Assembly: GCA_963807605.1 (NCBI GenBank)
Contig: CAWECG010000003.1
Location: 672,001-736,000, forward strand
Direction: 5' to 3'
Origin: Candidatus Bathyarchaeota archaeon
GTDB taxonomy: Archaea; Thermoproteota; Bathyarchaeia; 40CM-2-53-6; RBG-13-38-9
Length of the DNA: 64,000 nt
Shown: in pieces, positions 1-64,000 of the stretch
Layout of the letters: the number at the start of each line of letters is the position of its first letter
How positions within the stretch are numbered: the stretch's first letter is position 1
Position numbers and translations under genes: made by a program
The notes under the pieces: model-generated
What the model was told of the DNA's origin: nothing
Database searches by the model: none
Seen by the model: the letters and a program-made list of their open reading frames with translations, nothing else

Positions 1-308
1 AGAAACAAATACAGATCTTAGCGTTATAGAAACGACCTCAGGATCGCCGCTCAAAATGAGTTGTAACGCTTGGCGAAACGCTTCCACAAGTGTTTCTAAC
101 ATTCATATCACGGAGGACGTGGATACCCGCAGATTCCGATGTAGGTAATATCGTATTTCATTGATTGAATTAAAAAACTAGTGAACGAACAAAAGGCGTC
201 TACGGAGGCATTCAGTTAGGTACGTGCAAGGGGATGAAATAACAAGGCTGCCGGCTTAAGTTCGGACGAGAAAAAGGAGGTGGAATCAAGGTAAGATGTG
301 ATTTCATC

Positions 309-3300
309 TTACCTTGCTGGCATTGCTTTGTGTCTTCTCCATCGCAGTAGGTACATCGACGCTGCTAGGACTGAGACAAGAGCAAGCAGTCCTGTTGTTG
401 GAAACTCGGGTACCGGTACACCTGACTCGTCAAGATAGAAGTCCTGGCCGCCGGCTACACCTCCCCAAGTTGCGACTACTGACCTTGCTGCGGTCTTGTA
501 CCCTGCACCTTGAGTTGTCACGCTGTAGGTGTCTGGCCTAACGTAGGTATAGTAGGTTCCGTCGACGGGACCCCAAGCCTTCACGGTGGTATTGGCGCCT
601 TGAACTGTTGTTGTCTGCCATGATCCTGCGAGGAAGTCCCCCTGCAAGTTACGCGTGTAGACAGTGCCTACGAGTCTGGATAAGAGATCTATTTCGAAGA
701 CCACCGTCGCCTTTCCTTCGCATGTCGGTGTGGCTGTCACTGTCGTAAGCTGGATGTATCTGCCCGGATAGTCGGGATACCAAGCCTCCGCGACGATTGT
801 GTAGGTTCCAGGTGGAATTCCATAGCTTCTATAGTCTCCTGAGAAACGATCTTTAGGAACACCTGGATAGGTAGCGAAGGGAGAGTAATATCCGAACCTC
901 TTCTTGTATAATCCTGGGAATTTATTAGTATACCACGTGGTTACATCCTTGTAGAATAATCCGCCGCCTCCCGTTGTTGACGCCGCAGTGGTGCCTGGAC
1001 CATTTGTGACTAGGTGGTTCTCCGGGGAGGTGAACTCGCCGAAGCCGAAGAGCTGGAAGACCCAGCTCTGGACACCTGTTGGCTGTGCAGGATTAAGGTT
1101 TCCAGACCATGGCCACTGGCTTACAGTGTTGCTAGTGTTTACGGGGACGCCTGTTATGTTCGCCGCGATGAGTGTGCCATTCGAGTTGTATACGTGTATC
1201 CTGAACTGGAAGCTGTAGACATCTTCTGGGAGCGGTGCAGGTATCAGCTCTGTCTTAAAGTCCAAAACGACATCGATCTCACTGCCGGTCAAGAGGTATA
1301 GGGGAATGTCACCTGTAGAGGAGCCCACCACCGCCGAAACATAAGGTATCTGTTCCTGAATGTAGCCGACAGTGTAAGCTTGCAGACTATAGGTACCCGT
1401 GAAAAGACCTGTTGGACGATACTGATTCCTTAGATAGTCCTCGAAAGTAACCTTCCAACCGACCAGATTCGCGACTGTTATCTTGTTCTGTCCGGCTATC
1501 TGATTAATCTGATCATAATAGCTGCCTGCAACCCATGCGTTATTGCCGTCGTAGACATAAACTCTCAATGGTGAGGGTGGATGCAGCCAGTTTACCGGCT
1601 GTGATGGATCCTCGCAGTCACGTGAATAGACTGTTGTTGTTATGTTGGCTCCTTTGATCAGATCGAAGCTTAATGAGCCGTTGCTACAGGACTGGACTGT
1701 TGCAGACGGAAACTCCTCCTGAACGTATCCTATATAATAGGCCCTTATATCGTATGTCCCGTCAGGCATACCGTATCCAGCCTGCTTTCGACTCAGTGGC
1801 TCAGGGCCGGCGAAGCCACTCAGCTGAAGACTCATTGCGGGCGCCTTGGCTATGCCTCTCCCTCCGACATCTGTAAAGTTCCATGCTCGGACTATGTTGG
1901 ATGTATCCACAGCCTCCACAATTAGTACTGAGTTTATTGTTGGCGCTACCGGAGCCGCCGGCAATTCTTGGTTGAGGAAGTGAACCGTCGCATTGAGTGT
2001 GCCGCCTTTGAAGAGATCCATCTGTTCGGAGACTGAGCCGGGAAACTCTACTGCTGGAAAGACTACTTGCAGAGTCGATGTTTGCCAGTAACCGAAGACC
2101 CAGACCTTAGCGTAGTAAGTTGAAGGAGCCAGGCCGCATGTGAAGTGAGCGTTAGCGTCTGGAACGTGACCATCCCATTGGGTCTGGATTCCAGAATAAC
2201 CCGTAGGATTTCCCAAACAGGTGGTAAAGTTTCTCGGATTTGTGGCTATGTTGAAGTAGTCGTTCCTCCAACCTAGCAATGTATTGTTTACATCGTCAAC
2301 TTCAACCCTGTAGTATGCATAGGGCCATCCCTGAAGCGGCTGCGGGTTAGGCGGGTAGAGGGTTGCAAGCCTGCTTCCAACCTCTCCCAGACCGTTAGGT
2401 CCTGGGACCGCTCTTCTCCCAAATGTAGTGTAGTCAGGCCAATCGACAGGCCCTGTTGGACACTTTGAATAAATTGTCAGACAGAGACCTGCATCTGGAA
2501 GAATGTAAATGTCGACTCCATGCACTGATTGGCCTGTATTCACAGTTACCTGGGCAGGCATAATTGTAGGGACGAATCCTGCAGCGCATGCTGTGAGCGT
2601 GTAGATGCCTGGTGCCAGACCCTCAATCTCATAGTAGCCATCAGCGGTAGCGTTGAAGTAGCCGACTCCGCAGACAGATCTTCCGGTTGGCTGGCCAGTT
2701 ACTGGGTCATTAGCTGTCCCATTGGCGATGACCTTACCTGGGCTTTGGATCCCTGCACCGTAGTAGGATCCATAGTAGTATGAGGAATGACCTGCGTACC
2801 TTAATGTGCCCGATATGTAGCCTGGGTCAACCTCTCCCTTGACAACCAGTACTGGATAGTTCTCAGGGGGGAAGGACTCGTACTGCTCGTATAAGCCGAA
2901 GAGTAATTGCTTTGTGTAAAAGACTTTGAAGAAGTATTTCCCAGCACATGTTGGTGCCTTGAAGTCGTAAGCTATTATCTCGTACATGCCATAGCGCCAG
3001 TCCGGCCTCTTGTACGGCTGCCTATCCTGGAACGGATCCTGCCCTGCTGGGTAGAGATAATTTGATGATTTCTTAGTGATTGGGTCGGTTACGTTTGGTG
3101 CTGTGATGGCTATGTACCACCAGCCAGGGGCAAAAGGATGATCGGCGGTGAATTTTCCAACTTTGATAAAAGCGTAATCGCTCGTTATACTTGTTACTAC
3201 CCGCCACTTTGAAGTAGTGTTCGCTACTGGCGTGAACTCTGGAGGAATCGCGATGTAGAGATATTTGCTTCTGCCGTTATATCTCTCGAAACTGATATCC

Positions 3301-3686
3301 AAGCCAGGCTGTTTAATATTGGAGGCGTTGGCAGGGCTGGAAATGTTGATGTAAAAGCAGAGGGGGCCAGTCGACCCGGTCACTACCGATCCGTTTGGGG
3401 AATAGTATTGATATTGGGCAGAGATTGGCTGGTATAATAGTCCTGGACTCACATATGCGAGATGCCCTGCCTCGAAGCCCTGAGCCACAGCGTAAGAATT
3501 GTTAGCATGCTGATCAGGCATAGTATTTGTTGGATTCCCCATAGGCGCCTCAGGACCACTCACTCCTTGATGCCCTAATGTGAAATGTGCCGAGACGTTC
3601 TCCACACCCACAAGAGTTGATATGACTAGCCCAAGTAGGACCAATGCTCCCAGCATCTTAGTTGTCAGCTTGAAACGCGCTACCAT
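309..3686 (-). CDS. Large secreted cell-surface (S-layer-like) protein with beta-sandwich/carboxypeptidase-regulatory-like repeats and a C-terminal PEF-CTERM sorting signal
   Basis: Signal peptide (KLTTKMLGALVLLGLVISTLVGVENVSA), repeated GxYxL/I motifs, many N-x-S/T sequons, C-terminus VPVPEFP + TM helix + RWRRHK. Start placed at ATG 3686; the ORF track extends to 3731. Confidence 0.8.
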   Translation of the reverse strand: MVARFKLTTKMLGALVLLGLVISTLVGVENVSAHFTLGHQGVSGPEAPMGNPTNTMPDQHANNSYAVAQGFEAGHLAYVSPGLLYQPISAQYQYYSPNGSVVTGSTGPLCFYINISSPANASNIKQPGLDISFERYNGRSKYLYIAIPPEFTPVANTTSKWRVVTSITSDYAFIKVGKFTADHPFAPGWWYIAITAPNVTDPITKKSSNYLYPAGQDPFQDRQPYKRPDWRYGMYEIIAYDFKAPTCAGKYFFKVFYTKQLLFGLYEQYESFPPENYPVLVVKGEVDPGYISGTLRYAGHSSYYYGSYYGAGIQSPGKVIANGTANDPVTGQPTGRSVCGVGYFNATADGYYEIEGLAPGIYTLTACAAGFVPTIMPAQVTVNTGQSVHGVDIYILPDAGLCLTIYSKCPTGPVDWPDYTTFGRRAVPGPNGLGEVGSRLATLYPPNPQPLQGWPYAYYRVEVDDVNNTLLGWRNDYFNIATNPRNFTTCLGNPTGYSGIQTQWDGHVPDANAHFTCGLAPSTYYAKVWVFGYWQTSTLQVVFPAVEFPGSVSEQMDLFKGGTLNATVHFLNQELPAAPVAPTINSVLIVEAVDTSNIVRAWNFTDVGGRGIAKAPAMSLQLSGFAGPEPLSRKQAGYGMPDGTYDIRAYYIGYVQEEFPSATVQSCSNGSLSFDLIKGANITTTVYSRDCEDPSQPVNWLHPPSPLRVYVYDGNNAWVAGSYYDQINQIAGQNKITVANLVGWKVTFEDYLRNQYRPTGLFTGTYSLQAYTVGYIQEQIPYVSAVVGSSTGDIPLYLLTGSEIDVVLDFKTELIPAPLPEDVYSFQFRIHVYNSNGTLIAANITGVPVNTSNTVSQWPWSGNLNPAQPTGVQSWVFQLFGFGEFTSPENHLVTNGPGTTAASTTGGGGLFYKDVTTWYTNKFPGLYKKRFGYYSPFATYPGVPKDRFSGDYRSYGIPPGTYTIVAEAWYPDYPGRYIQLTTVTATPTCEGKATVVFEIDLLSRLVGTVYTRNLQGDFLAGSWQTTTVQGANTTVKAWGPVDGTYYTYVRPDTYSVTTQGAGYKTAARSVVATWGGVAGGQDFYLDESGVPVPEFPTTGLLALVSVLAASMYLLRWRRHKAMPAR

Positions 3687-3855
3687 GTTTCTCTTCACAT
3701 CGCATTTACTCAAGGTACTGGCCACTATCATGCAAGTACGTGATATTTAAGCGCTTACCATAGCTGCTTAAGTAAGCGTGACTGTTTACAAAACAAGCGG
3801 GTGCAGACGTGATTTTTCTCTTTGTCATAAATTCCTTTGCCATATTTCACACATC

Positions 3856-5673
3856 CTAATGAGGTGGGCCAAAACCGTAATCTGCCAGCAACTTTTGGCC
3901 TTCGTCTGAAAGCCAGAAAGCCATGTATTTGACGGCCAAATCTTTGTTGCCGGTTTTTTTCATCACAGCTATACCATAGGTGGTCTTTGTGTTCACTTCT
4001 GAGGGGATCTGAACGTAGCTTAGGTTGGATCCTTGAGATTTTACATCTGTCGTGTAAGCAAAACCCGCGTCGCACAATCCCGTCAGGACTTTGCTCACTA
4101 CATTTGAAACCGCAGGCTCATAAGAGACGATGTTAAGAATGACCTTATCTCTATAATGTTCCCATTGGGGACCTTTGTAGTTTGGATCAGATCTGTTTCC
4201 CCAAGTACTCTGGATTTTTGCAAGTGTCGTATCCGTTGCTTTTCCTACGGGAACACTCAACTTCGCGACAGTGATCCTAGTATTTGGTAGAGTCAACTCG
4301 TCAAGAGAGGTTATGTTCTTTGGATTGTTCGCTGGTAGGATCACTATAAGATTATTCGTTGTGAAGTTCTTGTAATCGTTGTTGAGTAGAAGCTTGGACG
4401 TCTTCAGCATGTTAGTCCATTTGAAGTCGGCGGACAAATAGACGTCCGCTGTTGAGCCTAAGAAAGCTATTTGTTGATAAAGACTGTCGGATCCACCAGT
4501 GGTAAAATTCAACTTGACATTATTCTCTTTTTCGAATGTTGCCTGGTATTTCTTTACAGCTTTGGCCAGGCTTGATGCGACAAATACCCGCAATTTTGTG
4601 GGGGTGCTAGATGGTTGTTGAAGCGCGGCCGCTGGGAGATTGGGAGTTATTTCTGGCGAGTAGAGATCGCCTTCTTGGTATCGATATTGGCTGGGGCATT
4701 CTGTACCGTTGAAATAGGCGTATTGTGCAATCCATTGGATAAGCGTAGTGTTGCTTCCCTTTTTGAGCAGGTTGATATACGATCCGAAGAGAGGCTGTCC
4801 ATATTGTTGTCGTCCATAGTCATCAAATAATGCCTGACCCTTATCTGATACGACGAAGTTAATGAACATCATTGAGGCATTGAAGTTTGACTTTGCAACC
4901 TCGGATTTTCTAGGGTTGTTGGCGATTACACTATAAACGTTGAGAGTACTTTTTCCAGGTGGGACCAAGATTACAAGGTCAATATTCTTCTTGTTGTAGT
5001 TCGTTAAGTAGCTTCCGAGGTCTGTTAATGTGTAACCTCGTTTCTGATCCGCCAATGTTAGGGTAGCCGTCATCCCGGCTCCCGCTGATAGATACCAGTC
5101 ACTTTTGCCAAGGATTGTGGCGTTGAATCCGGCAGCTTTCCAAATGCTTTTCTCTTTTGAATTGGTTCCGGAGTTGTCTCCTCGAGAGACCCATAGAGCA
5201 TTTTTCTTCTCTCCAGCTTCTTTGATCCTCTTGAAGGCGTCTATAGGCGATAGGCCTTTCACTCCAGCGGGGTCTTCTTTGGGTCCAACTATCACGAAGA
5301 AGTTGTAACCTATGACTTTGCGGTTCACTCCAAAACCGCCTTGTAGAAACTTGAGTTCAGACGCAGGGTCATGAACAAATATCATGTCGGCGTCGCCCCT
5401 CATAGCAGTCTGTATTGCCAGACCAGTCCCTTGGGAAAGGAAGGACACATTGATCGATGGGTTTTCCTTCTCAAAAGCAGACTTCAACACATCTAGGAAG
5501 CCGGTCTCGTACAGGCTAGTTGTCGACGAAACGATAAGATGTTGCTTGGGTGTTGCGACCTGCATAGTCAGATAGGCGTAAGCGCCTATTCCAAGAACTA
5601 TGACCAATATGATAGCGGCAACAAGAAGCTTAGTTCTCCTACGTGTGCCTTTCTCAACTTTTTTGTCTGACAT
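3856..5673 (-). CDS. TupA-ModA fusion: tungstate-binding domain plus molybdate-binding domain, membrane anchored
   Basis: N-terminal TM anchor. First domain has TupA motifs SSTTSLYETG, GTGLA, SRGDNSGT. After a P/A/Q/S/T linker, a ModA domain has VASSL, GGSDSLYQQI, VPVG, DAGFAYTTD. Start at ATG 5673. Confidence 0.85.
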   Translation of the reverse strand: MSDKKVEKGTRRRTKLLVAAIILVIVLGIGAYAYLTMQVATPKQHLIVSSTTSLYETGFLDVLKSAFEKENPSINVSFLSQGTGLAIQTAMRGDADMIFVHDPASELKFLQGGFGVNRKVIGYNFFVIVGPKEDPAGVKGLSPIDAFKRIKEAGEKKNALWVSRGDNSGTNSKEKSIWKAAGFNATILGKSDWYLSAGAGMTATLTLADQKRGYTLTDLGSYLTNYNKKNIDLVILVPPGKSTLNVYSVIANNPRKSEVAKSNFNASMMFINFVVSDKGQALFDDYGRQQYGQPLFGSYINLLKKGSNTTLIQWIAQYAYFNGTECPSQYRYQEGDLYSPEITPNLPAAALQQPSSTPTKLRVFVASSLAKAVKKYQATFEKENNVKLNFTTGGSDSLYQQIAFLGSTADVYLSADFKWTNMLKTSKLLLNNDYKNFTTNNLIVILPANNPKNITSLDELTLPNTRITVAKLSVPVGKATDTTLAKIQSTWGNRSDPNYKGPQWEHYRDKVILNIVSYEPAVSNVVSKVLTGLCDAGFAYTTDVKSQGSNLSYVQIPSEVNTKTTYGIAVMKKTGNKDLAVKYMAFWLSDEGQKLLADYGFGPPH

Positions 5674-5681
5674 TATCCCAC

Positions 5682-5695
5682 CGTTATGTATAACG
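5682..5695. promoter_or_regulatory. Candidate ModE operator, CGTTAT-GT-ATAACG
   Basis: Inverted repeat between the divergent tupA-modA and modE genes. The half-site resembles the CGNTAT of known ModE boxes. Confidence 0.45.
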
Positions 5696-5722
5696 AAACA
5701 GGTCGCTTCATTGTCAATGCGA

Positions 5723-5738
5723 TATACTTTTAAAAATA
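5723..5738. promoter_or_regulatory. Bidirectional TATA element
   Basis: TATACTTTTAAAAATA between the divergent starts at 5673 and 5766. Confidence 0.45.
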
Positions 5739-5765
5739 CCGGTGAAGATCTGACCCTTGAGATCA

Positions 5766-6119
5766 ATGCGACTGTTAAGACAGAGGCTCCACCCGTCCTA
5801 CAAGATTTGGCTGACGTCGAGAGGGGGATATGTTATCGGTAAAGGTGGCGCTTCGCTCTTCAAAGGCATTGAGAAATACGGCTCGATCTCAAAGGCAGCC
5901 GAGGAATTGGGGTGGTCATACAAGTATGCATGGGATCAGCTGAGGGAAATGGAGAGTAAGTTGGGGGCTCCGGTAGTTGTTAGAAAACGGGGTGGAGCAA
6001 CCGGGGGAGGAGCAAAGTTGACAGAATTAGCCAAATCCTTACTGGGGAAATATGAAGAGATCGAAAGAAGTGTGAAGAGAACTATACGCGCACGCTCCCA
6101 GGAGCTGGCGTTACGTTAA
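5766..6119 (+). CDS. modE: ModE-type winged-helix regulator (DNA-binding domain only)
   Basis: KIWL...GSISKAAEELGWSYKYAW...RGGATGGGAKLT is the ModE N-terminal signature; located next to Mo/W transport genes. Confidence 0.88.
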   Translation: MRLLRQRLHPSYKIWLTSRGGYVIGKGGASLFKGIEKYGSISKAAEELGWSYKYAWDQLREMESKLGAPVVVRKRGGATGGGAKLTELAKSLLGKYEEIERSVKRTIRARSQELALR

Positions 6120-6323
6120 TAATGCCCTATAGACCGGGGAGCGAGATTCGCACAGTGATTTACTGATATACCACTCCGGAAAGCCAAGGCTGTCAAATTA
6201 AAGGACGCCATTCCTAATATTGGCAGACATATATTCTAGCGCGCGCTAAATACTCTGTATCTGAACACACTCTTGCCTAGGTCTTTGCGAATTTTCTGAG
6301 CCTGACAGCTCAGCTCCAGTTAT

Positions 6324-7427
6324 CTATACTGGAGAAATGCTCATGGAATCTGCCTTGAACTGGACGTAAATCTTCTTTCCTTCAGTAAAATCAAAATCTT
6401 CTAGGGAACTCAAGGTCAGCTCAGAACTTATTGGAAAACCTACATCCACCAACACCTTCGCATTGGACTTCATTCGAACTATCTCGACAATTGTCCCTGC
6501 AAGGTTATTACAGGTGCATCCAAACCACTTGTGATTATTAATAGTGGGTTCACATGACAGAATGACATCTTCAGGCTTGATAGTGACCAAGATGTTTTCC
6601 CCACTCACATTTCCAATCGAACCTGCCAAGAGTTCTGTCCCTTTTATCTCAATCTTACCAGGACTCATTGAATCATGAACGACTCTTCCATCGTAGACGT
6701 TTAGTCCAAGAAACTCTGCTACGTATCTCGAATTTGGCTTCTTCAAGACTTCGTTGCGGTGACCGATCTGTTCTATGCGCCCATTTCCCATTATTGCTAT
6801 TCTATTAGATAGGGTGTAGGCCTCAGCCAAGTCATGGGTTACGTAGATAGATGTTATCTCAAGATTTCTCAGGAGATTCTTAATCTCGGTTCTCAGGTTT
6901 TCTCTGATTTGTGGGTCGAGTGCAGCTAATGGCTCATCCAAGAGCAAGATTTCTGGATTTGTAGCAATGGACCTAGCTAGGGCTACACGCTGCTGCTGTC
7001 CCCCACTGAGTTCGTGTGGATAAGATTCAGCATGACTGCGGAGTCTCACAAATTCCAGAAGCGAATGAGTCTGTTGCTTAATTTCACGCTTGGGCAGGTT
7101 CATTGCTTTCAGGCCGTAAGCTACGTTGTCACGGGCCCTCATATGTGGGAAGAGGGCGTAGTTCTGGAAGACGTATCCTATCTTCCGCTTGGATGGCTTT
7201 ACGTGAATTCTGCGTCTTCCCAACCTTCCATCAACGAGAGTGTTGTTGATAGAGACTTCTCCTTCGTCAGGTCGGCAGAGGCCAGCGATTATATTGAGCA
7301 TTGTTGTTTTGCCGCATCCACTAGGTCCGACCACTGCCAGAAGCTCGTTCTCTCCCACATTCAGCGTGATCCCTTTCAGAACCTCTCTCTTCCCAAATCG
7401 CTTCTTGACTTCATTGAGTTTAATCAT
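6324..7427 (-). CDS. modC: Molybdate/tungstate ABC transporter ATPase with C-terminal TOBE domain
   Basis: Walker A GPSGCGKT, LSGGQQQR, LLLDEP, VTHD. ATG at 7427 overlaps the upstream stop. Confidence 0.85.
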   Translation of the reverse strand: MIKLNEVKKRFGKREVLKGITLNVGENELLAVVGPSGCGKTTMLNIIAGLCRPDEGEVSINNTLVDGRLGRRRIHVKPSKRKIGYVFQNYALFPHMRARDNVAYGLKAMNLPKREIKQQTHSLLEFVRLRSHAESYPHELSGGQQQRVALARSIATNPEILLLDEPLAALDPQIRENLRTEIKNLLRNLEITSIYVTHDLAEAYTLSNRIAIMGNGRIEQIGHRNEVLKKPNSRYVAEFLGLNVYDGRVVHDSMSPGKIEIKGTELLAGSIGNVSGENILVTIKPEDVILSCEPTINNHKWFGCTCNNLAGTIVEIVRMKSNAKVLVDVGFPISSELTLSSLEDFDFTEGKKIYVQFKADSMSISPV

Positions 7428-7582
7428 TGACTTGCACCAAGTCTTCTTCGCTCCACGAGTCTGATGGCTGCGGAAAGAGAGCATGAAATAACAATCAGAA
7501 TTGCAGGCAGCGAATCTGGTGCCAGAGGATCCTTAGTTATCAGCATGAGGCTCATCCGTCGTTTAAAGGGAGCGCTCTTCAA
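7424..7582 (-). pseudogene. Collapsed ModB permease remnant (internal deletion)
   Basis: 52-codon frame in the modB position between modA and modC. It ends AILIVISCSLSAAIRLVERRR like a permease last helix, and its stop is coupled (ATGA) to modC. Confidence 0.5.
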
Positions 7583-7595
7583 GAGCTTCTCGATT

Positions 7596-8459
7596 TCAAG
7601 GAGCCTCAACTGTGACGAATCCCCATTTCTGGATAATCTGCATGCCTTCTTCGGATAATACATAAGCAACGAAAGCTTGTGCAATACGAAGTTGCGGTGA
7701 ATTAGTGAGCACAGCTATCTGATAAGAGGCTTCGACATTGAATTCAGGTGGGATTGATAGCCCGTACAATCCAACCCCTTTGACGGCTACATCCGACAAA
7801 TATACAAACCCTGCATCGGCCAAGCCGTTCATAACCTTGCTTACGACTTGTTGAGCATCAGGCTCGTAAGCAACCACATTCTTCAAGATCTTCGATTTGT
7901 ATTTCTCTATTGCCGGTTTCTGGTAGTATTTGCTGTTATGGTCTCCCCAGCTACTCTCTATCTTCGATAGAACCTGGTCTGTATAGTTTCCAAGCGGTGT
8001 TTTGAAATCGGCCACGACAATCCTTACGCCTTTCTTCACAAGATCCTCAAGACCATACAGCTTTGCGGGATTATCCGCTGGCGTGGCAATAGCAAGTGAA
8101 TTGTAGGCAAATGTTCTTGATGTATTCTGGAAGGTCAGACCTTTGCTCCTAATCAGATCCATCTCGCTGACGCTAGCAGAAGCAAAGATGTCGCAGACTT
8201 GACCTCCAATTATCTGTTCCCTCAGGCTATTGGAGCTCGCCAGATTCAATACGATTTCAACATTGTTCTGACTCTCAAAATTCTGTTTAAATTCTCCAAA
8301 TACGTTAGTTAACGAAGATGCTGCATAGACTCTCAGCTGAACTCTAGTGGTTTGCATATAGTAGGCGTAGCCTGCTACAAGGCTGGCCGCCACCACAGCG
8401 ATCATAATCACTGCCAAGAGCAGCTTCCTAGGTCTATTCAGCGACGTCACGACCTGCAC
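7596..8459 (-). CDS. modA: Molybdate ABC transporter substrate-binding protein
   Basis: YAASSL, ASSNSLREQI, DIFASA, PLGNY, DAGFVYLSD; N-terminal TM anchor. Confidence 0.9.
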   Translation of the reverse strand: MQVVTSLNRPRKLLLAVIMIAVVAASLVAGYAYYMQTTRVQLRVYAASSLTNVFGEFKQNFESQNNVEIVLNLASSNSLREQIIGGQVCDIFASASVSEMDLIRSKGLTFQNTSRTFAYNSLAIATPADNPAKLYGLEDLVKKGVRIVVADFKTPLGNYTDQVLSKIESSWGDHNSKYYQKPAIEKYKSKILKNVVAYEPDAQQVVSKVMNGLADAGFVYLSDVAVKGVGLYGLSIPPEFNVEASYQIAVLTNSPQLRIAQAFVAYVLSEEGMQIIQKWGFVTVEAP

Positions 8460-8708
8460 CTCAAATGAGCAGTATTACATGTGCATTATCAACATTTCGC
8501 GCGCGTAACATTTCAAATTAAAAAATGTTCCTAGGACCCTCAGGGCCATTGTCACCTCGATATCCCAAGTTCAAGTGCATCGAGACTTGCACACGAGTAA
8601 GGGGTTACAATACCGGGCCGGAGAGACTAGCCTTCCCGCAATCTTCATATGCACACGCATATTTTGGTTTGAAGATGAAATCCTGCCAGCATACTTCACT
8701 CAGTATAA

Positions 8709-9686
8709 TTACTTGACACCGAAACCATAATCTGCCAGCATTTTTTGGCCTTCGTCTGAAAGCCAGAAGTTCACATACTTAATGGCCAGATCGCGGTTAG
8801 AGGTGCCTTTTATCACAGCGATTCCGTATGTACCTATCGTGTTTACCGATGAGGGTATCTCGACGTATTGCAGTTTGGATCCCTCGAATTTCACGTCTGT
8901 AACGTATGCGAAGCCTGCATCACATACGCCCAGTTCGACCTTGGTGACTACGTATTCAACTGTGGGTTCGTAGGACACTATGTTGTTTATGATTTTGTCT
9001 CTATAATGCTCCCATTGGGGGCCTTTGTAGTTTGGATCAGATCTGTTTCCCCAGGTATTCTGGATCTTTGTTAGCGTTGAATACGTGTATTTACCCACTG
9101 GAACAGTCCAACCTGCCACAACGATGTGGATATTAGGTTGAGTCAGATCCAAGAGAGAAGTGATGTTTTTTGGATTGTCAGCTGGAAGTATGAGTATCAG
9201 CTTGTTGGTTGTGAAATTCCAATACTGATTATTATCAAGAAGCCCATTTTGTTGCAACATCTTGGTCCATTTGAAGTCAGCGGCAATGAAAACGTCGCAT
9301 GGTGAACCGGCGTATATCTGTGCATAGAGGACATCAGATCCGCCGAAATTGCACAAGAGCTTAACATTGTTTTTTGTTTTAAAGCTGTCATTAGCATTTA
9401 CAATATTGGTTAAGCTGGCCGCGACGAAGCATCGCAGTTCTGTGGACGTTTGGTTTCCAGGATGTGTTTGGTTTACAGGCTGTGTTTGGTTTACAGATGG
9501 TATTGTCAGAGCAGCGATGGGGGATGGTGTGATAGGTGCGGACGTTGCTCCAAGTCTCGACATGTAGGTTGCGGATCCTGCAGCCGCCGCAACGATGATT
9601 ATGGCCAACAGGATTAGAGTTATGTTACGCTTGCGCTGTGATGTTTTCCCACCATTCGTTTTTTGCTTATCTTCTGTCACGGTCAC
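8709..9686 (-). CDS. modA: Molybdate ABC transporter substrate-binding protein (second copy)
   Basis: VAASL, GGSDVLYAQI, VPVGKY, DAGFAYVTD; close paralog of the ModA half of 3856-5673. Confidence 0.9.
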   Translation of the reverse strand: MTVTEDKQKTNGGKTSQRKRNITLILLAIIIVAAAAGSATYMSRLGATSAPITPSPIAALTIPSVNQTQPVNQTHPGNQTSTELRCFVAASLTNIVNANDSFKTKNNVKLLCNFGGSDVLYAQIYAGSPCDVFIAADFKWTKMLQQNGLLDNNQYWNFTTNKLILILPADNPKNITSLLDLTQPNIHIVVAGWTVPVGKYTYSTLTKIQNTWGNRSDPNYKGPQWEHYRDKIINNIVSYEPTVEYVVTKVELGVCDAGFAYVTDVKFEGSKLQYVEIPSSVNTIGTYGIAVIKGTSNRDLAIKYVNFWLSDEGQKMLADYGFGVK

Positions 9687-9945
9687 TTCACCTTTCTGCT
9701 AACGCGCATCTCCTCGAAGTGTTAGTTCTCTAGTGTTAGAGTCTATTCATATATAATGTTTACCTCCAACATATCTGTAAGCTAAACCGCTTACGCAAAC
9801 CGACCAAATGTTTGCAAATTCACAATTCATGAGCGCGCGTAATTCAAAAAGCGCGCGGACCTGTAAGTAGATTAGGTTACATTAGCGTCTTGGGTAAGCA
9901 TTATATGTGGCAACTATGAGACATCACACAAGGAGAAGTGAAGGA

Positions 9946-10134
9946 ATGAAGGCTTCGCGGCTGAGCAAGAGGAAGAAACTTGAAGGAGAAGTGCTTGACT
10001 CGCACACGACATCTTTCACTTCAATGAGATCGTCAATTGAGTCTACAATACAAAAGTTCATTCCCTCGTTCCGTTACAGAGTCGAAGTGGTGAAGATGAA
10101 ACGCAAAATCGCTGTTGTGGTGACTAAGGCCTGA
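9946..10134 (+). CDS. Small basic hypothetical protein (62 aa)
   Basis: TTATAT box near 9901, purine-rich leader, ATG 9946; the stop is followed directly by a CG boundary motif. Confidence 0.4.
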   Translation: MKASRLSKRKKLEGEVLDSHTTSFTSMRSSIESTIQKFIPSFRYRVEVVKMKRKIAVVVTKA

Positions 10135-10179
10135 TAGCGCACGCGTTTGGGAACACATCATAATGAAATGGTTCGCGCG

Positions 10180-10281
10180 CGTTCGAATCCCTATCAACCC
10201 TGAAACCCCAGTCCTAGATATTCCGAAGATAATCCTCAAGAAGGCTGACAATGCCAACTTGAGAATCAGAATGGACTTCAT
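10180..10281 (-). pseudogene. N-terminal fragment resembling a TauE/SafE exporter
   Basis: MKSILILKLALSAFLRIIFGISRTGVSGLIGI resembles the TauE G(I/L)SKTG(V/L)xG first helix; bracketed by CG motifs at 10172 and 10289. Confidence 0.35.
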
Positions 10282-10481
10282 AGACTTCTTACGCGCGCGT
10301 AACAGCACCGCCTTATGGCGACCTCATAGTAGAATAGCCCAACCGTAACAGGCTAGGATAATTATGGACAACAAAACGGAGTATCGCAGGCGCGAAATAT
10401 GAGAGATCGAAAGACCGTTACGTGCGTGTACACACAATTCTTAAGAACTTCTTAGGGCTAGGTCAGAGTGAGGTGCACAAG

Positions 10482-10610
10482 TTGGCTAAGAACAAAGGAA
10501 ACAAATACGCCTGTGAAGAATGTGGAGCTGTCGTAGTATACGACTCGGACTGCAGTTGCACAACCTGCGATATTGTATGCTGCGGAGTTCCCATGAAGCC
10601 CAAGAAGTGA
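10482..10610 (+). CDS. Desulforedoxin-like Cys-rich small protein (42 aa)
   Basis: TTG start after GAGGTG; KYACEECG...CSCTTC.IVCCGVPM; followed by a pyrimidine/T-rich terminator. Confidence 0.75.
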   Translation: MAKNKGNKYACEECGAVVVYDSDCSCTTCDIVCCGVPMKPKK

Positions 10611-11022
10611 GGAACCTTTTCCTCATCCTCCCTCATCTCTTTTTTTTGAGTTCTACTTCTAACCATAATTAAGGATTGGTGACCTTACAGTAACGCGTTA
10701 CGTCGTGACCTCGGACCCAAGTAAGCATCCTAGGGAGTTTCGAGAATAGAGGAAATGACCACGCGCCTACAGATTCGGGGACCCAGCGTAACAGTAGGCA
10801 GTAGACGACACACCGTCCCTGCCACCGCGAGAAAATTCCCATCATCCGAGATGACTATGACACCGAAAATTGCTAATAGATGCTGGAGATGCTCAAATGT
10901 GTGAGCCAGCGCTTTGCTGGTGCGTAGTGAAATCTTTAGGCGGTCGCGCGGTATTGCAAATGTATGCAGATAAATGGGTGTGTAATAAGTCATCGTGTGT
11001 CGTAGGAGAGAGATAACTACAG

Positions 11023-11628
11023 ATGGGAATACTCACAAACGTTAGGCTGCGGATCCAAACATTCGACGTTAGAGACATCTCCCTTGTGGCAGTCTTCAGC
11101 GCGCTTATGGCTGTGACCACATCTTACGCTGCCCCTCTTCCTTTTGGAGGGCTCACTCATTTTGGGAATACTGTGATGTGGATTGCTTCCATCCTCTTCG
11201 GTGGTCTCATCGGAGGCCTAGCTGGCGGAATTGGCGGGATGATAGTGGACATCCTTCTTGCACCTGTTTGGGCACCCTTCACTTTCTTCTGTAAGCTTGC
11301 CAGCGGGCTTGCCTGTGGGCTCGTGTCAGGCCAGGTTACGTCTATCAACAAGAAGGCCGTCATCAGGATCATTCTAGCGGTCATCACAGGCGCCGTCGTT
11401 AACCTCCTTGCGTACGCCCCGGTCTATCTCCTCTTATTCGGGCCTGGTGCGATGCTGCTGTGGTTAGGACTCTTTCTCACTCCAGGCCCTGCCTTAGCTA
11501 CATATGTTGCCACACCAGCGATAACGCTGGCAGTTTTGAGATCCTACCCAAGGGTAACGAGCTATAGAAGCTCCATAAAAGAGAGGATGAAATTCGAATC
11601 AATACGATTGAGGAGACAGCAGAATTGA
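11023..11628 (+). CDS. ECF transporter S component
   Basis: AVFSALMAV, HFGN...ILFGGLIGGLAGGIGGMIVDILL..WAPFT; about six TM helices. Confidence 0.85.
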   Translation: MGILTNVRLRIQTFDVRDISLVAVFSALMAVTTSYAAPLPFGGLTHFGNTVMWIASILFGGLIGGLAGGIGGMIVDILLAPVWAPFTFFCKLASGLACGLVSGQVTSINKKAVIRIILAVITGAVVNLLAYAPVYLLLFGPGAMLLWLGLFLTPGPALATYVATPAITLAVLRSYPRVTSYRSSIKERMKFESIRLRRQQN

Positions 11629-12359
11629 GCTGGTGGAATGAGTATGAGATAGTGGATGCCCACGCTCACCTCCAGCGAGCTTCACCAGACTTTGGAGTCA
11701 GCCTCACAGCAAGAGAGCTGAGGAAACTGATGCATCAGTACCATTACAGCAAAGTGATTGTGATGGATAGAGACAACGCCATGATTGCCAAGGCTGTTGA
11801 AGGATCAAAGGACCTCTTCGCCAATGTCTGGGTCAACCCCAAAGAAAGACGCAGCGAGAGAGACATCAAAAATTACCTGAAAAGAAGGAACTTCATAGGA
11901 ATCAAGCTACATCCCCTCTTCGACGGCTACACCCCTGATTCTCCGATAGTCCGTCCCATAGCTAAACTGGCTGAGAAGGCTGGCGTCCCAATCCAGCTCC
12001 ACTGCGGACACCCTCCCTTCAGCCTTCCATGGAGCTTCGAACCTTTAGCCAGAGCGTTTCCAGAGGTGAATATGGTCCTTGTACACATGGGCCATGGCCA
12101 TATAGTGTATATCAATGGTTCAATAGAGGTAGCGGAACGTAACAAGAACATCTATCTAGAGACCAGTGGGATGCCCATGCACACTAAGATCAAAGAGGCG
12201 ATGGAACGCGTAGGCAGGGACAGGGTTCTGTACGGTGACGACCTCCCCTGCGGTCATCCCTCATGGGAACTTGAGAAGACTCATGTCTCAGGCTTGGATA
12301 AAGAGAACCTGCGACGAGTGTTGGGGGAGAATGCGAAAAGGCTCTACTGCTTAGAATAG
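11625..12359 (+). CDS. Amidohydrolase_2 family TIM-barrel metal hydrolase
   Basis: DAHAH, GIKLHP, HCGH, LVHMG, YLETS, RVLYGDD, GENAKRL. Confidence 0.88.
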   Translation: MSWWNEYEIVDAHAHLQRASPDFGVSLTARELRKLMHQYHYSKVIVMDRDNAMIAKAVEGSKDLFANVWVNPKERRSERDIKNYLKRRNFIGIKLHPLFDGYTPDSPIVRPIAKLAEKAGVPIQLHCGHPPFSLPWSFEPLARAFPEVNMVLVHMGHGHIVYINGSIEVAERNKNIYLETSGMPMHTKIKEAMERVGRDRVLYGDDLPCGHPSWELEKTHVSGLDKENLRRVLGENAKRLYCLE

Positions 12360-12504
12360 CCTGAGGAACTGACGCTATCAGAAGCTTGAATCAGCTTAGC
12401 TTCAAACGGTCTAAGAGATTGGTTACGCACGAGCATTCCGCGATCTGATCAACACGTGCGCTAAGAACTTGTTTCACTGAGATTGATATTGATAGTGAGC
12501 GATG

Positions 12505-12747
12505 ATGAGAATAGTTGGTATAGTTGACAGACCCAGAAAAGGAGGGATACTGGCATTCTGATAGGTGAGCCCGCTAGAGTAGAAAGATATTACTCATTGA
12601 TCATTCAATTTTTGGTATCTCTCTGTCTAAAGGATGGTCTATAGATCACGTAATCTTTGGAACTTGATTCATAAAATCGTTTTTTGTGTGTGCGCATCGA
12701 TCTGGCTGGTCTTTGGAATTCGGTTTGTTTATTCAGTGTTTAAGTGA
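12505..12747 (+). pseudogene. Degraded, internally deleted copy of the flavoprotein-lysE gene pair
   Basis: The 5' part reads MRIVGIVDRPRKGG, compare MRVLGIVGSPRKGG at 16951. The 3' part aligns at DNA level with the end of the lysE gene (about 18030-18145). Confidence 0.7.
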
Positions 12748-12865
12748 ATGATACTTGTTTGGCGAGTGCTAGGATTTTTTTCTTGTGTGCTCGCCAAGTA
12801 GGGCAAAGATGAACACGAGGGACGTTTAAGTATTGCAGGTACAGAAAGAGTACGACTGTGCAATC

Positions 12866-13639
12866 TTGAGCGATCTAATTGGTTTGGCAGGTCTCTTTTT
12901 AGCGGCCATATTTGCCGGCGCCATCAATTCCGTAGGCGGAGGCGGCACTCTCATCTCCTTTCCATCACTTGTGGCGTTCGGCCAACCCGAGATCATCTCT
13001 AACGCAACAAACACAGCGGCGATTTGGCCTGGGTCGCTTAGCAGCGCCCTCGGTTATCGAAAGGACACATCAATCCAGCGGAGTTTACTCATCACGCTTG
13101 CCATTCCCAGTCTGATTGGCGGCCTTCTCGGCGCCATAATTCTGGTGATCACGCCCCTAGCAACTTTCAAACACGTCGTCCCATTTCTGGTTCTCTTTGC
13201 TACTTTGGTGCTTGCGTTGCGCCAGCTTCTTACTCGGAAATTCGGCAGCATTGCTACTGGCGGAGAGCATGTGACAACGGTTGGGCGAATCTGGGGGTTT
13301 CTCTTCCAACTATTCGTCGCTACTTACGGCGGCTACTTCGGGGCAGGCATAGGCATCCTCATGTTGGGATCGCTAAGCCTGATGGGTCTGCGTGATATTC
13401 ACCAGATGAACGCGATCAAGACTCCCCTCGTCGCCATCATCAACGTGACTGCATTCGTCTTCTTCGCACTCGAAGGATTAGTAGTTTGGCCCCTGATGAT
13501 TCTCATGACGGCGGGTTCTATTATTGGTGGTTACGGTGGCGCGCGCTTAGCTAAACGGGTGAAACCTTCCATTCTCTACACGTTCGTGGTTGCTATTGGC
13601 CTGCTGGTTTCAGGCTGGTTCTTCATCAGGTTACTCTAG
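12866..13639 (+). CDS. Sulfite exporter TauE/SafE family membrane protein
   Basis: AGAINSVGGGG, ATN, YGGYFGAGIG, NAIK. Start approximate (TTG 12866). Confidence 0.88.
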   Translation: MSDLIGLAGLFLAAIFAGAINSVGGGGTLISFPSLVAFGQPEIISNATNTAAIWPGSLSSALGYRKDTSIQRSLLITLAIPSLIGGLLGAIILVITPLATFKHVVPFLVLFATLVLALRQLLTRKFGSIATGGEHVTTVGRIWGFLFQLFVATYGGYFGAGIGILMLGSLSLMGLRDIHQMNAIKTPLVAIINVTAFVFFALEGLVVWPLMILMTAGSIIGGYGGARLAKRVKPSILYTFVVAIGLLVSGWFFIRLL

Positions 13640-13791
13640 CCTACCAAAAACACATTTTTAGCGCGCGCTATACGTTCACTAAATGATGAAGGGAAAGTTC
13701 ACAGAATGTACACGGGTACTAAACAGTATGAGAAGGTTGAAAGGTATGCTGACGGCTTAATTAAGTATAGGAGTATTGAGAGGTGATCACT

Positions 13792-14001
13792 TTGAAGATA
13801 AGTGCAAGAAACCGCCTGAAAGGAAGAGTCAAACAAGTTGTCAGAGGGGATATAACCTCAATGGTTAAGATCGAAGTTACCAAACCTGCAACGATAACAG
13901 CAGTCATTACAAAAGAAGCTGTTGAGGACCTACAAATCAAGGAAGGCGACGAAGTAGAGGCAGTCATCAAATCAACAGAAATAATGATCGCCAAGGAATA
14001 G
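13792..14001 (+). CDS. mop: Molbindin / Mop single TOBE-domain protein
   Basis: KISARNRLKG...ITAVIT.EAVEDL....G..V.AVIKST; TTG start after GAGGTGA. Confidence 0.9.
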   Translation: MKISARNRLKGRVKQVVRGDITSMVKIEVTKPATITAVITKEAVEDLQIKEGDEVEAVIKSTEIMIAKE

Positions 14002-14359
14002 AACACGCCTCCAAACAGAAACGAGTCGCTATCATGGAAGCGCCCGCGTTACGTATGCGGCATCTGCTTTTGATATTCGAGGTTTGAAAAGACTACCGAA
14101 TAGATTGAAACTAGAATTACTGGTACAAGGATGAAAAATACTGCATACTTCGGGAGGAAGATTCCGGTAAAGCGGTCAAACCAGTGATCTTGAAAAGCTT
14201 GCCTCCGACTCTATGGGTTTTCTCCCATACTCATTCACTGCCTAGAGACCACGGTGTTCATATCCCTATGAACTAGGTTCTCCTTGCATTCTCAGTAAGA
14301 ACACCAGTCTATCTTTCGAGAGTATTCTCTTATTGGCGTGCGCTTTTATCTGGAGTCTT

Positions 14360-15457
14360 TTAGCTCATTTTGAAGTTGTTGAGCTTCTCCCAGTCAAAAA
14401 CTATTCCATGACCAGGCTTGTCTGATGGTGAAGCACACCCATTAACTATGTCAAAGGAGTTCTGTAGTACACCTGAATCGCGTAGATTGCATCCTGGTAG
14501 ATGTTCCAATAGTATTGCATTTCTAGCCGCGCACGATGTTTGGACTGCTATCTCTTCGGTGAAATGAGGGGCCATAGGTAAGCCAAGTAGCTCGGCCATA
14601 TGAGCCATTTTCATCCATTCGGTAACACCGCCGATTCTGAGAACATCGAGTTGGATGATATCCGCGCATCTTCTAGCGATTAGGGCAGCTGCCTCGGAGC
14701 GATTGTATAAACTCTCTCCAGCTGCTATTGAAATATCAAGTTTCTTGGTGAGATATTGATATCCGTCGAGAAGATTCGCGTCTATTGGTTCTTCAAGCCA
14801 ATAAACGCCCAAACGTTCCAGTTCTCTGCCTTTTCCAAGGCTCTCTTTCACCGACCACCTTCTGTTCGCATCAACCATTAGAATGCTACTCGAACCAATC
14901 GCTTTCTTCACAGCAGCGACCCGCTCAAGATCTTCGTTGAAGTCAGGTTTTCCAACTTTAATCTTGAAGGCCGTGAACCCTTCTTTCCTGTATTGCGAAC
15001 ACTCTGAGACGAGTTCATCTTGAGTATAGTTGAGGTCGATTGCGCTTCTATACACTCTTACCTTAGCATCTCGGGATCCTCCTAACATAACATACAATGG
15101 GAGCCCGGAGGATTTTGCGTTCGCATCCCAAACCGCAAGATCAAGAGCCGCATAGGCAAGCCTAGCAAGGCCCTCGAGACCGAAAGAATATGTTTCGGAC
15201 AACACGTGTTCGTATAGACTGTTGGGATCTGAGATGCCACTTGAAATTAGTTCCTTCGCAAAATAATCATCAATCAAATGCATTATGGAACTTCCACCCT
15301 TACCCTGCGTGTAAGTCCAGCCTACTCCGTCAATTCCGTTACTAAAAGACAACTTCACAATGACGAACTCATACTCTGAAAATCTCCTAAAAGAATTCTC
15401 AAGGATTCGCCGACAGGGGATCCGATACAACCCAACGTCGCATGAAAGAGGCTTCAT
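14360..15457 (-). CDS. Mandelate racemase/muconate lactonizing enzyme family protein
   Basis: ALDLAVWD, FKIKVG, MVDAN, WLEEP, AAGES, GGVTE, APH. Confidence 0.9.
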   Translation of the reverse strand: MKPLSCDVGLYRIPCRRILENSFRRFSEYEFVIVKLSFSNGIDGVGWTYTQGKGGSSIMHLIDDYFAKELISSGISDPNSLYEHVLSETYSFGLEGLARLAYAALDLAVWDANAKSSGLPLYVMLGGSRDAKVRVYRSAIDLNYTQDELVSECSQYRKEGFTAFKIKVGKPDFNEDLERVAAVKKAIGSSSILMVDANRRWSVKESLGKGRELERLGVYWLEEPIDANLLDGYQYLTKKLDISIAAGESLYNRSEAAALIARRCADIIQLDVLRIGGVTEWMKMAHMAELLGLPMAPHFTEEIAVQTSCAARNAILLEHLPGCNLRDSGVLQNSFDIVNGCASPSDKPGHGIVFDWEKLNNFKMS

Positions 15458-15927
15458 CGATACTAAACCACCTTTACTCTTCGATCTTCCTCAACTTTTG
15501 TGTTGAATCTCGCATTCTTTGATCACTGTCTTAAAATCTTTCATCGCTGTGGAATGCGCTAACCATCCCTGGCGGTAACGGAGATAAAGCCTCGTATCAG
15601 CAACTCCTGCAAGAGGCATAGTGGAAAGAGTGTTACAATTTGAACTGTCTGGTGCAGGGAATAGGATTCGCGCCCCCTATTACCAGCAAAAAAAGCCACC
15701 CACTCGTAAACCTTAACGAGAACTCAAAGGGTAAAAGAGTGACGCGCTCTACAGGGCTTAGGCTTGCTGATCGGTGGTGATACAAACCAACTGTAGGTAG
15801 ACATAGATAACTGACCGTTCTGCGGGATCACGCAGATACTGGTTTTTGACGCGGCCATTAATGTGTACATTTCTGGAGGAAGTTGCCTAACACGTGTGCA
15901 GTACAGCCTTAGCGCGCACGTAACACC

Positions 15928-16449
15928 TCACATGAACCTCTCGAACCTGTCCCTCTTGGCCTTGCATATTGGACACACGGCCGGAGGACTCACCCTAGCA
16001 CACAGATAACCACATACCTTGCATCGCCACACCGGATAGGTCAACCCGACCGGCGCCGTTCCGCCCTTCAGGATCTCCATCGTGTCCTGCTTCATCTTCT
16101 GGCGGTCCTCGGCAGGAGGTCGCCGCTCAGGTATTGACTTTGCCTCCTTCTTGCCGGCCTTTATGTCATCATCCACGTAGAGTGCACAGTAGCATGCTCC
16201 GTATTCCACTAGATCCTGATCTCTATAGTCGCAAGGACATATGATGTCTAGATCCTCATCCTTATTTCCCGAGGCGAGCCTGCAGGGACAGGCCATATAC
16301 CCGTATCTCTCCTCGTTGGTGAGGAGCCCCTTGATGAGATTCTTCACAAACTCCTTGTCTGGGTGCAGGTGGTAGCCTCCTTCCTCCGCTTCTTTGTCGA
16401 GCCTCTCCATTGTCTTGACAACCCTGTCCTCTGAGACAGAGGGGCTCAT
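15928..16449 (-). CDS. Ferredoxin:thioredoxin reductase catalytic-type protein with C-terminal rubredoxin-like domain (FDR-like)
   Basis: CPCR, ICPC, CYCALY plus WRCKVCGY...PAVCPICKA; ATG 16449 coupled to the glutaredoxin stop. Confidence 0.9.
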
Positions 16450-16727
16450 AATCTTAGAGCCTCCTTTATCTTGTCCTCGTTGAACCCCACTATGCAATAC
16501 TGATTGTCGATCACTATGGTAGGGTAGGAGCCTACAGGATTCCACTTCTCGACCTCTTTCATGATATTGTCCCTCTCCTTTCCCATCAGGAGATCGACTT
16601 CGACGTAATCATAGGCCAAGCCTAGCTCTCTAAGGAACTTCTTTATCTTCTTGCACCATCCGCAGGTGCTGAGGGTGTAGAGAACGATCTTCCCGGCATT
16701 CTTTCCCTTTACGTGAACGATGTTCAT
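16446..16727 (-). CDS. Glutaredoxin-like protein (methanoredoxin-like)
   Basis: LSTCGWC, cis-Pro motif SYPT, GF. Confidence 0.88.
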
Positions 16728-16950
16728 TTCTATCGCATCTTGATAGATTCACTATTGTGTTTGGAGTAGTATTTTTGTTTGATTATTTTTCAAGCAGAAC
16801 AATGATAATGACAAGTATTTGTTCTCATTCGATCGTTTCTACTTTCATGCAAGAGGAATAACGCTCGCTTACAGACGTTAGGTCGAGTGATTCATTAGGC
16901 TTCAACCTTTAAGAATTTGAACTAGTCAGATTGAGTTGGAGTGATTATGA

Positions 16951-17520
16951 ATGAGGGTGCTTGGTATAGTCGGTAGTCCTAGGAAGGGGGGAAACTCAGA
17001 CATTCTGGTGGATGAGGTGCTGAGAGGAGCTAAGGATACTGGCGCAGAAGTGGAGAAACTTTTTTTGAATGAGCTGGAGATTAAACCTTGTCAGGCCGTA
17101 TGTAGCGATTACTGCAAGGGGAAAGGCGACTGTAAGATAAAGGATGATATGTCGCCATTATACAGTAAACTCTATGATAGCGATGCCATAGTTTTGGGCA
17201 CCCCTCTCTATTGGTACGGTCCAACCGCTCAATTGAAAGCGTTCATGGACCGTTGGTACGCATTCTCGCATCCAAGATACATTCACAAGATGAAAGGAAA
17301 GAAAGTAGTCTTAGTGGCACCATTCGAAGAGAGCGATATCTCCGCAGCCGACCCCCTTGTGCAGATGTTCACCAAATCACTAGATTATCTTGAGGCTGAA
17401 TTTCATGCAAAATTACTCGTCTCTGCAGGAAAGAAGGGTGCGGTAAAGCAAGACCCAGAAGCGATGAGCCAAGCCTACAAAATAGGACTACAATTGAAAT
17501 CAATTTCGAAGGGCCCTTAG
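16951..17520 (+). CDS. Flavodoxin-fold iron-sulfur flavoprotein / NADPH-dependent FMN reductase family
   Basis: GSPRKGGNS, Cys cluster CQAVCSDYC.....C, GTPLYW, KAFMDR. Confidence 0.88.
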   Translation: MRVLGIVGSPRKGGNSDILVDEVLRGAKDTGAEVEKLFLNELEIKPCQAVCSDYCKGKGDCKIKDDMSPLYSKLYDSDAIVLGTPLYWYGPTAQLKAFMDRWYAFSHPRYIHKMKGKKVVLVAPFEESDISAADPLVQMFTKSLDYLEAEFHAKLLVSAGKKGAVKQDPEAMSQAYKIGLQLKSISKGP

Positions 17521-17521
17521 A

Positions 17522-18142
17522 TTGGAACCCCTACTAGATGTTCCCCTCTTCCTCGTTTCAGTTGCTATCATATCACTTTCAGGCGTGATGATGCCTGGTC
17601 CAGTAATGGCTGTAACGATAGCAAAAGGGAAAAGCAGCGGGAACGCTGGAGCTTTAATCGCTTTAGGCCACGGGGTTATAGAGATACCTCTAATGGTCTT
17701 AATCTATTTTGGATTCGCACAGTTTTTCGCCTATGAGATCGTAAGGAGAGTCATCGGGTTTGTTGGGGGCGTAATGCTCGGTTTCATGGGAACACAGATG
17801 TTCAAAACCAAAGACCACGTTGAAGGAGAGGAACTGAATATGAAGTTCAGTTCACTATTCTCAGGAATCGTTACGACAACCGCTAATCCCTATTTCTTTC
17901 TTTGGTGGGCGACAATCGGATCTGCTTTAGTCATTAACTCAACCATCTTTGGCATGACTGGATTCCTCCTCTTTGCTCTTGCTCATTGGTCATGTGACTT
18001 TGCCTGGGATCTCTTCGTCTCAAAAGCAGTCTATAAATCACGTAACTTCTGGAATTTGAAGATCCATAGGATCGTCTTTGGTGGATGCGCGTCAATTTTG
18101 ATTATTTTTGGATTTTGGTTTGTCTACTCAGCGATAAAGTAA
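17522..18142 (+). CDS. LysE family translocator
   Basis: SGVMMPGP, ALGH, NPYFFLWW. Confidence 0.88.
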   Translation: MEPLLDVPLFLVSVAIISLSGVMMPGPVMAVTIAKGKSSGNAGALIALGHGVIEIPLMVLIYFGFAQFFAYEIVRRVIGFVGGVMLGFMGTQMFKTKDHVEGEELNMKFSSLFSGIVTTTANPYFFLWWATIGSALVINSTIFGMTGFLLFALAHWSCDFAWDLFVSKAVYKSRNFWNLKIHRIVFGGCASILIIFGFWFVYSAIK

Positions 18143-18195
18143 ATGATGCCAATTAGGCAGGGTTACACGAGTATCAGCGTATGGATGACTAGAAA

Positions 18196-19188
18196 TTGGG
18201 TGGAAGAAACACTCCCAAGATTGCTATAACGATGGGCTATGCAGCCGGCATTGGACCTGAACTGATTGTCAAAACACTGTCAAAACCAGAAATGCACCTT
18301 GTGTGCAGGCCCTTGGTCATAGGCGACAGTAGAATACTCCGGAAGATAGCTGGAATATGCGGTGTGACGATCGAGTGGAATAAGATTGAGAACGCTGGAC
18401 AGGCTGAATTCAAACCCGGTTTGGTTGACTTGATAGATCCGCAGAACACGCCGATTAATGATTTTGAGTGGGGAAAAGTCATTCCGTCTTTGGGCAAAGC
18501 CTCTGGAGAATATCTTGAGATTGCTTGGAAAGCCGCGATCGACAGAAAAGTCGAGGGAATCATATCGGGGGTCCTCCATAAAGAGGCGCTGAATAAAGGC
18601 GGCTACCCTTTTAGTGATGAACTTGAATTCTTCTCCAAGATTACTGGAAGCCCAAAGCCCTTTCTTGTCGGTGTAACAGGCAATTTATGGACCATTCCAG
18701 TCACCTGTCACATACCTTTCAAAAAGATCCCTGAGAAGATAACCGAAGATAATGTGCTCTTTCATATCAAAGCCATAAACCAAGTGATGCGCAACTACGG
18801 CTTTGAGAAACCCCGAATAGCGGTTGCTGCCCTTAACGTACACGGAGGAGAAGGAGGCCTCTTCGGTGATGAGGAGAAGAAAGCCATTAAACCAGCCATA
18901 TCAGAGGCATGTCGTCTTGGAATAGATGCATCTGGACCTTACCCGGCAGATACCATATTTATACGTGTTCAGAATGGAGAATTTGACTCCATTGTTGGCA
19001 TGTACCATGATCAAATAAACATAGGAAGGAAACTGATAGGTGGAATGAAGGGCGCGACACTCTTCATGGGACTTCCCGTTCCATGCGGCACAACAGCACA
19101 CGGCACAGCACTCGGTAAGGCTGGCAAAGGCATTGCTGACTTTTCAAGCATGGAAACTGCGGTCAAAATAGTCTCAAGACTTGCTTGA
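18196..19188 (+). CDS. pdxA: PdxA family dehydrogenase (4-hydroxythreonine-4-phosphate / PdxA2-like)
   Basis: AGIGPE, TCH, ALNVHGGEGG.FG.EE, GPYPADT, MYHDQ, HGTA. Confidence 0.85.
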   Translation: MGGRNTPKIAITMGYAAGIGPELIVKTLSKPEMHLVCRPLVIGDSRILRKIAGICGVTIEWNKIENAGQAEFKPGLVDLIDPQNTPINDFEWGKVIPSLGKASGEYLEIAWKAAIDRKVEGIISGVLHKEALNKGGYPFSDELEFFSKITGSPKPFLVGVTGNLWTIPVTCHIPFKKIPEKITEDNVLFHIKAINQVMRNYGFEKPRIAVAALNVHGGEGGLFGDEEKKAIKPAISEACRLGIDASGPYPADTIFIRVQNGEFDSIVGMYHDQINIGRKLIGGMKGATLFMGLPVPCGTTAHGTALGKAGKGIADFSSMETAVKIVSRLA

Positions 19189-19454
19189 GACATGATGTCA
19201 AGAGCGCGCGTGCTATAGACCCCTTGTTCTACAACAAAATATGGAAACTTGACCAAGAGTATAATCTTGCACAATACCGAATCGCAGAAGAATATCTCAA
19301 TATTATCAGCGGTTCCACAGTTCAATCGAAAATCGATACCGATGAGCACGTGGTGACTTTTTGTTTTGCCTGTGGCACGCTGCTTGAGTCAGGAGTTATA
19401 TGCACGTAGCTAGAAGAATTTATGCAAACCATACGCGTGCTAAGAAATGTCGGG

Positions 19455-20486
19455 TTAATACTTTCCTTTCCATAGTTTTGTGTCTTTGGTCTTAACCACT
19501 TTGTTCCTTAGGACCCCTATGCCTTCTATTTCAAATTCTATAATGTCTCCTGGCTTTATCCATTGATCGTTCTCGGATCCACATCCTCCTCCAACCGTGC
19601 CTGAGCCGAAGACTTCTCCGGGGTGAAGTGTCTCGTCTTGAGAACAGTATTCAATTATTTCTTCCCAAGTGAATTGCATGGTTCCAGTGTTGCCGTCGGT
19701 AACTATTTTGTCATTTATTTTTGCGGTCATTCTCAGATTTCTTATTCTATTACGTAGCTCGTCAGCGGTTACAAGACAGGGTCCCATAATGTAGCCGTTG
19801 TTGAAGTCTTTGCCCTTGGCGGGTCCCATGCGGGATTCCATCTCGATCCTTTGCCTGTCTCTTGCGCTTAGATCGTTCAAAATGGTGTATCCTGCTATGT
19901 ATTCTGCTGCTTTGCTGCTGGGTATGTCTGTTCCTTTCTTGCCAATGTACATGGCATATTCGAACTCGTAGTCCAATTTGTTCGTATAGCTAGGCCATAG
20001 GATTGGATCGTCTGGACCAGCAATGAGGTTGGTATTGCATTTATGATATATCGGAATGTCGTAGAATATTTGGGAAACCGTCTCTCCCCGTCTCTTTCGC
20101 ATGGTTTCGTAGTGTTTCAGAAAACCCATGAAGTCTCTCATATGCGCTGGTTTAGGTATTGGCGCAAGTAACCTCACTTCTTGCCGGCTATATGTTATTC
20201 TTTCATCGTTAGGTCCCTTTAATCCGCTTTCTTTCTTCAGACTCGCTTCTACGTAATCAAGTGCTTTTCTTGAGGCTTCTCTAGCAAAGTCTCCACGTTT
20301 CAAGTACTCTATCATGTCAAGTGGGATAGTGAATTCCGCCAGGGTATAGGCCTCATCTTCTGCTTTATCGTAAAAAAGATACGACGCATAAGCCGTTCTT
20401 AAGTCCACTATGCGATCAAAACTTAAAGCACCAATTCTAGTGAAAATGCCAACAGGTGTCTTCACTTCAAAAGTAACTAGCTTCAA
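19455..20486 (-). CDS. Fumarylacetoacetate hydrolase family protein
   Basis: RDFMGF, LDYEFE, GYTILNDLSARD, KGKDF, GSGTVGGG. Confidence 0.9.
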   Translation of the reverse strand: MKLVTFEVKTPVGIFTRIGALSFDRIVDLRTAYASYLFYDKAEDEAYTLAEFTIPLDMIEYLKRGDFAREASRKALDYVEASLKKESGLKGPNDERITYSRQEVRLLAPIPKPAHMRDFMGFLKHYETMRKRRGETVSQIFYDIPIYHKCNTNLIAGPDDPILWPSYTNKLDYEFEYAMYIGKKGTDIPSSKAAEYIAGYTILNDLSARDRQRIEMESRMGPAKGKDFNNGYIMGPCLVTADELRNRIRNLRMTAKINDKIVTDGNTGTMQFTWEEIIEYCSQDETLHPGEVFGSGTVGGGCGSENDQWIKPGDIIEFEIEGIGVLRNKVVKTKDTKLWKGKY

Positions 20487-20863
20487 CCTTTACGCGTCTC
20501 CAGCTTCGATTATTGTAGGAGAAGTCCACCATGGAGAAAATATTAAGCATTTATTTTCGCTTTTCTGGAAGCATTAAGCGCGCCAATCAGATCAACCGTA
20601 ATTATGCCTGAAGGCTTGAAAGAAGACCCAACGTTTCTGACGGCCAATTTCAAGGTCAGCAAGGAACCGTAGCAGTCCGCCCCAACTGATCTTCAGTATG
20701 GGATCGTTTCCCCCTTTTTGTTTTCACTGAAGAACGTGACGCACGTGCGTGAACGCAGGATCTGTCTCCATGAGGCGCTGAAGCACGATGAACCTTGATC
20801 TTTAACCGCAAGTAATTTAAACCCTCTTCATTGACATCTTCAAAGGATTAGGTGTCTTTTAAG

Positions 20864-22240
20864 TTGAGTGAAGAAAAACCTAGCGAAGAAAAGAAGGTTG
20901 AAGAGAAGACGACTGAAGAGAAAAAGAAGATCACTAGACGTGCCTATCTGAAATACGCTGGCGGCGCTGTTGCCGTTGCTGCCATAGCTGCTGCGGGATA
21001 CGAGGCTTACCAGTACTATGGACAACCTGTTACCCCAACTACCTCAGTTTCGCATGTTACACCCCCCCCAGGTTACAAGACAGTGAAAATCGGTGGAACC
21101 AAGCCGCTAACCGGTTCTGCGGCACTAAACGGTATAGATGAAGATCATGGGCTGGAAATCTGGGCGAAGGATTGGGTCAACAACCAAGGCGGAATAAAGG
21201 CTGGAGACGGAAACACATACATGGTCGATTTGACTATCTACAATGACGAGTCAAAACCTGAGAACGTAAGCAGATTCTATGAGAAACTGATCAGCGAGGA
21301 TAAAATGGACTTCCTAATGGGCCCCGTTTGGGGGCCTCTTGGCCAAGCAACGGTCGCTGCGGTTGAGAAATACCATAAACTGGAGATCTATGGAAACTCT
21401 ACCTTCGACCCAGCACAGTGGAAGAACTGGAAATACATAATGATGGTCCAGACCAATGGAAGCGAATACCTGAACATTCTAAATAAGATGATCATCAACA
21501 AGATTATACCCAAAGATCCGGATGCAAAGAACATAGCGATAGTCCACACCGACGATGGATTTGGAATCATAGCTGGAACATATGGCTACCAGTGGGCAAA
21601 GCAGCAGCCTCAACTGAACATAGTCTACTATGAGAAGGTATCTTTCGATTCAACAGATTTTACTCCGGTACTCACAAGGGTCAAACAAGCCAATCCATCG
21701 ATACTCCTATTCGAAGCCGGTCTTAAAGCACCACTGGCTGCAAAGAATGTTCGCGAGCTCGGGCTAGACCTGAAACTATTCTACGCCGGCACCTACGGAG
21801 TTTACAAAACATTCTACGACGGACTCGGCCCCAAGTACGGCGAAGACATAGTCTCTATAACCCAGTGGGTTCCGGGAGAGGACTACCCATCCAACTATGG
21901 ACCAACAGAAGACTGGTTCATGACACAATTAAAGAATGACTACAACGTTACAAATCCAGGATACCCGGCAGGGACAGGTTTCACGCAAGGCCTTATCCTG
22001 CAAGCCGCTATGGAGAAATGTAGTAACCCGTTGGACTCCGACGCGATGAGACAGGTTGTCGGCAATGTAAAGTTCACTGGTTTCTTCGGGGATATAGCCT
22101 TCGATCCGGTGACTGGCTGGCAGACAGGCCACGAGATGTCAGCGCTGCAGTGGCAGGATGGCAAACCAGTCTGCGTCTACCCAGACAAGGTCGCGAAGGC
22201 GCCAGTGAGATATCCAATGGCAAAGTGGTCTACACTCTAA
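20864..22240 (+). CDS. Branched-chain amino acid-type ABC substrate-binding protein with twin-Arg signal (orphan, paralog 1)
   Basis: ITRRAYLKY + hydrophobic stretch; PLTG, VNNQGGI, YNDESKP, DFTPVL, FTGFFGDI. Confidence 0.88.
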   Translation: MSEEKPSEEKKVEEKTTEEKKKITRRAYLKYAGGAVAVAAIAAAGYEAYQYYGQPVTPTTSVSHVTPPPGYKTVKIGGTKPLTGSAALNGIDEDHGLEIWAKDWVNNQGGIKAGDGNTYMVDLTIYNDESKPENVSRFYEKLISEDKMDFLMGPVWGPLGQATVAAVEKYHKLEIYGNSTFDPAQWKNWKYIMMVQTNGSEYLNILNKMIINKIIPKDPDAKNIAIVHTDDGFGIIAGTYGYQWAKQQPQLNIVYYEKVSFDSTDFTPVLTRVKQANPSILLFEAGLKAPLAAKNVRELGLDLKLFYAGTYGVYKTFYDGLGPKYGEDIVSITQWVPGEDYPSNYGPTEDWFMTQLKNDYNVTNPGYPAGTGFTQGLILQAAMEKCSNPLDSDAMRQVVGNVKFTGFFGDIAFDPVTGWQTGHEMSALQWQDGKPVCVYPDKVAKAPVRYPMAKWSTL

Positions 22241-22248
22241 ACCACAGA

Positions 22249-22289
22249 TCTCCTTTCCTCCTTTTCCCTTTTCTTTTTTCTTTTTTCTT
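22249..22289 (+). terminator. Pyrimidine/oligo-T terminator
   Basis: About 40 nt C/T tract with T runs just after the stop codon. Confidence 0.6.
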
Positions 22290-22705
22290 AGGATGGATAG
22301 GTATGGTGCTAGAGTTTTTCGCGCAGACAATTGATTTCTGCTTTTGAATATCGGCTTTGCCTAAGATCTAAAGAACACGTGATTCTGTGGTGTTCGGATC
22401 GCTGTAGGAGATCGTTGTCATCTGCGATAGATGATTTCACCGTGATGAGATGCGCGCGCCGAAGCTTTCGGCATGCTTTTGGCGTCATTAAGCTTGCCGA
22501 AGTGGCTTTATCATATCTCTGAAGCTCTGCCAATGAGGAAAGTTGAATTGGGAGAACCTGCCTCTACGCTGCTGAAATACGGTAGTTGAGTATTCCGGAT
22601 TCACATCATCGTGACTCGTTGATCGGTGGGTCTTGCGATTACTATACACTTATCTGACAGAACTTATTAGCACAATATTCGTTCAGTTGGTTTAGGCGCT
22701 TTTAC

Positions 22706-23035
22706 ATGGCTAACGTGGCCAGAGGATTGATAGTCATTGGCATCGGGGTTCTTGTGGTGTTGATGTTTGCTCTCCCGTCTGGTGTAGGTCCCGCGGGTTC
22801 TGGATTTTTGATAATTGAAGTTGGTGGAATAATATTATATGCAGGCCTTGCAATACTTGTTTTTGACATCACTGAATATAGTGCGCACACCAAAAAGACT
22901 AGTACAAGTCACCGCTCACCGTCCGTAGTCTGTAGGAACTGCGGCAGAGATCTCAAGGCGCTACCTCAGGACGCCAAATTCTGCTATTACTGCGGGAGCT
23001 CAACAGTAAGTGACGAAGAGACAAAGATTTACTAG
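22706..23035 (+). CDS. Two-TM membrane protein with C-terminal zinc ribbon
   Basis: Two hydrophobic helices, CRNCG...AKFCYYCG, tail DEETKIY. Confidence 0.75.
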   Translation: MANVARGLIVIGIGVLVVLMFALPSGVGPAGSGFLIIEVGGIILYAGLAILVFDITEYSAHTKKTSTSHRSPSVVCRNCGRDLKALPQDAKFCYYCGSSTVSDEETKIY

Positions 23036-23362
23036 TTACGTAGGTGCTCCTCCCGCTACAATTGCTCAATTGTCACGGTTGATGAATAAGCAATTCTTCA
23101 CGATTGTTAGAGAACATGTCTTCACAGTAATCATTATTCATATTACAACGTACATAACCGAGAATAATAGAACTCAAGCTTGATCATCAAATACGAATTA
23201 TGTTTTGACGTAGGTCAGTTGCAACACTTGTTTCAGGCTGGAGTCAGTCTGTCAGGCAAGGATGTTTGATATTGAATAATTCGCGTATCATAGCGCGTGC
23301 TTTCTGTCATTTTGGAAACTCTTATACTCTAACTGTAGCAACTCTATTTTGGGGTTCTCATA

Positions 23363-24625
23363 ATGGCTTTTTCTCCTGCTATGAAATGCACAGTCAATCG
23401 TTCCTATGTGAAGGCTAACGCAGGTGGGGTAGTGTTTGTAGCAATAGACTTTACGCCACCCCAAGTCGCGACTGTTTACCGACAGAATATGAATGTCTCT
23501 CTTGCTGTTGATTGCAGTGGCTCTATGTCGGGGGGGAAATTGACTCAAGCAAAAGAATCAGCCCTAGCATTGAGCCAGCAACTAGGTCCAAACGACATTA
23601 TCTCCGTCGTTTCCTTTGAGAGTCACGCAAAGGTCAAATTGAAGGCAACGAAAGCCTCCGATTCCGCGGCGATAGATGGGGCTATCGAGAAGATCGAACT
23701 GGGAGGGGGTACGAATATGTATGGTGGTCTCGAGCACTCGTACAAAGAGACACTTAAGAATTCTGGCAACGCCGGCACCATAAGTAGGGTTCTCGTGTTA
23801 ACTGACGGCCAGCCTACCGAAGGAAAAACGAACGATAATGATTTCGTCAAACTCGCCCAGAAGATCAGGGACGACGGAATTACGATAACAACTTTGGGCA
23901 TAGGTAATGACTATAATGACGCTTTGCTAACCAAGATTGCTCAAACTGGCGGTGGACTTTGGTATCACATAAGAGATCCCGCTAGGGATCTTGGGGAGAT
24001 CTTCAAGGAACAAGTCACCCAGATGATAGGGACCCTTGTCAGAAATCCTGTTCTGAAGATGCGACTCATGCCGGGAGCGGAGTTCTCTCAGGTTTTCGCC
24101 GTGAAACCTATGTTAACGCAACTGCCAAACCCGATTGGCGCTAACAATCAATACCAAATTCCCATCAAGGACCTCATCTCAGAGCAAGAACAGAACCTCG
24201 TATTCAAAATAAGATTCCCTCCAAGACAGCCAGGGCTATTCAGGCTACTTCGCGCCGAGTTGCAGAATATATCCCAAGATCTTACAGTAACATATACGAT
24301 AGATCCGAAGCTGTATGAGCCCGAATTGGATCCCTATCCGCGAGCGTTACTTAGACTAAGTGAAGCAACCGTAGTTATGAGAAGCGGAATAGCGAGCAAT
24401 GACCAGACAGTTGCTCGAAACGCCGACACGATATTAAGAGAAATCACTGCTGATGGGAACTTGGCAACCGTTGTGAAAAAGAATCCAGTAGTTGGTGACG
24501 TACTGACAGCATTGCAAGGTACGAAACTCAAGATGAGTAAAGGCCTAATCAGCGAGTCTGACAAGAAACAGATGATGCAAGAATCAACTTTTATAGGTAA
24601 GAAGAAGTCAGACATGAGGAGTTGA
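23363..24625 (+). CDS. von Willebrand factor A domain protein (ArnB-like)
   Basis: MIDAS DCSGSM, GGTN, LTDGQPT, LGIG.DY; helical C-terminus. Confidence 0.9.
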   Translation: MAFSPAMKCTVNRSYVKANAGGVVFVAIDFTPPQVATVYRQNMNVSLAVDCSGSMSGGKLTQAKESALALSQQLGPNDIISVVSFESHAKVKLKATKASDSAAIDGAIEKIELGGGTNMYGGLEHSYKETLKNSGNAGTISRVLVLTDGQPTEGKTNDNDFVKLAQKIRDDGITITTLGIGNDYNDALLTKIAQTGGGLWYHIRDPARDLGEIFKEQVTQMIGTLVRNPVLKMRLMPGAEFSQVFAVKPMLTQLPNPIGANNQYQIPIKDLISEQEQNLVFKIRFPPRQPGLFRLLRAELQNISQDLTVTYTIDPKLYEPELDPYPRALLRLSEATVVMRSGIASNDQTVARNADTILREITADGNLATVVKKNPVVGDVLTALQGTKLKMSKGLISESDKKQMMQESTFIGKKKSDMRS

Positions 24626-24631
24626 TGGATC

Positions 24632-25222
24632 CTGGTCGACTGTCCTTCATGTAACAAGCCGGTTAGACCTGGAGACGGATACTGTGAGAACTGCGGTGCA
24701 GCTGTGACCCAGCCTGTTCAACCTGCTGTTCAGCCGCCAAGCCCAACTTCGAGCAAGATTATGTGTCAGAGTTGCGGTGCAGAGAATCCACCCGATGCGA
24801 TGTTCTGCGAGCTATGTGGAAAGCAGTTGGCTCCGCCAGGTATGGCTCCGAGTCCCGCCCCGGTGGCACTCGCTCAAAGAGGTTACCTGACCTTGCCTGA
24901 TGGTTCACAAATTGAAATTACTCTCTCCCAGAGAGCAATCGGCAGAGTTGATCTTTCCAAGTTTCTAACGGAGAGCGAGGATATTAACCAGATATCAAGG
25001 GCACATGCAACCGTCTGGTCCGAATCTACACCAGACGGGCAAGCAAAATTCTTCGTCGAGGACGGCGTGACAAATGTTCAGAACAAAGCCAGTCTAAACG
25101 GTACTGCACTTGTGAGAAGTGGAAATAGGGAAGAGATTAAAGAGAAGGGTAGACGTGAACTTCAGAACGGTGACGAGATCGATATAGCAGAAGTAATCAA
25201 GTTAAAATTCACTATCCAGTAA
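24632..25222 (+). CDS. Double zinc ribbon + FHA domain protein (ArnA-like)
   Basis: The frame is open upstream of GTG 24704 and adds CPSC...YCENCG. Then CQSCG...FCELCG and FHA motifs IGR, SRAH, SLNGT. No canonical start for the full protein. Confidence 0.85.
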   Translation: MVDCPSCNKPVRPGDGYCENCGAAVTQPVQPAVQPPSPTSSKIMCQSCGAENPPDAMFCELCGKQLAPPGMAPSPAPVALAQRGYLTLPDGSQIEITLSQRAIGRVDLSKFLTESEDINQISRAHATVWSESTPDGQAKFFVEDGVTNVQNKASLNGTALVRSGNREEIKEKGRRELQNGDEIDIAEVIKLKFTIQ

Positions 25223-25237
25223 TCCACAATCTAGTGC

Positions 25238-26425
25238 ATGGACGTGTCTTTGTCTTCAGGTCACTTCATCGCAGGGAACAAGAACTTATACAGGATAGAG
25301 CGTGAGATCACTGCTGGAGGCATGGGATACGTCTACGCAGCTAGGTCGAGCTACGGGCATGAAGTCGTTGTTAAGACCACCCGATTCTATGGAGATAGAC
25401 TTGATCAAGTCAGGCTCGAGAGGCTCAAGACAGAAGCAAGGATACTAAGTCTTCTAAACCACCCGAATATTGTCCGGTACATCGACCATCGAGATGACGG
25501 AGAGAGATTCTACCTTGTCATAGAGATGATCCATGGCCGAACCATGAAAGATGAGTATTTGGGGCGACCTGCTTCTGAATCAGCTGTGAAAGAATACGTT
25601 CTGTTTCTTCTCGAAGCCTTAAGATATTTACACGGACAGCAAGTCGTACATCGTGATGTCAATCCTAAGAACCTAATTTTGGACCCCTACAGGCAACTGG
25701 TCCTAATAGATTTTGGAGCAGCCAGACAATTAGACAGCCAAACAACAGGGCTCGGCAAATACGTGGGCACTGAATACTGGTCGGATCCTGAACAGTTCAC
25801 CACAGGGCTAGTTAGCGTTTGCAATGATATCTATGCTGTGGGCTCGACTATGTTCTTTCTCCTTACAGGAGAGGAACCGAGAAAATACCTGACGGACCGA
25901 AAACTCTTGACTAGGCTACCACACCAAATCAACCCCTCTGTGAGCCGTGAGCTATCTAGAATTGTCAAGATCGCCATGGACCCTAACCCTTCAGAAAGAT
26001 TTCAAACAACAGACGAAATGATAAGCCTGATAAAGAATGGGCATACGGCTACCTTGGGTGAACCACACATACTATTCCAAGGCAGAAGATATGAGATTAG
26101 GGAAGAGTTTGAGATAGGACGAGCACACGAATGCGATTCTGAATGCAGCTTGAAGAATTTTCATAGTCCACCTGATCTCCCAGTAAGCGACCCTGATAAT
26201 TACATCGATAGACACCATGCTAGACTCTCCATCGATCGTTCTGGAACATGTTGGATCGAAGACCTTGGTAGCCTGAATTCCCCAGCAATCTCACATGATG
26301 GAGGAAGGACTTTTAAGAGAATACCAAGAAATGGGAGGAACCGGCTTCATGAAGGAGATACTGTGGCGATTGTCTACAGTAATCGACGTGGAGCCTACAT
26401 GACCTTTACATTCAGGACGATGTAG
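25238..26425 (+). CDS. Hanks-type protein kinase with C-terminal FHA domain (paralog 1)
   Basis: GGMGYVY, VVVK, HPNIV, HRDVNPKN, DFG, DPEQ, DIYAVG; FHA IGR...RHHA...EDLGSLN. Confidence 0.9.
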   Translation: MDVSLSSGHFIAGNKNLYRIEREITAGGMGYVYAARSSYGHEVVVKTTRFYGDRLDQVRLERLKTEARILSLLNHPNIVRYIDHRDDGERFYLVIEMIHGRTMKDEYLGRPASESAVKEYVLFLLEALRYLHGQQVVHRDVNPKNLILDPYRQLVLIDFGAARQLDSQTTGLGKYVGTEYWSDPEQFTTGLVSVCNDIYAVGSTMFFLLTGEEPRKYLTDRKLLTRLPHQINPSVSRELSRIVKIAMDPNPSERFQTTDEMISLIKNGHTATLGEPHILFQGRRYEIREEFEIGRAHECDSECSLKNFHSPPDLPVSDPDNYIDRHHARLSIDRSGTCWIEDLGSLNSPAISHDGGRTFKRIPRNGRNRLHEGDTVAIVYSNRRGAYMTFTFRTM

Positions 26426-26429
26426 GCAA

Positions 26430-27320
26430 GTGAACGGGGATAACTCTACAAAAAATGCGAACACTACCCCGAAGAGATCGCCTTTACAAGAAGATATCGA
26501 AAAAGTCTTAGAACAGCCGAAAAAGATAACTGAAACAGCCACTCGCTCCGAAAAAAAGATCGGTTTTGCCACACACGTCGGAATGCATCGACAGTTGAAT
26601 GAAGACAGCTTGGCATCATTAGAGGTTACAGCCGCCTACGAATCGAAGACAAAGAAACGCCTTCTACTTCTCGTGGCCGACGGGATGGGAGGCCACAATG
26701 CGGGCGAGATTGCAAGCCGGATAGGTTCCGAGACCATAGTTAATGCTCTTGCGCAACTGCTAAGCTCGAAGGACGAAAACGCTTCCAGATATGGTGAAGC
26801 ATTTAGAGCAGCCATTTCATTGGCGAATCAAAGGATCCTACAAGCATCCACTCAGACTTCTGGAAGTGAAGGCATGGGCACAACCGTCACCTTGGCAATA
26901 ATCGACGGCAACCAGCTCCATACTGCTAATGTTGGTGATTCAAGGTGCTACATAATAAATGAGGAAGATGCATGGCAGTTCACGAAGGATCATTCCTACG
27001 TTCAACAATTGGTCGATCAAGGAAAGATTACCCGTGAAGAGGCCAGAACTCATCCGAGACGAAATGAGATTACAAGAGTCGTCGGATACTATGGCGTAGT
27101 CGAAATTGACACAGGCGTCACGTCTCTGGATGAGAATGATCGTGTGCTCCTCTGCTCCGACGGATTGATAGCTCACGTGGAGGACGATGAGCTAAAGCGA
27201 ATAGCCCTAGACCATACAGATCCACAGAAGGCTTGCGACGAACTCGTTGAACTCGCGAACAGCAGAGGGGGTAGAGATAACATATCTATTATCATTGCTC
27301 CAGCGAACATTGTGATTTAG
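26430..27320 (+). CDS. PP2C/PPM Ser/Thr phosphatase (PrpC/Stp1-like)
   Basis: RQLNED, ADGMGGH, GMGTT, NVGDSR, TKDHS, CSDGL, GGRDNIS. Confidence 0.93.
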   Translation: MNGDNSTKNANTTPKRSPLQEDIEKVLEQPKKITETATRSEKKIGFATHVGMHRQLNEDSLASLEVTAAYESKTKKRLLLLVADGMGGHNAGEIASRIGSETIVNALAQLLSSKDENASRYGEAFRAAISLANQRILQASTQTSGSEGMGTTVTLAIIDGNQLHTANVGDSRCYIINEEDAWQFTKDHSYVQQLVDQGKITREEARTHPRRNEITRVVGYYGVVEIDTGVTSLDENDRVLLCSDGLIAHVEDDELKRIALDHTDPQKACDELVELANSRGGRDNISIIIAPANIVI

Positions 27321-27439
27321 CACGCGGGCCGTGATGGATTGGCCGAGAGTTGAAAGACGTGGACAAACAGCAATTTCTGGTTGCTCTGGAAAATTCCAGA
27401 TTCACTAGGTTTCGGAATCTTTCGGAAGGTCTTAACGAC

Positions 27440-27661
27440 TTATTTCAGTTTCTTTCCACATGATGGACAGAAAATGGAAGTCTTTCTTACTTGATTTCCA
27501 CAGAATCTGCAGAAAGCCCTCTTTTTCTTCGATGGAAAGCTTAGTCTCGGAACAGAGAGTTTGAAGTTGCGTATACTGTTAAGGTATAGAGTGAAACTAG
27601 AAATATCGAGCGCCGCCAATGAGCGGAGATATAGGCTTGGAAAGCTGAAATTCAACCCCAA
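27440..27661 (-). CDS. Small basic protein with C-terminal zinc ribbon
   Basis: FCRFCG...FCPSCGKKL; upstream TTATAA box near 27705. Confidence 0.6.
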   Translation of the reverse strand: MGLNFSFPSLYLRSLAALDISSFTLYLNSIRNFKLSVPRLSFPSKKKRAFCRFCGNQVRKTSIFCPSCGKKLK

Positions 27662-27790
27662 GTCTTTTAGTCGCCTCTTAAGGGGGAGATTCTGCAGGCG
27701 ATTATTATAAGATTTGTTGGCGAGGTTTCAGTAGATTCTCCGTCTGTGTGTTTATTATCATAATGATAGCATCCGAAGGTGCGCGTTTCT

Positions 27791-28966
27791 CTATGAGGTC
27801 TTGAACGTAATAGTTCTATACGGGCCTTTCTTATCTTTGTAAGCTAGGGCTATTACGTCACTATCTTGTAGTCTCTCCGCTCGGCCAGTTGGAAGTTGGA
27901 GCCAAGACCCTCTTCGACCTACTGCAGTGTTGTTCAAGCTATGCAGATCCTCAACCCAGTAGTCTCCCTGGGTGTCAACAAACACCTTGGCGTGGTGCCT
28001 GCTGATGCATGCTCCTGGTGGGGGGTCGTCTATGCTGACATCGAGAGGTTGATGGAAGCCTTTACTCGTGCATTCCTTTGTGCATGTGTGCGTCCGTCCT
28101 AGTGTGAGGCTACCTTTGATTTTGTACTTCATGCTTCCGACGATTATGTGGGGGACGCCGACTGATACCGACCTGCCCTTGGTTAGCATGTTTATCATGT
28201 CACCAGCCGTCTGGTAACGCGAAGCAACGTCCGGCTGCATAGCAGTTGCGACAATATCAGAAATCTCACGGCTCACGGATGGGTTAAGGTCACAAGGAAG
28301 TTTCAAAAGCGCACCGGTACTTTTCATATGGAATCGTGGCTCCTCGCCTGTCAATAGAAAGAATAACAATGCTCCCGTTGCGTAGACGTCGCAAGCAGGT
28401 GTTAAAACCCCCGTGGTAAACTGTTCTGGGGCGCCCCAACCTGGCGTAACGAGGCCACTGTCGGACATCATGTAGGATTTCTTGCAGCCGCCTAAATCAA
28501 TTAGAACAAGATCTCTCCTTGGCTCCACAATGATGTTTGCAGGTTTTATGTCGCGGTGGAGAATGTTTAATGGAGGATTATGCAAGTATCGTAAAACGTC
28601 CAAGAGAATGATGCTTAAGTGCTTTGCCACTTTCTCCGGAGCCGGGTTGCCCGCGAACCGTTTCATTGTGTCTCCGGGAACGTATTCTTCTACAAGATAA
28701 AATGTTGAGCCCGAATCTTTTTCGTCGACATGTCTTACTATGTTGCGGTGCCTTATCGTACGAAGCAGTTGCGCCTCAAACTTAAGCTTCTGTAGCCGAA
28801 TGTCATCGCATCCATCGCCTGCCACTTTAGTCTCCTTGACAACAACATCTTCACCGGTGTCCGAAGTAGCTAACCATATGAATCCCATGCCTCCGTCGGC
28901 TAGCTTCTTCTTGACTTTATACGTTCCGGAATTGCCAGCGACTTGGGAGCCTGCACTCAGAACCAT
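27791..28966 (-). CDS. Hanks-type protein kinase with C-terminal FHA domain (paralog 2)
   Basis: GGMG, VVVK, HRDIKPAN, DLG, APEQ, DVYATG; FHA LGR...SRHHA...SLNNT; colinear with 25238-26425. Confidence 0.9.
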   Translation of the reverse strand: MVLSAGSQVAGNSGTYKVKKKLADGGMGFIWLATSDTGEDVVVKETKVAGDGCDDIRLQKLKFEAQLLRTIRHRNIVRHVDEKDSGSTFYLVEEYVPGDTMKRFAGNPAPEKVAKHLSIILLDVLRYLHNPPLNILHRDIKPANIIVEPRRDLVLIDLGGCKKSYMMSDSGLVTPGWGAPEQFTTGVLTPACDVYATGALLFFLLTGEEPRFHMKSTGALLKLPCDLNPSVSREISDIVATAMQPDVASRYQTAGDMINMLTKGRSVSVGVPHIIVGSMKYKIKGSLTLGRTHTCTKECTSKGFHQPLDVSIDDPPPGACISRHHAKVFVDTQGDYWVEDLHSLNNTAVGRRGSWLQLPTGRAERLQDSDVIALAYKDKKGPYRTITFKTS

Positions 28967-29114
28967 GGCAGAACTATATGAATACCTCAAATTCCAGAAT
29001 ATACTATTTTCGATTCGACATGTCAGTTTTGCTAAATCATTGACGCGATATTCTGGAGCGCGTGTTACCTTTGATTTGCCGTCTCCGAAATCTCAATTTA
29101 AGGTGGCGCACGCG

Positions 29115-29714
29115 TTAAGAGATTCGTGTGCTTTTCTGGAAGGTTATTAATGAATCGTCTTTGTAAGAAATCGTTCCAGCATGAACAAACCTTGCCTGCT
29201 CTACCTCTTGGACGACTTCCGTCTTGTTGATGATTGGGGGACCGACCCTTCCAGAGAATACGCTCCTACCGGTCTTCTCAACAATGATCAGTCTACCCGG
29301 TGGCTTCATGATCCTAAAGAACTCAGTAAGAACTCTTATCCTGTCTTCCACTTCATGAAAAACATGTACTAGAAGGATAATGTTAACGCTCTCATCCTCA
29401 AGCTCAATCTCTGTTCCGTCAGTCCTCAGGAGCTCTACGGTCACACCACTTCTCTTAGCGTAAGGGGTGACCTTATCAAGCATCTTTGAAGAGATGTCTA
29501 TCCCGATTGTTCTATCTGCAACTTTAGCTATGGGGATCGTGAAGAAACCAGTGCCGCAGCCGAAATCTATGACAACGTCAGTCGGCTTTATCTTCAGCTT
29601 TTGGATAAGCGGCTCAGGAGGATAAAGAAGCCTTCTAATCGGGTTGCTTAGTATAAAGGCCATTCTCTCTGGGAAGCGCCTGTGTATATTAAAGGCGTGA
29701 GCCGATTTGACCAC
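29115..29714 (-). CDS. Class I SAM-dependent methyltransferase (UbiE-like)
   Basis: DFGCGTG, GIDIS, VFHE, RIMKPPG. The ORF track extension beyond 29714 lies inside the IS. Confidence 0.85.
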   Translation of the reverse strand: MVKSAHAFNIHRRFPERMAFILSNPIRRLLYPPEPLIQKLKIKPTDVVIDFGCGTGFFTIPIAKVADRTIGIDISSKMLDKVTPYAKRSGVTVELLRTDGTEIELEDESVNIILLVHVFHEVEDRIRVLTEFFRIMKPPGRLIIVEKTGRSVFSGRVGPPIINKTEVVQEVEQARFVHAGTISYKDDSLITFQKSTRIS

Positions 29715-29725
29715 TACTAGCGCGC

Positions 29726-30830
29726 GGGCTTGTCCCGATATTCTTTGAGTTGACACGGAAAGATCCATATGGTTTGAGCCCCACACCCTCCTACTTGGAG
29801 GCGATTCCAGATAGAAGGGTACGAGACTCTGGAGTCACTGCTGAGTAATCTGGATTTATCGTTTGTTGAACGCCTCATTGTTAGCTGCTATCATCAAGAC
29901 GGTCCAGGTAAACCTCCACGAAACCCCTTAGGACTCTTCAAGGCACACCTCGCCAGACGCTACCTGAGAATGAGCAGTCTGCGTGATTCTGAACGCCACT
30001 TATGTCATGATGAGAGGCTACGTGACATATGCGGCATAAGATATGAGGAGCCAGCGTACGGTAGGACGGTACTCTCAAGATTCAACCAGCGGCTAGGCGC
30101 AAGAAGACTAAGACGCATAGTAAACAAACAGGTCAAGAAGTTGCTGAAGAAACACATAGCAAAACCCAGGATAGTCGCTATGGACGCTACCTTCATCAAA
30201 GCCTACAGCAGACGCAACATAAACAATAGAACAGGCTTCAGCGACCCTGAAGCCCGTGTAGGAAGAGCCTACCGCACATACAGCCTAGGTTACAAACTAC
30301 ACCTCACAGTCGATGCAGACACAGGGACACCCCTAGCCTTCCTCATCTCACCAGCAAACACTAACGAGAAGAAACTCAGCATACCACTCCTCAAAATGAC
30401 AGTTAAAACCACAGCAATCAGAATCCGACAGCTAACCGCTGACAGTCAATACTCCAGCAACAGACTCAGAGAGACCGCTAAAAGACACAAAATCAAGACC
30501 GCGATACCCTACCCAGCCAACCAGAACCCTGAAAGACAAAACATCCTCAGAGTAACCAGCGACTTCAAAACACACGGCCCAGAAAACCTCAAACGCATCT
30601 ACAAGAAACGCTCAACCATAGAGCTCGTCTTCGCATCACTCAAAGAACACCTCACCCTCAACAATCACAAAACAAGAGGCTTAGAAAACATCACCATCCA
30701 CACCAGCTACTGCATACTATGCCTACTCTACACCATAGAAGCCTCACACAACACCAAACAACCCACCAAAACCAGAAGCATAACACACTGGACAAACCTA
30801 ACATGAAAACGCTAATATCGGGACAACCCA
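29726..30830 (+). mobile_element. IS5/IS1182-like insertion sequence, about 1.1 kb
   Basis: Terminal inverted repeats GGCTTGTCCCGATATT (29727-29742) and AATATCGGGACAACCC (30814-30829). Flanks are TAGCGCGC and GCGCGCTA, giving a direct repeat of GCGC or AGCGCGC. Confidence 0.88.
29811..30806 (+). CDS. DDE transposase with DUF772-like N-terminus
   Basis: MDATFI, GYKLH, ADSQY, YKKRSTIELVF. The frame is open from 29778 and includes GPGKPPRNPLGLFKA; likely ATA start after GGAGG. Confidence 0.85.
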   Translation: MEGYETLESLLSNLDLSFVERLIVSCYHQDGPGKPPRNPLGLFKAHLARRYLRMSSLRDSERHLCHDERLRDICGIRYEEPAYGRTVLSRFNQRLGARRLRRIVNKQVKKLLKKHIAKPRIVAMDATFIKAYSRRNINNRTGFSDPEARVGRAYRTYSLGYKLHLTVDADTGTPLAFLISPANTNEKKLSIPLLKMTVKTTAIRIRQLTADSQYSSNRLRETAKRHKIKTAIPYPANQNPERQNILRVTSDFKTHGPENLKRIYKKRSTIELVFASLKEHLTLNNHKTRGLENITIHTSYCILCLLYTIEASHNTKQPTKTRSITHWTNLT

Positions 30831-30888
30831 GCGCGCTATAGCTTATTCTGTCGATGAGAGGTTAGGGGTGTTGCTTGAAGTTCATTTC

Positions 30889-31038
30889 TTAGATCTTCGT
30901 TATTTCGAGTTCAGCGAATACGCGTATACTCTTGTGTTTTTCTTCGAATTCTCTTAATAATTCGATTATTCTCTTTTCGAGTCGGGCTTGATCAGGGTCT
31001 GGTATAAATGTAACTTTTGATAAAGTGACATCCGGCAT
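30889..31038 (-). CDS. Small hypothetical protein (49 aa)
   Basis: MPDVTLSKVTFIPDPDQARLEKRIIELLREFEEKHKSIRVFAELEITKI; BRE/TATA GGAAAGCTTAAAA at 31087-31075. Confidence 0.6.
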   Translation of the reverse strand: MPDVTLSKVTFIPDPDQARLEKRIIELLREFEEKHKSIRVFAELEITKI

Positions 31039-31179
31039 AACTGTGCACGTTCTGTATCGTGTGGCGTCTTGAGTTTTAAGCTTTCCTGGAATGCACGCTG
31101 ATTACAAAAAGACGAACAAGAGGGTGACACTCATTTCAGAGTTTAGTGCAGTCCGACCGGGATACGCGAGCGGGTTTCA

Positions 31180-31563
31180 TCAGCCGTTTTCTATCGGAAG
31201 CACGGCATCGACCAGGAGCAGTTTCGAAAGGGAGAACCAGTCTTCGACGACTGCTTTGGAGGCTTTGCCGTAGTATTTTTCATAAAGTGCGAGTTTGGCG
31301 GTCCATGCCTCGTCCTCGAGTGCATCTAGGTATCGTGCTTTCCCCATGAAGCGTTCTCCGCCGATCTCAAAGACGATCCGAGCGTTCTTCTTGATATTTC
31401 TCATCCAATCGGTCTCTTCACCCTCATGGCTAAGGTAGACCTTATCGTCATTGATGGCAAACCAAAGCTTTACCATGTGAGGCTTTCCAGTTTTTCGTCC
31501 CGTGCTTCTAAGATGAATGAATTTCGCGGATCCCAACTCTGCCAATGCACTCGGGTTTGTCAT
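31180..31563 (-). CDS. Deazaflavin (F420)-dependent oxidoreductase, DDN-like split barrel
   Basis: TGRKTGKPH, LWF, DWMRNIKKN, EKY. Confidence 0.8.
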   Translation of the reverse strand: MTNPSALAELGSAKFIHLRSTGRKTGKPHMVKLWFAINDDKVYLSHEGEETDWMRNIKKNARIVFEIGGERFMGKARYLDALEDEAWTAKLALYEKYYGKASKAVVEDWFSLSKLLLVDAVLPIENG

Positions 31564-31647
31564 AAGGCTTCTCTCACAACTAGCTCGCGCGCGCTAGGCT
31601 TAATCGTTGGTTGAACCGCGCGTGTGTGCCGATTAGGTTCCTTGGGG

Positions 31648-32154
31648 CTATGTTTCTTTCCTATCTTTGGAGTAGGCTAGATAGGAATAGTAAGGTGCGT
31701 TGATATTCATTTTCCAGAACTCGGCGAAGATCTCTCCGTAGTGATGGATTACTTCGATTGGTATGTGATAGAGCACATCGCCGAGGGGGCACATAACCTC
31801 TTTACCATCTGGTTGAACTCGCTTAACCCCCCTTTTGAGGTCATTCGTGGTTATGGCGTTGAATAGCTTGGCAGTCTTGGCGTCCACTTCGCTCATGTAT
31901 CTCTTGATCTCTTGCAGGTTTCTGAAGTCTTCCGGCTTCTGGGTGCCTTCACCCAATCCAGCTGCTCTGTGGTGTAGCCAGTTGTCTTCAACAATCACGG
32001 TGTGAACGAAAACATCCTTAATACTCTCGAAACTCAAGCCTCGATTCCTTGTGAACTCTTCTTCAGACATATTCTCGAAGGCATGGAGGAGTCCGTCCCG
32101 CTCCTTCTTGAAGTAATCAAACATATCCTGATAATCCAGCAAACCAAACACCAA
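31648..32154 (-). CDS. DinB family protein
   Basis: SIKDVFVH...EDNW, LYH...EVIHHYGEI. Confidence 0.8.
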   Translation of the reverse strand: MVFGLLDYQDMFDYFKKERDGLLHAFENMSEEEFTRNRGLSFESIKDVFVHTVIVEDNWLHHRAAGLGEGTQKPEDFRNLQEIKRYMSEVDAKTAKLFNAITTNDLKRGVKRVQPDGKEVMCPLGDVLYHIPIEVIHHYGEIFAEFWKMNINAPYYSYLAYSKDRKET

Positions 32155-32448
32155 CCAAACATCTACAGGTATTGCTAGATGAATTCTTAACCTCTACCGT
32201 CGGCAACACGCGCGCGTAATCTTAGGCCTTAGACGCATTCAACATGAGACGTCGCGGCGCCTTCGCCGTCGAATGTGAAGTTGGGATGTTGTAGGCCGAA
32301 TTTCAATTTGAGAATTTCGCTTCAACACCCCATCGACGTCGAACGATTATTTATCGACTTGCTACGCATTTGCCAAGACAATTCGACAACAGGAACGACT
32401 TGTTGTTGGTGTCTGTTCTTCGATCATCCGCTAGATCAGGATCCTAAT

Positions 32449-33180
32449 TTATGGTTCTTGAAGTATACGTTGCTTGTTGCCAAACCGGTTATGGTGCGCG
32501 AAATCTTCTACATTACGGCGCACTCTCATGTATTTAGTTGGCGCAGAGATGGGGTAGCCTAAGCGGCAGGTAAAGGCAATTTTCATGTATTCGGGGATAT
32601 CGAGAATTCTCTTCACTTCTTTCTCGACGGCGTTCGCACTGAAGGCACTCATTATGTGAAAGCTAATCCCTAGGGACTGGGCCATGAGCCACATGTTCTC
32701 CATTACGCAGCCAAGACTCATAATGCCCAAAACATCCCCCTCTGAACCAGGTGCTCTCTTCCTGGAGTCATGGATCACTATCAGAAGCATCGGACTGTCC
32801 CGAATGATTTCTTGCAGGGATCTGGTCCCTCTCTCACGAACGACTTCATCCAGCTTTGCAGGATTAGTCCATGACGGCGGGAACATGGCGGCGAGGAGTC
32901 CAACCTTCTTTTGGAGTAACTCTTTTTCCGAGAATGAGAGCTGCTGATAGTTCTCCCGAATGAACTCTTCCGAGATCGGGGACTTGATCCTTCCTATCTT
33001 CTCCAGAAGCTTCTTGTCGTCTACGACGAGAATCTTGAAGTTCTGCATGTTGTGGGCCGTGGGCGCCCAGCGCGCCGCCTCAAGGATCTGCCTTACATCC
33101 TGCTTACTCACAGGGCGCTCCCGATCGAAGGGAACCCTCGACGAATGCCTTTCCTCGATGAGCTTCACGATATTAGTCAT
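32449..33180 (-). CDS. Nitroreductase family protein
   Basis: RHSSR, AARWAPTAHNMQ, ENMWLMAQSLG, LGYP. Confidence 0.88.
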   Translation of the reverse strand: MTNIVKLIEERHSSRVPFDRERPVSKQDVRQILEAARWAPTAHNMQNFKILVVDDKKLLEKIGRIKSPISEEFIRENYQQLSFSEKELLQKKVGLLAAMFPPSWTNPAKLDEVVRERGTRSLQEIIRDSPMLLIVIHDSRKRAPGSEGDVLGIMSLGCVMENMWLMAQSLGISFHIMSAFSANAVEKEVKRILDIPEYMKIAFTCRLGYPISAPTKYMRVRRNVEDFAHHNRFGNKQRILQEP

Positions 33181-33460
33181 GACGACCCTCCCACCTTCAG
33201 AATCGCAACTTCTCACTGCCTAGCATATTAACTCGACGAGTAAGGGAGTTCTAGCGCGCGCTAAAAGAAGAATAATCACATCAGTAGAGGAGTAGATCTC
33301 TTCTAATCAGGACCCTCTCGCATAACCGAGAATTCCTACATCCACTTTTCCGTAACGCGCGTTTACGATCCTACGATAAGGGAAGGGTTCAACTGATGTC
33401 ACTATTCTCTCCCTACAAATACTCACGCACTACCTTTGATAAATCGTGGTTTGTATGCGG

Positions 33461-34474
33461 CTATGTCCCAGCCCGCGTTTTCTTAAGATCGAGAGCACGA
33501 AGTACTCTTTCTGGCGTAATAGGTAGTTCGTCGATCCACACACCCACGGCATCGTACACTGCATTCATAATCGCTGGCGATGGCGCGTTGGCTGTAAACT
33601 CCCCGATTCCTTTTACACCATACGGTCCGCCAGTAGATGGGCACTCGTAGATCCCTGCTACCAATTCAGGAACATCCATCACTGATGGAATGACATAGTC
33701 ACCAAGATTCTCAGGCTGCCACTTGAGCTCAGGATAGTATGGATGTAGATGTTCCATCAAGGCAGCGCCCATGCCCATCACCGCGCCACCCTCAATCTGG
33801 CCCTCAACTAGCATTGGATTTATTGCCTTACCAGCATCTACAACAGACGTAAGCTTGAGCACATCGACCACACCAGTCTCCGTGTCCACTTCTACTTCCG
33901 CTTGCACTGCGGTCCATGCAAGTGTTGTGAACGGGTCGATTCTACCTGTCACTGGATCAAGCTTAGAAGCAGGTCGCATGAAGTATCCGTTCCCAATAAG
34001 CGCCTTACCCAGCTCATATATCGCCTTGTTCGCGATAGCATCAATGTTCACACAACGCTCCGGTGATCCTCTGACAAAGATCTTACCTTTCTGAGCTACT
34101 AGATCTTTTGTTGAAACATCTAGATCTTCGGCTGCCACTTCAAACAGGATCGATCGCACTTGACGGGCCGCGTTCACCACGGCATTGCCCGTCATATACG
34201 TTACGCGGCTCGCAATACTGCCTGCACAGTGTGGACAGGTGTCAGTATCCCGATTCAGAACGTTGACTTGATCATACCCGATTCCTAACTCTTCGGCCGC
34301 CATCTGCGCCAACACGGTTTTACAGCCTTGGCCGACATCTGTTGATCCCACAATCAGATCCGCGGTACCATCGGGTTTGATCTTGATGATGGCATGACTT
34401 GGATCTCCGCCGCCAGTGAATCCTGTTGGATATAGCCCAACAGCAATTCCTTTACCTTTTTTCTTCATATTCAA
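33461..34474 (-). CDS. Molybdenum hydroxylase medium molybdopterin subunit (NdhM-like; C-terminal part of a split large subunit)
   Basis: MKKKGKGIA, DVGQG, ASR, AINP..VEGQIEGG, GVKGIGE. Confidence 0.88.
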   Translation of the reverse strand: MNMKKKGKGIAVGLYPTGFTGGGDPSHAIIKIKPDGTADLIVGSTDVGQGCKTVLAQMAAEELGIGYDQVNVLNRDTDTCPHCAGSIASRVTYMTGNAVVNAARQVRSILFEVAAEDLDVSTKDLVAQKGKIFVRGSPERCVNIDAIANKAIYELGKALIGNGYFMRPASKLDPVTGRIDPFTTLAWTAVQAEVEVDTETGVVDVLKLTSVVDAGKAINPMLVEGQIEGGAVMGMGAALMEHLHPYYPELKWQPENLGDYVIPSVMDVPELVAGIYECPSTGGPYGVKGIGEFTANAPSPAIMNAVYDAVGVWIDELPITPERVLRALDLKKTRAGT

Positions 34475-35823
34475 TCATACCTCTTCGATGAAGACATGTT
34501 CTTTAGTTTGTGTGGCAAATCGACACCCGCTTTTTGCGCCAGACTCTGCATGACCTCTATCAATGCAACGCTGTCCACAGAACTCTGGGTCGGTGTCAGA
34601 TCGCCCTCACGATAAGCGTTTATGAAACGAATTTCCCAAGGATCTATTCCCAAACAGGTTGCGATCTTGTTCATCTGGATCTCGGTCGAGAAGGTGCTAG
34701 GTGTGAGGCCAAAGCCTCGCATAGAACTGGACGGAGGCTTGTTTGTTAATACGCAGGATACTTCAATGTCGACGTTTGGTATTAAGTACGGCCCTGTAGC
34801 GTAGTAGGCATACTTGTCCACAACGTAGGGGTTCATTCCTAGATATCCCCCGGCTTCGCGGGTGCTCTGAATCTGACGTGCAACGATGCGTCCGTTCTTC
34901 TTGACGCCATCCTTGATTCTGATATTCCATGCACCTCGATAAGAAGAGTAGAGTAGCTCTTCTTCACGTGTCCAACGCCACTTCACAGGCCGGCCTGTTT
35001 TCAGCGCTACTACAGCAGTCACATGATCGGATTGAATGTCATTCTTTCCACCAAAGCCCCCGCCTATTGTCCCGCCTACAAAACATATCTTGTTAAGAGG
35101 CATCTGCAAGATGTTGCTGAGCATCCTTTGATGCCAGTAGGGTGCTTGGCTCATGCTATAGATTGTTAGTTTGCCGTTGGCTTCTGGCACAGCCACGCTG
35201 ACCTGCGGCTCCATCTGGGCATGTTCGAAAGTAGGATGTTTGTATTCCCCTTCGACAATCTCATCTGCCTGTCTAAATCCGGCATCTATATCGCCAAAGG
35301 TGATCTTTCGGCAAGGATTCCCGTCAACCATATAGACGTTGCCTTCCGGGCTCACTTTCGGGCTATCCGGCTCCATTGCTCTTAACGGATCAAACACGCC
35401 TTCCTGCTCCTCAATATCCACTTCAACTTGACCAACTGCCTCAAGGGCCGTATCCTCATCCACCGCCGCTACTGCGACGATGGGCTCACCTTTGAAGCGA
35501 ACAGAATCTTCGGCAAGAACTGGCTGGTCTTGAACACAGGGTCCAAACTTGTTGTTTGGGACATCACGCCCCGTGATTACTCCCACTACTCCCGGTGTCT
35601 TCTCCGCCTTACTGACATCGATGTTCTTGATAATTCCCTTGAACACTGGACTCCTGAAGACCTTAATGTACAACACGTCTGGAAAAAGTATGTCGTCTAC
35701 AAACTTGGTTCTTCCAGTGACATGATCTAAACCGTCATAACGCTTCTCTCTTCTACCCACGACGTTCAGAGTCTCTTTCGCATGTTCTAGATGTGTTAGC
35801 ACCTGCAATCTTGTCCACCTCAT
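34471..35823 (-). CDS. Molybdenum hydroxylase large molybdopterin subunit (NdhL-like; N-terminal part)
   Basis: VTG..KFVDD, HAQMEP, IGGGFGGK, TREEE, MRGFG. Confidence 0.88.
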   Translation of the reverse strand: MRWTRLQVLTHLEHAKETLNVVGRREKRYDGLDHVTGRTKFVDDILFPDVLYIKVFRSPVFKGIIKNIDVSKAEKTPGVVGVITGRDVPNNKFGPCVQDQPVLAEDSVRFKGEPIVAVAAVDEDTALEAVGQVEVDIEEQEGVFDPLRAMEPDSPKVSPEGNVYMVDGNPCRKITFGDIDAGFRQADEIVEGEYKHPTFEHAQMEPQVSVAVPEANGKLTIYSMSQAPYWHQRMLSNILQMPLNKICFVGGTIGGGFGGKNDIQSDHVTAVVALKTGRPVKWRWTREEELLYSSYRGAWNIRIKDGVKKNGRIVARQIQSTREAGGYLGMNPYVVDKYAYYATGPYLIPNVDIEVSCVLTNKPPSSSMRGFGLTPSTFSTEIQMNKIATCLGIDPWEIRFINAYREGDLTPTQSSVDSVALIEVMQSLAQKAGVDLPHKLKNMSSSKRYD

Positions 35824-36305
35824 CTATAGTTAATACTGGCTTCTCCCATTTCTTTAGCAGCAGCCATTACCGAATCTATAATCTTCACATAGCCTGTACA
35901 GCGGCAGAGATTGCCTGATAATGCTTCTTTGACTTCTTCTCTTGTGGGGTTAGGATTTTCGTCAAGCAATGCTTTGGCTGCGAGGATCATTCCTGGAGTG
36001 CAAAAGCCACATTGAGCACCGTAATGTTCGTGGAAAGCTTTCTGAAGAGGATGTAATGCTCTCAGTTTACGCAACCCTTCTATTGTGATAACGCTTTTTC
36101 CCTGAGTAGTCAGCGCATTAGTGATGCAGGACTTGACTAGGCGACCATCTAGAAGGACTGAACAACAGCCGCAGTCGCCGGTGTTGCAGCCGATTTTGGG
36201 GCTTGTGATGCTGAGTTCGTCCCGCAACACCTCAAGCAGGCTTGTGTCTGCCTCCACTTCCACTTTGTGAGACCGATCATTCACATTCAGTACGAGTGTG
36301 TACAC
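35820..36305 (-). CDS. Molybdenum hydroxylase 2x[2Fe-2S] subunit
   Basis: GCNTGDCGCC, QCGFCTPG, NLCRCTGY. Confidence 0.93.
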   Translation of the reverse strand: MYTLVLNVNDRSHKVEVEADTSLLEVLRDELSITSPKIGCNTGDCGCCSVLLDGRLVKSCITNALTTQGKSVITIEGLRKLRALHPLQKAFHEHYGAQCGFCTPGMILAAKALLDENPNPTREEVKEALSGNLCRCTGYVKIIDSVMAAAKEMGEASINYR

Positions 36306-36321
36306 TTGTGTCTTCCTCCTT

Positions 36322-37170
36322 TTATTTCGCCAGCTCTTCCAGAAGGCCTTTCACTAGCGCTCTTGTGGCTCGTCTCCGATACCACGCCGTCGCTCGCACA
36401 TCATCTATGGGACTGGTTTCTTCTGCCGCCATTTTCGCTACAGATTCCATTAGGCGAGTATTCAATTGCCTGCCCTCTAACAGATCGGCTGCCTTCTTGG
36501 CTAGGATTGGTGTGGGCGCCACCGCGCATAGGGCGATCCTTGTTTTGCTGCATTTGCCGTTGTCGAATCTTGCTGAAATCGCCCCCGCGACTACGGAGAG
36601 TGTTTCTGCCTGTCGGCGACCAAGCTTCCGATACGCCCATTTCGTATTGATATCGGGTGTTGGTATAATCACTTCTTTCAACAGTTCATCTGGACTTAGC
36701 ACAGTCTTTCCAGGCCCCTTAAAGAATTCTTCGATTGGAATCATCCTTTCGCCCCTCTTTGAGGTTAGCCTTAGCGATGCTCCCAAGGCAAGCAATGGTA
36801 CTGCTGAATCGGCTGCTGGAGATGCATTTGCTAGGTTTCCACCGATCGTTGCTGAGTTCCTGATTGCCGGTCCGGCAATATGGCGAACAGCCTCTACTAA
36901 TAGTGGTATTTTCTCTTGCACTGATTCTGATCGTGTGATATCTGTTAGGGGGGTCGCCGCCCCGATTATGATATTGGTTTCTTCCAACTTGATGTAGTTC
37001 AGCCCACATCCTCCAATGTGGACCAGTACTTCTGGAGCGGTTAGCCTTCGATTGAGTTTGACCATCACGTCTGTGCCGCCGGCTAGGATCTTGGCCTTAT
37101 CTCCATATTGTGCCAGCATATCATAGGCATCCTGCAGGTCGCGTGCGTTGTGAAAGGCTATTTTGGCCAC
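36322..37170 (-). CDS. Molybdenum hydroxylase FAD-binding subunit
   Basis: AGGTD, IRNSATIGGNLANASPAAD, PIDDVRATAWYR. Confidence 0.93.
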   Translation of the reverse strand: MAKIAFHNARDLQDAYDMLAQYGDKAKILAGGTDVMVKLNRRLTAPEVLVHIGGCGLNYIKLEETNIIIGAATPLTDITRSESVQEKIPLLVEAVRHIAGPAIRNSATIGGNLANASPAADSAVPLLALGASLRLTSKRGERMIPIEEFFKGPGKTVLSPDELLKEVIIPTPDINTKWAYRKLGRRQAETLSVVAGAISARFDNGKCSKTRIALCAVAPTPILAKKAADLLEGRQLNTRLMESVAKMAAEETSPIDDVRATAWYRRRATRALVKGLLEELAK

Positions 37171-37424
37171 TTTGTATCTACCTACGAAATCATCAATGTT
37201 TTTTGGCTTTAAACTTATTTAGAGCAACGGCGTAGAAAGAGCCTTCCGCGCGCCAATGCATGCTTGGTCCTCTTCTTCCTTTCTCCTGAGACACGCATTA
37301 ATTGCGTCAGGATGACCTAGATACGACGGCACCATGTAACGCGCGCGTTGCTCCCTTTCTTGGCGGAAGCTAATCATTTATTCGTAGTTTGGATTTATAC
37401 ATATTCACGATATGACGGATACGT

Positions 37425-38810
37425 TTGATCTTGTTCGCCAAGATTAGCTATGACAAGGGGACAATTCTGGTCAGAGGTGATGTGCATGTCCCTAACTCAA
37501 GTTGGGATTCTCGCTCAGGCGCCTACAGGGCGATGGGACTATACTACAGGGAGATCATCGATTACCTCAATCTAAGTGGCATCCAGTATAGCGATGAGGC
37601 ACTTGATCTGCTTCCATGTCCTCATCTACACTGTAAGGTGAGAATGCGAAGTTACCAGGAGGAGGCTTTGAGTGCGTGGCTCAAGGCTGGGAGACGAGGT
37701 GTGGTCGTGCTTCCTACCGGTTCTGGCAAGACAGTTATTGGAGTGGGAGCTATCTCGAGGCTAGACGTTCCGGCGATAGTGATTGTTCCGACGTTGGATC
37801 TGGTGGAGCAGTGGAGGCGGGTCCTCTCAAGAGAGTTTGAGGTTGAGGTTGGTGCTTATGGGGGTGGAGAGAGTGTTCTGAGGCCGCTGACCGTCTCAAC
37901 CTATGACTCTGCCTACCTACGGGTTATTGAGCTTGGGAACAGGTTTGGATTGATGATCCTTGATGAGGTTCATCATCTTCCAGCTATGGGCTTCCGCAAT
38001 ATCGCCGAGATGTTTGCGTCACCGTATAGGATGGGTTTAACAGCTACCTATGAGCGGGAAGATAATCTCCATTTGGATCTGCCGCGGTTGGTTGGAGGAA
38101 AAGTCTACGAACTCGCTGTTCAAGATTTGGCCGGTCGACACCTTTCAGAGTACGATCTTGAGAGAATCTATGTCGAACTGACTCCGGAGGAAGAGGCTGA
38201 GTATAATGGAAAGTATAAGGTCTTCAGAGACTTCTTGGCGAGTCGCGGACTGGTGCTAAGGACTCCGACGGATTTTACTCACTTCATAATGCGGACAGGT
38301 AGAGATCCAGCTGCGAGAGAAGCGCTCCTTGCCAGGAATAGAGCGCTGGACATAGCCCTGAACTCTCAGTCAAAGCTTGAAGCCCTGAAGAAGATCCTGT
38401 TGGAGAATCCGTCCGATTCGACCATTATCTTCACTCAACATAACAAGCTCGTGCACAGAATCGCTAGAGACTTTCTCATCCCATGCATAACATATATGAC
38501 GCCCAAGGATGAGCGGACGGAGATCCTTGACAGTTTTCGAGATGGCAAGTATAGGCTGGTTGTGACATCAAAGGTTCTTGATGAGGGTGTTGACATTCCG
38601 GATGCAGCCCGAGCAATCATACTGAGTGGCACAGGAAGTTCAAGGGAGTTCATACAGCGCTTAGGCAGGATCTTGAGGAAGAGAGAAGGCAAGAGGGCGA
38701 AGCTAGTTGAGATTGTCTCGAGAGAGACAGTTGAGACCCGTATGAGCTGGAGGCGTAAGAGGAAGTGGAGGGAAGATGCTACCGTCGAACCTTCTGATAA
38801 CCCGATCTAG
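37425..38810 (+). CDS. xpb: XPB/Rad25-like SF2 helicase
   Basis: PTGSGKT, DEVHH, GLTATYERED (RED motif), QRLGRILR. Confidence 0.9.
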   Translation: MILFAKISYDKGTILVRGDVHVPNSSWDSRSGAYRAMGLYYREIIDYLNLSGIQYSDEALDLLPCPHLHCKVRMRSYQEEALSAWLKAGRRGVVVLPTGSGKTVIGVGAISRLDVPAIVIVPTLDLVEQWRRVLSREFEVEVGAYGGGESVLRPLTVSTYDSAYLRVIELGNRFGLMILDEVHHLPAMGFRNIAEMFASPYRMGLTATYEREDNLHLDLPRLVGGKVYELAVQDLAGRHLSEYDLERIYVELTPEEEAEYNGKYKVFRDFLASRGLVLRTPTDFTHFIMRTGRDPAAREALLARNRALDIALNSQSKLEALKKILLENPSDSTIIFTQHNKLVHRIARDFLIPCITYMTPKDERTEILDSFRDGKYRLVVTSKVLDEGVDIPDAARAIILSGTGSSREFIQRLGRILRKREGKRAKLVEIVSRETVETRMSWRRKRKWREDATVEPSDNPI

Positions 38811-40326
38811 GGCAGGCAAGATCAAGCCAGTCTACTGTCCAATCGACAATCGTCACCTGGATCTAGCATCTGATCTAATAGAGGCCTTCAGCAAGAATAT
38901 TGGGAGAAGGAAAGGGGAGCTACTTAATTTTCTGGAACGATTCGAGGGTCTGGGCTACGATTATAGATTGATACGTGGACTGTCCACCCTCCTTGAGCGG
39001 AGATGCACCTTCGACGTCAAAAGCCAAGTCGACCAGAGAGAAGCTAGAAGAATAGTCTTCACGGAAGCGAACAGATACCCGCTTGTAGCAACAGAAGAGA
39101 TGAAGAGTGCTGTTCTGTCAAAGGCAGCCTCCATATTGAATGTTGCAGCTGCGGATCTCGAAGCCTCATTGTGGAGTGACCTGGATGAAGAGCTAATAGT
39201 GAAAGAGTTCAGCCCTATGGCAGCTGAAGAGCTGCTCAAGTTATACAATATGAGTCTGACGCAGACACTCATGTTCAAAGCCACCAGAATTGAGTTCCAG
39301 GTTGCGGCAAACTACAAAGAGATCTTTAGACGGATCAAATTTCTAGGCCTAATGTATACTATAGAAGAAGACGTTGGATCACTCAAGGTTTCAGTAGACG
39401 GTCCAATGTCACTATTCAAACTTACTGAAAGATATGGCACATCATTTGCGAAGCTTCTCCCATCGATAGTTGAGGCTAAAGAGTGGAGGCTCAAAGCAAC
39501 AATAGTCGCTGGCCAGAAACACTCGCCCCGAATACTCCAACTGGAGCTGAACAGCAACAATCTCAGTAACATAATTACGTCACAGAGTCTTGAGCGAGAA
39601 GAGGGATGGGTCTTTGACAGCTCTGTGGAGGAGAAGTTTGCGAGAAGCTTCAGTGTTCTTGGAACTGGCTGGAGATTGGTGAGGGAGCCTGAGGCGCTAG
39701 TTGTTGGAAGGCAGGTAATGATCCCAGACTTCGGCTTTGAGAAGGCTGGGATGAAAGCCTACTTGGAGGTCGTTGGCTTCTGGACCGAGGACTACTTGGA
39801 GAAGAAGATTCAGAAGCTCAAACAGCTCCGTGCCAAAAACATGATTATCGCCGTTGACAAGACTTTAGGCTATTCAAGATTCAAGAAGTTGGGGATGGAG
39901 ATTCTATTCTACGAGAGAGAGGTTCCAGTAAGGCCCATCATGGACTACCTGAGAGGCATAGAAAAGGAAAACATAGCAAAGCAGGTTGAAGCCTTGATGG
40001 GCGTTGAGTTACGACTGCAAGACGATGTGGTTCCTCTTCAAAAGTTGACGGAGGAGCTTCAGACATCAAAGGCAGCCCTTAAGCGTAGACTGCAGAATGT
40101 TCCCTTGAAAGGTTACAGACTGATTGGTGATGACCTGGTCTCTGAGAACAAACTGGAAGATGTCGATAGGAGATTAAGTCAACTGGGAGAGGCAAAGCTC
40201 TCAACAGCATCAGGACTCATGCAAGAGATGGGCATAGAAAATCCTCAGGAAGTGCTTGAAGCCTTAGGTTACAGTATAAAATGGCATGGTCTGGATCAAG
40301 ATAAAGCGCAAGTCTACAAAGAATAG
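38776..40326 (+). CDS. bax1: Bax1 endonuclease (DUF790)
   Basis: MLPSNLL start overlapping xpb, DGPMSLF..TERYG, FDSSVE, IPDF, LEVVGFWT. Confidence 0.9.
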   Translation: MLPSNLLITRSRAGKIKPVYCPIDNRHLDLASDLIEAFSKNIGRRKGELLNFLERFEGLGYDYRLIRGLSTLLERRCTFDVKSQVDQREARRIVFTEANRYPLVATEEMKSAVLSKAASILNVAAADLEASLWSDLDEELIVKEFSPMAAEELLKLYNMSLTQTLMFKATRIEFQVAANYKEIFRRIKFLGLMYTIEEDVGSLKVSVDGPMSLFKLTERYGTSFAKLLPSIVEAKEWRLKATIVAGQKHSPRILQLELNSNNLSNIITSQSLEREEGWVFDSSVEEKFARSFSVLGTGWRLVREPEALVVGRQVMIPDFGFEKAGMKAYLEVVGFWTEDYLEKKIQKLKQLRAKNMIIAVDKTLGYSRFKKLGMEILFYEREVPVRPIMDYLRGIEKENIAKQVEALMGVELRLQDDVVPLQKLTEELQTSKAALKRRLQNVPLKGYRLIGDDLVSENKLEDVDRRLSQLGEAKLSTASGLMQEMGIENPQEVLEALGYSIKWHGLDQDKAQVYKE

Positions 40327-40424
40327 AATACGATAGCGCGCGCCACTCGAAGCCCAGGCTCGCATTGTCGGAAGTTGCTTATTCGAGTGTTAGTGCTATG
40401 TTGTATATGAGAGGTGACTAATGT

Positions 40425-40535
40425 ATGGCAGGCAAGAGAAGTAGGGGAGCTAAGAAAGCGTGGACGGCTAGTAGAGAGAGGAAGGTGGCGAAAGCACGCG
40501 AGAAGAAGAAAGAACGCAAAGCCGCCCTTTTCTGA
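40425..40535 (+). CDS. Very basic 36-aa small protein
   Basis: GAGGTGA RBS at 40411-40417; MAGKRSRGAKKAWTASRERKVAKAREKKKERKAALF; downstream hairpin. Confidence 0.65.
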   Translation: MAGKRSRGAKKAWTASRERKVAKAREKKKERKAALF

Positions 40536-40551
40536 GGGGGTACACCCCCTC
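40534..40551 (+). terminator. GC hairpin GAGGGGG-TACA-CCCCCTC
   Basis: 7-bp perfect stem overlapping the stop of the small basic ORF, between it and the convergent tRNA. Confidence 0.4.
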
Positions 40552-40612
40552 CCGGTGAATGTCGATGGCCAACAGTCTTACGCACTAGCGCACGCTATCT
40601 GAACCTTATTAA

Positions 40613-40719
40613 TGGCGGGCCCGCGGGGATTTGAACCCCGGACCTTTAGCTTTCGCCTGTATGATTAGGAGGCTCAGCCAAACCTGCCTACTGCTCTATC
40701 CATACTGAGCTACGGGCCC
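40613..40719 (-). tRNA. tRNA-Arg(CCT) with two introns (30/31 and 37/38) and encoded CCA
   Basis: GGGCCCG acceptor, GCTC/GAGC D-stem, CGGGG-TTCAAAT-CCCCG T-arm. Removing 40687-40673 and 40665-40652 gives a 78-nt cloverleaf with loop CT-CCT-AA. Confidence 0.9.
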
Positions 40720-40876
40720 TACAACGATTCCAGCGGTCTGACAGTGGCAACCAGCTATGGCTATTCCTCTCTAAAAGGACTTCCACACCTAATCAACCTT
40801 GTCTGGACTTAGAAACTGGACGATGGTTGTTAGTCCGAAAGCGCACGCTAGCAATGACAATCAACAAATGCGGCCA

Positions 40877-42079
40877 TCATTCTTTCCGAGATTTCTCTAG
40901 AAGACTCTTGACTCGGAGTTGCCTAAAGAATTCAAGAGCAAATCCAGCTGTTACTTCCAGTCTTTCTGGCCTCATAATGCTAGGAATATCTAGTGGGGTG
41001 TGATATCGCAAATCGGATCCGCAATTAGCTATCCAGATGGAGGGAATTCCTCTTTCAGCGAATAGACGTTGATCACTGCCAGGGCGTGGAGGCGTGTTCC
41101 AACAATCGACTACGACACCCATCTGCTCAGTTATCGTCTGACAAAAAGCCCTTATGTCAGCCGTCACCCCCACCTCAACTTTGCTCCGATCAGATCCGAC
41201 TGTGTCCAAGTTGATGATCGCATTAATATCACTCAAATCTTGTTGATGACGTTCAACATAACCAGCAGATCCCCAGAGACCGAGTTCTTCACCACTGAAC
41301 AAGACACATTCGAAACCCGTCTCTTCGCTACGGGTTAGTTCACGGGCCAACTCCACAATAGTTGCTACACCAGCAGCATTATCCATTGCGTGAATACCGT
41401 TCCAGAGACTGTCGTAGTGGGCTGACAATAATATGCGCGGGCCCGCGAGGTTGGATGGACGCCCGATGAGATTCTGACCCTCCTTCCATTCCATTCTGCC
41501 ATCGGTCTGAAGGGTTGCTTCCACATGTTCGCCAGACTGCAGACGAGGAATAATCTTACGACCGTCTTCTCCTCCAATACATACGCTAGGTATGCTGCCT
41601 GGTTTTCGATCCAGCCGACCAGAGCCGCATCGAATGGTGTTGTCTTGAAGGGTAGTGACCGAGATTAATCCTAGTGCACCAGTTGCCTCTGCTGCGGTGT
41701 AGGCTAAGAATGATCTCATGTTATCTGAGACTAGTATTGATTCGGTCAGGTCTATGCCTTGAGTTTTAAGTTTGGCGATTTCCTCTTGTGTGCCAGCTCC
41801 ACAATACGCAAGGGGTGCAGTCACCGGCTTCCTAGCGAAAGCCGCATTGACTAAGGGTTCGCAGTCAAGCCTTCTTCCATCGAGGTGGAGTGATACACTT
41901 TTTGTTTCATAAGACAAATAGCTGAAAGACTCCGTCTCTGCTTGAAGGCCAATTTCTTCAAGCCGTGAAAGAATGTAATCTCTAGCTTTTGCAAGGCCGT
42001 CCGTGCCCATATAGCGCGATCCAAAGCTGCAAATGGTTTCGACAATAGAATAGATCTCTTGACCACTAATCGATCCCAT
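40877..42079 (-). CDS. M28 family peptidase with PA domain
   Basis: SAHYDS, AMDNAAG, SGEELGLWGS, NLD, GSD, YHTPLD. Confidence 0.9.
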   Translation of the reverse strand: MGSISGQEIYSIVETICSFGSRYMGTDGLAKARDYILSRLEEIGLQAETESFSYLSYETKSVSLHLDGRRLDCEPLVNAAFARKPVTAPLAYCGAGTQEEIAKLKTQGIDLTESILVSDNMRSFLAYTAAEATGALGLISVTTLQDNTIRCGSGRLDRKPGSIPSVCIGGEDGRKIIPRLQSGEHVEATLQTDGRMEWKEGQNLIGRPSNLAGPRILLSAHYDSLWNGIHAMDNAAGVATIVELARELTRSEETGFECVLFSGEELGLWGSAGYVERHQQDLSDINAIINLDTVGSDRSKVEVGVTADIRAFCQTITEQMGVVVDCWNTPPRPGSDQRLFAERGIPSIWIANCGSDLRYHTPLDIPSIMRPERLEVTAGFALEFFRQLRVKSLLEKSRKE

Positions 42080-42204
42080 AAATCATCTCACCTAGTCGAA
42101 CAATCAACCCTGCTCAAATGACATGCAGTTATAGTGAATGTTAGAAATAGTTCTCACCATTTAGGATTCCGCGCATCATAAAGGTCATTTCACTTGTCTA
42201 TTGC

Positions 42205-44064
42205 TTAGGATTGCAGAAATTGCTCTATCTCTGTTTCAGCGTTGTCTGCTTTGATGAATATCGGTACGTTTTCCATTCCTGTTGCCGTATAGCTTGATAG
42301 TAGCCACTCGCCAGGCGCAAACTCCAGTGTCTTTTCAAGTATGCCTTGGTCGATGGTGAAGGTGTTGCTGACGAGGCTTCGATCATACGGTCTGGGCAGG
42401 GGACCAACAAGGTAGGTGTGCAACTGTTGGAGAGCGTTAGTGTTCAAATACGCTATTCTTTGAGTTGCCACGCATCCTCCCAGTCCATATTTTCTGCCCT
42501 GACGGAGCAAAGTCTCGATCTGTGCGGTGCATCTACTCTCAATTCCTCTTGCCTTATCATAAGCTGGAATAAACTCCTGAGCCTCATCGAAGACGAAGAG
42601 TATAGGCGGTTCCACTCTAAATTCACGTTTTCTTCCTATCAGAATCATCTTCGACAGATCTATGGCTAAGGACTTTACAGTGTTCGGATCTACAATAGAG
42701 AGACAGATGATTCTGCAGTCGCCTTCAATAAGCTTGGCTATGGCTTGCGTAGTGTAGCCTTCATCGGTTTCTTCTATCTTCGATGAAAGGCTGTCTTTCA
42801 GTGAGTCCCTCGTCTGCGCCCATGTGTAGAGGCCCCCGCTCTTCCATATCTTGTATTTCTCAACGATGGCAAGGGCTTTTGCGCTTAGGAATTCAACGAA
42901 CTTCTCGTCTATTGATTTTCCGCGCTCGATCTTCTTCTCTCTTAGATATTCTAGTATAGCTCTGTTGATTGCGTCTAATGCTTCGAGGCTTGTGGCTCGG
43001 TCCGAATTCTCTGACCTCAACAGGTCAAGCTGATGAAGGACATCATCATACGTAATCACGCTTGAGATTGCTTCGGCGTAGCATCCGACTTTGTCCTGAT
43101 TCAGTATATCCTCAAAGGTCTTCCTAGCCTTAACATTCTTCTCAAAGCCTCTCGGCTTAACAACAACCTTGTAGAACTGGTCACCATCCTGGACAGGCGT
43201 CTCCAGGATGATCTTCGAAGGAATCTTTGGGTCTGAAAGTACGTCTTGGAGAAGGAACGGGTACTCCATGGACACGTCGAAGATAACGATCTTCGTATCT
43301 TTGGTGTGATAGATCAGTCTGCGCAGAATACTCGATAGGAGATTCGATTTTCCGGCACCCGTGAACGCAAAGATCCCAAAATGATAACGGACGAGTCTTT
43401 CAAAATCAACATAGATGGGTATCTTCTCTTCTTCATTCTCGAACATCTTGATCGTGCCAAGTCGCGGATCCTCACGTGCAACTGAACTAGTCTTGATCGT
43501 CTTCCACTGGAGGCCCATCCTCTCCAGAACGGGCTTGTTATACATCTGGTGAATAGTATCCTTATTCAGAATGTGAACGCTTTCAGCTATGACCGGGTAG
43601 GTGAAGCCTTTCTGATACTGCGCGTCGCCTCCACCATCAACAATCAGGTCATAATTGAGCGGTATAGCTGCGAGCTGAATCATCATCGTAGCTTTATCGT
43701 CTGTAGCCCAGTCCTCAACCGACTGCTGAATAATCTCAAACTGGTAGGGATAGTAGCTATGTTCAGACAAGCCCGTCAAGCCGTAGTGTTCAGGACTTAT
43801 ACGGGAGATCTCAAGAAGTGTGAATCGTCTTCCGTCGTGGCGGCTAGCCTTGAAGTTGCGCACAGCAAGGAGCATACCTTCCTCAAGTAGGCCCATCAGA
43901 TCCTTCTGATACTCAGCTTTGATCCGACAGTCATATTTGGCTGAGATCCCGGTTGTCTCTGATGGTGCCTCTGTCTTTCTCACGGCTAGAACAGAACTTA
44001 ATCTGGCGATGAATCGGCCGTCGAAATCGGTGAAGAATTTCTTATCATCTGCGTGCGTACTCAA
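42205..44064 (-). CDS. HerA-like ATPase (FtsK/HerA superfamily)
   Basis: HFGIFAFTGAGKS, IFD..MEY, DEAQEF, RQGRKYG, ATQR. Confidence 0.88.
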   Translation of the reverse strand: MSTHADDKKFFTDFDGRFIARLSSVLAVRKTEAPSETTGISAKYDCRIKAEYQKDLMGLLEEGMLLAVRNFKASRHDGRRFTLLEISRISPEHYGLTGLSEHSYYPYQFEIIQQSVEDWATDDKATMMIQLAAIPLNYDLIVDGGGDAQYQKGFTYPVIAESVHILNKDTIHQMYNKPVLERMGLQWKTIKTSSVAREDPRLGTIKMFENEEEKIPIYVDFERLVRYHFGIFAFTGAGKSNLLSSILRRLIYHTKDTKIVIFDVSMEYPFLLQDVLSDPKIPSKIILETPVQDGDQFYKVVVKPRGFEKNVKARKTFEDILNQDKVGCYAEAISSVITYDDVLHQLDLLRSENSDRATSLEALDAINRAILEYLREKKIERGKSIDEKFVEFLSAKALAIVEKYKIWKSGGLYTWAQTRDSLKDSLSSKIEETDEGYTTQAIAKLIEGDCRIICLSIVDPNTVKSLAIDLSKMILIGRKREFRVEPPILFVFDEAQEFIPAYDKARGIESRCTAQIETLLRQGRKYGLGGCVATQRIAYLNTNALQQLHTYLVGPLPRPYDRSLVSNTFTIDQGILEKTLEFAPGEWLLSSYTATGMENVPIFIKADNAETEIEQFLQS

Positions 44065-45913
44065 CTTCAGCCCTCCGCTCCCGGAAAGTATGCATGTAGA
44101 ATGTGAACCTTCGCAACTTAGGATTATTCATCAGCATATGACCAGTTGCATCTATAAGCCCATTCACCCTTGACCTCTGCCCCTTCGCAATCTTGTCAGC
44201 GATGAATAGAGCTTTGTTGTGTCCGAAGACCTCTGGAATGCTGCGGGCACCCATCGCCTTCAGAATTATCATCACAAGATTCTGCACTTTATTCGGAATT
44301 GTCTTGTCTCGATAGAGAATTGGTTCGATAGGCTCGGTTGCTCCTCCATACCGGTGTTTGAAGGAAACAGTCTGATCACCATCAAATTCAGGATGAACCA
44401 GCCGATCGATGAAGAGAACGTTACTTCGCAGCTGAGGATCACTCTTAGCCTCGTCAAGCTGGACATAGCTCTTAACGAATATCCGTTCAGCAATGATTCG
44501 GTTGCTGATGGCGCCGCTGACGAAGCCTTCTCTACCTTCAAAGTCTGGAACAATCATGCGAAATGCGCAATCATACTCAATGAGACTCCAAGGAGTAGGA
44601 ATCTTATGATAGTTAAAGAGGCTCATCGCCTGAAGAAGCATCCTATCAGTGCTCGGAATATCTGTTAGCCTATCTTTGTCAGCCTTCCACAGACCTGCGT
44701 TCACACAAACGGGGACTAGATGGTTCTGGAAATCTCGAGCAGTAGTGTCCTTAGTTATGCCTAGTAAGAGAACCCTGCGTGCCCAACACTCTTCGATAAT
44801 CATATAGAAGCAGTAGAGGGTGAGAAAGGCAAGATCCTGCGTTGTCAACCAGTAATAGTGGTCGCCTTTCTTGATGCGCATGGGGTTGCCTGATGTGGAT
44901 TCGAATAGATTGTCTCCTAAGGTTAGGACAAGTTTCTTGATGCGTTCCCAACTTTTGGCATATCGTGGATTAATTGAATAACTTCCCCCGCTCTCAATAA
45001 GATAGCCTTCATCAACAGACTTGCCAAGGTATTTCAAAAGACGATTTCTGCGTTCTTCACCATCGACTCCCAGCTCTTTGCAGATTTGTTCAGCCTTCAC
45101 TGGTTTCGCTTTCGATTCCAAATAGAAGATGGTTGCGTACCGAATGTAGTCTCCTCTTGCTGGTGGAGTGTGAAGCTTAGAATTAACGACGTGATGTCTA
45201 CCATAGCCCATCTCGTTAATGTCTGTGGGGACGCCGTCGATCTCGAAGCCACAAATAATTCCATCAGTCTTCCAGTGAGAACGCTTGGAAGTATCATACA
45301 TGAGGGCGGTATGCATAGCAGAGAGGCTCCTGTCAAGAAAGAGGATCCTAACATCTTCTTCCACAATCATCTTGTAAGCGAGAAACAACTCTGAAAAGGT
45401 CATAATCCAGTTGGCTATCGTGGAATTGTCAACCACAGCCTGCTCGGTCAGGGCGTCAGTGACAGCCATCAGTCCAGGTTCCGCCGCAGTTGCGATCCTC
45501 TGGTCCACCTCATGGATCCTGTCAACATAAATGGGAATGCAACTCGACACTCCCCGGCCGCGCTCAATGAACCCAGTCGCATACTCTACATGCGGAGGCG
45601 TATTCTCTCTGAACTCCATAGTACCTGACGCCGCGTAGGATCCTCCCCAAAATACTGCCAATCCTGCAACTAGCTGCTGATCTTGAGAACCGTCAACCGC
45701 TGCAAACTTGACACGAGCAGACCCAAACAACCGAAGAGCTGTCTCGTAAGCCTTGGAAACATCGAACCCAGTGACTAGAAGCTCAGATAACAAGCCCTCG
45801 TACAGATCTTTCGCCGATTCGAGTTTGTTCTTAGACTCTTCTACCTGATCTTCAGCTCCCGCTCGAAGAACACTACCTAACCGTTTAACATGCATGCTTA
45901 GAATAGAAGACAT
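44045..45913 (-). CDS. Large NurA-like nuclease with inserted winged-helix domain
   Basis: AAVDGS, SE, LDRSL, GITKD, GHN.AL..AD; overlaps the herA start; internal wHTH-like segment AEQICKELG...LLKYLGKSVDEGYLIE. Confidence 0.75.
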   Translation of the reverse strand: MSSILSMHVKRLGSVLRAGAEDQVEESKNKLESAKDLYEGLLSELLVTGFDVSKAYETALRLFGSARVKFAAVDGSQDQQLVAGLAVFWGGSYAASGTMEFRENTPPHVEYATGFIERGRGVSSCIPIYVDRIHEVDQRIATAAEPGLMAVTDALTEQAVVDNSTIANWIMTFSELFLAYKMIVEEDVRILFLDRSLSAMHTALMYDTSKRSHWKTDGIICGFEIDGVPTDINEMGYGRHHVVNSKLHTPPARGDYIRYATIFYLESKAKPVKAEQICKELGVDGEERRNRLLKYLGKSVDEGYLIESGGSYSINPRYAKSWERIKKLVLTLGDNLFESTSGNPMRIKKGDHYYWLTTQDLAFLTLYCFYMIIEECWARRVLLLGITKDTTARDFQNHLVPVCVNAGLWKADKDRLTDIPSTDRMLLQAMSLFNYHKIPTPWSLIEYDCAFRMIVPDFEGREGFVSGAISNRIIAERIFVKSYVQLDEAKSDPQLRSNVLFIDRLVHPEFDGDQTVSFKHRYGGATEPIEPILYRDKTIPNKVQNLVMIILKAMGARSIPEVFGHNKALFIADKIAKGQRSRVNGLIDATGHMLMNNPKLRRFTFYMHTFRERRAEVEYARR

Positions 45914-46116
45914 TTCTGCCCACCATACTGAATTCCAGCTTAAGTAGACTACTGATCGCTGAAACTAGTCGAGACCGATGTAGAGTAGTGTCTGGCGTAA
46001 AAGATAAGCTATCAGCCATCCAATGCGCGCGTACCAGCAACAAAGAGTCCGCGCAATCTTCAACACACAAAGACTATAGATAGTGTCACTTCATATCCAG
46101 AATTCAGGTGGTCTGC

Positions 46117-46869
46117 ATGAAATTGCAAGGTAAAGTCACAATCATTACGGGCGCTGGGCGTGGCATAGGACGAGCAACAGCAAGAATGTTCGCACAAGAA
46201 GGAGCCAAGATTGTGATAAATTACAGCAAGTCAGAGAAGGAGGCCTACAGCTTGGCTAGCGAGATCGATAATGGAGGCGGAGAAACACTAGTTGTAAAGG
46301 CAGATGTCTCAAAAGCAGATGAAGTCAAGAAGATGATTCAGAAGACCATTGCGAAGTTCGGTCGAATAGATATCCTCGTGAACAATGCAGGCATAGCAAT
46401 CCCCGCAGCCTTCCTTGACTCTACAGAAGAGATTTGGGACCGGACAATGGATGTAAACTTGAAGGGTGCCTATCTATGTTCAAAAGAAGTTGCGCCGATA
46501 ATGCTCAACCAAAAGAGCGGGAAGATAATCAATATAGCTTCGGTTTCTGGAATGGCTGAAAGGACTGCGGTCAATAACACTGCCTACGTCGTCTCCAAGG
46601 CTGGCGTGATAGGTCTAACTCGATCCCTTGCGGTAAATTTGAGTCCACATGTAAATGTCAACGCTATCTGTCCAGGCCTTATCGATACCGATATGGTAGA
46701 AGCCACTTTCACGCCTGAAAAGAAGACAATGGCGATTCAGGAATATCTTCTAAAGAGAATGGGAAAACCGGAAGAAATAGCCAGCGCTGCCCTGTTTTTG
46801 GCATCGGGCGACTCAGACTTCATAACAGGAGAAATACTGACAGTCGCCGGCGGTAAGGCAATGAGATAG
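46117..46869 (+). CDS. Short-chain dehydrogenase/reductase (FabG-like)
   Basis: TGAGRGIG, NNAG, YVVSK, VNAICPG. Confidence 0.92.
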   Translation: MKLQGKVTIITGAGRGIGRATARMFAQEGAKIVINYSKSEKEAYSLASEIDNGGGETLVVKADVSKADEVKKMIQKTIAKFGRIDILVNNAGIAIPAAFLDSTEEIWDRTMDVNLKGAYLCSKEVAPIMLNQKSGKIINIASVSGMAERTAVNNTAYVVSKAGVIGLTRSLAVNLSPHVNVNAICPGLIDTDMVEATFTPEKKTMAIQEYLLKRMGKPEEIASAALFLASGDSDFITGEILTVAGGKAMR

Positions 46870-46924
46870 AACTAATAGTCTATGTCTGCGCCAAACGCGC
46901 GTCTAGAAAACAGCGCTCTCTTCG

Positions 46925-48187
46925 TTACGAAGTCATGTTGCCCTTTGTCTTTGGGTATGGCACCAATAGTATCGTCAGCAAGGCAATCCCAAGCAGTACG
47001 TATGATAGAATGAATGCCCAGTAGTAGCTTTGGTATGCATCGTAGATCAGACCCGCAGCAACTGGACCGGCAGCCCCGCAACCCATGAAAACGAAGTTCA
47101 TTAGGCCAAAAATGACACCGTACGAAACCAAGCCAAAGGTTCTACTTACAGCCAAAGACATGAAAGGTAGCCAGCAACCCATGCTCAGCCCGAATATGAT
47201 GGCATAGAGTATCAGCACGATTATGGGTATTGCTGATTTCATAGTCATTAGTAGTGTGATTGACGTTACCTGAGTGCCGATTCCCATGACGAGAATGTAC
47301 TTCGCCTGTACATGATCACCCAGCCAACCAAAAACAAATTTGCCTACTCCACTGCCAAAACCGGCCAGACTCATGACTGAGGCGGTCGCAGCTATTGGAA
47401 AGCCAATGCCTTGCAGATACGGTACCTGACTTTGTAAGATTGCATTATTAGACACGGTAAATGCGGCCAAGGCAATCATCAACAACCAGAAGGTGGGCGT
47501 TCTCGAAGCCATTTTGAGGTTTAGACCCATCTCAGGCGTAGCAGTTAGCGGGGTCTCATCATTCGTCTGAGGTGTTTCAACACCATCAGGCAGAAGGCCC
47601 ATCTCGGCTGGATTTGATTTGATTATTAGAAGTGCCAAAGGAGCGATAATCAAAGTGGTCAGAAGCCCAGATATGACACAGGTATTCCGCCAACCGAAGG
47701 CAGGAATGAGGAAGGCTCCAATAATCGGTGGCACAACAGAGCCACCGACGCCGATACCAGTGCCCACAATACCGATAGCCCAACCACGTCGTTTCCGAAA
47801 CCATTTACTAATGACCGTGCTTGCCGGCACCACCCCAATGGCAGCGGAACCTACACCCAAGAAAATCGAAAACAAGTAGAATTGCCAAAGTTCTCTAATA
47901 ATACTGATAAGGATGAAGCCAAGTCCCAACAGAGACGCGCCGGCGGCGATAACATTTCTCTCTCCATAACGCGAGATTAACCGACCAATAAAGGGCGAAG
48001 CTACTCCTATCGATAGATAGACTATGGTAATAATAGTCATTATTCCTGCCCTACTCCAAGCAAATTCATCCTGAAGAGGTTTCACGTAAAAACTGAAAGA
48101 ATACATAATGAAGCCATTCCAGAAAATCTGGCATAGAAAGACAAGCAAAATTATCCAGTAACCATAGAAGAACTTCTTTTCAGCCAT
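46925..48187 (-). CDS. MFS transporter (OFA/MCT-like)
   Basis: About 12 TM helices, GRLISRYGER, KWFRKRRG, GWLGDH. Confidence 0.9.
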   Translation of the reverse strand: MAEKKFFYGYWIILLVFLCQIFWNGFIMYSFSFYVKPLQDEFAWSRAGIMTIITIVYLSIGVASPFIGRLISRYGERNVIAAGASLLGLGFILISIIRELWQFYLFSIFLGVGSAAIGVVPASTVISKWFRKRRGWAIGIVGTGIGVGGSVVPPIIGAFLIPAFGWRNTCVISGLLTTLIIAPLALLIIKSNPAEMGLLPDGVETPQTNDETPLTATPEMGLNLKMASRTPTFWLLMIALAAFTVSNNAILQSQVPYLQGIGFPIAATASVMSLAGFGSGVGKFVFGWLGDHVQAKYILVMGIGTQVTSITLLMTMKSAIPIIVLILYAIIFGLSMGCWLPFMSLAVSRTFGLVSYGVIFGLMNFVFMGCGAAGPVAAGLIYDAYQSYYWAFILSYVLLGIALLTILLVPYPKTKGNMTS

Positions 48188-48351
48188 GCCCTTTCGTCCG
48201 ACAGCCTGAACTAAAAAGCCTTCGCGCGCCTATCATCGCGCGCGCAAATCCCCATAGTTCGTTTAGCATTATCTTGACGACGATGCCGCTCATATCATTG
48301 AGTGTGTGCGAGTGGCAACCTTGATTTAGAAAAACGTTTTCCCAACAAGCG

Positions 48352-48684
48352 TTACTGCTCTAAATCTTTCTTCATTTCCAAAAATTCTTCTCTGCTAATT
48401 TCGCCCCTAGCGTACCTTCTTCTGAGAATTCTAATCTCACGCTCTCCATCCCAATGTCCATGATGCCATGGCCATCTGAATATCCAACTGAGGAACCAAA
48501 GTAGAAATAAGAGCGCTACTAGTTTCCAAATCCAGCTTGAAAAGAGTACCGGCTGTTGAGCCCCGCCGAATATTCCATTAGAAATAACACCAAGTATTAT
48601 TGCAATGACAATCAGGCCAAATGCTATTCTGAAAACAAAGGTCATCCAAAATCTTCCAGAGAACCAATCATCTTCATGTACCAT
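48352..48684 (-). CDS. SHOCT-domain membrane protein
   Basis: Two TM helices plus ILRRRYARGEISREEF. Confidence 0.85.
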   Translation of the reverse strand: MVHEDDWFSGRFWMTFVFRIAFGLIVIAIILGVISNGIFGGAQQPVLFSSWIWKLVALLFLLWFLSWIFRWPWHHGHWDGEREIRILRRRYARGEISREEFLEMKKDLEQ

Positions 48685-48789
48685 GTTTTGAGTTGGGCAG
48701 CCATTCCTTAAAAATACATCGAAGTTGACGCACGTAGGGTCGATTCAAATGCTTCAAACTTGAATGTTGCATTGAGCTAGGCGGGCGCG

Positions 48790-49557
48790 TTATTGTATCA
48801 CGAAGAAGTGGAAGAGAACAACAAGAAGAATACGGTAAACGCCGAAAGGAATGAAATTTCTCTTCCCCACATAACCTATGAAAAGTCTGATCGCAACAAG
48901 GGCGACCAAGAAAGATATGACGAACCCTGTCAAGATCATACCAACCTGACCTGACGAAAATTCTCCTGCAGAGTTTACCAAGTCAAATCCAGAAGCAGCT
49001 ATCATCGTAGGAACAGCTAACAAGAAAGAGAACAGCACCACTGTCTTTCGCTTCATTCCTAGCGCTAATCCACATATGATCGTGGGTGCAGATCTTGAGG
49101 TACCTGGTATGATGGCGATGGACTGAAGAAGCCCGATAAGCAAACAATACTTGTATGGTATTCTAGAAATGTCATCTAATGTTGATCTTTCACGATAGAA
49201 CAGTTCAAAGATTACCAGAAATACTCCACCAAGCAGAAGCGCCCACAGTACGACCTGCGAATTACCTAACAGTACCCCTTTGTAAATCCTGTAAAGTGCA
49301 AATCCGATAATCGCTGTAGGCATAAAAGCCACGATTATGCGTTTCAAGATATTCCAGTCAAGAAAGCGTCTCCAATAGGAAACGACCACGGCGAGAATCG
49401 AACCAAACTCAAGCGATAACTCATAACTCTTAACGAACTCAGTCTGTGCAATCTTCAGAATCGCTGCTGCCAGAATCATGTGGCCACTGGAAGATACAGG
49501 TAGGAACTCTGTGAGTCCTTGAATGATTGCCAGAATAATAGCACTTATTATGTCCAT
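48790..49557 (-). CDS. uppP: Undecaprenyl-diphosphate phosphatase
   Basis: QGLTEFLPVSSSGH, PGTSRS, FSFLLAVP, FGVYR. Confidence 0.92.
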   Translation of the reverse strand: MDIISAIILAIIQGLTEFLPVSSSGHMILAAAILKIAQTEFVKSYELSLEFGSILAVVVSYWRRFLDWNILKRIIVAFMPTAIIGFALYRIYKGVLLGNSQVVLWALLLGGVFLVIFELFYRERSTLDDISRIPYKYCLLIGLLQSIAIIPGTSRSAPTIICGLALGMKRKTVVLFSFLLAVPTMIAASGFDLVNSAGEFSSGQVGMILTGFVISFLVALVAIRLFIGYVGKRNFIPFGVYRILLVVLFHFFVIQ

Positions 49558-49779
49558 GACTTTATGCATCCCACCGATTGTTTTCGTATGAAGGAAATAC
49601 TACGCGACATAAAAGCTCAGCTGAACTGATAATTGTCGTACTTGCTTCTTGTGCGTGTCAAGAAACGATCCAACACTACGCCAAGTCTTTTTTGCATACC
49701 ACACGTATACGTAATCGCCTAAAGAGGAAGCTCATAGTAAACTACATATTTCACTCGAATGCATTCCGTACTGATTGCT

Positions 49780-50172
49780 ATGGCTTTTGAACAAGAGATG
49801 TTGGAAGAGTTAAGAAAGATCCGTGAAGCAGTGTCGCCAAAACCCGCTCCACCCGAAACTCCGCCCAAAGGAGTCTGGGCAGAATTCTTGGATTTCATTG
49901 GAAAAGCAGGCGTCTTGGGTCTGGCGGTAGGCTTCATCATGGGCACCTACATCGGCAAGGTAGTCTCAGCGCTAGTGAGCGATATCATCATGCCGGTCCC
50001 GGGGGCCTTTGTGGGCAACGGAGACTGGCGGAAAGCAGTCCTGCAACTGCCGATTGCTAATGGAATGAACTTCGCTCTCGGCGACTTCGTAGGGGTCATT
50101 ATAGACTTCCTGATCGTTGCCGCTGTTATCTTCTTCATCGTAAAATATGCGAAGAAGATCGGGTTGAAGTAA
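49780..50172 (+). CDS. mscL: Large-conductance mechanosensitive channel
   Basis: EFLDFI...VLGLAVGFIMG, LVSDIIMP, IIDFLIVAAVIFF. Confidence 0.9.
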   Translation: MAFEQEMLEELRKIREAVSPKPAPPETPPKGVWAEFLDFIGKAGVLGLAVGFIMGTYIGKVVSALVSDIIMPVPGAFVGNGDWRKAVLQLPIANGMNFALGDFVGVIIDFLIVAAVIFFIVKYAKKIGLK

Positions 50173-50431
50173 CTTAAGGACTAAGGAGCGCGCGCGATCG
50201 AACCGTAGCATTTACACCAATCTTTGCAAAATCAATTACGTAGTGAATTTAGAAATCTCGCTTGGGCATGATATCAGAGTGTTTTTACAGTGAGCTGACT
50301 TCGAGACCTTTCACGTAAAAGCCGTTGTCACCTTGCTTTTCTTCATGCCATAGACGTAAACACGTGCCCTTCGTGTGTTCTTTGTAAGTCTTAAGAAGTC
50401 ATGAGAGGATAAGGTTGGGCGGTAGATACGT

Positions 50432-50890
50432 TTGCCTACTTGCAACAAATGTGGAACATACAATGCGGATGGATCTAGTTTCTGTATGAATTGCGGATCA
50501 AATCTACTGACGAAAGTTGTATATCCACAGTCAACACAGCCTCAAGAACCCTATGGTAAAGATAGCGTCACAATAGATCATCCTCTCAAACTTACTATTG
50601 AATTTCAGGAACCTGCCTCTAGGCTTGAGTTATTTGTAAGAATAATCCTCCTAATCGTATATGGGATAGTTGCAGGTGTCTGGGGATTCATTGCTGAACT
50701 AGTGACCATCATCCAGTGGTTTTACATTCTGATCAAGGGCAAAAGAAGTCTGCGCTTATGGAATTTTGTCCTAGGTTACTTCAGCTACAGTGCTAGGGTG
50801 TCAAGCTACAGCCTCTTACTGACGGACAGGAGACCGCCGATCAGCGCGCACGCGCTTCGACTCACTGGTACATTGAAAAAGAGAAACTAA
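50432..50890 (+). CDS. Zinc ribbon + DUF4389-like membrane protein
   Basis: CNKCG...FCMNCG; SRLELFVR...QWFYILIKGKR...RVSSYSLLLTDRRPP. The last codons run through a CG motif. Confidence 0.75.
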   Translation: MPTCNKCGTYNADGSSFCMNCGSNLLTKVVYPQSTQPQEPYGKDSVTIDHPLKLTIEFQEPASRLELFVRIILLIVYGIVAGVWGFIAELVTIIQWFYILIKGKRSLRLWNFVLGYFSYSARVSSYSLLLTDRRPPISAHALRLTGTLKKRN

Positions 50891-51029
50891 TCTCCTAGTG
50901 ATGGATGAAATAAACGTGACCTTCACGGGCCTTTGGCGCGCCCGCATACTCCTATTACCAGGGGGCCGCGACACTTATCGTGGCCAGGTTCTGCAAGAAA
51001 TGTGGCAAGAAACATTAGTTCACACACGA

Positions 51030-51569
51030 GTGCGTGCTGACGAGATAAGGAGTCTATTACTAAAGGACTACGTGAGCTATCTAAAGGAACATCGATGGGG
51101 GATTATAGACGGTGTAATTCTACAGCCTCTGGTGTATCATGTCTTAACAAAACTGGAAAACAGTTATGCTACGATTGCCGCTCTGCTCCTATACTTACCA
51201 TTCAAGATAGTAAAACTTCGCAGCACTTTCTTAGTGGCATACCGAGATTCTAGAGATCTTAGTGACTACAGAAGAATTGTGAGATATCTTATTATTTTAC
51301 CAAGGGAGTTTGCTGGTTTCATTGCAAGTTATGGCGTAGATGCTATTCTGCATTACTCTTTTCTTAGGAACGTATTCAATTCCTTTGGCATTAGAAGTGC
51401 TTTGGAAGTAGGTGAAAAAACGACGGCTGATACAGTCACTTCTAGCAGTGAAACTTTTGAGAGATTTTTTGTTGAGGAATTGCCAGGGGCTCTTGAAAGA
51501 GTAACCAGCAACGTTGTTACACATCCTTTCACAATCAAACTGGTAAAAATAATCAGGGGACTTCGATAA
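51030..51569 (+). CDS. Hypothetical protein (5' end uncertain, possibly a fragment)
   Basis: Protein-like composition from about 51030. The ORF-track 5' extension crosses several CG motifs and an out-of-frame zinc-ribbon remnant. Confidence 0.45.
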   Translation: MRADEIRSLLLKDYVSYLKEHRWGIIDGVILQPLVYHVLTKLENSYATIAALLLYLPFKIVKLRSTFLVAYRDSRDLSDYRRIVRYLIILPREFAGFIASYGVDAILHYSFLRNVFNSFGIRSALEVGEKTTADTVTSSSETFERFFVEELPGALERVTSNVVTHPFTIKLVKIIRGLR

Positions 51570-51714
51570 CGCATTAATGTGTTCACGCGTGTGTATCAAA
51601 GGATAGACAAGAAAGCCGTGAAAACATAAAACAATGAAGCCAGTATCTGATGGTCTAGATATGTCAACCTAGGTCGGTACTGAACTATGGGCCCCTAATA
51701 TTCTAGCGCGCGCG

Positions 51715-52078
51715 CTTTACGTCCTCCTCCCTGAAGGGGTTTATCTGTATGATGCGAAAGGGAATCAGCTAACACCCGTGCTGGCTGAAGACCTTCGAAC
51801 AAAGGCGACGACTCAGGAATTTATGAAAGAAGCGCCAGTACATCTACCTTTGTTGCAGACTACGCCAAATTTAGAATGATTCCCAGTCCCAGAAGGAGCT
51901 TTATTCTGCCGTTCACACGGGGTTTATCGGCCAGAATGTGTACCTGTATTGCACCTCCGAAGGACTAGGCGCCCGCTTCTATGCTAGCATTGACCAAGCT
52001 TCACTGAAAGATAGTTTGAAACTCCGGGAGGATCAAGCAATCGTTTTTGCTCAAGCAGTTGGGTATCCGAAAGAATAA
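51715..52078 (+). pseudogene. 5'-truncated, frameshifted SagB-like nitroreductase
   Basis: LYVLLPEGVYLYDAKGNQL...EAPV, frameshift, ...GFIGQNVYLYCTSEGLG...AQAVGYPKE*. It begins exactly at TAGCGCGCGCGC. Confidence 0.8.
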
Positions 52079-52091
52079 TGCGCACACGCAC

Positions 52092-53263
52092 TCATTGTGT
52101 AGCTTTCCAAGCTAGAGCAACGTAAATCAGCTGAGGCAAAGCTATCGACAAGATCAACGCCAAATTAAAGCCGTAATTTGTTATCATGAAACCTGAAACA
52201 GTAGGTGCTGCTGCTCCACTCATAGTTGCTATGCCTTGCGTAATCCCAGTCGCTGAGCCCATACGCGTATCCTCAACACAATCTTGGACAGCGGATATAG
52301 CAAGATTCCAGTATGCAAAAGATGTAAAACCAAACATTCCCGATAAAACTATCAAGCCAGTAGATCCCAAGTAACCTGAGAAATAAAGTAGCCCGAGAAC
52401 AAAGCTCAAAAATCCTGAAGTCAGAATGCTAATGGTTCTACTGATTTTATCTGCCAAGATACCGAAAAAAGTTGCACCTAAGACCCCAGTCAGAGCATAC
52501 AAACCAAAGGCAAATCCTGCCTCTGAAAGATCAAAATTCCACACTCTGACAAGATAGGTCGGAGCCCAAGCAGTAAATGCAACGAAGGCAAAATTTGCCA
52601 CGGCAATACCCGCACAAAGAAATACTACATGGCGATTATTCAAGAAATCCCATCTCTTCTCTACAGGCCTATCTTTTATCTCGTTTACAGAGTGTTTGAA
52701 TCCAAAAATCCGCCATAGAAGAATAGACACGCCCAGGGCCAGTATTCCCACTAGGTTGAAGGGACTTCGCCATCCAAACTTCATTGTCAGTATTGCTAGA
52801 GTCCACGATCCCACTAGTCCTCCCAAAGCATAGAGGCTGTTCGTAATTCCAATTAGGGTATCCCTAGAAGAAGGCATGACATCGCCTGCGTACGCATAGA
52901 TGGCAACAGTGAAGACCCCCGCTCCTACGCCAACCATAAAGAGGCAAATCAGTAGTGCCGCATACCCGACAGAATATCCTCCAAGAAATATCCCAACTGA
53001 CAAAATTGTGAACCCTGAGGATATAGCGACATTTTTTCCCATCCTATCCGATAGTGGCCCACTAAAGGCCATCGATACTGCCATAGCTAGTAAGAGTGAT
53101 GATAGAATGGCCCCCCCTCGGTCTCAGTAAGAGACCATTCATGCATGACTTCAGGAATAATGATGCCCACGGAAAATCTGAACATCGCCCATATGACGTA
53201 GCCTAGAAATGGCAAAGCGATAATTCGGATGCCGTGTTTTCCCAGACTCACTCTCTTCACCAT
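52092..53263 (-). pseudogene. MFS transporter, frameshifted in a G7 tract
   Basis: ORFs 53263-53087 and 53084-52092 join in frame if the G7 run (C7 at 53111-53117) is G8; GPLSDRMG, FGWR, LADKISR. Confidence 0.8.
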
Positions 53264-53422
53264 TGAATTCTTGCTGGTAGAGAACTCATTATCTAAAAAA
53301 GATTCAAGGTTAAACACCCGTCTCCGATGTGGTAAGGCAGAGCGTGCGTTATGGAACACTAGAAGAATAAATAAAGCTAAATAAGACCCAGAGAGGGGCT
53401 AACCAGTCATGAGGTTATGTTA

Positions 53423-54814
53423 ATGAGTGATGAAAAACCTAGCGAAGAAAAGAAGGTTGAAGAGAAGACGACTGAAGAGAAGAAGAATATTACTAGACGT
53501 GCCTATCTGAAATACGCTGGCGGCATTGTTGCTGTGGGTGTGATAGCTGCTGCTGGATATGGCGCTTACCAGTTTTACGGAAAGCCTGTGACCCCAAGTG
53601 CCATGAATTCATCTGCAACTCCCACTACGACAAGCACTGGCGGCCAGAAACTGACAGTAAAAGTCGGTGGAACCAAACCCCTAACCAGTATTCAGGCATT
53701 ACAAGGCATAGATGAAAATCGTGGACTACAAATCTGGGCGAATAGATGGGTCAACGACCAAGGCGGAATAAAGGCTGGAGACGGGAACACATACGAGGTA
53801 GAATTAGACATCTACAATGACGAGTCAAAGCCTGAGAATGTCAGCAGATTCTATGAGAAACTCATCAGCGAGGATAAAGTCGACTTCCTGATGGGACCCA
53901 TCTGGGCACCACTTGGCCAAGCTACGGTTGCTGCAGTGGAGAAATATCATAAACTGGAGATTTACGGTAACGCTGTCTTCGACCCAACACAGTGGAAAGA
54001 TTGGAAATACGTAATGATGGTGATTACAAATGGACCCGACTATTTGAACATCCTAACCAAAATGATCATCAACAAAGTTTTACCTCAAGATCCAGATGCA
54101 AAGGATATAGCGATAGTTTACACCGACGATGCATTTGGAAACGTAGCTGGATCATATGGCCTCCAGTGGGCAAAGCAGCAGCCTCAACTCAATGTAGTTT
54201 ACAGTGAAAAGGTATCTTTCGATTCAACAGATTTTACTCCGGTACTCACGAAGGTCAAAGCAGCCAATCCATCGATACTCCTATTCGAAGCCGGTTCGAA
54301 AGCCCCACTGGTTGCTAAGAATGTTCGAGAGATTGGATTGGATCTGAAACTACTGTATTGCGGTACCTACAGTGTGTTCCAACAGTATTACGATGGTCTG
54401 GGTCCCAAGTACGGCGAAAATCTAATCTCGATAACTCAGTGGGTTCCAGGAGAGAACTACCCATCCACCTATGGACCAACAGAAGACTGGTTCCTTTCAA
54501 CATTCAAGAAGGACTACAATGGGGCAACGCCTCAGTACACAGCAGGAACAGGTTTCACGCAAGGCCTCATCTTGCAAGCGGCCATGGAGAAATGCAGCAA
54601 ACCACTGGACTCCGATGCAATGAGACAGGCGGTTGGTGGAGTAAGCTTCACCGGTTTCTTCGGGGATATAGCATTTGACCCGGTAACAGGCTGGCAGACA
54701 GGCCACCAGATGTCGGCGCTCCAGTGGCAGGATGGCAAACCAGTCTGCGTCTACCCAGACAAAGTTGCAAAGGCATCACTAAGATATCCCATGGCGAAAT
54801 GGTCCACGCTCTAG
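53423..54814 (+). CDS. Branched-chain amino acid-type ABC substrate-binding protein with twin-Arg signal (orphan, paralog 2)
   Basis: Colinear and highly similar to 20864-22240; ITRRAYLKY. Confidence 0.88.
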   Translation: MSDEKPSEEKKVEEKTTEEKKNITRRAYLKYAGGIVAVGVIAAAGYGAYQFYGKPVTPSAMNSSATPTTTSTGGQKLTVKVGGTKPLTSIQALQGIDENRGLQIWANRWVNDQGGIKAGDGNTYEVELDIYNDESKPENVSRFYEKLISEDKVDFLMGPIWAPLGQATVAAVEKYHKLEIYGNAVFDPTQWKDWKYVMMVITNGPDYLNILTKMIINKVLPQDPDAKDIAIVYTDDAFGNVAGSYGLQWAKQQPQLNVVYSEKVSFDSTDFTPVLTKVKAANPSILLFEAGSKAPLVAKNVREIGLDLKLLYCGTYSVFQQYYDGLGPKYGENLISITQWVPGENYPSTYGPTEDWFLSTFKKDYNGATPQYTAGTGFTQGLILQAAMEKCSKPLDSDAMRQAVGGVSFTGFFGDIAFDPVTGWQTGHQMSALQWQDGKPVCVYPDKVAKASLRYPMAKWSTL

Positions 54815-55169
54815 ACAACAAATTCCCCTTTTCTTTCTTTTTCTTAAGCGCGCAAGCTTTCAGAACTCTATCCGAAACAGAGCGACCTTAGACTGCGGGC
54901 TGTCTAACTGCTTATGAGGCTCTGAGAGTGAGGCCCTCGGAGACAGAGCTGCCTGGACAGAGAGCTTGACCCAGAATCTTATGCGATGAGCAGGTTACTT
55001 GGAAAACTAGAACTCCGCCGCTATGACTCGCGAACGAGATGTAATTGACTAAAATAAGTGACTCTGACAAGGGGTTGAGTAATTCAAACCTAGAGAAGGT
55101 AGGGACCTAGCGCGTTACCGATGTTGAAACGTATTTTGTCTTTGTCTCCATCGACTTGGTGAAGATTCA

Positions 55170-55632
55170 TTGAGTGTAGCTCCATACGTTCCATCGCCTG
55201 AGAATGTCATTCGAGAGATGCTTGACATTTCCCGCCTCAAAGAGGGAGAGGTTCTCTATGACCTTGGTTGTGGGGACGGAGGCATAGTCATAATCGCGGC
55301 TAGAGACTATCTGGCTAAGGCCTATGGAGTGGAGATTAGAAAGGATTCTTGTGGCTACAGCCCGAAGGCAACTCAACAATTACGGTTTACATGGAAAGGC
55401 CAAGATTATCCGAAGAGATCTCTTTAAAGTTGACATATCCAAAGCAGACGTAGTAACCCTGTACCTTACTTCCGTCGCGAACGACAAACTCAAACCTAAG
55501 CTTAAGAAAGAGCTTAGACCAAACACGAGGGTCGTATCCCATGACTTCTTAATCTCAGGATGGCAGCCATCCGAGGTCTCCAATGAACTGCGTGGCCACA
55601 CCATATATCTGTACAGAATTGCTTCATTCTAG
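55170..55632 (+). pseudogene. aKMT-like protein lysine methyltransferase, frameshifted
   Basis: APYVPSP..V...ML, YDLGCGDG, GVEI in one frame; ADVVTLYL...LKPKL..EL.P.TRVVSHDF...W in another. One extra base near 55345. Confidence 0.8.
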
Positions 55633-55799
55633 GCAAAGTCGTTTCAAAACGCACGCGCGAACAGGCAGTTTAGAGCGCTAGCTTATGACCTGGAAGATAA
55701 TTCATCTGACATGCGTGCCACGCTTGTAAATTAACTGAAAACAAACCGACATGTCTTATGCGCGCGTAACCTTAAGCGCGCGCTATGTCTTGCTGGTCT

Positions 55800-56681
55800 T
55801 TAGTTGATTTGAACAGTCCGTTGCACGTCTTGTCCCATCGATTCAGCTATGTGGTAGAGTTTTTCAATTCTCTTCTTAGTTTGCGGGTGTGTCGAAAAGA
55901 GTGAGACCAATGTTGAAGAACTGAATGGGTTCACGATGTAAAGCTGAGCCGTTGCAGGGTTTCCCTTTATGTTCTTGTTCTTTTTCCATGCTTCCATCTT
56001 TTGCAGGGCGGACGCGAGTGCCAGAGGCTTGTGTGAGACCTTAGCCCCTCCTTCATCAGCCGCATATTCTCGCGTCCGAGAGATAGCTAGTTGCACAAGA
56101 ATTGCAGCGATTGGGGCAAGAATCAGCATCAGTAATGCGGCCATGCCGTTATCATTTCTATCGCTTCGTTGTCCATAACCATAAGCAGGTGCAATGAACA
56201 TTCCAAACCGGGCGAGATAGGTTATCGCACCTGCGATCGTTGCCACAACAACGGATGTCAAAGTATCATAGTTCTTCACATGTATAAGTTCATGTGATAG
56301 CACTGCCTCAAGCTCATCCTTGTTAATCATGTTTAAGATGCCCGAGTGAACGCAGACAGTCGCGTGACCCGGACTCCTTCCCGTCGCGAAGGCGTTGGGA
56401 ACCGAGCTATTTGCTACCGCAACCTTCGGTTTAGGAATCCCCATTCGCTGAGCCAAACCAGCCACAATAGAGTGAAGCTCTGGAGCCTCACTCTCAGAAA
56501 CCACATGTGCCCCCATCATCCTCGTTACAATCTTGTCACTCATTAAATAGATTCCAAAGTTCATGATGAACACAAGAAGTAGGGCTGTTATCGGTGATAC
56601 GCCAAGTACCACTGAGAGACCAAATAGAAAACCTGTAAGAAGAGCAAAGAGCAAGCCAGTCTTTATAATATTCCAAAACAC
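55800..56681 (-). CDS. htpX: Zinc metalloprotease HtpX (M48)
   Basis: PNAFATGR, HELIH, SRTREYAADEG, FSTHP. Confidence 0.93.
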   Translation of the reverse strand: MFWNIIKTGLLFALLTGFLFGLSVVLGVSPITALLLVFIMNFGIYLMSDKIVTRMMGAHVVSESEAPELHSIVAGLAQRMGIPKPKVAVANSSVPNAFATGRSPGHATVCVHSGILNMINKDELEAVLSHELIHVKNYDTLTSVVVATIAGAITYLARFGMFIAPAYGYGQRSDRNDNGMAALLMLILAPIAAILVQLAISRTREYAADEGGAKVSHKPLALASALQKMEAWKKNKNIKGNPATAQLYIVNPFSSSTLVSLFSTHPQTKKRIEKLYHIAESMGQDVQRTVQIN

Positions 56682-56798
56682 GGTTTAGTCACATTGGCGT
56701 ACGAGTTAAACTAGTGCTCCTGCAACATGTCTGGTTTAAATATTTCGTTAAACTCGCGCCTAACTCTACACACTGCATACACGATACACTAATTTAGC

Positions 56799-57035
56799 CT
56801 AGAATTGCCAGCCTTTCTTGCTTACACGATCTTCCAACAACTTTCTGCAGAGGTCTGCCTCTCCATCCCAGCCATCAGCCTCTTCCTCAAGGTTCTCAGA
56901 CTTCTTCAGCGCGACCTCACCTAGCACAATTCCACATTTTCCACATACAACTTCACCATCTGGAGCCACGATAATGTTAGTTTGGTCTTGGTTTCCACAT
57001 TCACATTTCCAGATCTTGACCGTTTTCAATTCCAC
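56799..57035 (-). CDS. Small TFIIB-type zinc ribbon protein
   Basis: CECG...DGEVVCGKCGIVL followed by an acidic tail. Confidence 0.7.
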   Translation of the reverse strand: MELKTVKIWKCECGNQDQTNIIVAPDGEVVCGKCGIVLGEVALKKSENLEEEADGWDGEADLCRKLLEDRVSKKGWQF

Positions 57036-57386
57036 TACCCTGAAGCCTGGAGTACCTTGGGATCATATCATATAAACTCCTGACTTTCCTGAAAGTGTTG
57101 CTGTATCCATCAGCTTACGCGCGGGTGTAGATCTTGTTAATGGCAGCGCAAGATCATGCCAACCGATATGTCTGCTTGCTAACATGGACTAATCTGAGTC
57201 TGTATACATTGGAATGGGCTGTGGCGATTTCTTCTTTGCTCCTGTTGCCGAACTCGGCAAGAAAGGGGGACGGATTAGACCTTGATGTTAAGTGCAAATC
57301 CGTTAGGCGTGGTTCGGAGGTCAAGCGTTATTAGGGATCAATTCCTAATTGAGAGTAATTAACCACTTGAGATGTGTGACAGACTG

Positions 57387-57944
57387 ATGCCGATTATTGA
57401 AAGTGGCTCCGGCGAAATTGAAGGGCTGTTGAATGTAGCTAAGCTCATGCTAATTTCTGCAAGGACAGCTCCCAAATCGGGGGGAAGAGACGATGTGGAG
57501 ACACTCCTTGTATACGGGGAAGACAAGGATAAGATCGCTCAAGAGATGGAGAAGATAGGAAAGGAACGCAATGTTCCGGGCTTCCTACGCGACGGGAAGA
57601 ATGTGAGAGACTCGACAGCGATTGTTCTCATAGGTGTGGAAGGGACTAAGAGTTTCGGTCTAGACTGTGGAGGGTGCGGTTATGCAAACTGCGACGCATT
57701 CAACAAGGCGAAACGCTCGAAGGGCTTAGACTTCGCAGGCCCCAACTACATCTTCAAGAGCCTTGATATGGGCATCGCATTAGGATCAGCGGTCAAAACT
57801 GCAATGGACCATAACGTTGACAACAGAATAATGTACCGAATCGGAACCGCAGCCATAAGGCTTAGGCTTACCAAGAAGTCAAGTATCGTCATGGGGATAC
57901 CTATTTCTTCTAAGGGCAAAGCCATCTATTTCGACAGGTCATGA
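57387..57944 (+). CDS. DUF2148 (ferredoxin-like, nitroreductase-related) protein
   Basis: ARTAPK..G.D, DCGGCGY.NC, DMGIALGSA, VDNRIMY, YFDR. Confidence 0.85.
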   Translation: MPIIESGSGEIEGLLNVAKLMLISARTAPKSGGRDDVETLLVYGEDKDKIAQEMEKIGKERNVPGFLRDGKNVRDSTAIVLIGVEGTKSFGLDCGGCGYANCDAFNKAKRSKGLDFAGPNYIFKSLDMGIALGSAVKTAMDHNVDNRIMYRIGTAAIRLRLTKKSSIVMGIPISSKGKAIYFDRS

Positions 57945-58208
57945 AAAGCGTACCAGTACAAACCTATCGACCTGAGCCTAGAACAACTGCCCATTTTTTC
58001 TAATCTGTTAACTTAAACAATGATATTACTCTACAGCACGCATTTCTATCTCGGCTAGAGACATAACGCGCGCTAGCTCCTCCGAATTTCAAAACCCCTA
58101 GGTGGTTCAGACGGAGTACAAGTGGATTGCACTCGTAATTACCACTGTCGGGACATGCGCGCGCATAATATTCGCTTTTGAAAGCTAAAACATATCAAGT
58201 TCCATGAG

Positions 58209-59042
58209 TTGTTAGCAGTTGAACAAAGGCTTTCAAATGTGATAGAACGAGAAGTCGAGTGCAAATCTCTGCTTAACAAAAGTCACCTCGAAGACTACTG
58301 CATCAACCCATACATAGGATGTCAACATGCTTGCATGTACTGCTACGCTAATTCCTACACCCAAAAATTCTCGAACCACACGGAATCTTGGGGAGATTTT
58401 GTCGACATCAAAATCAATGCACCTATTGTTCTTGAAAGAGAGATAATAAGAAAACCTAAAGGTACTATTTTCTTCAGCTCCTTAACGGATGCATATCAAC
58501 CAATTGAGCGAGAATATGAGTTGACAAGAAGGTTACTCCTTATTGTGCTCAAGCATCAATTTCCAGTATCGATACAGACAAAGTCCTCTCTTATCATAAG
58601 AGATTTAGACCTCCTCCAAAAGTTCGACAAATGTGAAGTCGGGTTCACAATAACAACGGCAAATGACAATCTGAGAAGGCTATTCGAACCATACTCCTCA
58701 TCCGTCGAGGAGAGAATCTCGGCTATCAAGAAACTAAAGGAAAAAGGTGTGAAGACATTTGTTTTCTTCGGGCCTATTCTTCCACATATCTCAGATCAGA
58801 ACCTCGAAGAGTATTTTCAACAGATTGCAGGTGCCGGTACAGATTACATCTATATTGATCGATTGAATTTGAAGCCAGGTCTATGGATAAAAATCGAAAG
58901 ATTCCTTCAGAGCAACTTTCCACATCTTCACAAGGACTGGCAAGACATACTCCTAGGAAGAAGTGACTACTACCAGAACTTCAAAATGAAGGCGGATAAC
59001 GTATGCAAAGAGTTAAGATTGGAATGTAGGTTCTGCTTTTGA
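58209..59042 (+). CDS. Radical SAM protein, spore-photoproduct-lyase-like family
   Basis: INPY.GCQHACMYCYA, TDAYQP.E, QTKS, RDLD. Confidence 0.88.
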   Translation: MLAVEQRLSNVIEREVECKSLLNKSHLEDYCINPYIGCQHACMYCYANSYTQKFSNHTESWGDFVDIKINAPIVLEREIIRKPKGTIFFSSLTDAYQPIEREYELTRRLLLIVLKHQFPVSIQTKSSLIIRDLDLLQKFDKCEVGFTITTANDNLRRLFEPYSSSVEERISAIKKLKEKGVKTFVFFGPILPHISDQNLEEYFQQIAGAGTDYIYIDRLNLKPGLWIKIERFLQSNFPHLHKDWQDILLGRSDYYQNFKMKADNVCKELRLECRFCF

Positions 59043-59095
59043 AAGCACGCGTTAAGACGGCGTGACGACTACACTAAAGGACCGAGAGATGTAGG

Positions 59096-59866
59096 TTGGT
59101 CTCCAAGACTGCCGCTACGCTAGGTCGTCATCGAAAACTCGCCGTAGTAGTCCTGATATTTATCTTGGCCATGTTGTTCTCACTCGAATACCTCGAAGAC
59201 ATTGCGGAGATAGGTGGCACTCAAGGAACTCAATTACTAGTTTCCTTTGCAGCCTCTCTGCAAATTGGTGCTATTGGTTTCGCTTCTAGTGCTGGTTACG
59301 GTGGCATATTCATCTTAATGTTGCTGGAGGCTGCGGCTTTGCCCGTGCCTAGCGAGATAATCTTGCCCTTTGCAGGGTATTTGGTTTGGAAAGGGACTCT
59401 AAGTTTCTGGCCTGTGGTATTGTTGAGTGTTGTTGCAGCGCTTATCGGGTCTTTCGTAGACTATTATATTGGATGGATAATTGGTGCGCCTCTTCTTACA
59501 TCAAAAAAGATACCATTCGTTAGTTCTGATCATCTTCAAAGAATTCACATGTGGTTCAATCGCTATGGAACTGGGGCTGTGGCTCTTTTCCGTTTGGTTC
59601 CAGCAGCGAGAGTTCTTATCTCATTTCCAGCCGGAGCCTATAGGATGAGCAGGCCAAAATTTGTAATATACACTGCTCTAGGTTGTCTGACTTGGAATTT
59701 TATACTTGTCTATTTAGGTTGGTTGCTTGGATCATCTTGGAGTAGAGTCGTTGAAGCCTTCAGATATTTAGATCTCGTCGCCTACGCTCTTCTTATCCTT
59801 CTTTCAGCTTACGTTTGCTGGATCCTAGCGTTAAAAAGTCAATGGTTTCAACGCAGATCTTGGTGA
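59096..59866 (+). CDS. DedA family membrane protein
   Basis: PVPSE..LPFAG, FRLVP..R.LISFPAG. Confidence 0.9.
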   Translation: MVSKTAATLGRHRKLAVVVLIFILAMLFSLEYLEDIAEIGGTQGTQLLVSFAASLQIGAIGFASSAGYGGIFILMLLEAAALPVPSEIILPFAGYLVWKGTLSFWPVVLLSVVAALIGSFVDYYIGWIIGAPLLTSKKIPFVSSDHLQRIHMWFNRYGTGAVALFRLVPAARVLISFPAGAYRMSRPKFVIYTALGCLTWNFILVYLGWLLGSSWSRVVEAFRYLDLVAYALLILLSAYVCWILALKSQWFQRRSW

Positions 59867-60048
59867 TTACACGCGCCTTGGAAATATGTGCACTACCTTG
59901 AGCGCGCGCTCACCTTTGTATTCCGATGTCATCTCCATTCTCTAGGGTCGAAGGTTGCATCGCAACCGCCTTCTCTATTATTAGTGTGTGCGGCCTCCTC
60001 GAGCCTCAGAGCTTGTTCTATCTCGGGTGAACTGAAAAGCGCCTGTGT

Positions 60049-60597
60049 CTACCTCCGCCATTTCTTTTTGATTGGCATTGCGAAGATTTCCCGGATTTCT
60101 AATCTTTTTTGTATGTCTGGGCCAAGCATATCGGCCGTCGACGTTGCTCTAACAATAGCAGCTGAGTCGGAGCCGCCTCCTGTGCCGCCCACCGCAATCA
60201 CATCCTGTCCGGGAGGAGTTATCCCCTTATCCACCGCGATGAGAACCACCTCGACACAGACTTTCATCCCCTGACCGAAGGTGTAAAATGTATTTCTGAC
60301 CAAATCCTTTCCAACCTCATGTAGGGGCAGATAGTTCTCAAAATTGCAGATGGTCACCCCTCGATTCCTAAGCTCTTTAATATTTTCAGGCGCAATCTTT
60401 TTCCATGAAACTGCTATCAACTTTGCTTTTTCCCTAAGAGCCTTGCCGAATTGAATCGCAGTCTTACCCGTTGAGCTGGCTATGATAACGGTCTTAATTC
60501 CTGTCTCATCGATTTTCTCAGAAACTGCCTGAATCACAGATTCAGTATTCTTAGAACCGGGCTCATCAAAACACAAAGTCTTACTGATCCTATTCAT
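60049..60597 (-). CDS. Pyruvate kinase C-terminal (alpha/beta) domain protein
   Basis: F.EPG.KNT, ASSTGKTA, FGQGMKVCVE, AVGGTGGGSD. Confidence 0.82.
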   Translation of the reverse strand: MNRISKTLCFDEPGSKNTESVIQAVSEKIDETGIKTVIIASSTGKTAIQFGKALREKAKLIAVSWKKIAPENIKELRNRGVTICNFENYLPLHEVGKDLVRNTFYTFGQGMKVCVEVVLIAVDKGITPPGQDVIAVGGTGGGSDSAAIVRATSTADMLGPDIQKRLEIREIFAMPIKKKWRR

Positions 60598-60809
60598 TTT
60601 CACCCATCCTCCTTGAAGGCCTCGCATGACCCTTCAAGGATAAAATGTTTTCACTTGGTTATTCCCATCAGCTCTTGAAACCTTATATGTGCAAGTGCCA
60701 GGTTCACAAACACGAGCCATGACCTCTTTTCACCAAGGCGCGCCAAAACTAAAAGTATAAAATGCCCCGTCGGACTCAGCGTGAGAAAGAAGATACGGGT
60801 CGGGGTCGC

Positions 60810-61781
60810 GTGATAAACAGAGTCTACTCGAATCTGTACCGGATCGAAGTTCCTCTTCCACAGAATCCCCTCAGAGCCACCAATTCCTATGTCATTAAGG
60901 GCCAAGATCGGAATCTGATAATTGACACAGGCTTTAATCTACCAGAATGTATGAATGCAATGCGCTCAGGACTGAATGAACTTGATGTCTCTCTAAGAGA
61001 GACAGACTTTTTCATAACACATATGCATTCAGATCACCTAGATCTCCTGTGGGCTCTCCCTACAGCCTCCTCGACAATATACCTCAGCAAGCCAGACGCC
61101 GAAACCGTAAGATCAAGTGACAAGTGGGTTGAGGTTAGGCGACATTTCGCCCGCATAAGCGGCTTCCCAGAAAATGTTCTTCAGGAGATTATCGAAAAGT
61201 ATTCCCCTCACAGACACCGTCGAGGCGATCCGCCGAAATTCACGACCATCAAGGAAGGAGACAAAATAAGCATCAATGAGTTTGTATTCGAATGTGTGGA
61301 GACTCCCGGCCACAGTAAAGGCCACATGTGTCTTTATGAATCGGAGAGAAAAATCCTCTTTTCAGGAGATCATATACTTAAGGGCATCTCTCCCAACATC
61401 TCGCTATGGCAATATGATTGGAATCCCCTTGAGAGGTATCTGGAAAGCCTAGACAAAATGTATAAGTTTGATGTAGAACTCGTCCTGCCTGGTCATAGGA
61501 GTCCCTTTAAGGACTGCAAAAAGAGGATTGAAGAACTCAAAAACCACCATCAGATAAGGATTAAGGAGATTTTATCTATTTTAGGAAATGAAGGTAAGGA
61601 TGCCTTCAAGATTGCGTCAGAAATGAGTTGGGATATGACCTACGACTCTTGGGACCTATTCCCGCCTCCGCAGAAATTATTCGCTACCACAGAAGCCCTA
61701 TCTCACCTGAAATTTCTCGACGACAAAGGCTTGGTACATAGACAGATGCATGACCAAAGAATGTTATTTTCACTGAAATAG
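60810..61781 (+). CDS. Metallo-beta-lactamase fold hydrolase
   Basis: IDTG, THMHSDH, TPGHSKGH, SGDH, PGH. Start approximate. Confidence 0.88.
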   Translation: MINRVYSNLYRIEVPLPQNPLRATNSYVIKGQDRNLIIDTGFNLPECMNAMRSGLNELDVSLRETDFFITHMHSDHLDLLWALPTASSTIYLSKPDAETVRSSDKWVEVRRHFARISGFPENVLQEIIEKYSPHRHRRGDPPKFTTIKEGDKISINEFVFECVETPGHSKGHMCLYESERKILFSGDHILKGISPNISLWQYDWNPLERYLESLDKMYKFDVELVLPGHRSPFKDCKKRIEELKNHHQIRIKEILSILGNEGKDAFKIASEMSWDMTYDSWDLFPPPQKLFATTEALSHLKFLDDKGLVHRQMHDQRMLFSLK

Positions 61782-61814
61782 AATGAAGAGTACGCGTGCT
61801 CGTAGTATATGTAT

Positions 61815-62210
61815 TTACAGTATATCTTTCTTAAAATCTAGCGAGATCGAGTTCACACAGTATCTTTTGCCAGTTGGAGGGGGGCCGTCGTCAAACAGAT
61901 GTCCTAGATGACTTCCACATTTCTTGCACACAACCTCTATGCGATTCATTCCAAAACTATGGTCTGGGTGGAGTTCAACAGCATCTTGTGAAACATCAAA
62001 AAAGCTTGGCCAACCGGTTCCAGAGTTGTATTTCTTGTCCGACTCAAACAATTTGTTACCACAACCCTTGCAAAAATAGACTCCTTTGCCCTTATTATCG
62101 TAGTATTTTCCTGTAAAAGCTGGTTCCGTCCCTTTTTCTCTTAGGACGTGATACTCTTCAGGTGTCAACTTTCGTCTCCATTCTTCTTCGGATGACCTAT
62201 TTGTTGTCAT
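61815..62210 (-). CDS. msrB: Peptide methionine-R-sulfoxide reductase
   Basis: GTE.AF.G, CxxC twice, SGTGWPSF, HLGHLF.DGP, RYCVNS. Confidence 0.95.
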   Translation of the reverse strand: MTTNRSSEEEWRRKLTPEEYHVLREKGTEPAFTGKYYDNKGKGVYFCKGCGNKLFESDKKYNSGTGWPSFFDVSQDAVELHPDHSFGMNRIEVVCKKCGSHLGHLFDDGPPPTGKRYCVNSISLDFKKDIL

Positions 62211-62346
62211 CGTTCATACGCACCGAAGTACTAGTTAGGTTAGGGATTTCATCAATAAAGATGATTCCCTTAGTGCCGGTAACGACTGACGAACACATTA
62301 CACGTGCGTGATTTTGCTTATTACCACAACCGCGCGTTCATTTTGA

Positions 62347-62697
62347 CTAGAGTTTATTTCTAACCTCAGGGAAGTCATGTTTGGATGTTCTTATCGTCTT
62401 ATGCAAAGCTGATAGTACTATGGCTTTATTTTCGCAGAAGGGCCTATGTTCTGTGTCCCGTTTCACTGTAATGCATTCCCCTCGATTCAGGACTACTTTG
62501 AATTCCTTGGTCTCCAAAGTAAAGCTGCCCTCAAGGACTAGAAAGAATTCATCTCTTGGATGCGTGTGCCAGAGAAAAGTACCTTTGAATAAGGCTATTC
62601 TTACAAGGTATTCTCCGTCCAGCTCTGCCAAATCAAATGGTGAGAAGGCGTCTAATGTAGCAGCTATTTTATGAACGTTGTATCTCTCACTTGACAT
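62347..62697 (-). CDS. Cupin domain protein
   Basis: FLWHTHPRDEFFLVLEG...EHRP. Confidence 0.85.
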   Translation of the reverse strand: MSSERYNVHKIAATLDAFSPFDLAELDGEYLVRIALFKGTFLWHTHPRDEFFLVLEGSFTLETKEFKVVLNRGECITVKRDTEHRPFCENKAIVLSALHKTIRTSKHDFPEVRNKL

Positions 62698-62913
62698 ACC
62701 AATTCCACGCATAATGTCGGTATTCTTTTCACAATGCCCTAGCATTTATTGAATTTTTCCATATTACATAGAGTCAGTCGCGCGTGGGCCATACCGATTT
62801 CTAAACCAATAGTTCCGACCGTCGATGAATCAATTCTGAGAAAAGCTCGTAGTGTGACGACGGTCATGTTTTTAAGTTGAGAGAGCAGAACATCTAATTG
62901 GAGTAGCCTAATT

Positions 62914-63237
62914 ATGTTGTATGAGTGGCGAGTCTATGAGGTGTTGCCCGGCAAGATGGGCGAGTTGCATGCCCGGTTCCAGAACATCACATTGAAGTTT
63001 TTCGAGAAACATGGTATCAAGGTCGTTGGTTTCTGGGAGGCGGTCATCGGGGTGACGAACACATTATACTATATGCTCGTCTGGGAGAACATGGCACAAA
63101 GAGAGAAAGTGTGGAATTCCTTCCAGTCGGATCCTGCGTGGATCAAGGCTCGACAAGAGACGGAAAAGGAGGGCCCAATTGTCCAGAGAGTTGTCAACAC
63201 CCTTCTAAGCCCGACACCATACTCTTCTATGAGATAA
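62914..63237 (+). CDS. NIPSNAP family protein
   Basis: YEWRVYEVLPGK, FEKHG, W..F.SDP.W, LSPTPYS. Confidence 0.9.
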   Translation: MLYEWRVYEVLPGKMGELHARFQNITLKFFEKHGIKVVGFWEAVIGVTNTLYYMLVWENMAQREKVWNSFQSDPAWIKARQETEKEGPIVQRVVNTLLSPTPYSSMR

Positions 63238-63448
63238 GTGGGCCCTATGAGGTATCTATCACGCGTGCTGCAAACGATTTTGTGACCTTTGACTTTCCTT
63301 ATAGCAATTCGCGCTGGATGGGTGTTTAGCAGACTACCCGAGCACTACAACCTCTCCTTCAATCAAACGCGCACGTAAAACCTAAGATCAACGAAGCCTT
63401 CTTCATCTTTGCTGATACATCTACCACTTGGATAGCGAGGAAGTACGA

Positions 63449-64000
63449 ATGGTCAGAAAGATTGCCTTGCAAGTTCTTCCCGAAACTCTAGAAAGAGACC
63501 TTGAAAGATACAGACAGACGGCTATAGAGTTAGGCGCAACAGATGCGAAGATAATCCCATCCAGTCAAGTGATAATTGATGAGAGAGTTCGCTTGAAGTG
63601 CATCTACCCGAAATGTAAATGGTATGGAACAAACATCAACTGCCCTCCATATGCAGTCGATCTAGAGACAATGAAAAAAGCATTGATCAAATACAATCGT
63701 GCGATCTTCTTTATGCTAGAGACGCCCTCAAAAGATTTCGTCGGACCTGACGTAGTGAAACTAGGAACGCATGTTAAGTGGACAAGAAAAGTGTATGAAA
63801 TTACCTCAAGGATCGAGGCTGCAGCCTTTTATGATGGCTACCATCTTGCGACGGGATTCGCAGGCGGCCCATGCAAATCTATCTTCTGTCCCGATGAGGA
63901 TTGCTCAGCCCTGAAGACGGGAACTGGATGCAGACATTACCTGAAATCGCGCTCCGCTATGGAGGGCGTTGGAATGGATGTCTTCACTATGGCGACTAGG
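63449..64000 (+). CDS. DUF2284 metal-binding protein (partial, runs off the window)
   Basis: ATG 63449; ERVRLKCIYPKC..YG.N.NCPP, GPC...C...C, RSAMEGVGMDVF. Confidence 0.85.
   Translation, partial: MVRKIALQVLPETLERDLERYRQTAIELGATDAKIIPSSQVIIDERVRLKCIYPKCKWYGTNINCPPYAVDLETMKKALIKYNRAIFFMLETPSKDFVGPDVVKLGTHVKWTRKVYEITSRIEAAAFYDGYHLATGFAGGPCKSIFCPDEDCSALKTGTGCRHYLKSRSAMEGVGMDVFTMATR

Follow-up and report, generated by a model that had tools for sequence, protein, structure and literature searches.

Why does a short palindrome of alternating C and G recur between the genes of this locus from a soil archaeon? The first-pass annotation of the window, by which we mean the whole 64,000-nt stretch analysed, saw in it a symmetric site of a candidate recombination or cassette system that builds this accessory region. 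We find instead a lineage-specific short interspersed palindrome, tA(GC)4Ta, which behaves as a mark of DNA insertion, deletion and reshuffling in plastic regions of the genome, and which more likely arises as a by-product of the traffic of mobile DNA than serves a dedicated system of gene cassettes.

Copies of the palindrome in the window

Maximal alternating C/G runs of at least 6 nt number 44 in the window. Counting CpG-rich runs of alternating purines and pyrimidines of at least 8 nt gives 60, of which 51 fall between genes, whereas a first-order Markov model predicts 22.5 +/- 5.1; the original estimate of more than 50 copies, CG>CA/TG variants included, is thus upheld. All seven perfect palindromes reported earlier are present, at 6237, 10289, 13659, 33252, 37338, 58155 and 59899. 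The first, TAGCGCGCGCTA, encloses the motif ctaGCGCGCGCtaa (6239-6246) and lies 78 nt after the stop codon of an ABC ATPase gene, and the others contain, in turn, TTACGCGCGCGTAA (10292-10299), TAGCGCGCGCTA (13661-13668, 22 nt after a stop codon, and 33254-33261), AACGCGCGCGTT (37340-37347, upstream of the XPB gene), ATGCGCGCGCAT (58157-58164) and TGAGCGCGCGCTCA (59902-59909). Further copies are ttCGCGCGCGta at 8498-8505, (CG)4 at 10174-10181, (GC)4 at 22452-22459, a 7-nt run at 58067-58073, and three that follow stop codons closely: a 7-nt run 16 nt after that of a pdxA-like gene (19204-19210), a motif 10 nt after another (40336-40343) and a 9-nt run 16 nt after a third (50188-50196). Some are paired, with two 7-nt runs 18 nt apart (9833-9839 and 9851-9857), two runs 14 nt apart (48223-48245) and two 16 nt apart (55760-55783). 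A DinB-family gene has two runs on its 3' side (31586-31622) and a motif on its 5' side (32209-32216); its ortholog in the related genome G001 is likewise flanked on both sides, at shifted positions.

The unit and its distribution

The suspected genome-wide enrichment is real and specific to the lineage. No 8-mer of the 2.65-Mb genome (G000) is more over-represented than GCGCGCGC, with 298 copies where 25 are expected, while AGCGCGCGCT, i.e. A(GC)4T, occurs 106 times, 92 of them intergenic, where 1.4 are expected (about 75-fold); T(GC)4A occurs once. Intergenic A(GC)nT counts are 119, 34, 92 and 5 for n of 2, 3, 4 and 5, a series that identifies A(GC)4T as a discrete unit rather than part of a microsatellite. 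The commonest 12-mer form is TA-GCGC-GCGC-TA; variants of tA(GC)4Ta include (CG)4-5 and 9-nt forms, and the only tracts enriched are alternating ones, namely (GC)4, (CG)4-5 and CACACACA (212 against 41 expected). Conservation falls to zero beyond 2 nt on either side of the motif, so the site is 10-12 bp long with independent flanks.

Motif copies decay roughly neutrally: the excess of perfect, one-off and two-off copies stands at 105:88:98, near the ratio of a neutral birth-death process, and CpG transitions are over-abundant among the decayed copies (63 against 10.5 expected). In G000, G001, G002, G003 and G013 one-off copies outnumber perfect ones about twofold, and in G010 4.2-fold; since this ratio is not higher in genomes in which no insertion sequence of the types described below was found, the copies there look no older. 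No target duplications flank solitary motifs.

For the whole genome we took as sites the 447 C/G runs of at least 7 nt, a number that speaks against a system specific to the window; about 77% of them are intergenic. Their surroundings, which had been described as AT-rich, are not markedly so, intergenic DNA being 45% GC. Many copies in the window do lie near a stop codon, as had been remarked, at distances of 0-40 nt, but the genome-wide excess is modest: 83 sites have a stop codon no more than 40 nt away and 43 have a start codon that close, distances taken from crude ORF calls with over-extended starts. Densities of 0.68, 0.93 and 0.68 per kb in tandem, convergent and divergent spacers give no sign that promoters or terminators are preferred or avoided across the genome. 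That no copies were seen inside operons is largely trivial, since the gaps within an operon leave no room for one.

A contrast between accessory and core DNA was confirmed. The motif is dense in accessory islands that are non-syntenic with relatives, and rare in the one core region tested, which is colinear in five relatives. The islands have a lower ORF density (0.77 versus 0.83) and more repeats, insertion sequences and conserved short repeats, and they carry transporters, kinases, a CO-dehydrogenase-like enzyme and XPB. Enrichment is limited to most genera of one archaeal family, and no positional conservation of individual copies was seen across the relatives.

Insertion sequences within the palindrome

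Two related insertion sequences, IS1 and IS2, insert at the motif tA(GC)4Ta. In the window IS1, an IS5/IS1182-like DDE element of about 1.1 kb (29725-30831, + strand, open frame 29778-30806), lies between a left half-site, ctaGCGCGCG (29720-29726), and a right half-site, GCGCGCtat (30831-30836). All seven of its genomic copies are flanked as (t)A-GCGCGC ... GCGCGC-T(a), and related strains that lack IS1 have CTA(GC)4TAT as the empty allele; the adjacent TA fails at three of the seven copies and there is no strict duplication. Each of the approximately seven copies of IS2, which is also IS5/IS1182-like, is flanked by alternating C/G runs, which vary in length and include one 4-nt target. In a control element, IS3, the targets are random and are cleanly duplicated over 8 bp, showing that IS flanks in this genome are not scrambled. 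IS2-like elements in G001, G002, G008 and G018 likewise end in (GC)3-4; in G008 the runs of the copy are bordered on their outer sides by a 6-nt direct repeat, TAGACT, and at one G001 insertion site the G000 ortholog has no run. Only one solitary IS1 end was found, and no graded series of partly deleted IS ends was seen.

The two transposases score best against IS1182 and IS5 models, below the curated family cut-offs, and are the sole enzymes tied directly to the site. Searches of motif-rich G003, G004, G007, G009, G010, G013 and G015 did not find transposases of these types, the relatives searched being fragmentary MAGs in which insertion sequences are often unassembled, although G013 has only 50 contigs; the transposases are present in motif-poor G008 and G012. 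No co-occurring recombinase was found, nor an integrase among the ORFs scanned, and a C5-cytosine methyltransferase was found neither in G000 nor in most motif-rich relatives, so that neither of the partner enzymes suggested at the outset came to light. Ku is present in G000 but its distribution among the relatives does not follow that of the motif, PolX showed no link to it, and no link was found for Y1 transposases, whose four Y1_Tnp genes lie in motif-poor DNA.

Homology breakpoints and new copies

Homology breakpoints, the joints of strain indels and the edges of synteny blocks coincide with the motif, as the recombination-hotspot proposal anticipated, and motifs are also found at truncated gene fragments. 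For 102 of the 447 sites, homology between dispersed paralogous segments breaks off right at the edge of the motif, a sharp peak that includes some flanks of IS copies. Of low-copy repeat ends, 8.1% fall at a motif, against a genome background of 0.54% and a value of 1.4% for shifted controls. The partner copy lacks a motif at the corresponding point in most junctions, and in 15 of 45 non-redundant junctions the break point of the motif-free paralog lies inside a long ORF. Only four of 289 low-copy repeat alignments have a motif at both ends; one-ended segments being the rule, these do not behave as the two-ended cassettes that had been envisaged. Within the window, paralogous segments begin directly after the motif at 33254-33261 (234 bp, 90% to C1:480100-480332) and the (GC)5 run at 51706-51715 (619 bp, 95% to C1:371936-372554), and a 1008-bp segment (58894-59901) that is 99.8% identical to C3:308298-309305 stops exactly at the 59902 motif, its other copy lacking a motif at that point. 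At C4:31183, a paralog of the 40336-40343 site, the motif lies 20 nt nearer to the shared segment.

Comparison with strains 95-99% identical and with sister species reveals how new copies arise: (GC)n filler takes the place of native sequence, either a short patch or a longer stretch that has been deleted. In related strains 317 bp (29359-29675) of a methyltransferase ORF that is unbroken in the window (29115-29786) are replaced by CGCGCGC, which adjoins native GCGC at 29676. One related-strain contig (run X1) has GAGCGCGCGC in place of 101 bp (32314-32414), and X1 and X2 carry TTAATTGCGCGC, adjoining native GCGC at 39694, in place of the 2441 bp (37253-39693) that contain the XPB helicase gene and the 5' part of the next gene; the left breakpoint of this deletion is a 7-nt run (37247-37253). 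In the quartet of sister species from genus g3 the motif stands in for patches of 7-14 nt or lies at the ends of homology blocks. An 853-bp SDR-gene segment is also present or absent according to strain, with a 7-nt run (46025-46031) 29 nt to the left of its edge and a joint that has no motif.

Origin of the palindrome

The explanation that we favour, tentatively and at a little short of even chances, is that the motif is selectively neutral, a scar and landing pad that IS1 and IS2 can use repeatedly, and also a hotspot of breakage and rejoining. The palindrome would be mainly the scar of (C)GCGC tips carried or created at IS ends: a staggered cut within the self-complementary GCGC could leave flanks that re-anneal to (GC)4 when the element departs, and such a scar, being cohesive, would be ideally suited to receive the next insertion. 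Its association with module boundaries may then reflect where insertions and IS-mediated deletions and duplications are tolerated, with no cassette-exchange machine. Several observations count against a scar, however: the transposases were not found in seven motif-rich relatives yet occur in two motif-poor ones, copies look no older where no such element was found, Ku does not track the motif, the varied run lengths at IS2 read more simply as insertion into existing runs, solitary motifs have neither target duplications nor a continuum of partial IS ends, and the (GC)4 allele that lacks an IS may just as well be a target that was never occupied, no excision having been seen directly. The same variation at IS2 and the abundance of the motif where IS1 and IS2 were not found would suit an intrinsically fragile host element, a Z-DNA-prone alternating tract that breaks often, attracts insertion sequences and produces rearrangements, and would be kept between transcription units to absorb supercoils, form a boundary or bind protein. 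The tracts enriched, A(GC)4T and (CA)n, are all alternating purine-pyrimidine, and A..T flanks are common to both phases. CG repeats that form Z-DNA are described as causing double-strand breaks and deletions (PMC6957503, PMC13079400). We nevertheless consider a fragile element rather unlikely, given that the core region tested has few copies though supercoil relief and boundaries are needed there too, that decay is near neutral with no conserved positions, that copies arise de novo at deletion joints, one of them within a gene, that placement shows no preference with respect to promoters or terminators, and that the 75-fold excess needs a generator or selection. Eight base pairs are, moreover, short for Z-DNA.

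A recombinase that recognizes the symmetric site and joins modules in either orientation would account for the coincident breakpoints, presence/absence edges and synteny-block ends, for unrelated modules in both orientations and for the strain-variable SDR segment, but the probability of such a system is low: two-ended segments are rare, reciprocal site-by-site exchange does not predict the motif-free partners, the 10-12 conserved bp fall short of the length of known tyrosine and serine recombinase sites, variable filler with adjacent deletions suggests error-prone joining and not conservative recombination, the SDR joint lacks the motif, and no recombinase was found tied to the site. The hotspot proposal is therefore supported in part, for the breakpoints, and its cassette and recombinase component is unsupported. 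A similarly low probability attaches to import of the motif, perhaps as a regulatory or packaging site, from a pool of plasmids, viruses or integrative elements; its restriction to non-syntenic, ORF-sparser islands rich in repeats would fit integrated foreign DNA, but the islands hold ordinary chromosomal accessory genes, births occur in situ between close strains, and the enrichment spans several genera of one family only. Least probable, in our view, is an iterated palindrome like HIP1 that owes its spread to a methyltransferase or to biased repair, even though the motif is a short lineage-specific GC palindrome, the top 8-mer, symmetrically extended by A..T and rich in CpG transitions as it decays; the intergenic bias and island clustering oppose this, as do the failure to find a C5-cytosine methyltransferase and a CpG observed/expected ratio of 0.86 in the window, at which CpG is not strongly depleted.

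Comparison with known systems

The initial exclusion of attC, dif, CRISPR repeats and HIP1 stands. Integrons, too, are accessory regions in which a symmetric site recurs between unrelated genes, but the archaeal region has no long imperfect palindrome, uniform cassette orientation or two-ended cassettes, and no integrase was found among the ORFs scanned. HIP1 is an 8-bp GC palindrome and the top octamer of its cyanobacterial lineage (PMC4390886, PMC5861425), extended symmetrically in some cyanobacteria (PMC4390886). The archaeal motif is equally the most over-represented GC octamer of a lineage but is largely intergenic and island-bound, with no matching methylase found.

Excision of Tc1/mariner-IS630 elements leaves a footprint of TA, end nucleotides and TA, which is palindromic because the element ends are inverted repeats. 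TA-GCGC-GCGC-TA fits two such tips between TA dinucleotides, whereas the archaeal transposases are IS5/IS1182-like, the TA is inconstant and no excision has been seen. REP, BIME and REPIN elements similarly form hundreds of intergenic palindromes that serve as targets of specific insertion sequences. IS1397 uses REP/BIME elements as landing sites. ISPpu9 is another such element, landing in the REPs of P. putida (bioRxiv 10.1101/2025.01.17.633520). REPs, however, are imperfect palindromes of 20-40 bp with a conserved tetranucleotide, spread over the whole chromosome and mobilized by RAYT Y1 transposases, while the archaeal unit is a perfect palindrome of 10-12 bp, confined to islands, and the Y1_Tnp genes lie elsewhere.

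The GC clusters of yeast mitochondria, reported hotspots of recombination and deletion, are likewise GC palindromes in spacers that differ in presence between close genomes and alter adjacent nucleotides (PMC4478555), but they are longer (one is named GC42) and duplicate an AG target, whereas the archaeal motif is chromosomal and has no target duplication. A precedent is IS1272, one of the elements of the IS1182 family that target palindromes; it replaces them without target duplication, a process termed 'IR-replacing' transposition (PMC5678879). IS1 and IS2, whose transposases best match IS1182 and IS5 models, also sit in a palindrome with no target duplication outside it, and the birth of new motifs resembles short-patch replacement. 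While IS1272 replaces varied stem-loops of 22-30 bp, the archaeal target is one fixed alternating C/G palindrome of 8-10 bp, split into halves and present in hundreds of copies.

Structure and decay of the motif

Each of the palindromes listed in the first-pass annotation was found where it had been reported, and alternating C/G runs of at least 6 nt number 44 in the window. Counting transition variants, there are 60 CpG-rich alternating purine/pyrimidine runs of at least 8 nt, 51 of which are intergenic, against 22.5 +/- 5 expected. Enrichment over background, which had been proposed as a check, holds genome-wide, with GCGCGCGC being the top over-represented octamer of the source genome (298 copies versus 25 expected). 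Aligned copies give a consensus of A, eight alternating C/G positions and T, with A in 86% at -1, T in 83% at +1, weaker preferences for T at -2 and A at +2, and zero information content beyond 2 nt either side of the 8-nt core (198 aligned copies); AGCGCGCGCT occurs 106 times in the source genome versus a single TGCGCGCGCA. Intergenic counts of A(GC)nT are 119, 34, 92 and 5 for n of 2, 3, 4 and 5, a series that indicates a discrete palindrome and rules out microsatellite slippage as its origin. Smaller numbers of copies take the forms A(CG)4T, A(CG)5T or ACGCGCGCGCT, the last a 9-nt run.

Gaps between adjacent runs are irregular and mostly 0.5-10 kb, only 11 pairs of neighbouring runs are 50 nt or less apart, and solo motifs have neither target duplications nor flanking direct repeats. 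A longer repeat, a MITE or a partner motif was rejected, given that there is no information beyond 2 nt either side and no preferred spacing. Perfect, one-off and two-off copies are in excess in the ratio 105:88:98, which is close to the neutral birth-death expectation, with transitions per path twice as frequent as transversions; this near-neutral decay argues against a sequence-constrained binding site.

Distribution and genome context

The archaeal source genome (2.65 Mb in five contigs, 47% GC), of which the window is C3:672001-736000, carries 447 runs of at least 7 nt, about 77% of them within the 18% of the genome that lies outside ORFs by crude ORF calls. All spacer types are alike in density (0.68 per kb between tandem genes, 0.93 between convergent and 0.68 between divergent ones), and the excess close to stop codons is mild with no distance peak, both of which argue against a promoter or terminator role, and we rejected such an element as a candidate. 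Along the contigs the density is very uneven: parts of the genome, the window among them, have 8-19 runs per 25 kb, and others continue for hundreds of kb at 0-3 per 25 kb. ORF coverage is reduced in the motif-rich bins, and repeats are more numerous there. The first-pass annotation had raised the question of whether core regions are equally dense, and the one colinear core region examined is not: this motif-poor 20-kb region is mostly colinear with five relatives, and two motif-rich regions have merely scattered genes in common with five relatives. The 10-mer is enriched in most genera of the family (28-119 copies, against 0-5 for the reversed control), with next to no copies in genera g5 and g8 or in nine other families of the order.

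The islands also contain a second repeat, (TG)n-GCTCACCA / TGGTGAGC-(AC)n, located at C1:520580-522445 (L079, 580-2445), where a (CA)n tract exceeds 60 nt at C1:520660, and at numerous further island sites. Fragments 30-90 nt long occur in many copies at 80-98% identity in five related genomes (G001, G002, G003, G004 and G007), and CACACACA is likewise a top 8-mer (212 versus 41 expected). Rfam and tRNA scans of one island gave no match.

Window genes include an XPB helicase, whose nearest public relatives are from soil MAGs labelled Bathyarchaeia, Euryarchaeota or Methanomicrobia, and metagenomes with near-identical DNA come from soil, peat and wetland, with no RNA data set among the sequencing runs listed for it. 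An intron-containing tRNA gene of 104 nt (40616-40719, minus strand; Rfam tRNA, 47 bits) is missed by ARAGORN, and related-strain contig joints omit 47-51 nt of it at 40643-40696, probably reflecting intron-less copies or other tRNA genes mapping there. The large subunit of a CO/xanthine-dehydrogenase-like enzyme (33461-35823, minus strand), adjoined by 2Fe-2S and FAD subunits, lies in two overlapping minus-strand ORFs that correspond to its MoCoBD_1 (34471-35823) and MoCoBD_2 (33461-34474) halves; the gene is split or else carries a frameshift. The cluster at 23363-28990 encodes a VWA protein, a zinc-ribbon/FHA protein, a Ser/Thr kinase-FHA protein and a PP2C phosphatase, and a further kinase-FHA gene lies there in the reverse orientation.

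The motif at rearrangement joints

When the 400 nt either side of all 447 sites were compared with the rest of the genome, non-self alignments were found to end right at the edge of the motif (offsets -8 to -10 and +8 to +10) in 102 of the 447 sites, the flanks of the insertion sequences IS1 and IS2 included. In most of the remaining junction pairs the partner copy runs on into unrelated sequence and is motif-free at that point. In 15 of 45 non-redundant junctions the motif-free copy has a long ORF across the break point, and the motif-bearing copy is thus a truncated gene fragment; at C1:402937, for example, the motif abuts a 3' fragment (C1:402107-402935) of a paralog of the window Peripla_BP_6 gene at 20852-22240. 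That gene and another at 53417-54814 belong to a solute-binding family with at least six members genome-wide, at about 79-86% DNA identity. Simple insertion at the motif was rejected, as homology at paralog junctions almost never resumes within 15 kb. The two-ended cassettes envisaged in the first-pass annotation are not borne out either: both ends lie at the motif in just 4 of 289 repeat alignments, and shared segments are usually motif-bounded at one end.

Comparison of window positions 28501-48500 with contigs of strains that are 95-99% identical revealed four events. The strain contigs lack IS1, with 29721 joined to 30831 at CTA(GC)4TAT; a 317-bp deletion inside a methyltransferase ORF that is unbroken in the window has CGCGCGC as filler; a 101-bp deletion has the filler GAGCGCGCGC; and a 2441-bp deletion, in which XPB is lost, starts at a run already present, stops at a native GCGC and has the filler TTAATTGCGCGC. 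A separate 853-bp segment (46060-46912), carrying what is probably a short-chain dehydrogenase gene (46108-46869) with paralogs elsewhere in the source genome and in G001, is absent from the strains represented by two sequencing runs (X1 and X2), and its joint is clean and filler-free.

Eleven runs in 60 kb of G013, a member of genus g3, were compared with relatives at about 89-92% nucleotide identity. Two keep their position in at least one relative; four are missing from a relative, with 7-14 nt replaced and sometimes adjoining indels of about 18 nt; four coincide with a boundary of a homology block or are no more than about 13 nt away from one; and three have no aligned counterpart. The prediction that breakpoints would fall on the motif is therefore upheld by the paralog ends at 102 of 447 sites, the strain deletion joints and the g3 block ends.

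Insertion sequences in the motif

Two related insertion sequences of the source genome sit in the motif: IS1, with seven copies of about 1.1 kb (the window copy at about 29725-30831, with the transposase open frame at 29778-30806), and IS2, with about seven copies of about 1.13 kb. The DDE transposases of the two share 41% identity, and their best-scoring models are those of IS1182 and IS5, though under the curated cut-offs. All seven IS1 copies are flanked as (t)A-GCGCGC ... GCGCGC-T(a), with exactly six C/G at all 14 ends, and four of five paired IS2 copies lie in runs of at least 7 nt, the lengths of the flanking runs being variable. The dinucleotide TA was rejected as the IS1 target duplication since it fails in three of the seven copies, whereas those of the control element IS3 are perfect; any IS1 duplication must therefore fall within the C/G run. 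For IS2, only a 2-bp CG duplication is compatible with all five paired copies, and the targets as reconstructed are (CG)5, ACGCGCGCGCT, CCGCGCGCT, CGCG and A(CG)5T. IS3 is present in eight full copies (e.g. C1:152073-153151; 1079 bp, terminal repeat TGCTGTGTTGCGCGACTAGG, DDE_Tnp_1, a 297-aa frame) at random, unrelated targets with clean 8-bp duplications, showing that recent-insertion flanks are intact in this assembly. IS1 and IS2 insert into the motif: the same sequence is occupied by independent copies, and an IS-free allele has it intact. Insertion into palindromes has been described for IS1272 of the IS1182 family, which in this respect resembles IS1 and IS2 (PMC5678879).

It is suggested by several observations that the elements bring their own C/G tips. 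IS2-like elements of G001, G002, G008 and G018, motif-poor genomes included, all have (GC)3-4 ends; the copy in G008 is bordered, outside its runs, by a direct repeat of 6 nt; and among IS copies of G001, G002 and G008 the search for orthologous empty sites in the source genome gave one usable case, a G001 site whose ortholog is run-free. The constant six C/G at the 14 IS1 ends point the same way. The paralog of one IS2 flank has CG only, and the right flank of the IS2 copy at C1:359514 matches its paralog in 8 of 11 nt, too weakly to define a virgin site. At G001:C343 (L054, 120-210) an IS2-like element is inserted 8 nt past the 3' end of a tRNA (...GGTCCACCA) and adjoins an A(GC)4 run; tRNA-end fragments are recurrent in the islands of the source genome, for example beside IS1 at C3:1083304.

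Candidate enzymes

Co-occurrence searches spanned 40 relatives. Ku is found within the family in the source genome only and also in the motif-free family f2, and PolX is confined to the source genome, G004 and G038, the first two being the only family members among them; neither tracks the motif. The Ku homologue (C1:590767-591306, L076; E 8e-40) and the PolX-family polymerase (C1:345956-346138, L112) are both in motif-rich parts of C1. Of the CGCG/GCGC methyltransferases that had been suggested as partners, the C5 type (PF00145) was not found in the source genome, and its presence in 2 of 40 relatives is unrelated to motif counts. A RAYT-like Y1 transposase was considered as mobiliser and rejected, because all four Y1_Tnp matches in the source genome (C5:72411, C4:558457, C4:76255 and C4:636953) are in motif-poor 25-kb bins with 0-3 runs. 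No integrase domain was present among 30 scanned window ORFs.

Origin of the motif

The most economical account of the motif is that it is both scar and landing pad of IS1/IS2-type elements, a generator that we infer from sequence. The palindrome would be the joint between two C/G tips, or a regenerated site, after an element leaves; the (GC)n joint could then serve again as a cohesive landing pad, and IS-mediated deletions and duplications would give rise to one-ended junctions and truncated genes. Against this account, searches of several motif-rich MAGs gave no elements of the IS1/IS2 type although the motif copies there look no older, the IS2 flank runs vary in length, duplications are missing at solo motifs, and no excision event came to light. 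It is conceivable, albeit rather improbable, that a family-specific joining process independent of the elements writes the palindrome de novo at broken DNA ends, perhaps by adding (GC)n tails, which are self-complementary, or a GC linker, so that any two ends could anneal, and that the elements merely exploit the resulting sites. A motif made in this way would point to an unknown DNA-joining activity, with A(GC)4T as the mark left by an undescribed archaeal mechanism, of end-joining or of inserting mini-palindromes, through which the accessory genome is assembled. A further possible explanation is an intrinsically fragile, structure-forming host element. Z-DNA tracts are alternating purine-pyrimidine sequences that take up the Z form under physiological supercoiling; the motif, with its alternating CG, is of this kind in sequence, but at a length of just 8-10 bp it is a candidate only.

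If the scar and landing-pad account is true, one 10-bp palindrome is a base-precise record of chromosome cutting and rejoining in an uncultured soil archaeon, and the insertions, deletions and gene truncations of its accessory genome can be read straight from sequence. An IS family together with its own scar would constitute a self-reinforcing landing-pad system, which bears on the origin of mobile-DNA 'safe havens' and plastic genomic islands in archaea. For annotation, the motif is useful as a marker of pseudogene fragments and strain-variable joints.

Comparison with known systems

As the first-pass annotation had maintained, the defining features of integron attC sites, CRISPR and HIP1 are lacking. 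An attC site is an imperfect palindrome of 57-141 bp with R and L boxes (GTTRRRY core), whereas the motif has no conservation beyond 2 nt either side of its core; and integron cassettes have a site at both ends and a single orientation downstream of intI/attI, while here just 4 of 289 alignments are two-ended and genes lie on both strands. CRISPR consists of regularly spaced direct repeats of 24-48 bp, unlike the irregular gaps, mostly of 0.5-10 kb, seen here. HIP1 is hyper-abundant throughout the genome, coding sequence included, with a co-distributed cognate orphan DNA methyltransferase, whereas the motif is clustered in islands, with about 77% of runs in the intergenic 18%, and has no C5-methylase (PF00145) match in the source genome. 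DUS/USS are likewise found chromosome-wide, in core genes too, with about 1 per kb, in contrast to the 0-3 runs per 25 kb over long stretches, the colinear core region examined among them. MITEs are units of 50-500 bp with IS-like terminal inverted repeats and a target duplication; the motif has no conservation past 12 bp and no direct repeats. REP/REPIN sequences are imperfect palindromes of 20-40 bp with a 5' tetranucleotide, often in inverted doublets, and with a single-copy Y1 (HUH) RAYT transposase gene flanked by repeats; here the palindrome is perfect, 10-12 bp long and seldom closely paired, and the Y1_Tnp genes are in motif-poor bins.

The motif has the form of a Tc1-type footprint; an excision footprint is made up of the target duplication and end nucleotides of the element, and is missing from the virgin site. 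The motif also resembles REP sequences in being an IS target, and the GC clusters of yeast mitochondria, which are mobile recombination hotspots (PMC4478555). A literature search returned no description of GCGCGCGC intergenic motifs in archaea or of IS targeting CGCGCG. We place the motif with the short interspersed palindromes tied to IS activity, as a variant whose joints are very precise.

What the first reader, a model, noticed from the sequence alone, without database searches (positions are those of the whole stretch)
29718..30838. IS element inserted into the boundary palindrome
Seen: the flanks are TAGCGCGC and GCGCGCTA. Removing the element and one GCGC duplication regenerates TAGCGCGCGCTA; a 7-bp AGCGCGC duplication is the alternative reading. 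The insertion lies about 11 nt upstream of the likely methyltransferase start and may separate it from its promoter. Inference: this IS5/IS1182-like element either targets the motif as a safe harbour, as some IS do with REP or attC sites, or its transposase generates and uses such sites.
Basis: partly seen in the sequence, partly recalled or inferred. Interest (0 to 1): 0.7.

Follow-up and report, generated by a model that had tools for sequence, protein, structure and literature searches.

The report
Jumping gene targeting a GC palindrome
This is a young 1.1-kb insertion sequence of an uncultured Bathyarchaeia archaeon that, like every relative I could collect, lands in the centre of the short GC palindrome scattered between this genome's genes and duplicates four bases of it. 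It is an ordinary kind of element with an unusually strict and harmless landing site.

Summary
A 1105-bp insertion sequence (window 29726-30830) carries 17-bp terminal inverted repeats and a 342-codon DDE transposase frame. It sits between TAGCGCGC (29718-25) and GCGCGCTA (30831-38). The genome holds 14 intact copies of this clade in several lineages, some with 0-1 differences between copies. All 14 lie in alternating-GC sites.

A 4-bp duplication is perfect in 13 of 14 copies, a 6-bp one in 10 of 14, and odd lengths in none, so the 7-bp reading fails. Identical copies differ right at the element edge, and one copy has ACGC on both sides. The GC flanks are therefore target DNA, not part of the element.

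Relatives in other Bathyarchaeia genomes and metagenomes, with 45-50% identical transposases and different repeats, show the same flanks. The solo palindrome A(GC)4T occurs 106 times and avoids gene interiors, and no copy breaks a long reading frame.

Palindromes are abundant in relatives where the element was not found. The element also occurs where palindromes are rare. It uses the sites and does not appear to make them.

No true empty site was found. The effect on the methyltransferase gene 11 nt away is untested. This scan reached the same conclusion earlier on other copies in this genome.

The parts
29718..29725 (.). Left half of the target palindrome (TAGCGCGC). Its last four bases, 29722-29725, are one copy of the GCGC target-site duplication.
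29726..30830 (+). The insertion sequence proper, 1105 bp, subfamily A. There are 3 copies in the genome, at least 99.6% identical.
29726..29742 (+). Left terminal inverted repeat, 17 bp. It matches the right one at 15 of 17 positions.
29778..30806 (+). Transposase reading frame, 342 codons open, stop codon at 30804-30806. It holds DUF772 plus the DDE_Tnp_1 domain, with D136, D222, E282 and the Y-R-E-K spacing. There is no ATG, GTG or TTG before 29970. ATA 29811 aligns with the first Met of distant homologues.
30814..30830 (-). Right terminal inverted repeat, 17 bp.
30831..30838 (.). Right half of the target palindrome (GCGCGCTA). Its first four bases, 30831-30834, are the second copy of the GCGC duplication.
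29115..29714 (-). Neighbouring class I SAM-dependent methyltransferase (Methyltransf_11 type, not a DNA methylase). The start is GTG 29714, 11 nt from the element. The longer frame to 29786 is an artefact that runs into the IS.

Best explanation
This is an active DDE-transposase insertion sequence of an undescribed Bathyarchaeia clade in the IS5/IS1182 superfamily.

Its transposase binds the 17-bp terminal repeats and joins the element ends to a target made of alternating G and C, ideally TA(GC)4TA. The two strand transfers are staggered by 4 bp at the centre of that palindrome. Gap repair duplicates the central GCGC, so each end of the element is followed by (GC)3 and the apparent inverted repeat is lengthened to 25 bp.

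Shown here:
- copy number, and recent activity inferred from near-identical copies;
- flanks that are target-derived;
- a 4-bp duplication;
- strict target choice across the clade;
- palindromes that lie outside gene interiors;
- no copy that breaks a long frame.

Inferred:
- the staggered-cut chemistry, from what is established for DDE transposases;
- whether recognition is by sequence or by an unusual DNA structure of alternating GC;
- the idea that insertions are tolerated because the sites are at gene borders.

In this window the insertion puts 1.1 kb between the methyltransferase start codon and whatever lay upstream of it. The outward-facing end of the element carries an A/T-rich box about 26 nt before that start and might replace a lost promoter. 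That is conjecture.
For: Copies and activity:
- There are seven copies of this type (3 in subfamily A, 4 in B) and seven of a third type, all with open transposase frames.
- Within-group differences are 0-4 bases.
- All are flanked by GC runs.

Duplication length:
- Length 4 is perfect in 13 of 14 copies, length 6 in 10 of 14, length 2 in 12 of 14 and odd lengths in 0 of 14.

Flanks are target DNA:
- Five copies with 0-1 internal differences differ at the first base after the right end and at the fourth base before the left end.
- One of them has ACGC on both sides.

Reconstructed targets:
- 5 of 14 are the full 12-mer palindrome and 7 of 14 are A(GC)4T. The rest are close GC variants.

Same flanks elsewhere:
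- About 20 copies in other Bathyarchaeia MAGs, with 45-50% identical transposases and different repeats.
- Copies in relatives G001, G002, G008.
- 199-bp MITEs and a 1104-bp copy from metagenomes. Three of these MITEs abut the end of another clade member, two with GCGC and one with (GC)4 between.

Transposase:
- DDE_Tnp_1 scores 93 bits and DUF772 32 bits, and the DDE and YREK residues are invariant.

Location of sites:
- Only 6.6% of solo palindromes have 40 or more open codons on both sides, against 64% of random positions.
- The longest frame across any reconstructed empty site reaches at most 48 codons on its shorter side, and the long frames end within 7-26 codons of the site.

Precedents:
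- IS5 makes a 4-bp palindromic duplication, YTAR (PMC5009759).
- IS1182-family members target palindromes or stem-loops (PMC5678879).
- An IS1182-related MITE has 4-bp repeats (PMC11578231).
- Several IS target REP palindromes (PMC1525189).
Against: - No true empty allele was found, so the pre-insertion site is reconstructed, not observed.
- Intergenic DNA of the only same-genus genome is not alignable.
- One of five identical copies has a mismatched duplication, GCGC against ACGC.
- A few old copies elsewhere have one-base mismatches.
- One copy in G018 has (GC)4 on both sides, which needs either a (GC)6 target or an 8-bp duplication.
- A 47-nt MITE remnant keeps the half palindrome at an end that has lost its terminal repeat, which simple insertion does not explain.
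- The transposase has no canonical start codon in any copy.
Confidence: 0.85

Rival explanations
1. The GC run is part of the element. The true terminal repeats would be 23-25 bp and include GCGCGC or TAGCGCGC. The element would insert anywhere, with no duplication or a TA duplication.
For: The 25-nt arms pair at 92%. GCGCGC is present at both ends in nearly all copies, even in subfamilies whose inner repeats differ. The element occurs in G012 and G018, which have only 7 and 5 (GC)4 sites. In G018 two of the five sites are the flanks of its single copy.
Against: Five copies with 0-1 internal differences diverge immediately outside the inner repeat. One has AACGC on the left and ACGC on the right. 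Asymmetric flanks, GCGCGC on one side and GCGCGT, GCGCGA or GCGCGG on the other, fit a 4-bp duplication of a real target. No direct repeat lies outside the GC run. TA is absent on one side in 3 of 7 copies here and in other genera. MITEs abut another element with only GCGC between them.
Confidence: 0.04
2. The element makes the palindromes. Solo A(GC)4T sites would be excision footprints or other products of this transposase, which then reuses them.
For: The palindrome equals half-site plus half-site minus one duplication. The clade is intact and multi-copy in the two palindrome-richest genomes, G000 and G001.
Against: With a 4-bp duplication, precise excision only restores a site that was already there and cannot create one from a shorter run. 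No member of the clade was found by six-frame profile search in G003, G004, G007, G009, G010, G013 and G015, which hold 16-63 copies of the 10-mer. The clade is present in G008, G012 and G018, which hold 4, 2 and 1 copies. There are 106 solo sites against 14 elements. Longer runs expected from imprecise excision are rare: A(GC)5T occurs 5 times and A(GC)6T twice. Caveat: multi-copy elements are often missing from short-read MAGs.
Confidence: 0.05
3. The element was not integrated by its own transposase at a chosen site. It was captured at a DNA break by a host end-joining process that writes GC patches at junctions. This is the reading that earlier notes of this scan give for the solo palindromes.
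For: Earlier notes place the palindromes at joints of unrelated DNA (unchecked by me apart from what follows). Homology between G000 and G001 does break at palindrome edges near this element. The truncated MITE remnant still carries the half palindrome at its broken end.
Against: Every one of the 7 A and B copies has exactly (GC)3 on each side, with A or T only on the outer side. This is two halves of one site, not two independent patches. The two flanks are direct repeats of 4 bp, even when the repeat is ACGC. The same flanks are seen in genomes that are not enriched in the palindrome.
Confidence: 0.05

Closest known systems
IS5 family, IS5 group (E. coli IS5)
   Same: It has a single DDE_Tnp_1 transposase with an N-terminal DUF772 domain and the Y-R-E-K signature. 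The element is about 1.1-1.2 kb with short terminal inverted repeats. It makes a 4-bp duplication of a palindromic tetranucleotide (IS5 duplicates YTAR, PMC5009759). The full-length colinear match is to NCBIfam IS5 model NF033581.
   Different: The score is below the curated cut-off, 94 against 140 bits. The duplicated tetranucleotide is GCGC, not YTAR. Target recognition extends to 8-12 bp, so almost all insertions fall in one dispersed host palindrome. The host is archaeal (Bathyarchaeia).
IS1182 family, including IS1272 of staphylococci
   Same: The best NCBIfam hit is NF033551, E 2e-38. Some members target palindromes or stem-loops (PMC5678879). An IS1182-related MITE has 4-bp direct repeats (PMC11578231). 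In the IS1272 model, one outcome is duplication of the loop of the target hairpin. Here that would be the central GCGC.
   Different: The score is 132 bits against a cut-off of 270, in three separate stretches. The transposase is about 320-342 aa against a 488-position model. IS1272 replaces the target repeat without a duplication and its targets share no sequence. Here the target is kept, 4 bp are duplicated, and the sequence is strictly alternating GC.
REP-targeting insertion sequences of bacteria (ISPpu9, ISPpu10, ISPa11, ISPsy8, ISRm19 and others)
   Same: They insert specifically into a short palindrome that the host genome carries in many intergenic copies, so insertions rarely hit genes (PMC1525189, PMC12288879; here).
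   Different: The ISPpu9 example is IS110 family (PMC12288879), with a different transposase chemistry. REPs are 20-40 bp structured repeats, whereas the site here is an 8-12 bp GC palindrome of unknown origin. The host here is an archaeon.

Membership tests
IS5 family | DDE_Tnp_1-type transposase with catalytic D, D, E and Y-(2)-R-(3)-E-(6)-K spacing | tested here: met
   PF01609 scores 93 bits against a cut-off of 23. D136, D222, E282, Y275, R278 and K289 are invariant in alignment A1.
IS5 family | Score above the curated cut-off of an NCBIfam IS5 equivalog model | tested here: not met
   NF033581 scores 94.1 against 140, NF033579 63 against 140, and NF033580 61 against 110.
IS5 family, IS5 group | 4-bp target-site duplication | tested here: met
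   Length 4 is perfect in 13 of 14 genome copies and is the best of lengths 2-8. Metagenome copies also support it.
IS5 family, IS5 group | Target tetranucleotide YTAR | tested here: not met
   The duplication is GCGC (once ACGC) inside a (GC)4 context. The YTAR motif is taken from PMC5009759.
IS1182 family | Score above the curated cut-off of NCBIfam NF033551 | tested here: not met
   The score is 132.5 bits against 270, in three stretches, on a 342-aa frame against a 488-position model.
IS1182 family | Insertion into palindromic or stem-loop targets (a property of some members only) | tested here: met
   All copies lie in GC palindromes. The property is described in PMC5678879.
Palindrome-targeting (REP-type) IS, a functional class | All or nearly all copies inserted at the same position of a dispersed host palindrome that also exists in many unoccupied copies | tested here: met
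   All 14 copies are in GC-palindrome sites and 7 are in A(GC)4T, while 106 A(GC)4T sites are unoccupied.
Palindrome-targeting (REP-type) IS, a functional class | An empty site with an intact palindrome observed at an orthologous or allelic position | tested here: inconclusive
   No alignable empty site exists in the same-genus genome or in paralogues.

The most novel reading that the evidence does not exclude
The clade recognises the unusual structure of alternating GC (Z-DNA-prone, cruciform-capable) rather than its sequence. Elements pile up at the same sites. Recombination between palindrome-embedded copies, followed by precise excision, would then help to place intact palindromes at joints between unrelated gene blocks. 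On this reading the element contributes to the block shuffling seen between this genome and its relatives, rather than merely parking in the sites.
Probability: 0.1. Interest if true: 0.7.

Novelty: new variant of a known kind. Interest (0 to 1): 0.35.

Why it matters
This gives a clean, well-replicated example, and to my knowledge the first in archaea, of an insertion sequence clade locked onto a host-specific dispersed palindrome. The target rule is defined: a 4-bp staggered joining at the centre of (GC)4.

It also constrains the unexplained GC palindromes of these Bathyarchaeia. They pre-exist the element, they are accessible double-stranded sites at gene borders, and this transposase does not make them.

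A transposase with an 8-12 bp target preference could be of practical interest. On its own, however, the element is an ordinary mobile element.

Tried and rejected
Empty sites:
- I searched the same-genus genome G001 and four other relatives with the flanks of three copies.
- I read the matching regions.
- I did the reverse for G001's own insertions.
- Genes are 70-80% identical, intergenic DNA is not alignable and synteny is mosaic, so no clean empty site was obtained.

Paralogous empty sites within the genome:
- The only hit is a 60-nt duplicate of one right flank, preceded by a (GC)3 palindrome. Its left side is unrelated, so it decides nothing.

Closed or exhausted tools:
- The one metagenome scan went on collecting more ends, not on an empty-site pattern. 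No transposase more than 90% identical to this one exists in the protein collection outside this genome, so a same-species empty allele was unlikely to be found.

Readings rejected:
- The 7-bp duplication.
- A TA duplication with GCGCGC as element ends.
- Excision footprints of TA+GCGC+GCGC+TA type. Only 25 of 106 cores have TA on both sides, and the palindromes are distributed independently of the element.

My first guess that the methyltransferase starts at ATG 29663 behind a TATA-like box was wrong. That box lies inside the conserved coding region.

Full report
**What is there**

TAGCGCGC comes first. With the flanks included, the inverted repeat is 25 nt at 92%.

The element proper is 29726-30830, 1105 bp, with 17-bp terminal repeats matching at 15 of 17 positions. 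It carries one long frame, 29778-30806. Pfam reads it as DDE_Tnp_1 (93 bits) preceded by DUF772. NCBIfam puts IS1182 (132 bits, cut-off 270) and IS5 (94 bits, cut-off 140) on top, both below threshold. In an alignment with homologues down to 48% identity, the catalytic D136, D222 and E282 and the Y-R-E-K spacing are invariant.

**Copies**

The window lies in a 2.65-Mb, 5-contig assembly. The record titles of its relatives place it in Bathyarchaeia.

The genome has three copies of this subfamily, at least 99.6% identical, and four of a sister subfamily that is 92% identical to the first and at least 99.7% identical within itself. It also has seven copies of a third type with different terminal repeats. 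Five of those differ from each other at 0-1 positions. All 14 keep an open transposase frame. I take the near-identity as a sign of recent activity.

**Flanks**

Every copy is bounded by alternating GC. I tested duplication lengths 2-8 on the 14 copies:

| Length | Copies with a perfect duplication |
|---|---|
| 4 bp | 13 of 14 |
| 6 bp | 10 of 14 |
| 2 bp | 12 of 14 |
| odd lengths (3, 5, 7) | 0 of 14 |
| 8 bp | 0 of 14 |

The five near-identical third-type copies differ at the very first base outside the right end and at the fourth base outside the left end. One copy has ACGC on both sides. The GC run is therefore target DNA and not part of the element, and the stagger is 4 bp.

Reconstructed targets are the full 12-mer palindrome in 5 copies and A(GC)4T in 7 copies. 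The rest are close variants such as T(CG)5A or A(CG)5T.

**Beyond this genome**

A scan of species-representative genomes gave 31 loci, nearly all Bathyarchaeia. About 20 complete copies have 45-50% identical transposases and different inner repeats, and they again carry GCGCGC on both sides. The outer flanks vary, and no direct repeat lies outside the GC run. Asymmetric cases fit 4 bp and not 6 bp.

Copies in G001, G002 and G008 agree. A metagenome scan for one end returned many chance hits, but also 199-bp MITEs and a 1104-bp copy, all of the form GCGC, element, GCGC. In three contigs a MITE abuts the end of another clade member, two with GCGC and one with (GC)4 between them. This shows repeated use of the same site.

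**The palindrome itself**

A(GC)4T occurs 106 times, and the 12-mer occurs 25 times against 0.12 expected. There is no wider conserved context. Only n=4 is enriched: the counts for n=3, 4 and 5 are 44, 106 and 5. This matches a 4-bp duplication at the centre of (GC)4.

The sites avoid gene interiors. Only 6.6% have 40 or more open codons on both sides, against 64% of random positions and 70% of other G+C-only octamers. The longest frame across any reconstructed empty site reaches at most 48 codons on its shorter side, and the long frames end within 7-26 codons of the site. 'Safe harbour' is thus a fair description of the consequence. It has not been shown to be a selected trait.

**Who makes the palindromes**

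Among 41 relatives, the 10-mer is abundant (16-119 copies) in most genera of this family and rare elsewhere. A six-frame profile search found the clade only in G000, G001, G002, G008, G012, G018 and, as a fragment, G031.

Seven palindrome-rich genomes show no member of the clade. G012 and G018 carry it with only 7 and 5 (GC)4 sites. In G012 the copies are mostly fragments.

Arithmetic adds to this: precise excision can only restore a site. The element therefore uses the sites and does not make them. MAG incompleteness weakens the absences, so I write 'not found in those searched'.

**Rival readings**

Earlier notes of this scan read the solo palindromes as scars of an end-joining process. I did not test that claim. 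I did see homology between G000 and G001 break at palindrome edges beside this element.

If the scar reading is applied to this element, with the IS captured at a break and patched on both sides, it does not fit the data. The flanks are two exact halves of one site and are 4-bp direct repeats.

**The neighbouring gene**

The frame on the minus strand is a class I SAM-dependent methyltransferase of the small-molecule type. Orthologues in G001 and G027 share the segment HRRF(P/S)E upstream of this gene's first ATG and have Leu at that ATG. The start is therefore GTG 29714.

Whatever promoter lay upstream is now 1.1 kb away. The outward-facing terminal repeat has an A/T-rich box centred about 26 nt before the GTG and could serve a leaderless transcript. 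This is conjecture.

**Comparison with known elements**

The element works like IS5 in making a 4-bp palindromic duplication (YTAR in IS5, PMC5009759). It works like the palindrome-seeking members of IS1182 (PMC5678879; 4-bp repeats in PMC11578231). Its genomic behaviour is that of the REP-targeting IS of bacteria (PMC1525189, PMC12288879). It passes neither curated family threshold, and its target is new.

Other copies of the same clade in this genome were already followed up in this scan with the same conclusion. My tests were run independently and agree.

**Limits**

- One fresh copy has a one-base mismatch in its duplication.
- One G018 copy has (GC)4 on both sides.
- A 47-nt MITE remnant keeps a half palindrome at an end without its repeat.
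- The transposase start codon is not canonical.

Noticed in passing
window 29769-29845 (the same in all 7 A and B copies and in the G001 copy): The transposase frame has no ATG, GTG or TTG before 29970, although conserved residues begin about 29817. ATA 29811 aligns with the first Met of distant homologues. A short TTG-started frame from 29774, shifted by +1, encodes a peptide like the in-frame N-terminus of homologue P0004. The start is either non-canonical or reached by a +1 frameshift. Either would keep transposase levels low.
   Followed up: partly
G000:C3:384654-384715 (locus L026): A 47-nt remnant of the right end of the MITE form is still flanked by TAGCGCGC and GCGCGCT, although its left terminal repeat is gone. 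A deletion that ends exactly at the half palindrome is not explained by simple insertion.
   Followed up: partly
L012 about 1836-1847 (G001:C302), and L011: Synteny between this genome and the same-genus genome is a mosaic of 0.3-1.4 kb blocks that map to different contigs. At least one block border in G001 is a GC palindrome variant.
   Followed up: partly
L153, L111, L171 (metagenome contigs): 199-bp MITEs of this clade sit directly against the ends of elements of the third subfamily, with only GCGC or (GC)4 between them. These are pile-ups of different clade members at one site.
   Followed up: partly
G000:C3:255955-256014 and the right flank of the copy at C3:256831-257935: A 60-nt stretch next to one copy is duplicated about 800 nt away at 92% identity. 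There it is preceded by a (GC)3 palindrome with TA on both sides.
   Followed up: partly
L069 (G018:C168): The single copy in this distant relative has (GC)4 on both sides. These are two of only five such octamers in that genome. This implies either a (GC)6 target or an 8-bp duplication in that lineage.
   Followed up: no
G000:C1:381542-382667: One of five identical third-type copies has a mismatched duplication, GCGC on the left and ACGC on the right. This could be a point change or an exchange between copies.
   Followed up: no
L011:1-470 and about 20 places in G000, mostly contig C4: A repeat of about 470 bp, 82-92% identical, is present in some 20 copies in this genome and at a contig end of G001. 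It is unrelated to the IS.
   Followed up: no
G000 genome-wide: The commonest 12-mers are CA/TG microsatellite words (about 100 copies) and a set of overlapping words with 25-27 copies each, which look like one longer repeat, possibly a CRISPR array.
   Followed up: no
window 27791-28990 (-): This gene encodes a Ser/Thr protein kinase domain fused to a C-terminal FHA domain, two genes from the IS.
   Followed up: no
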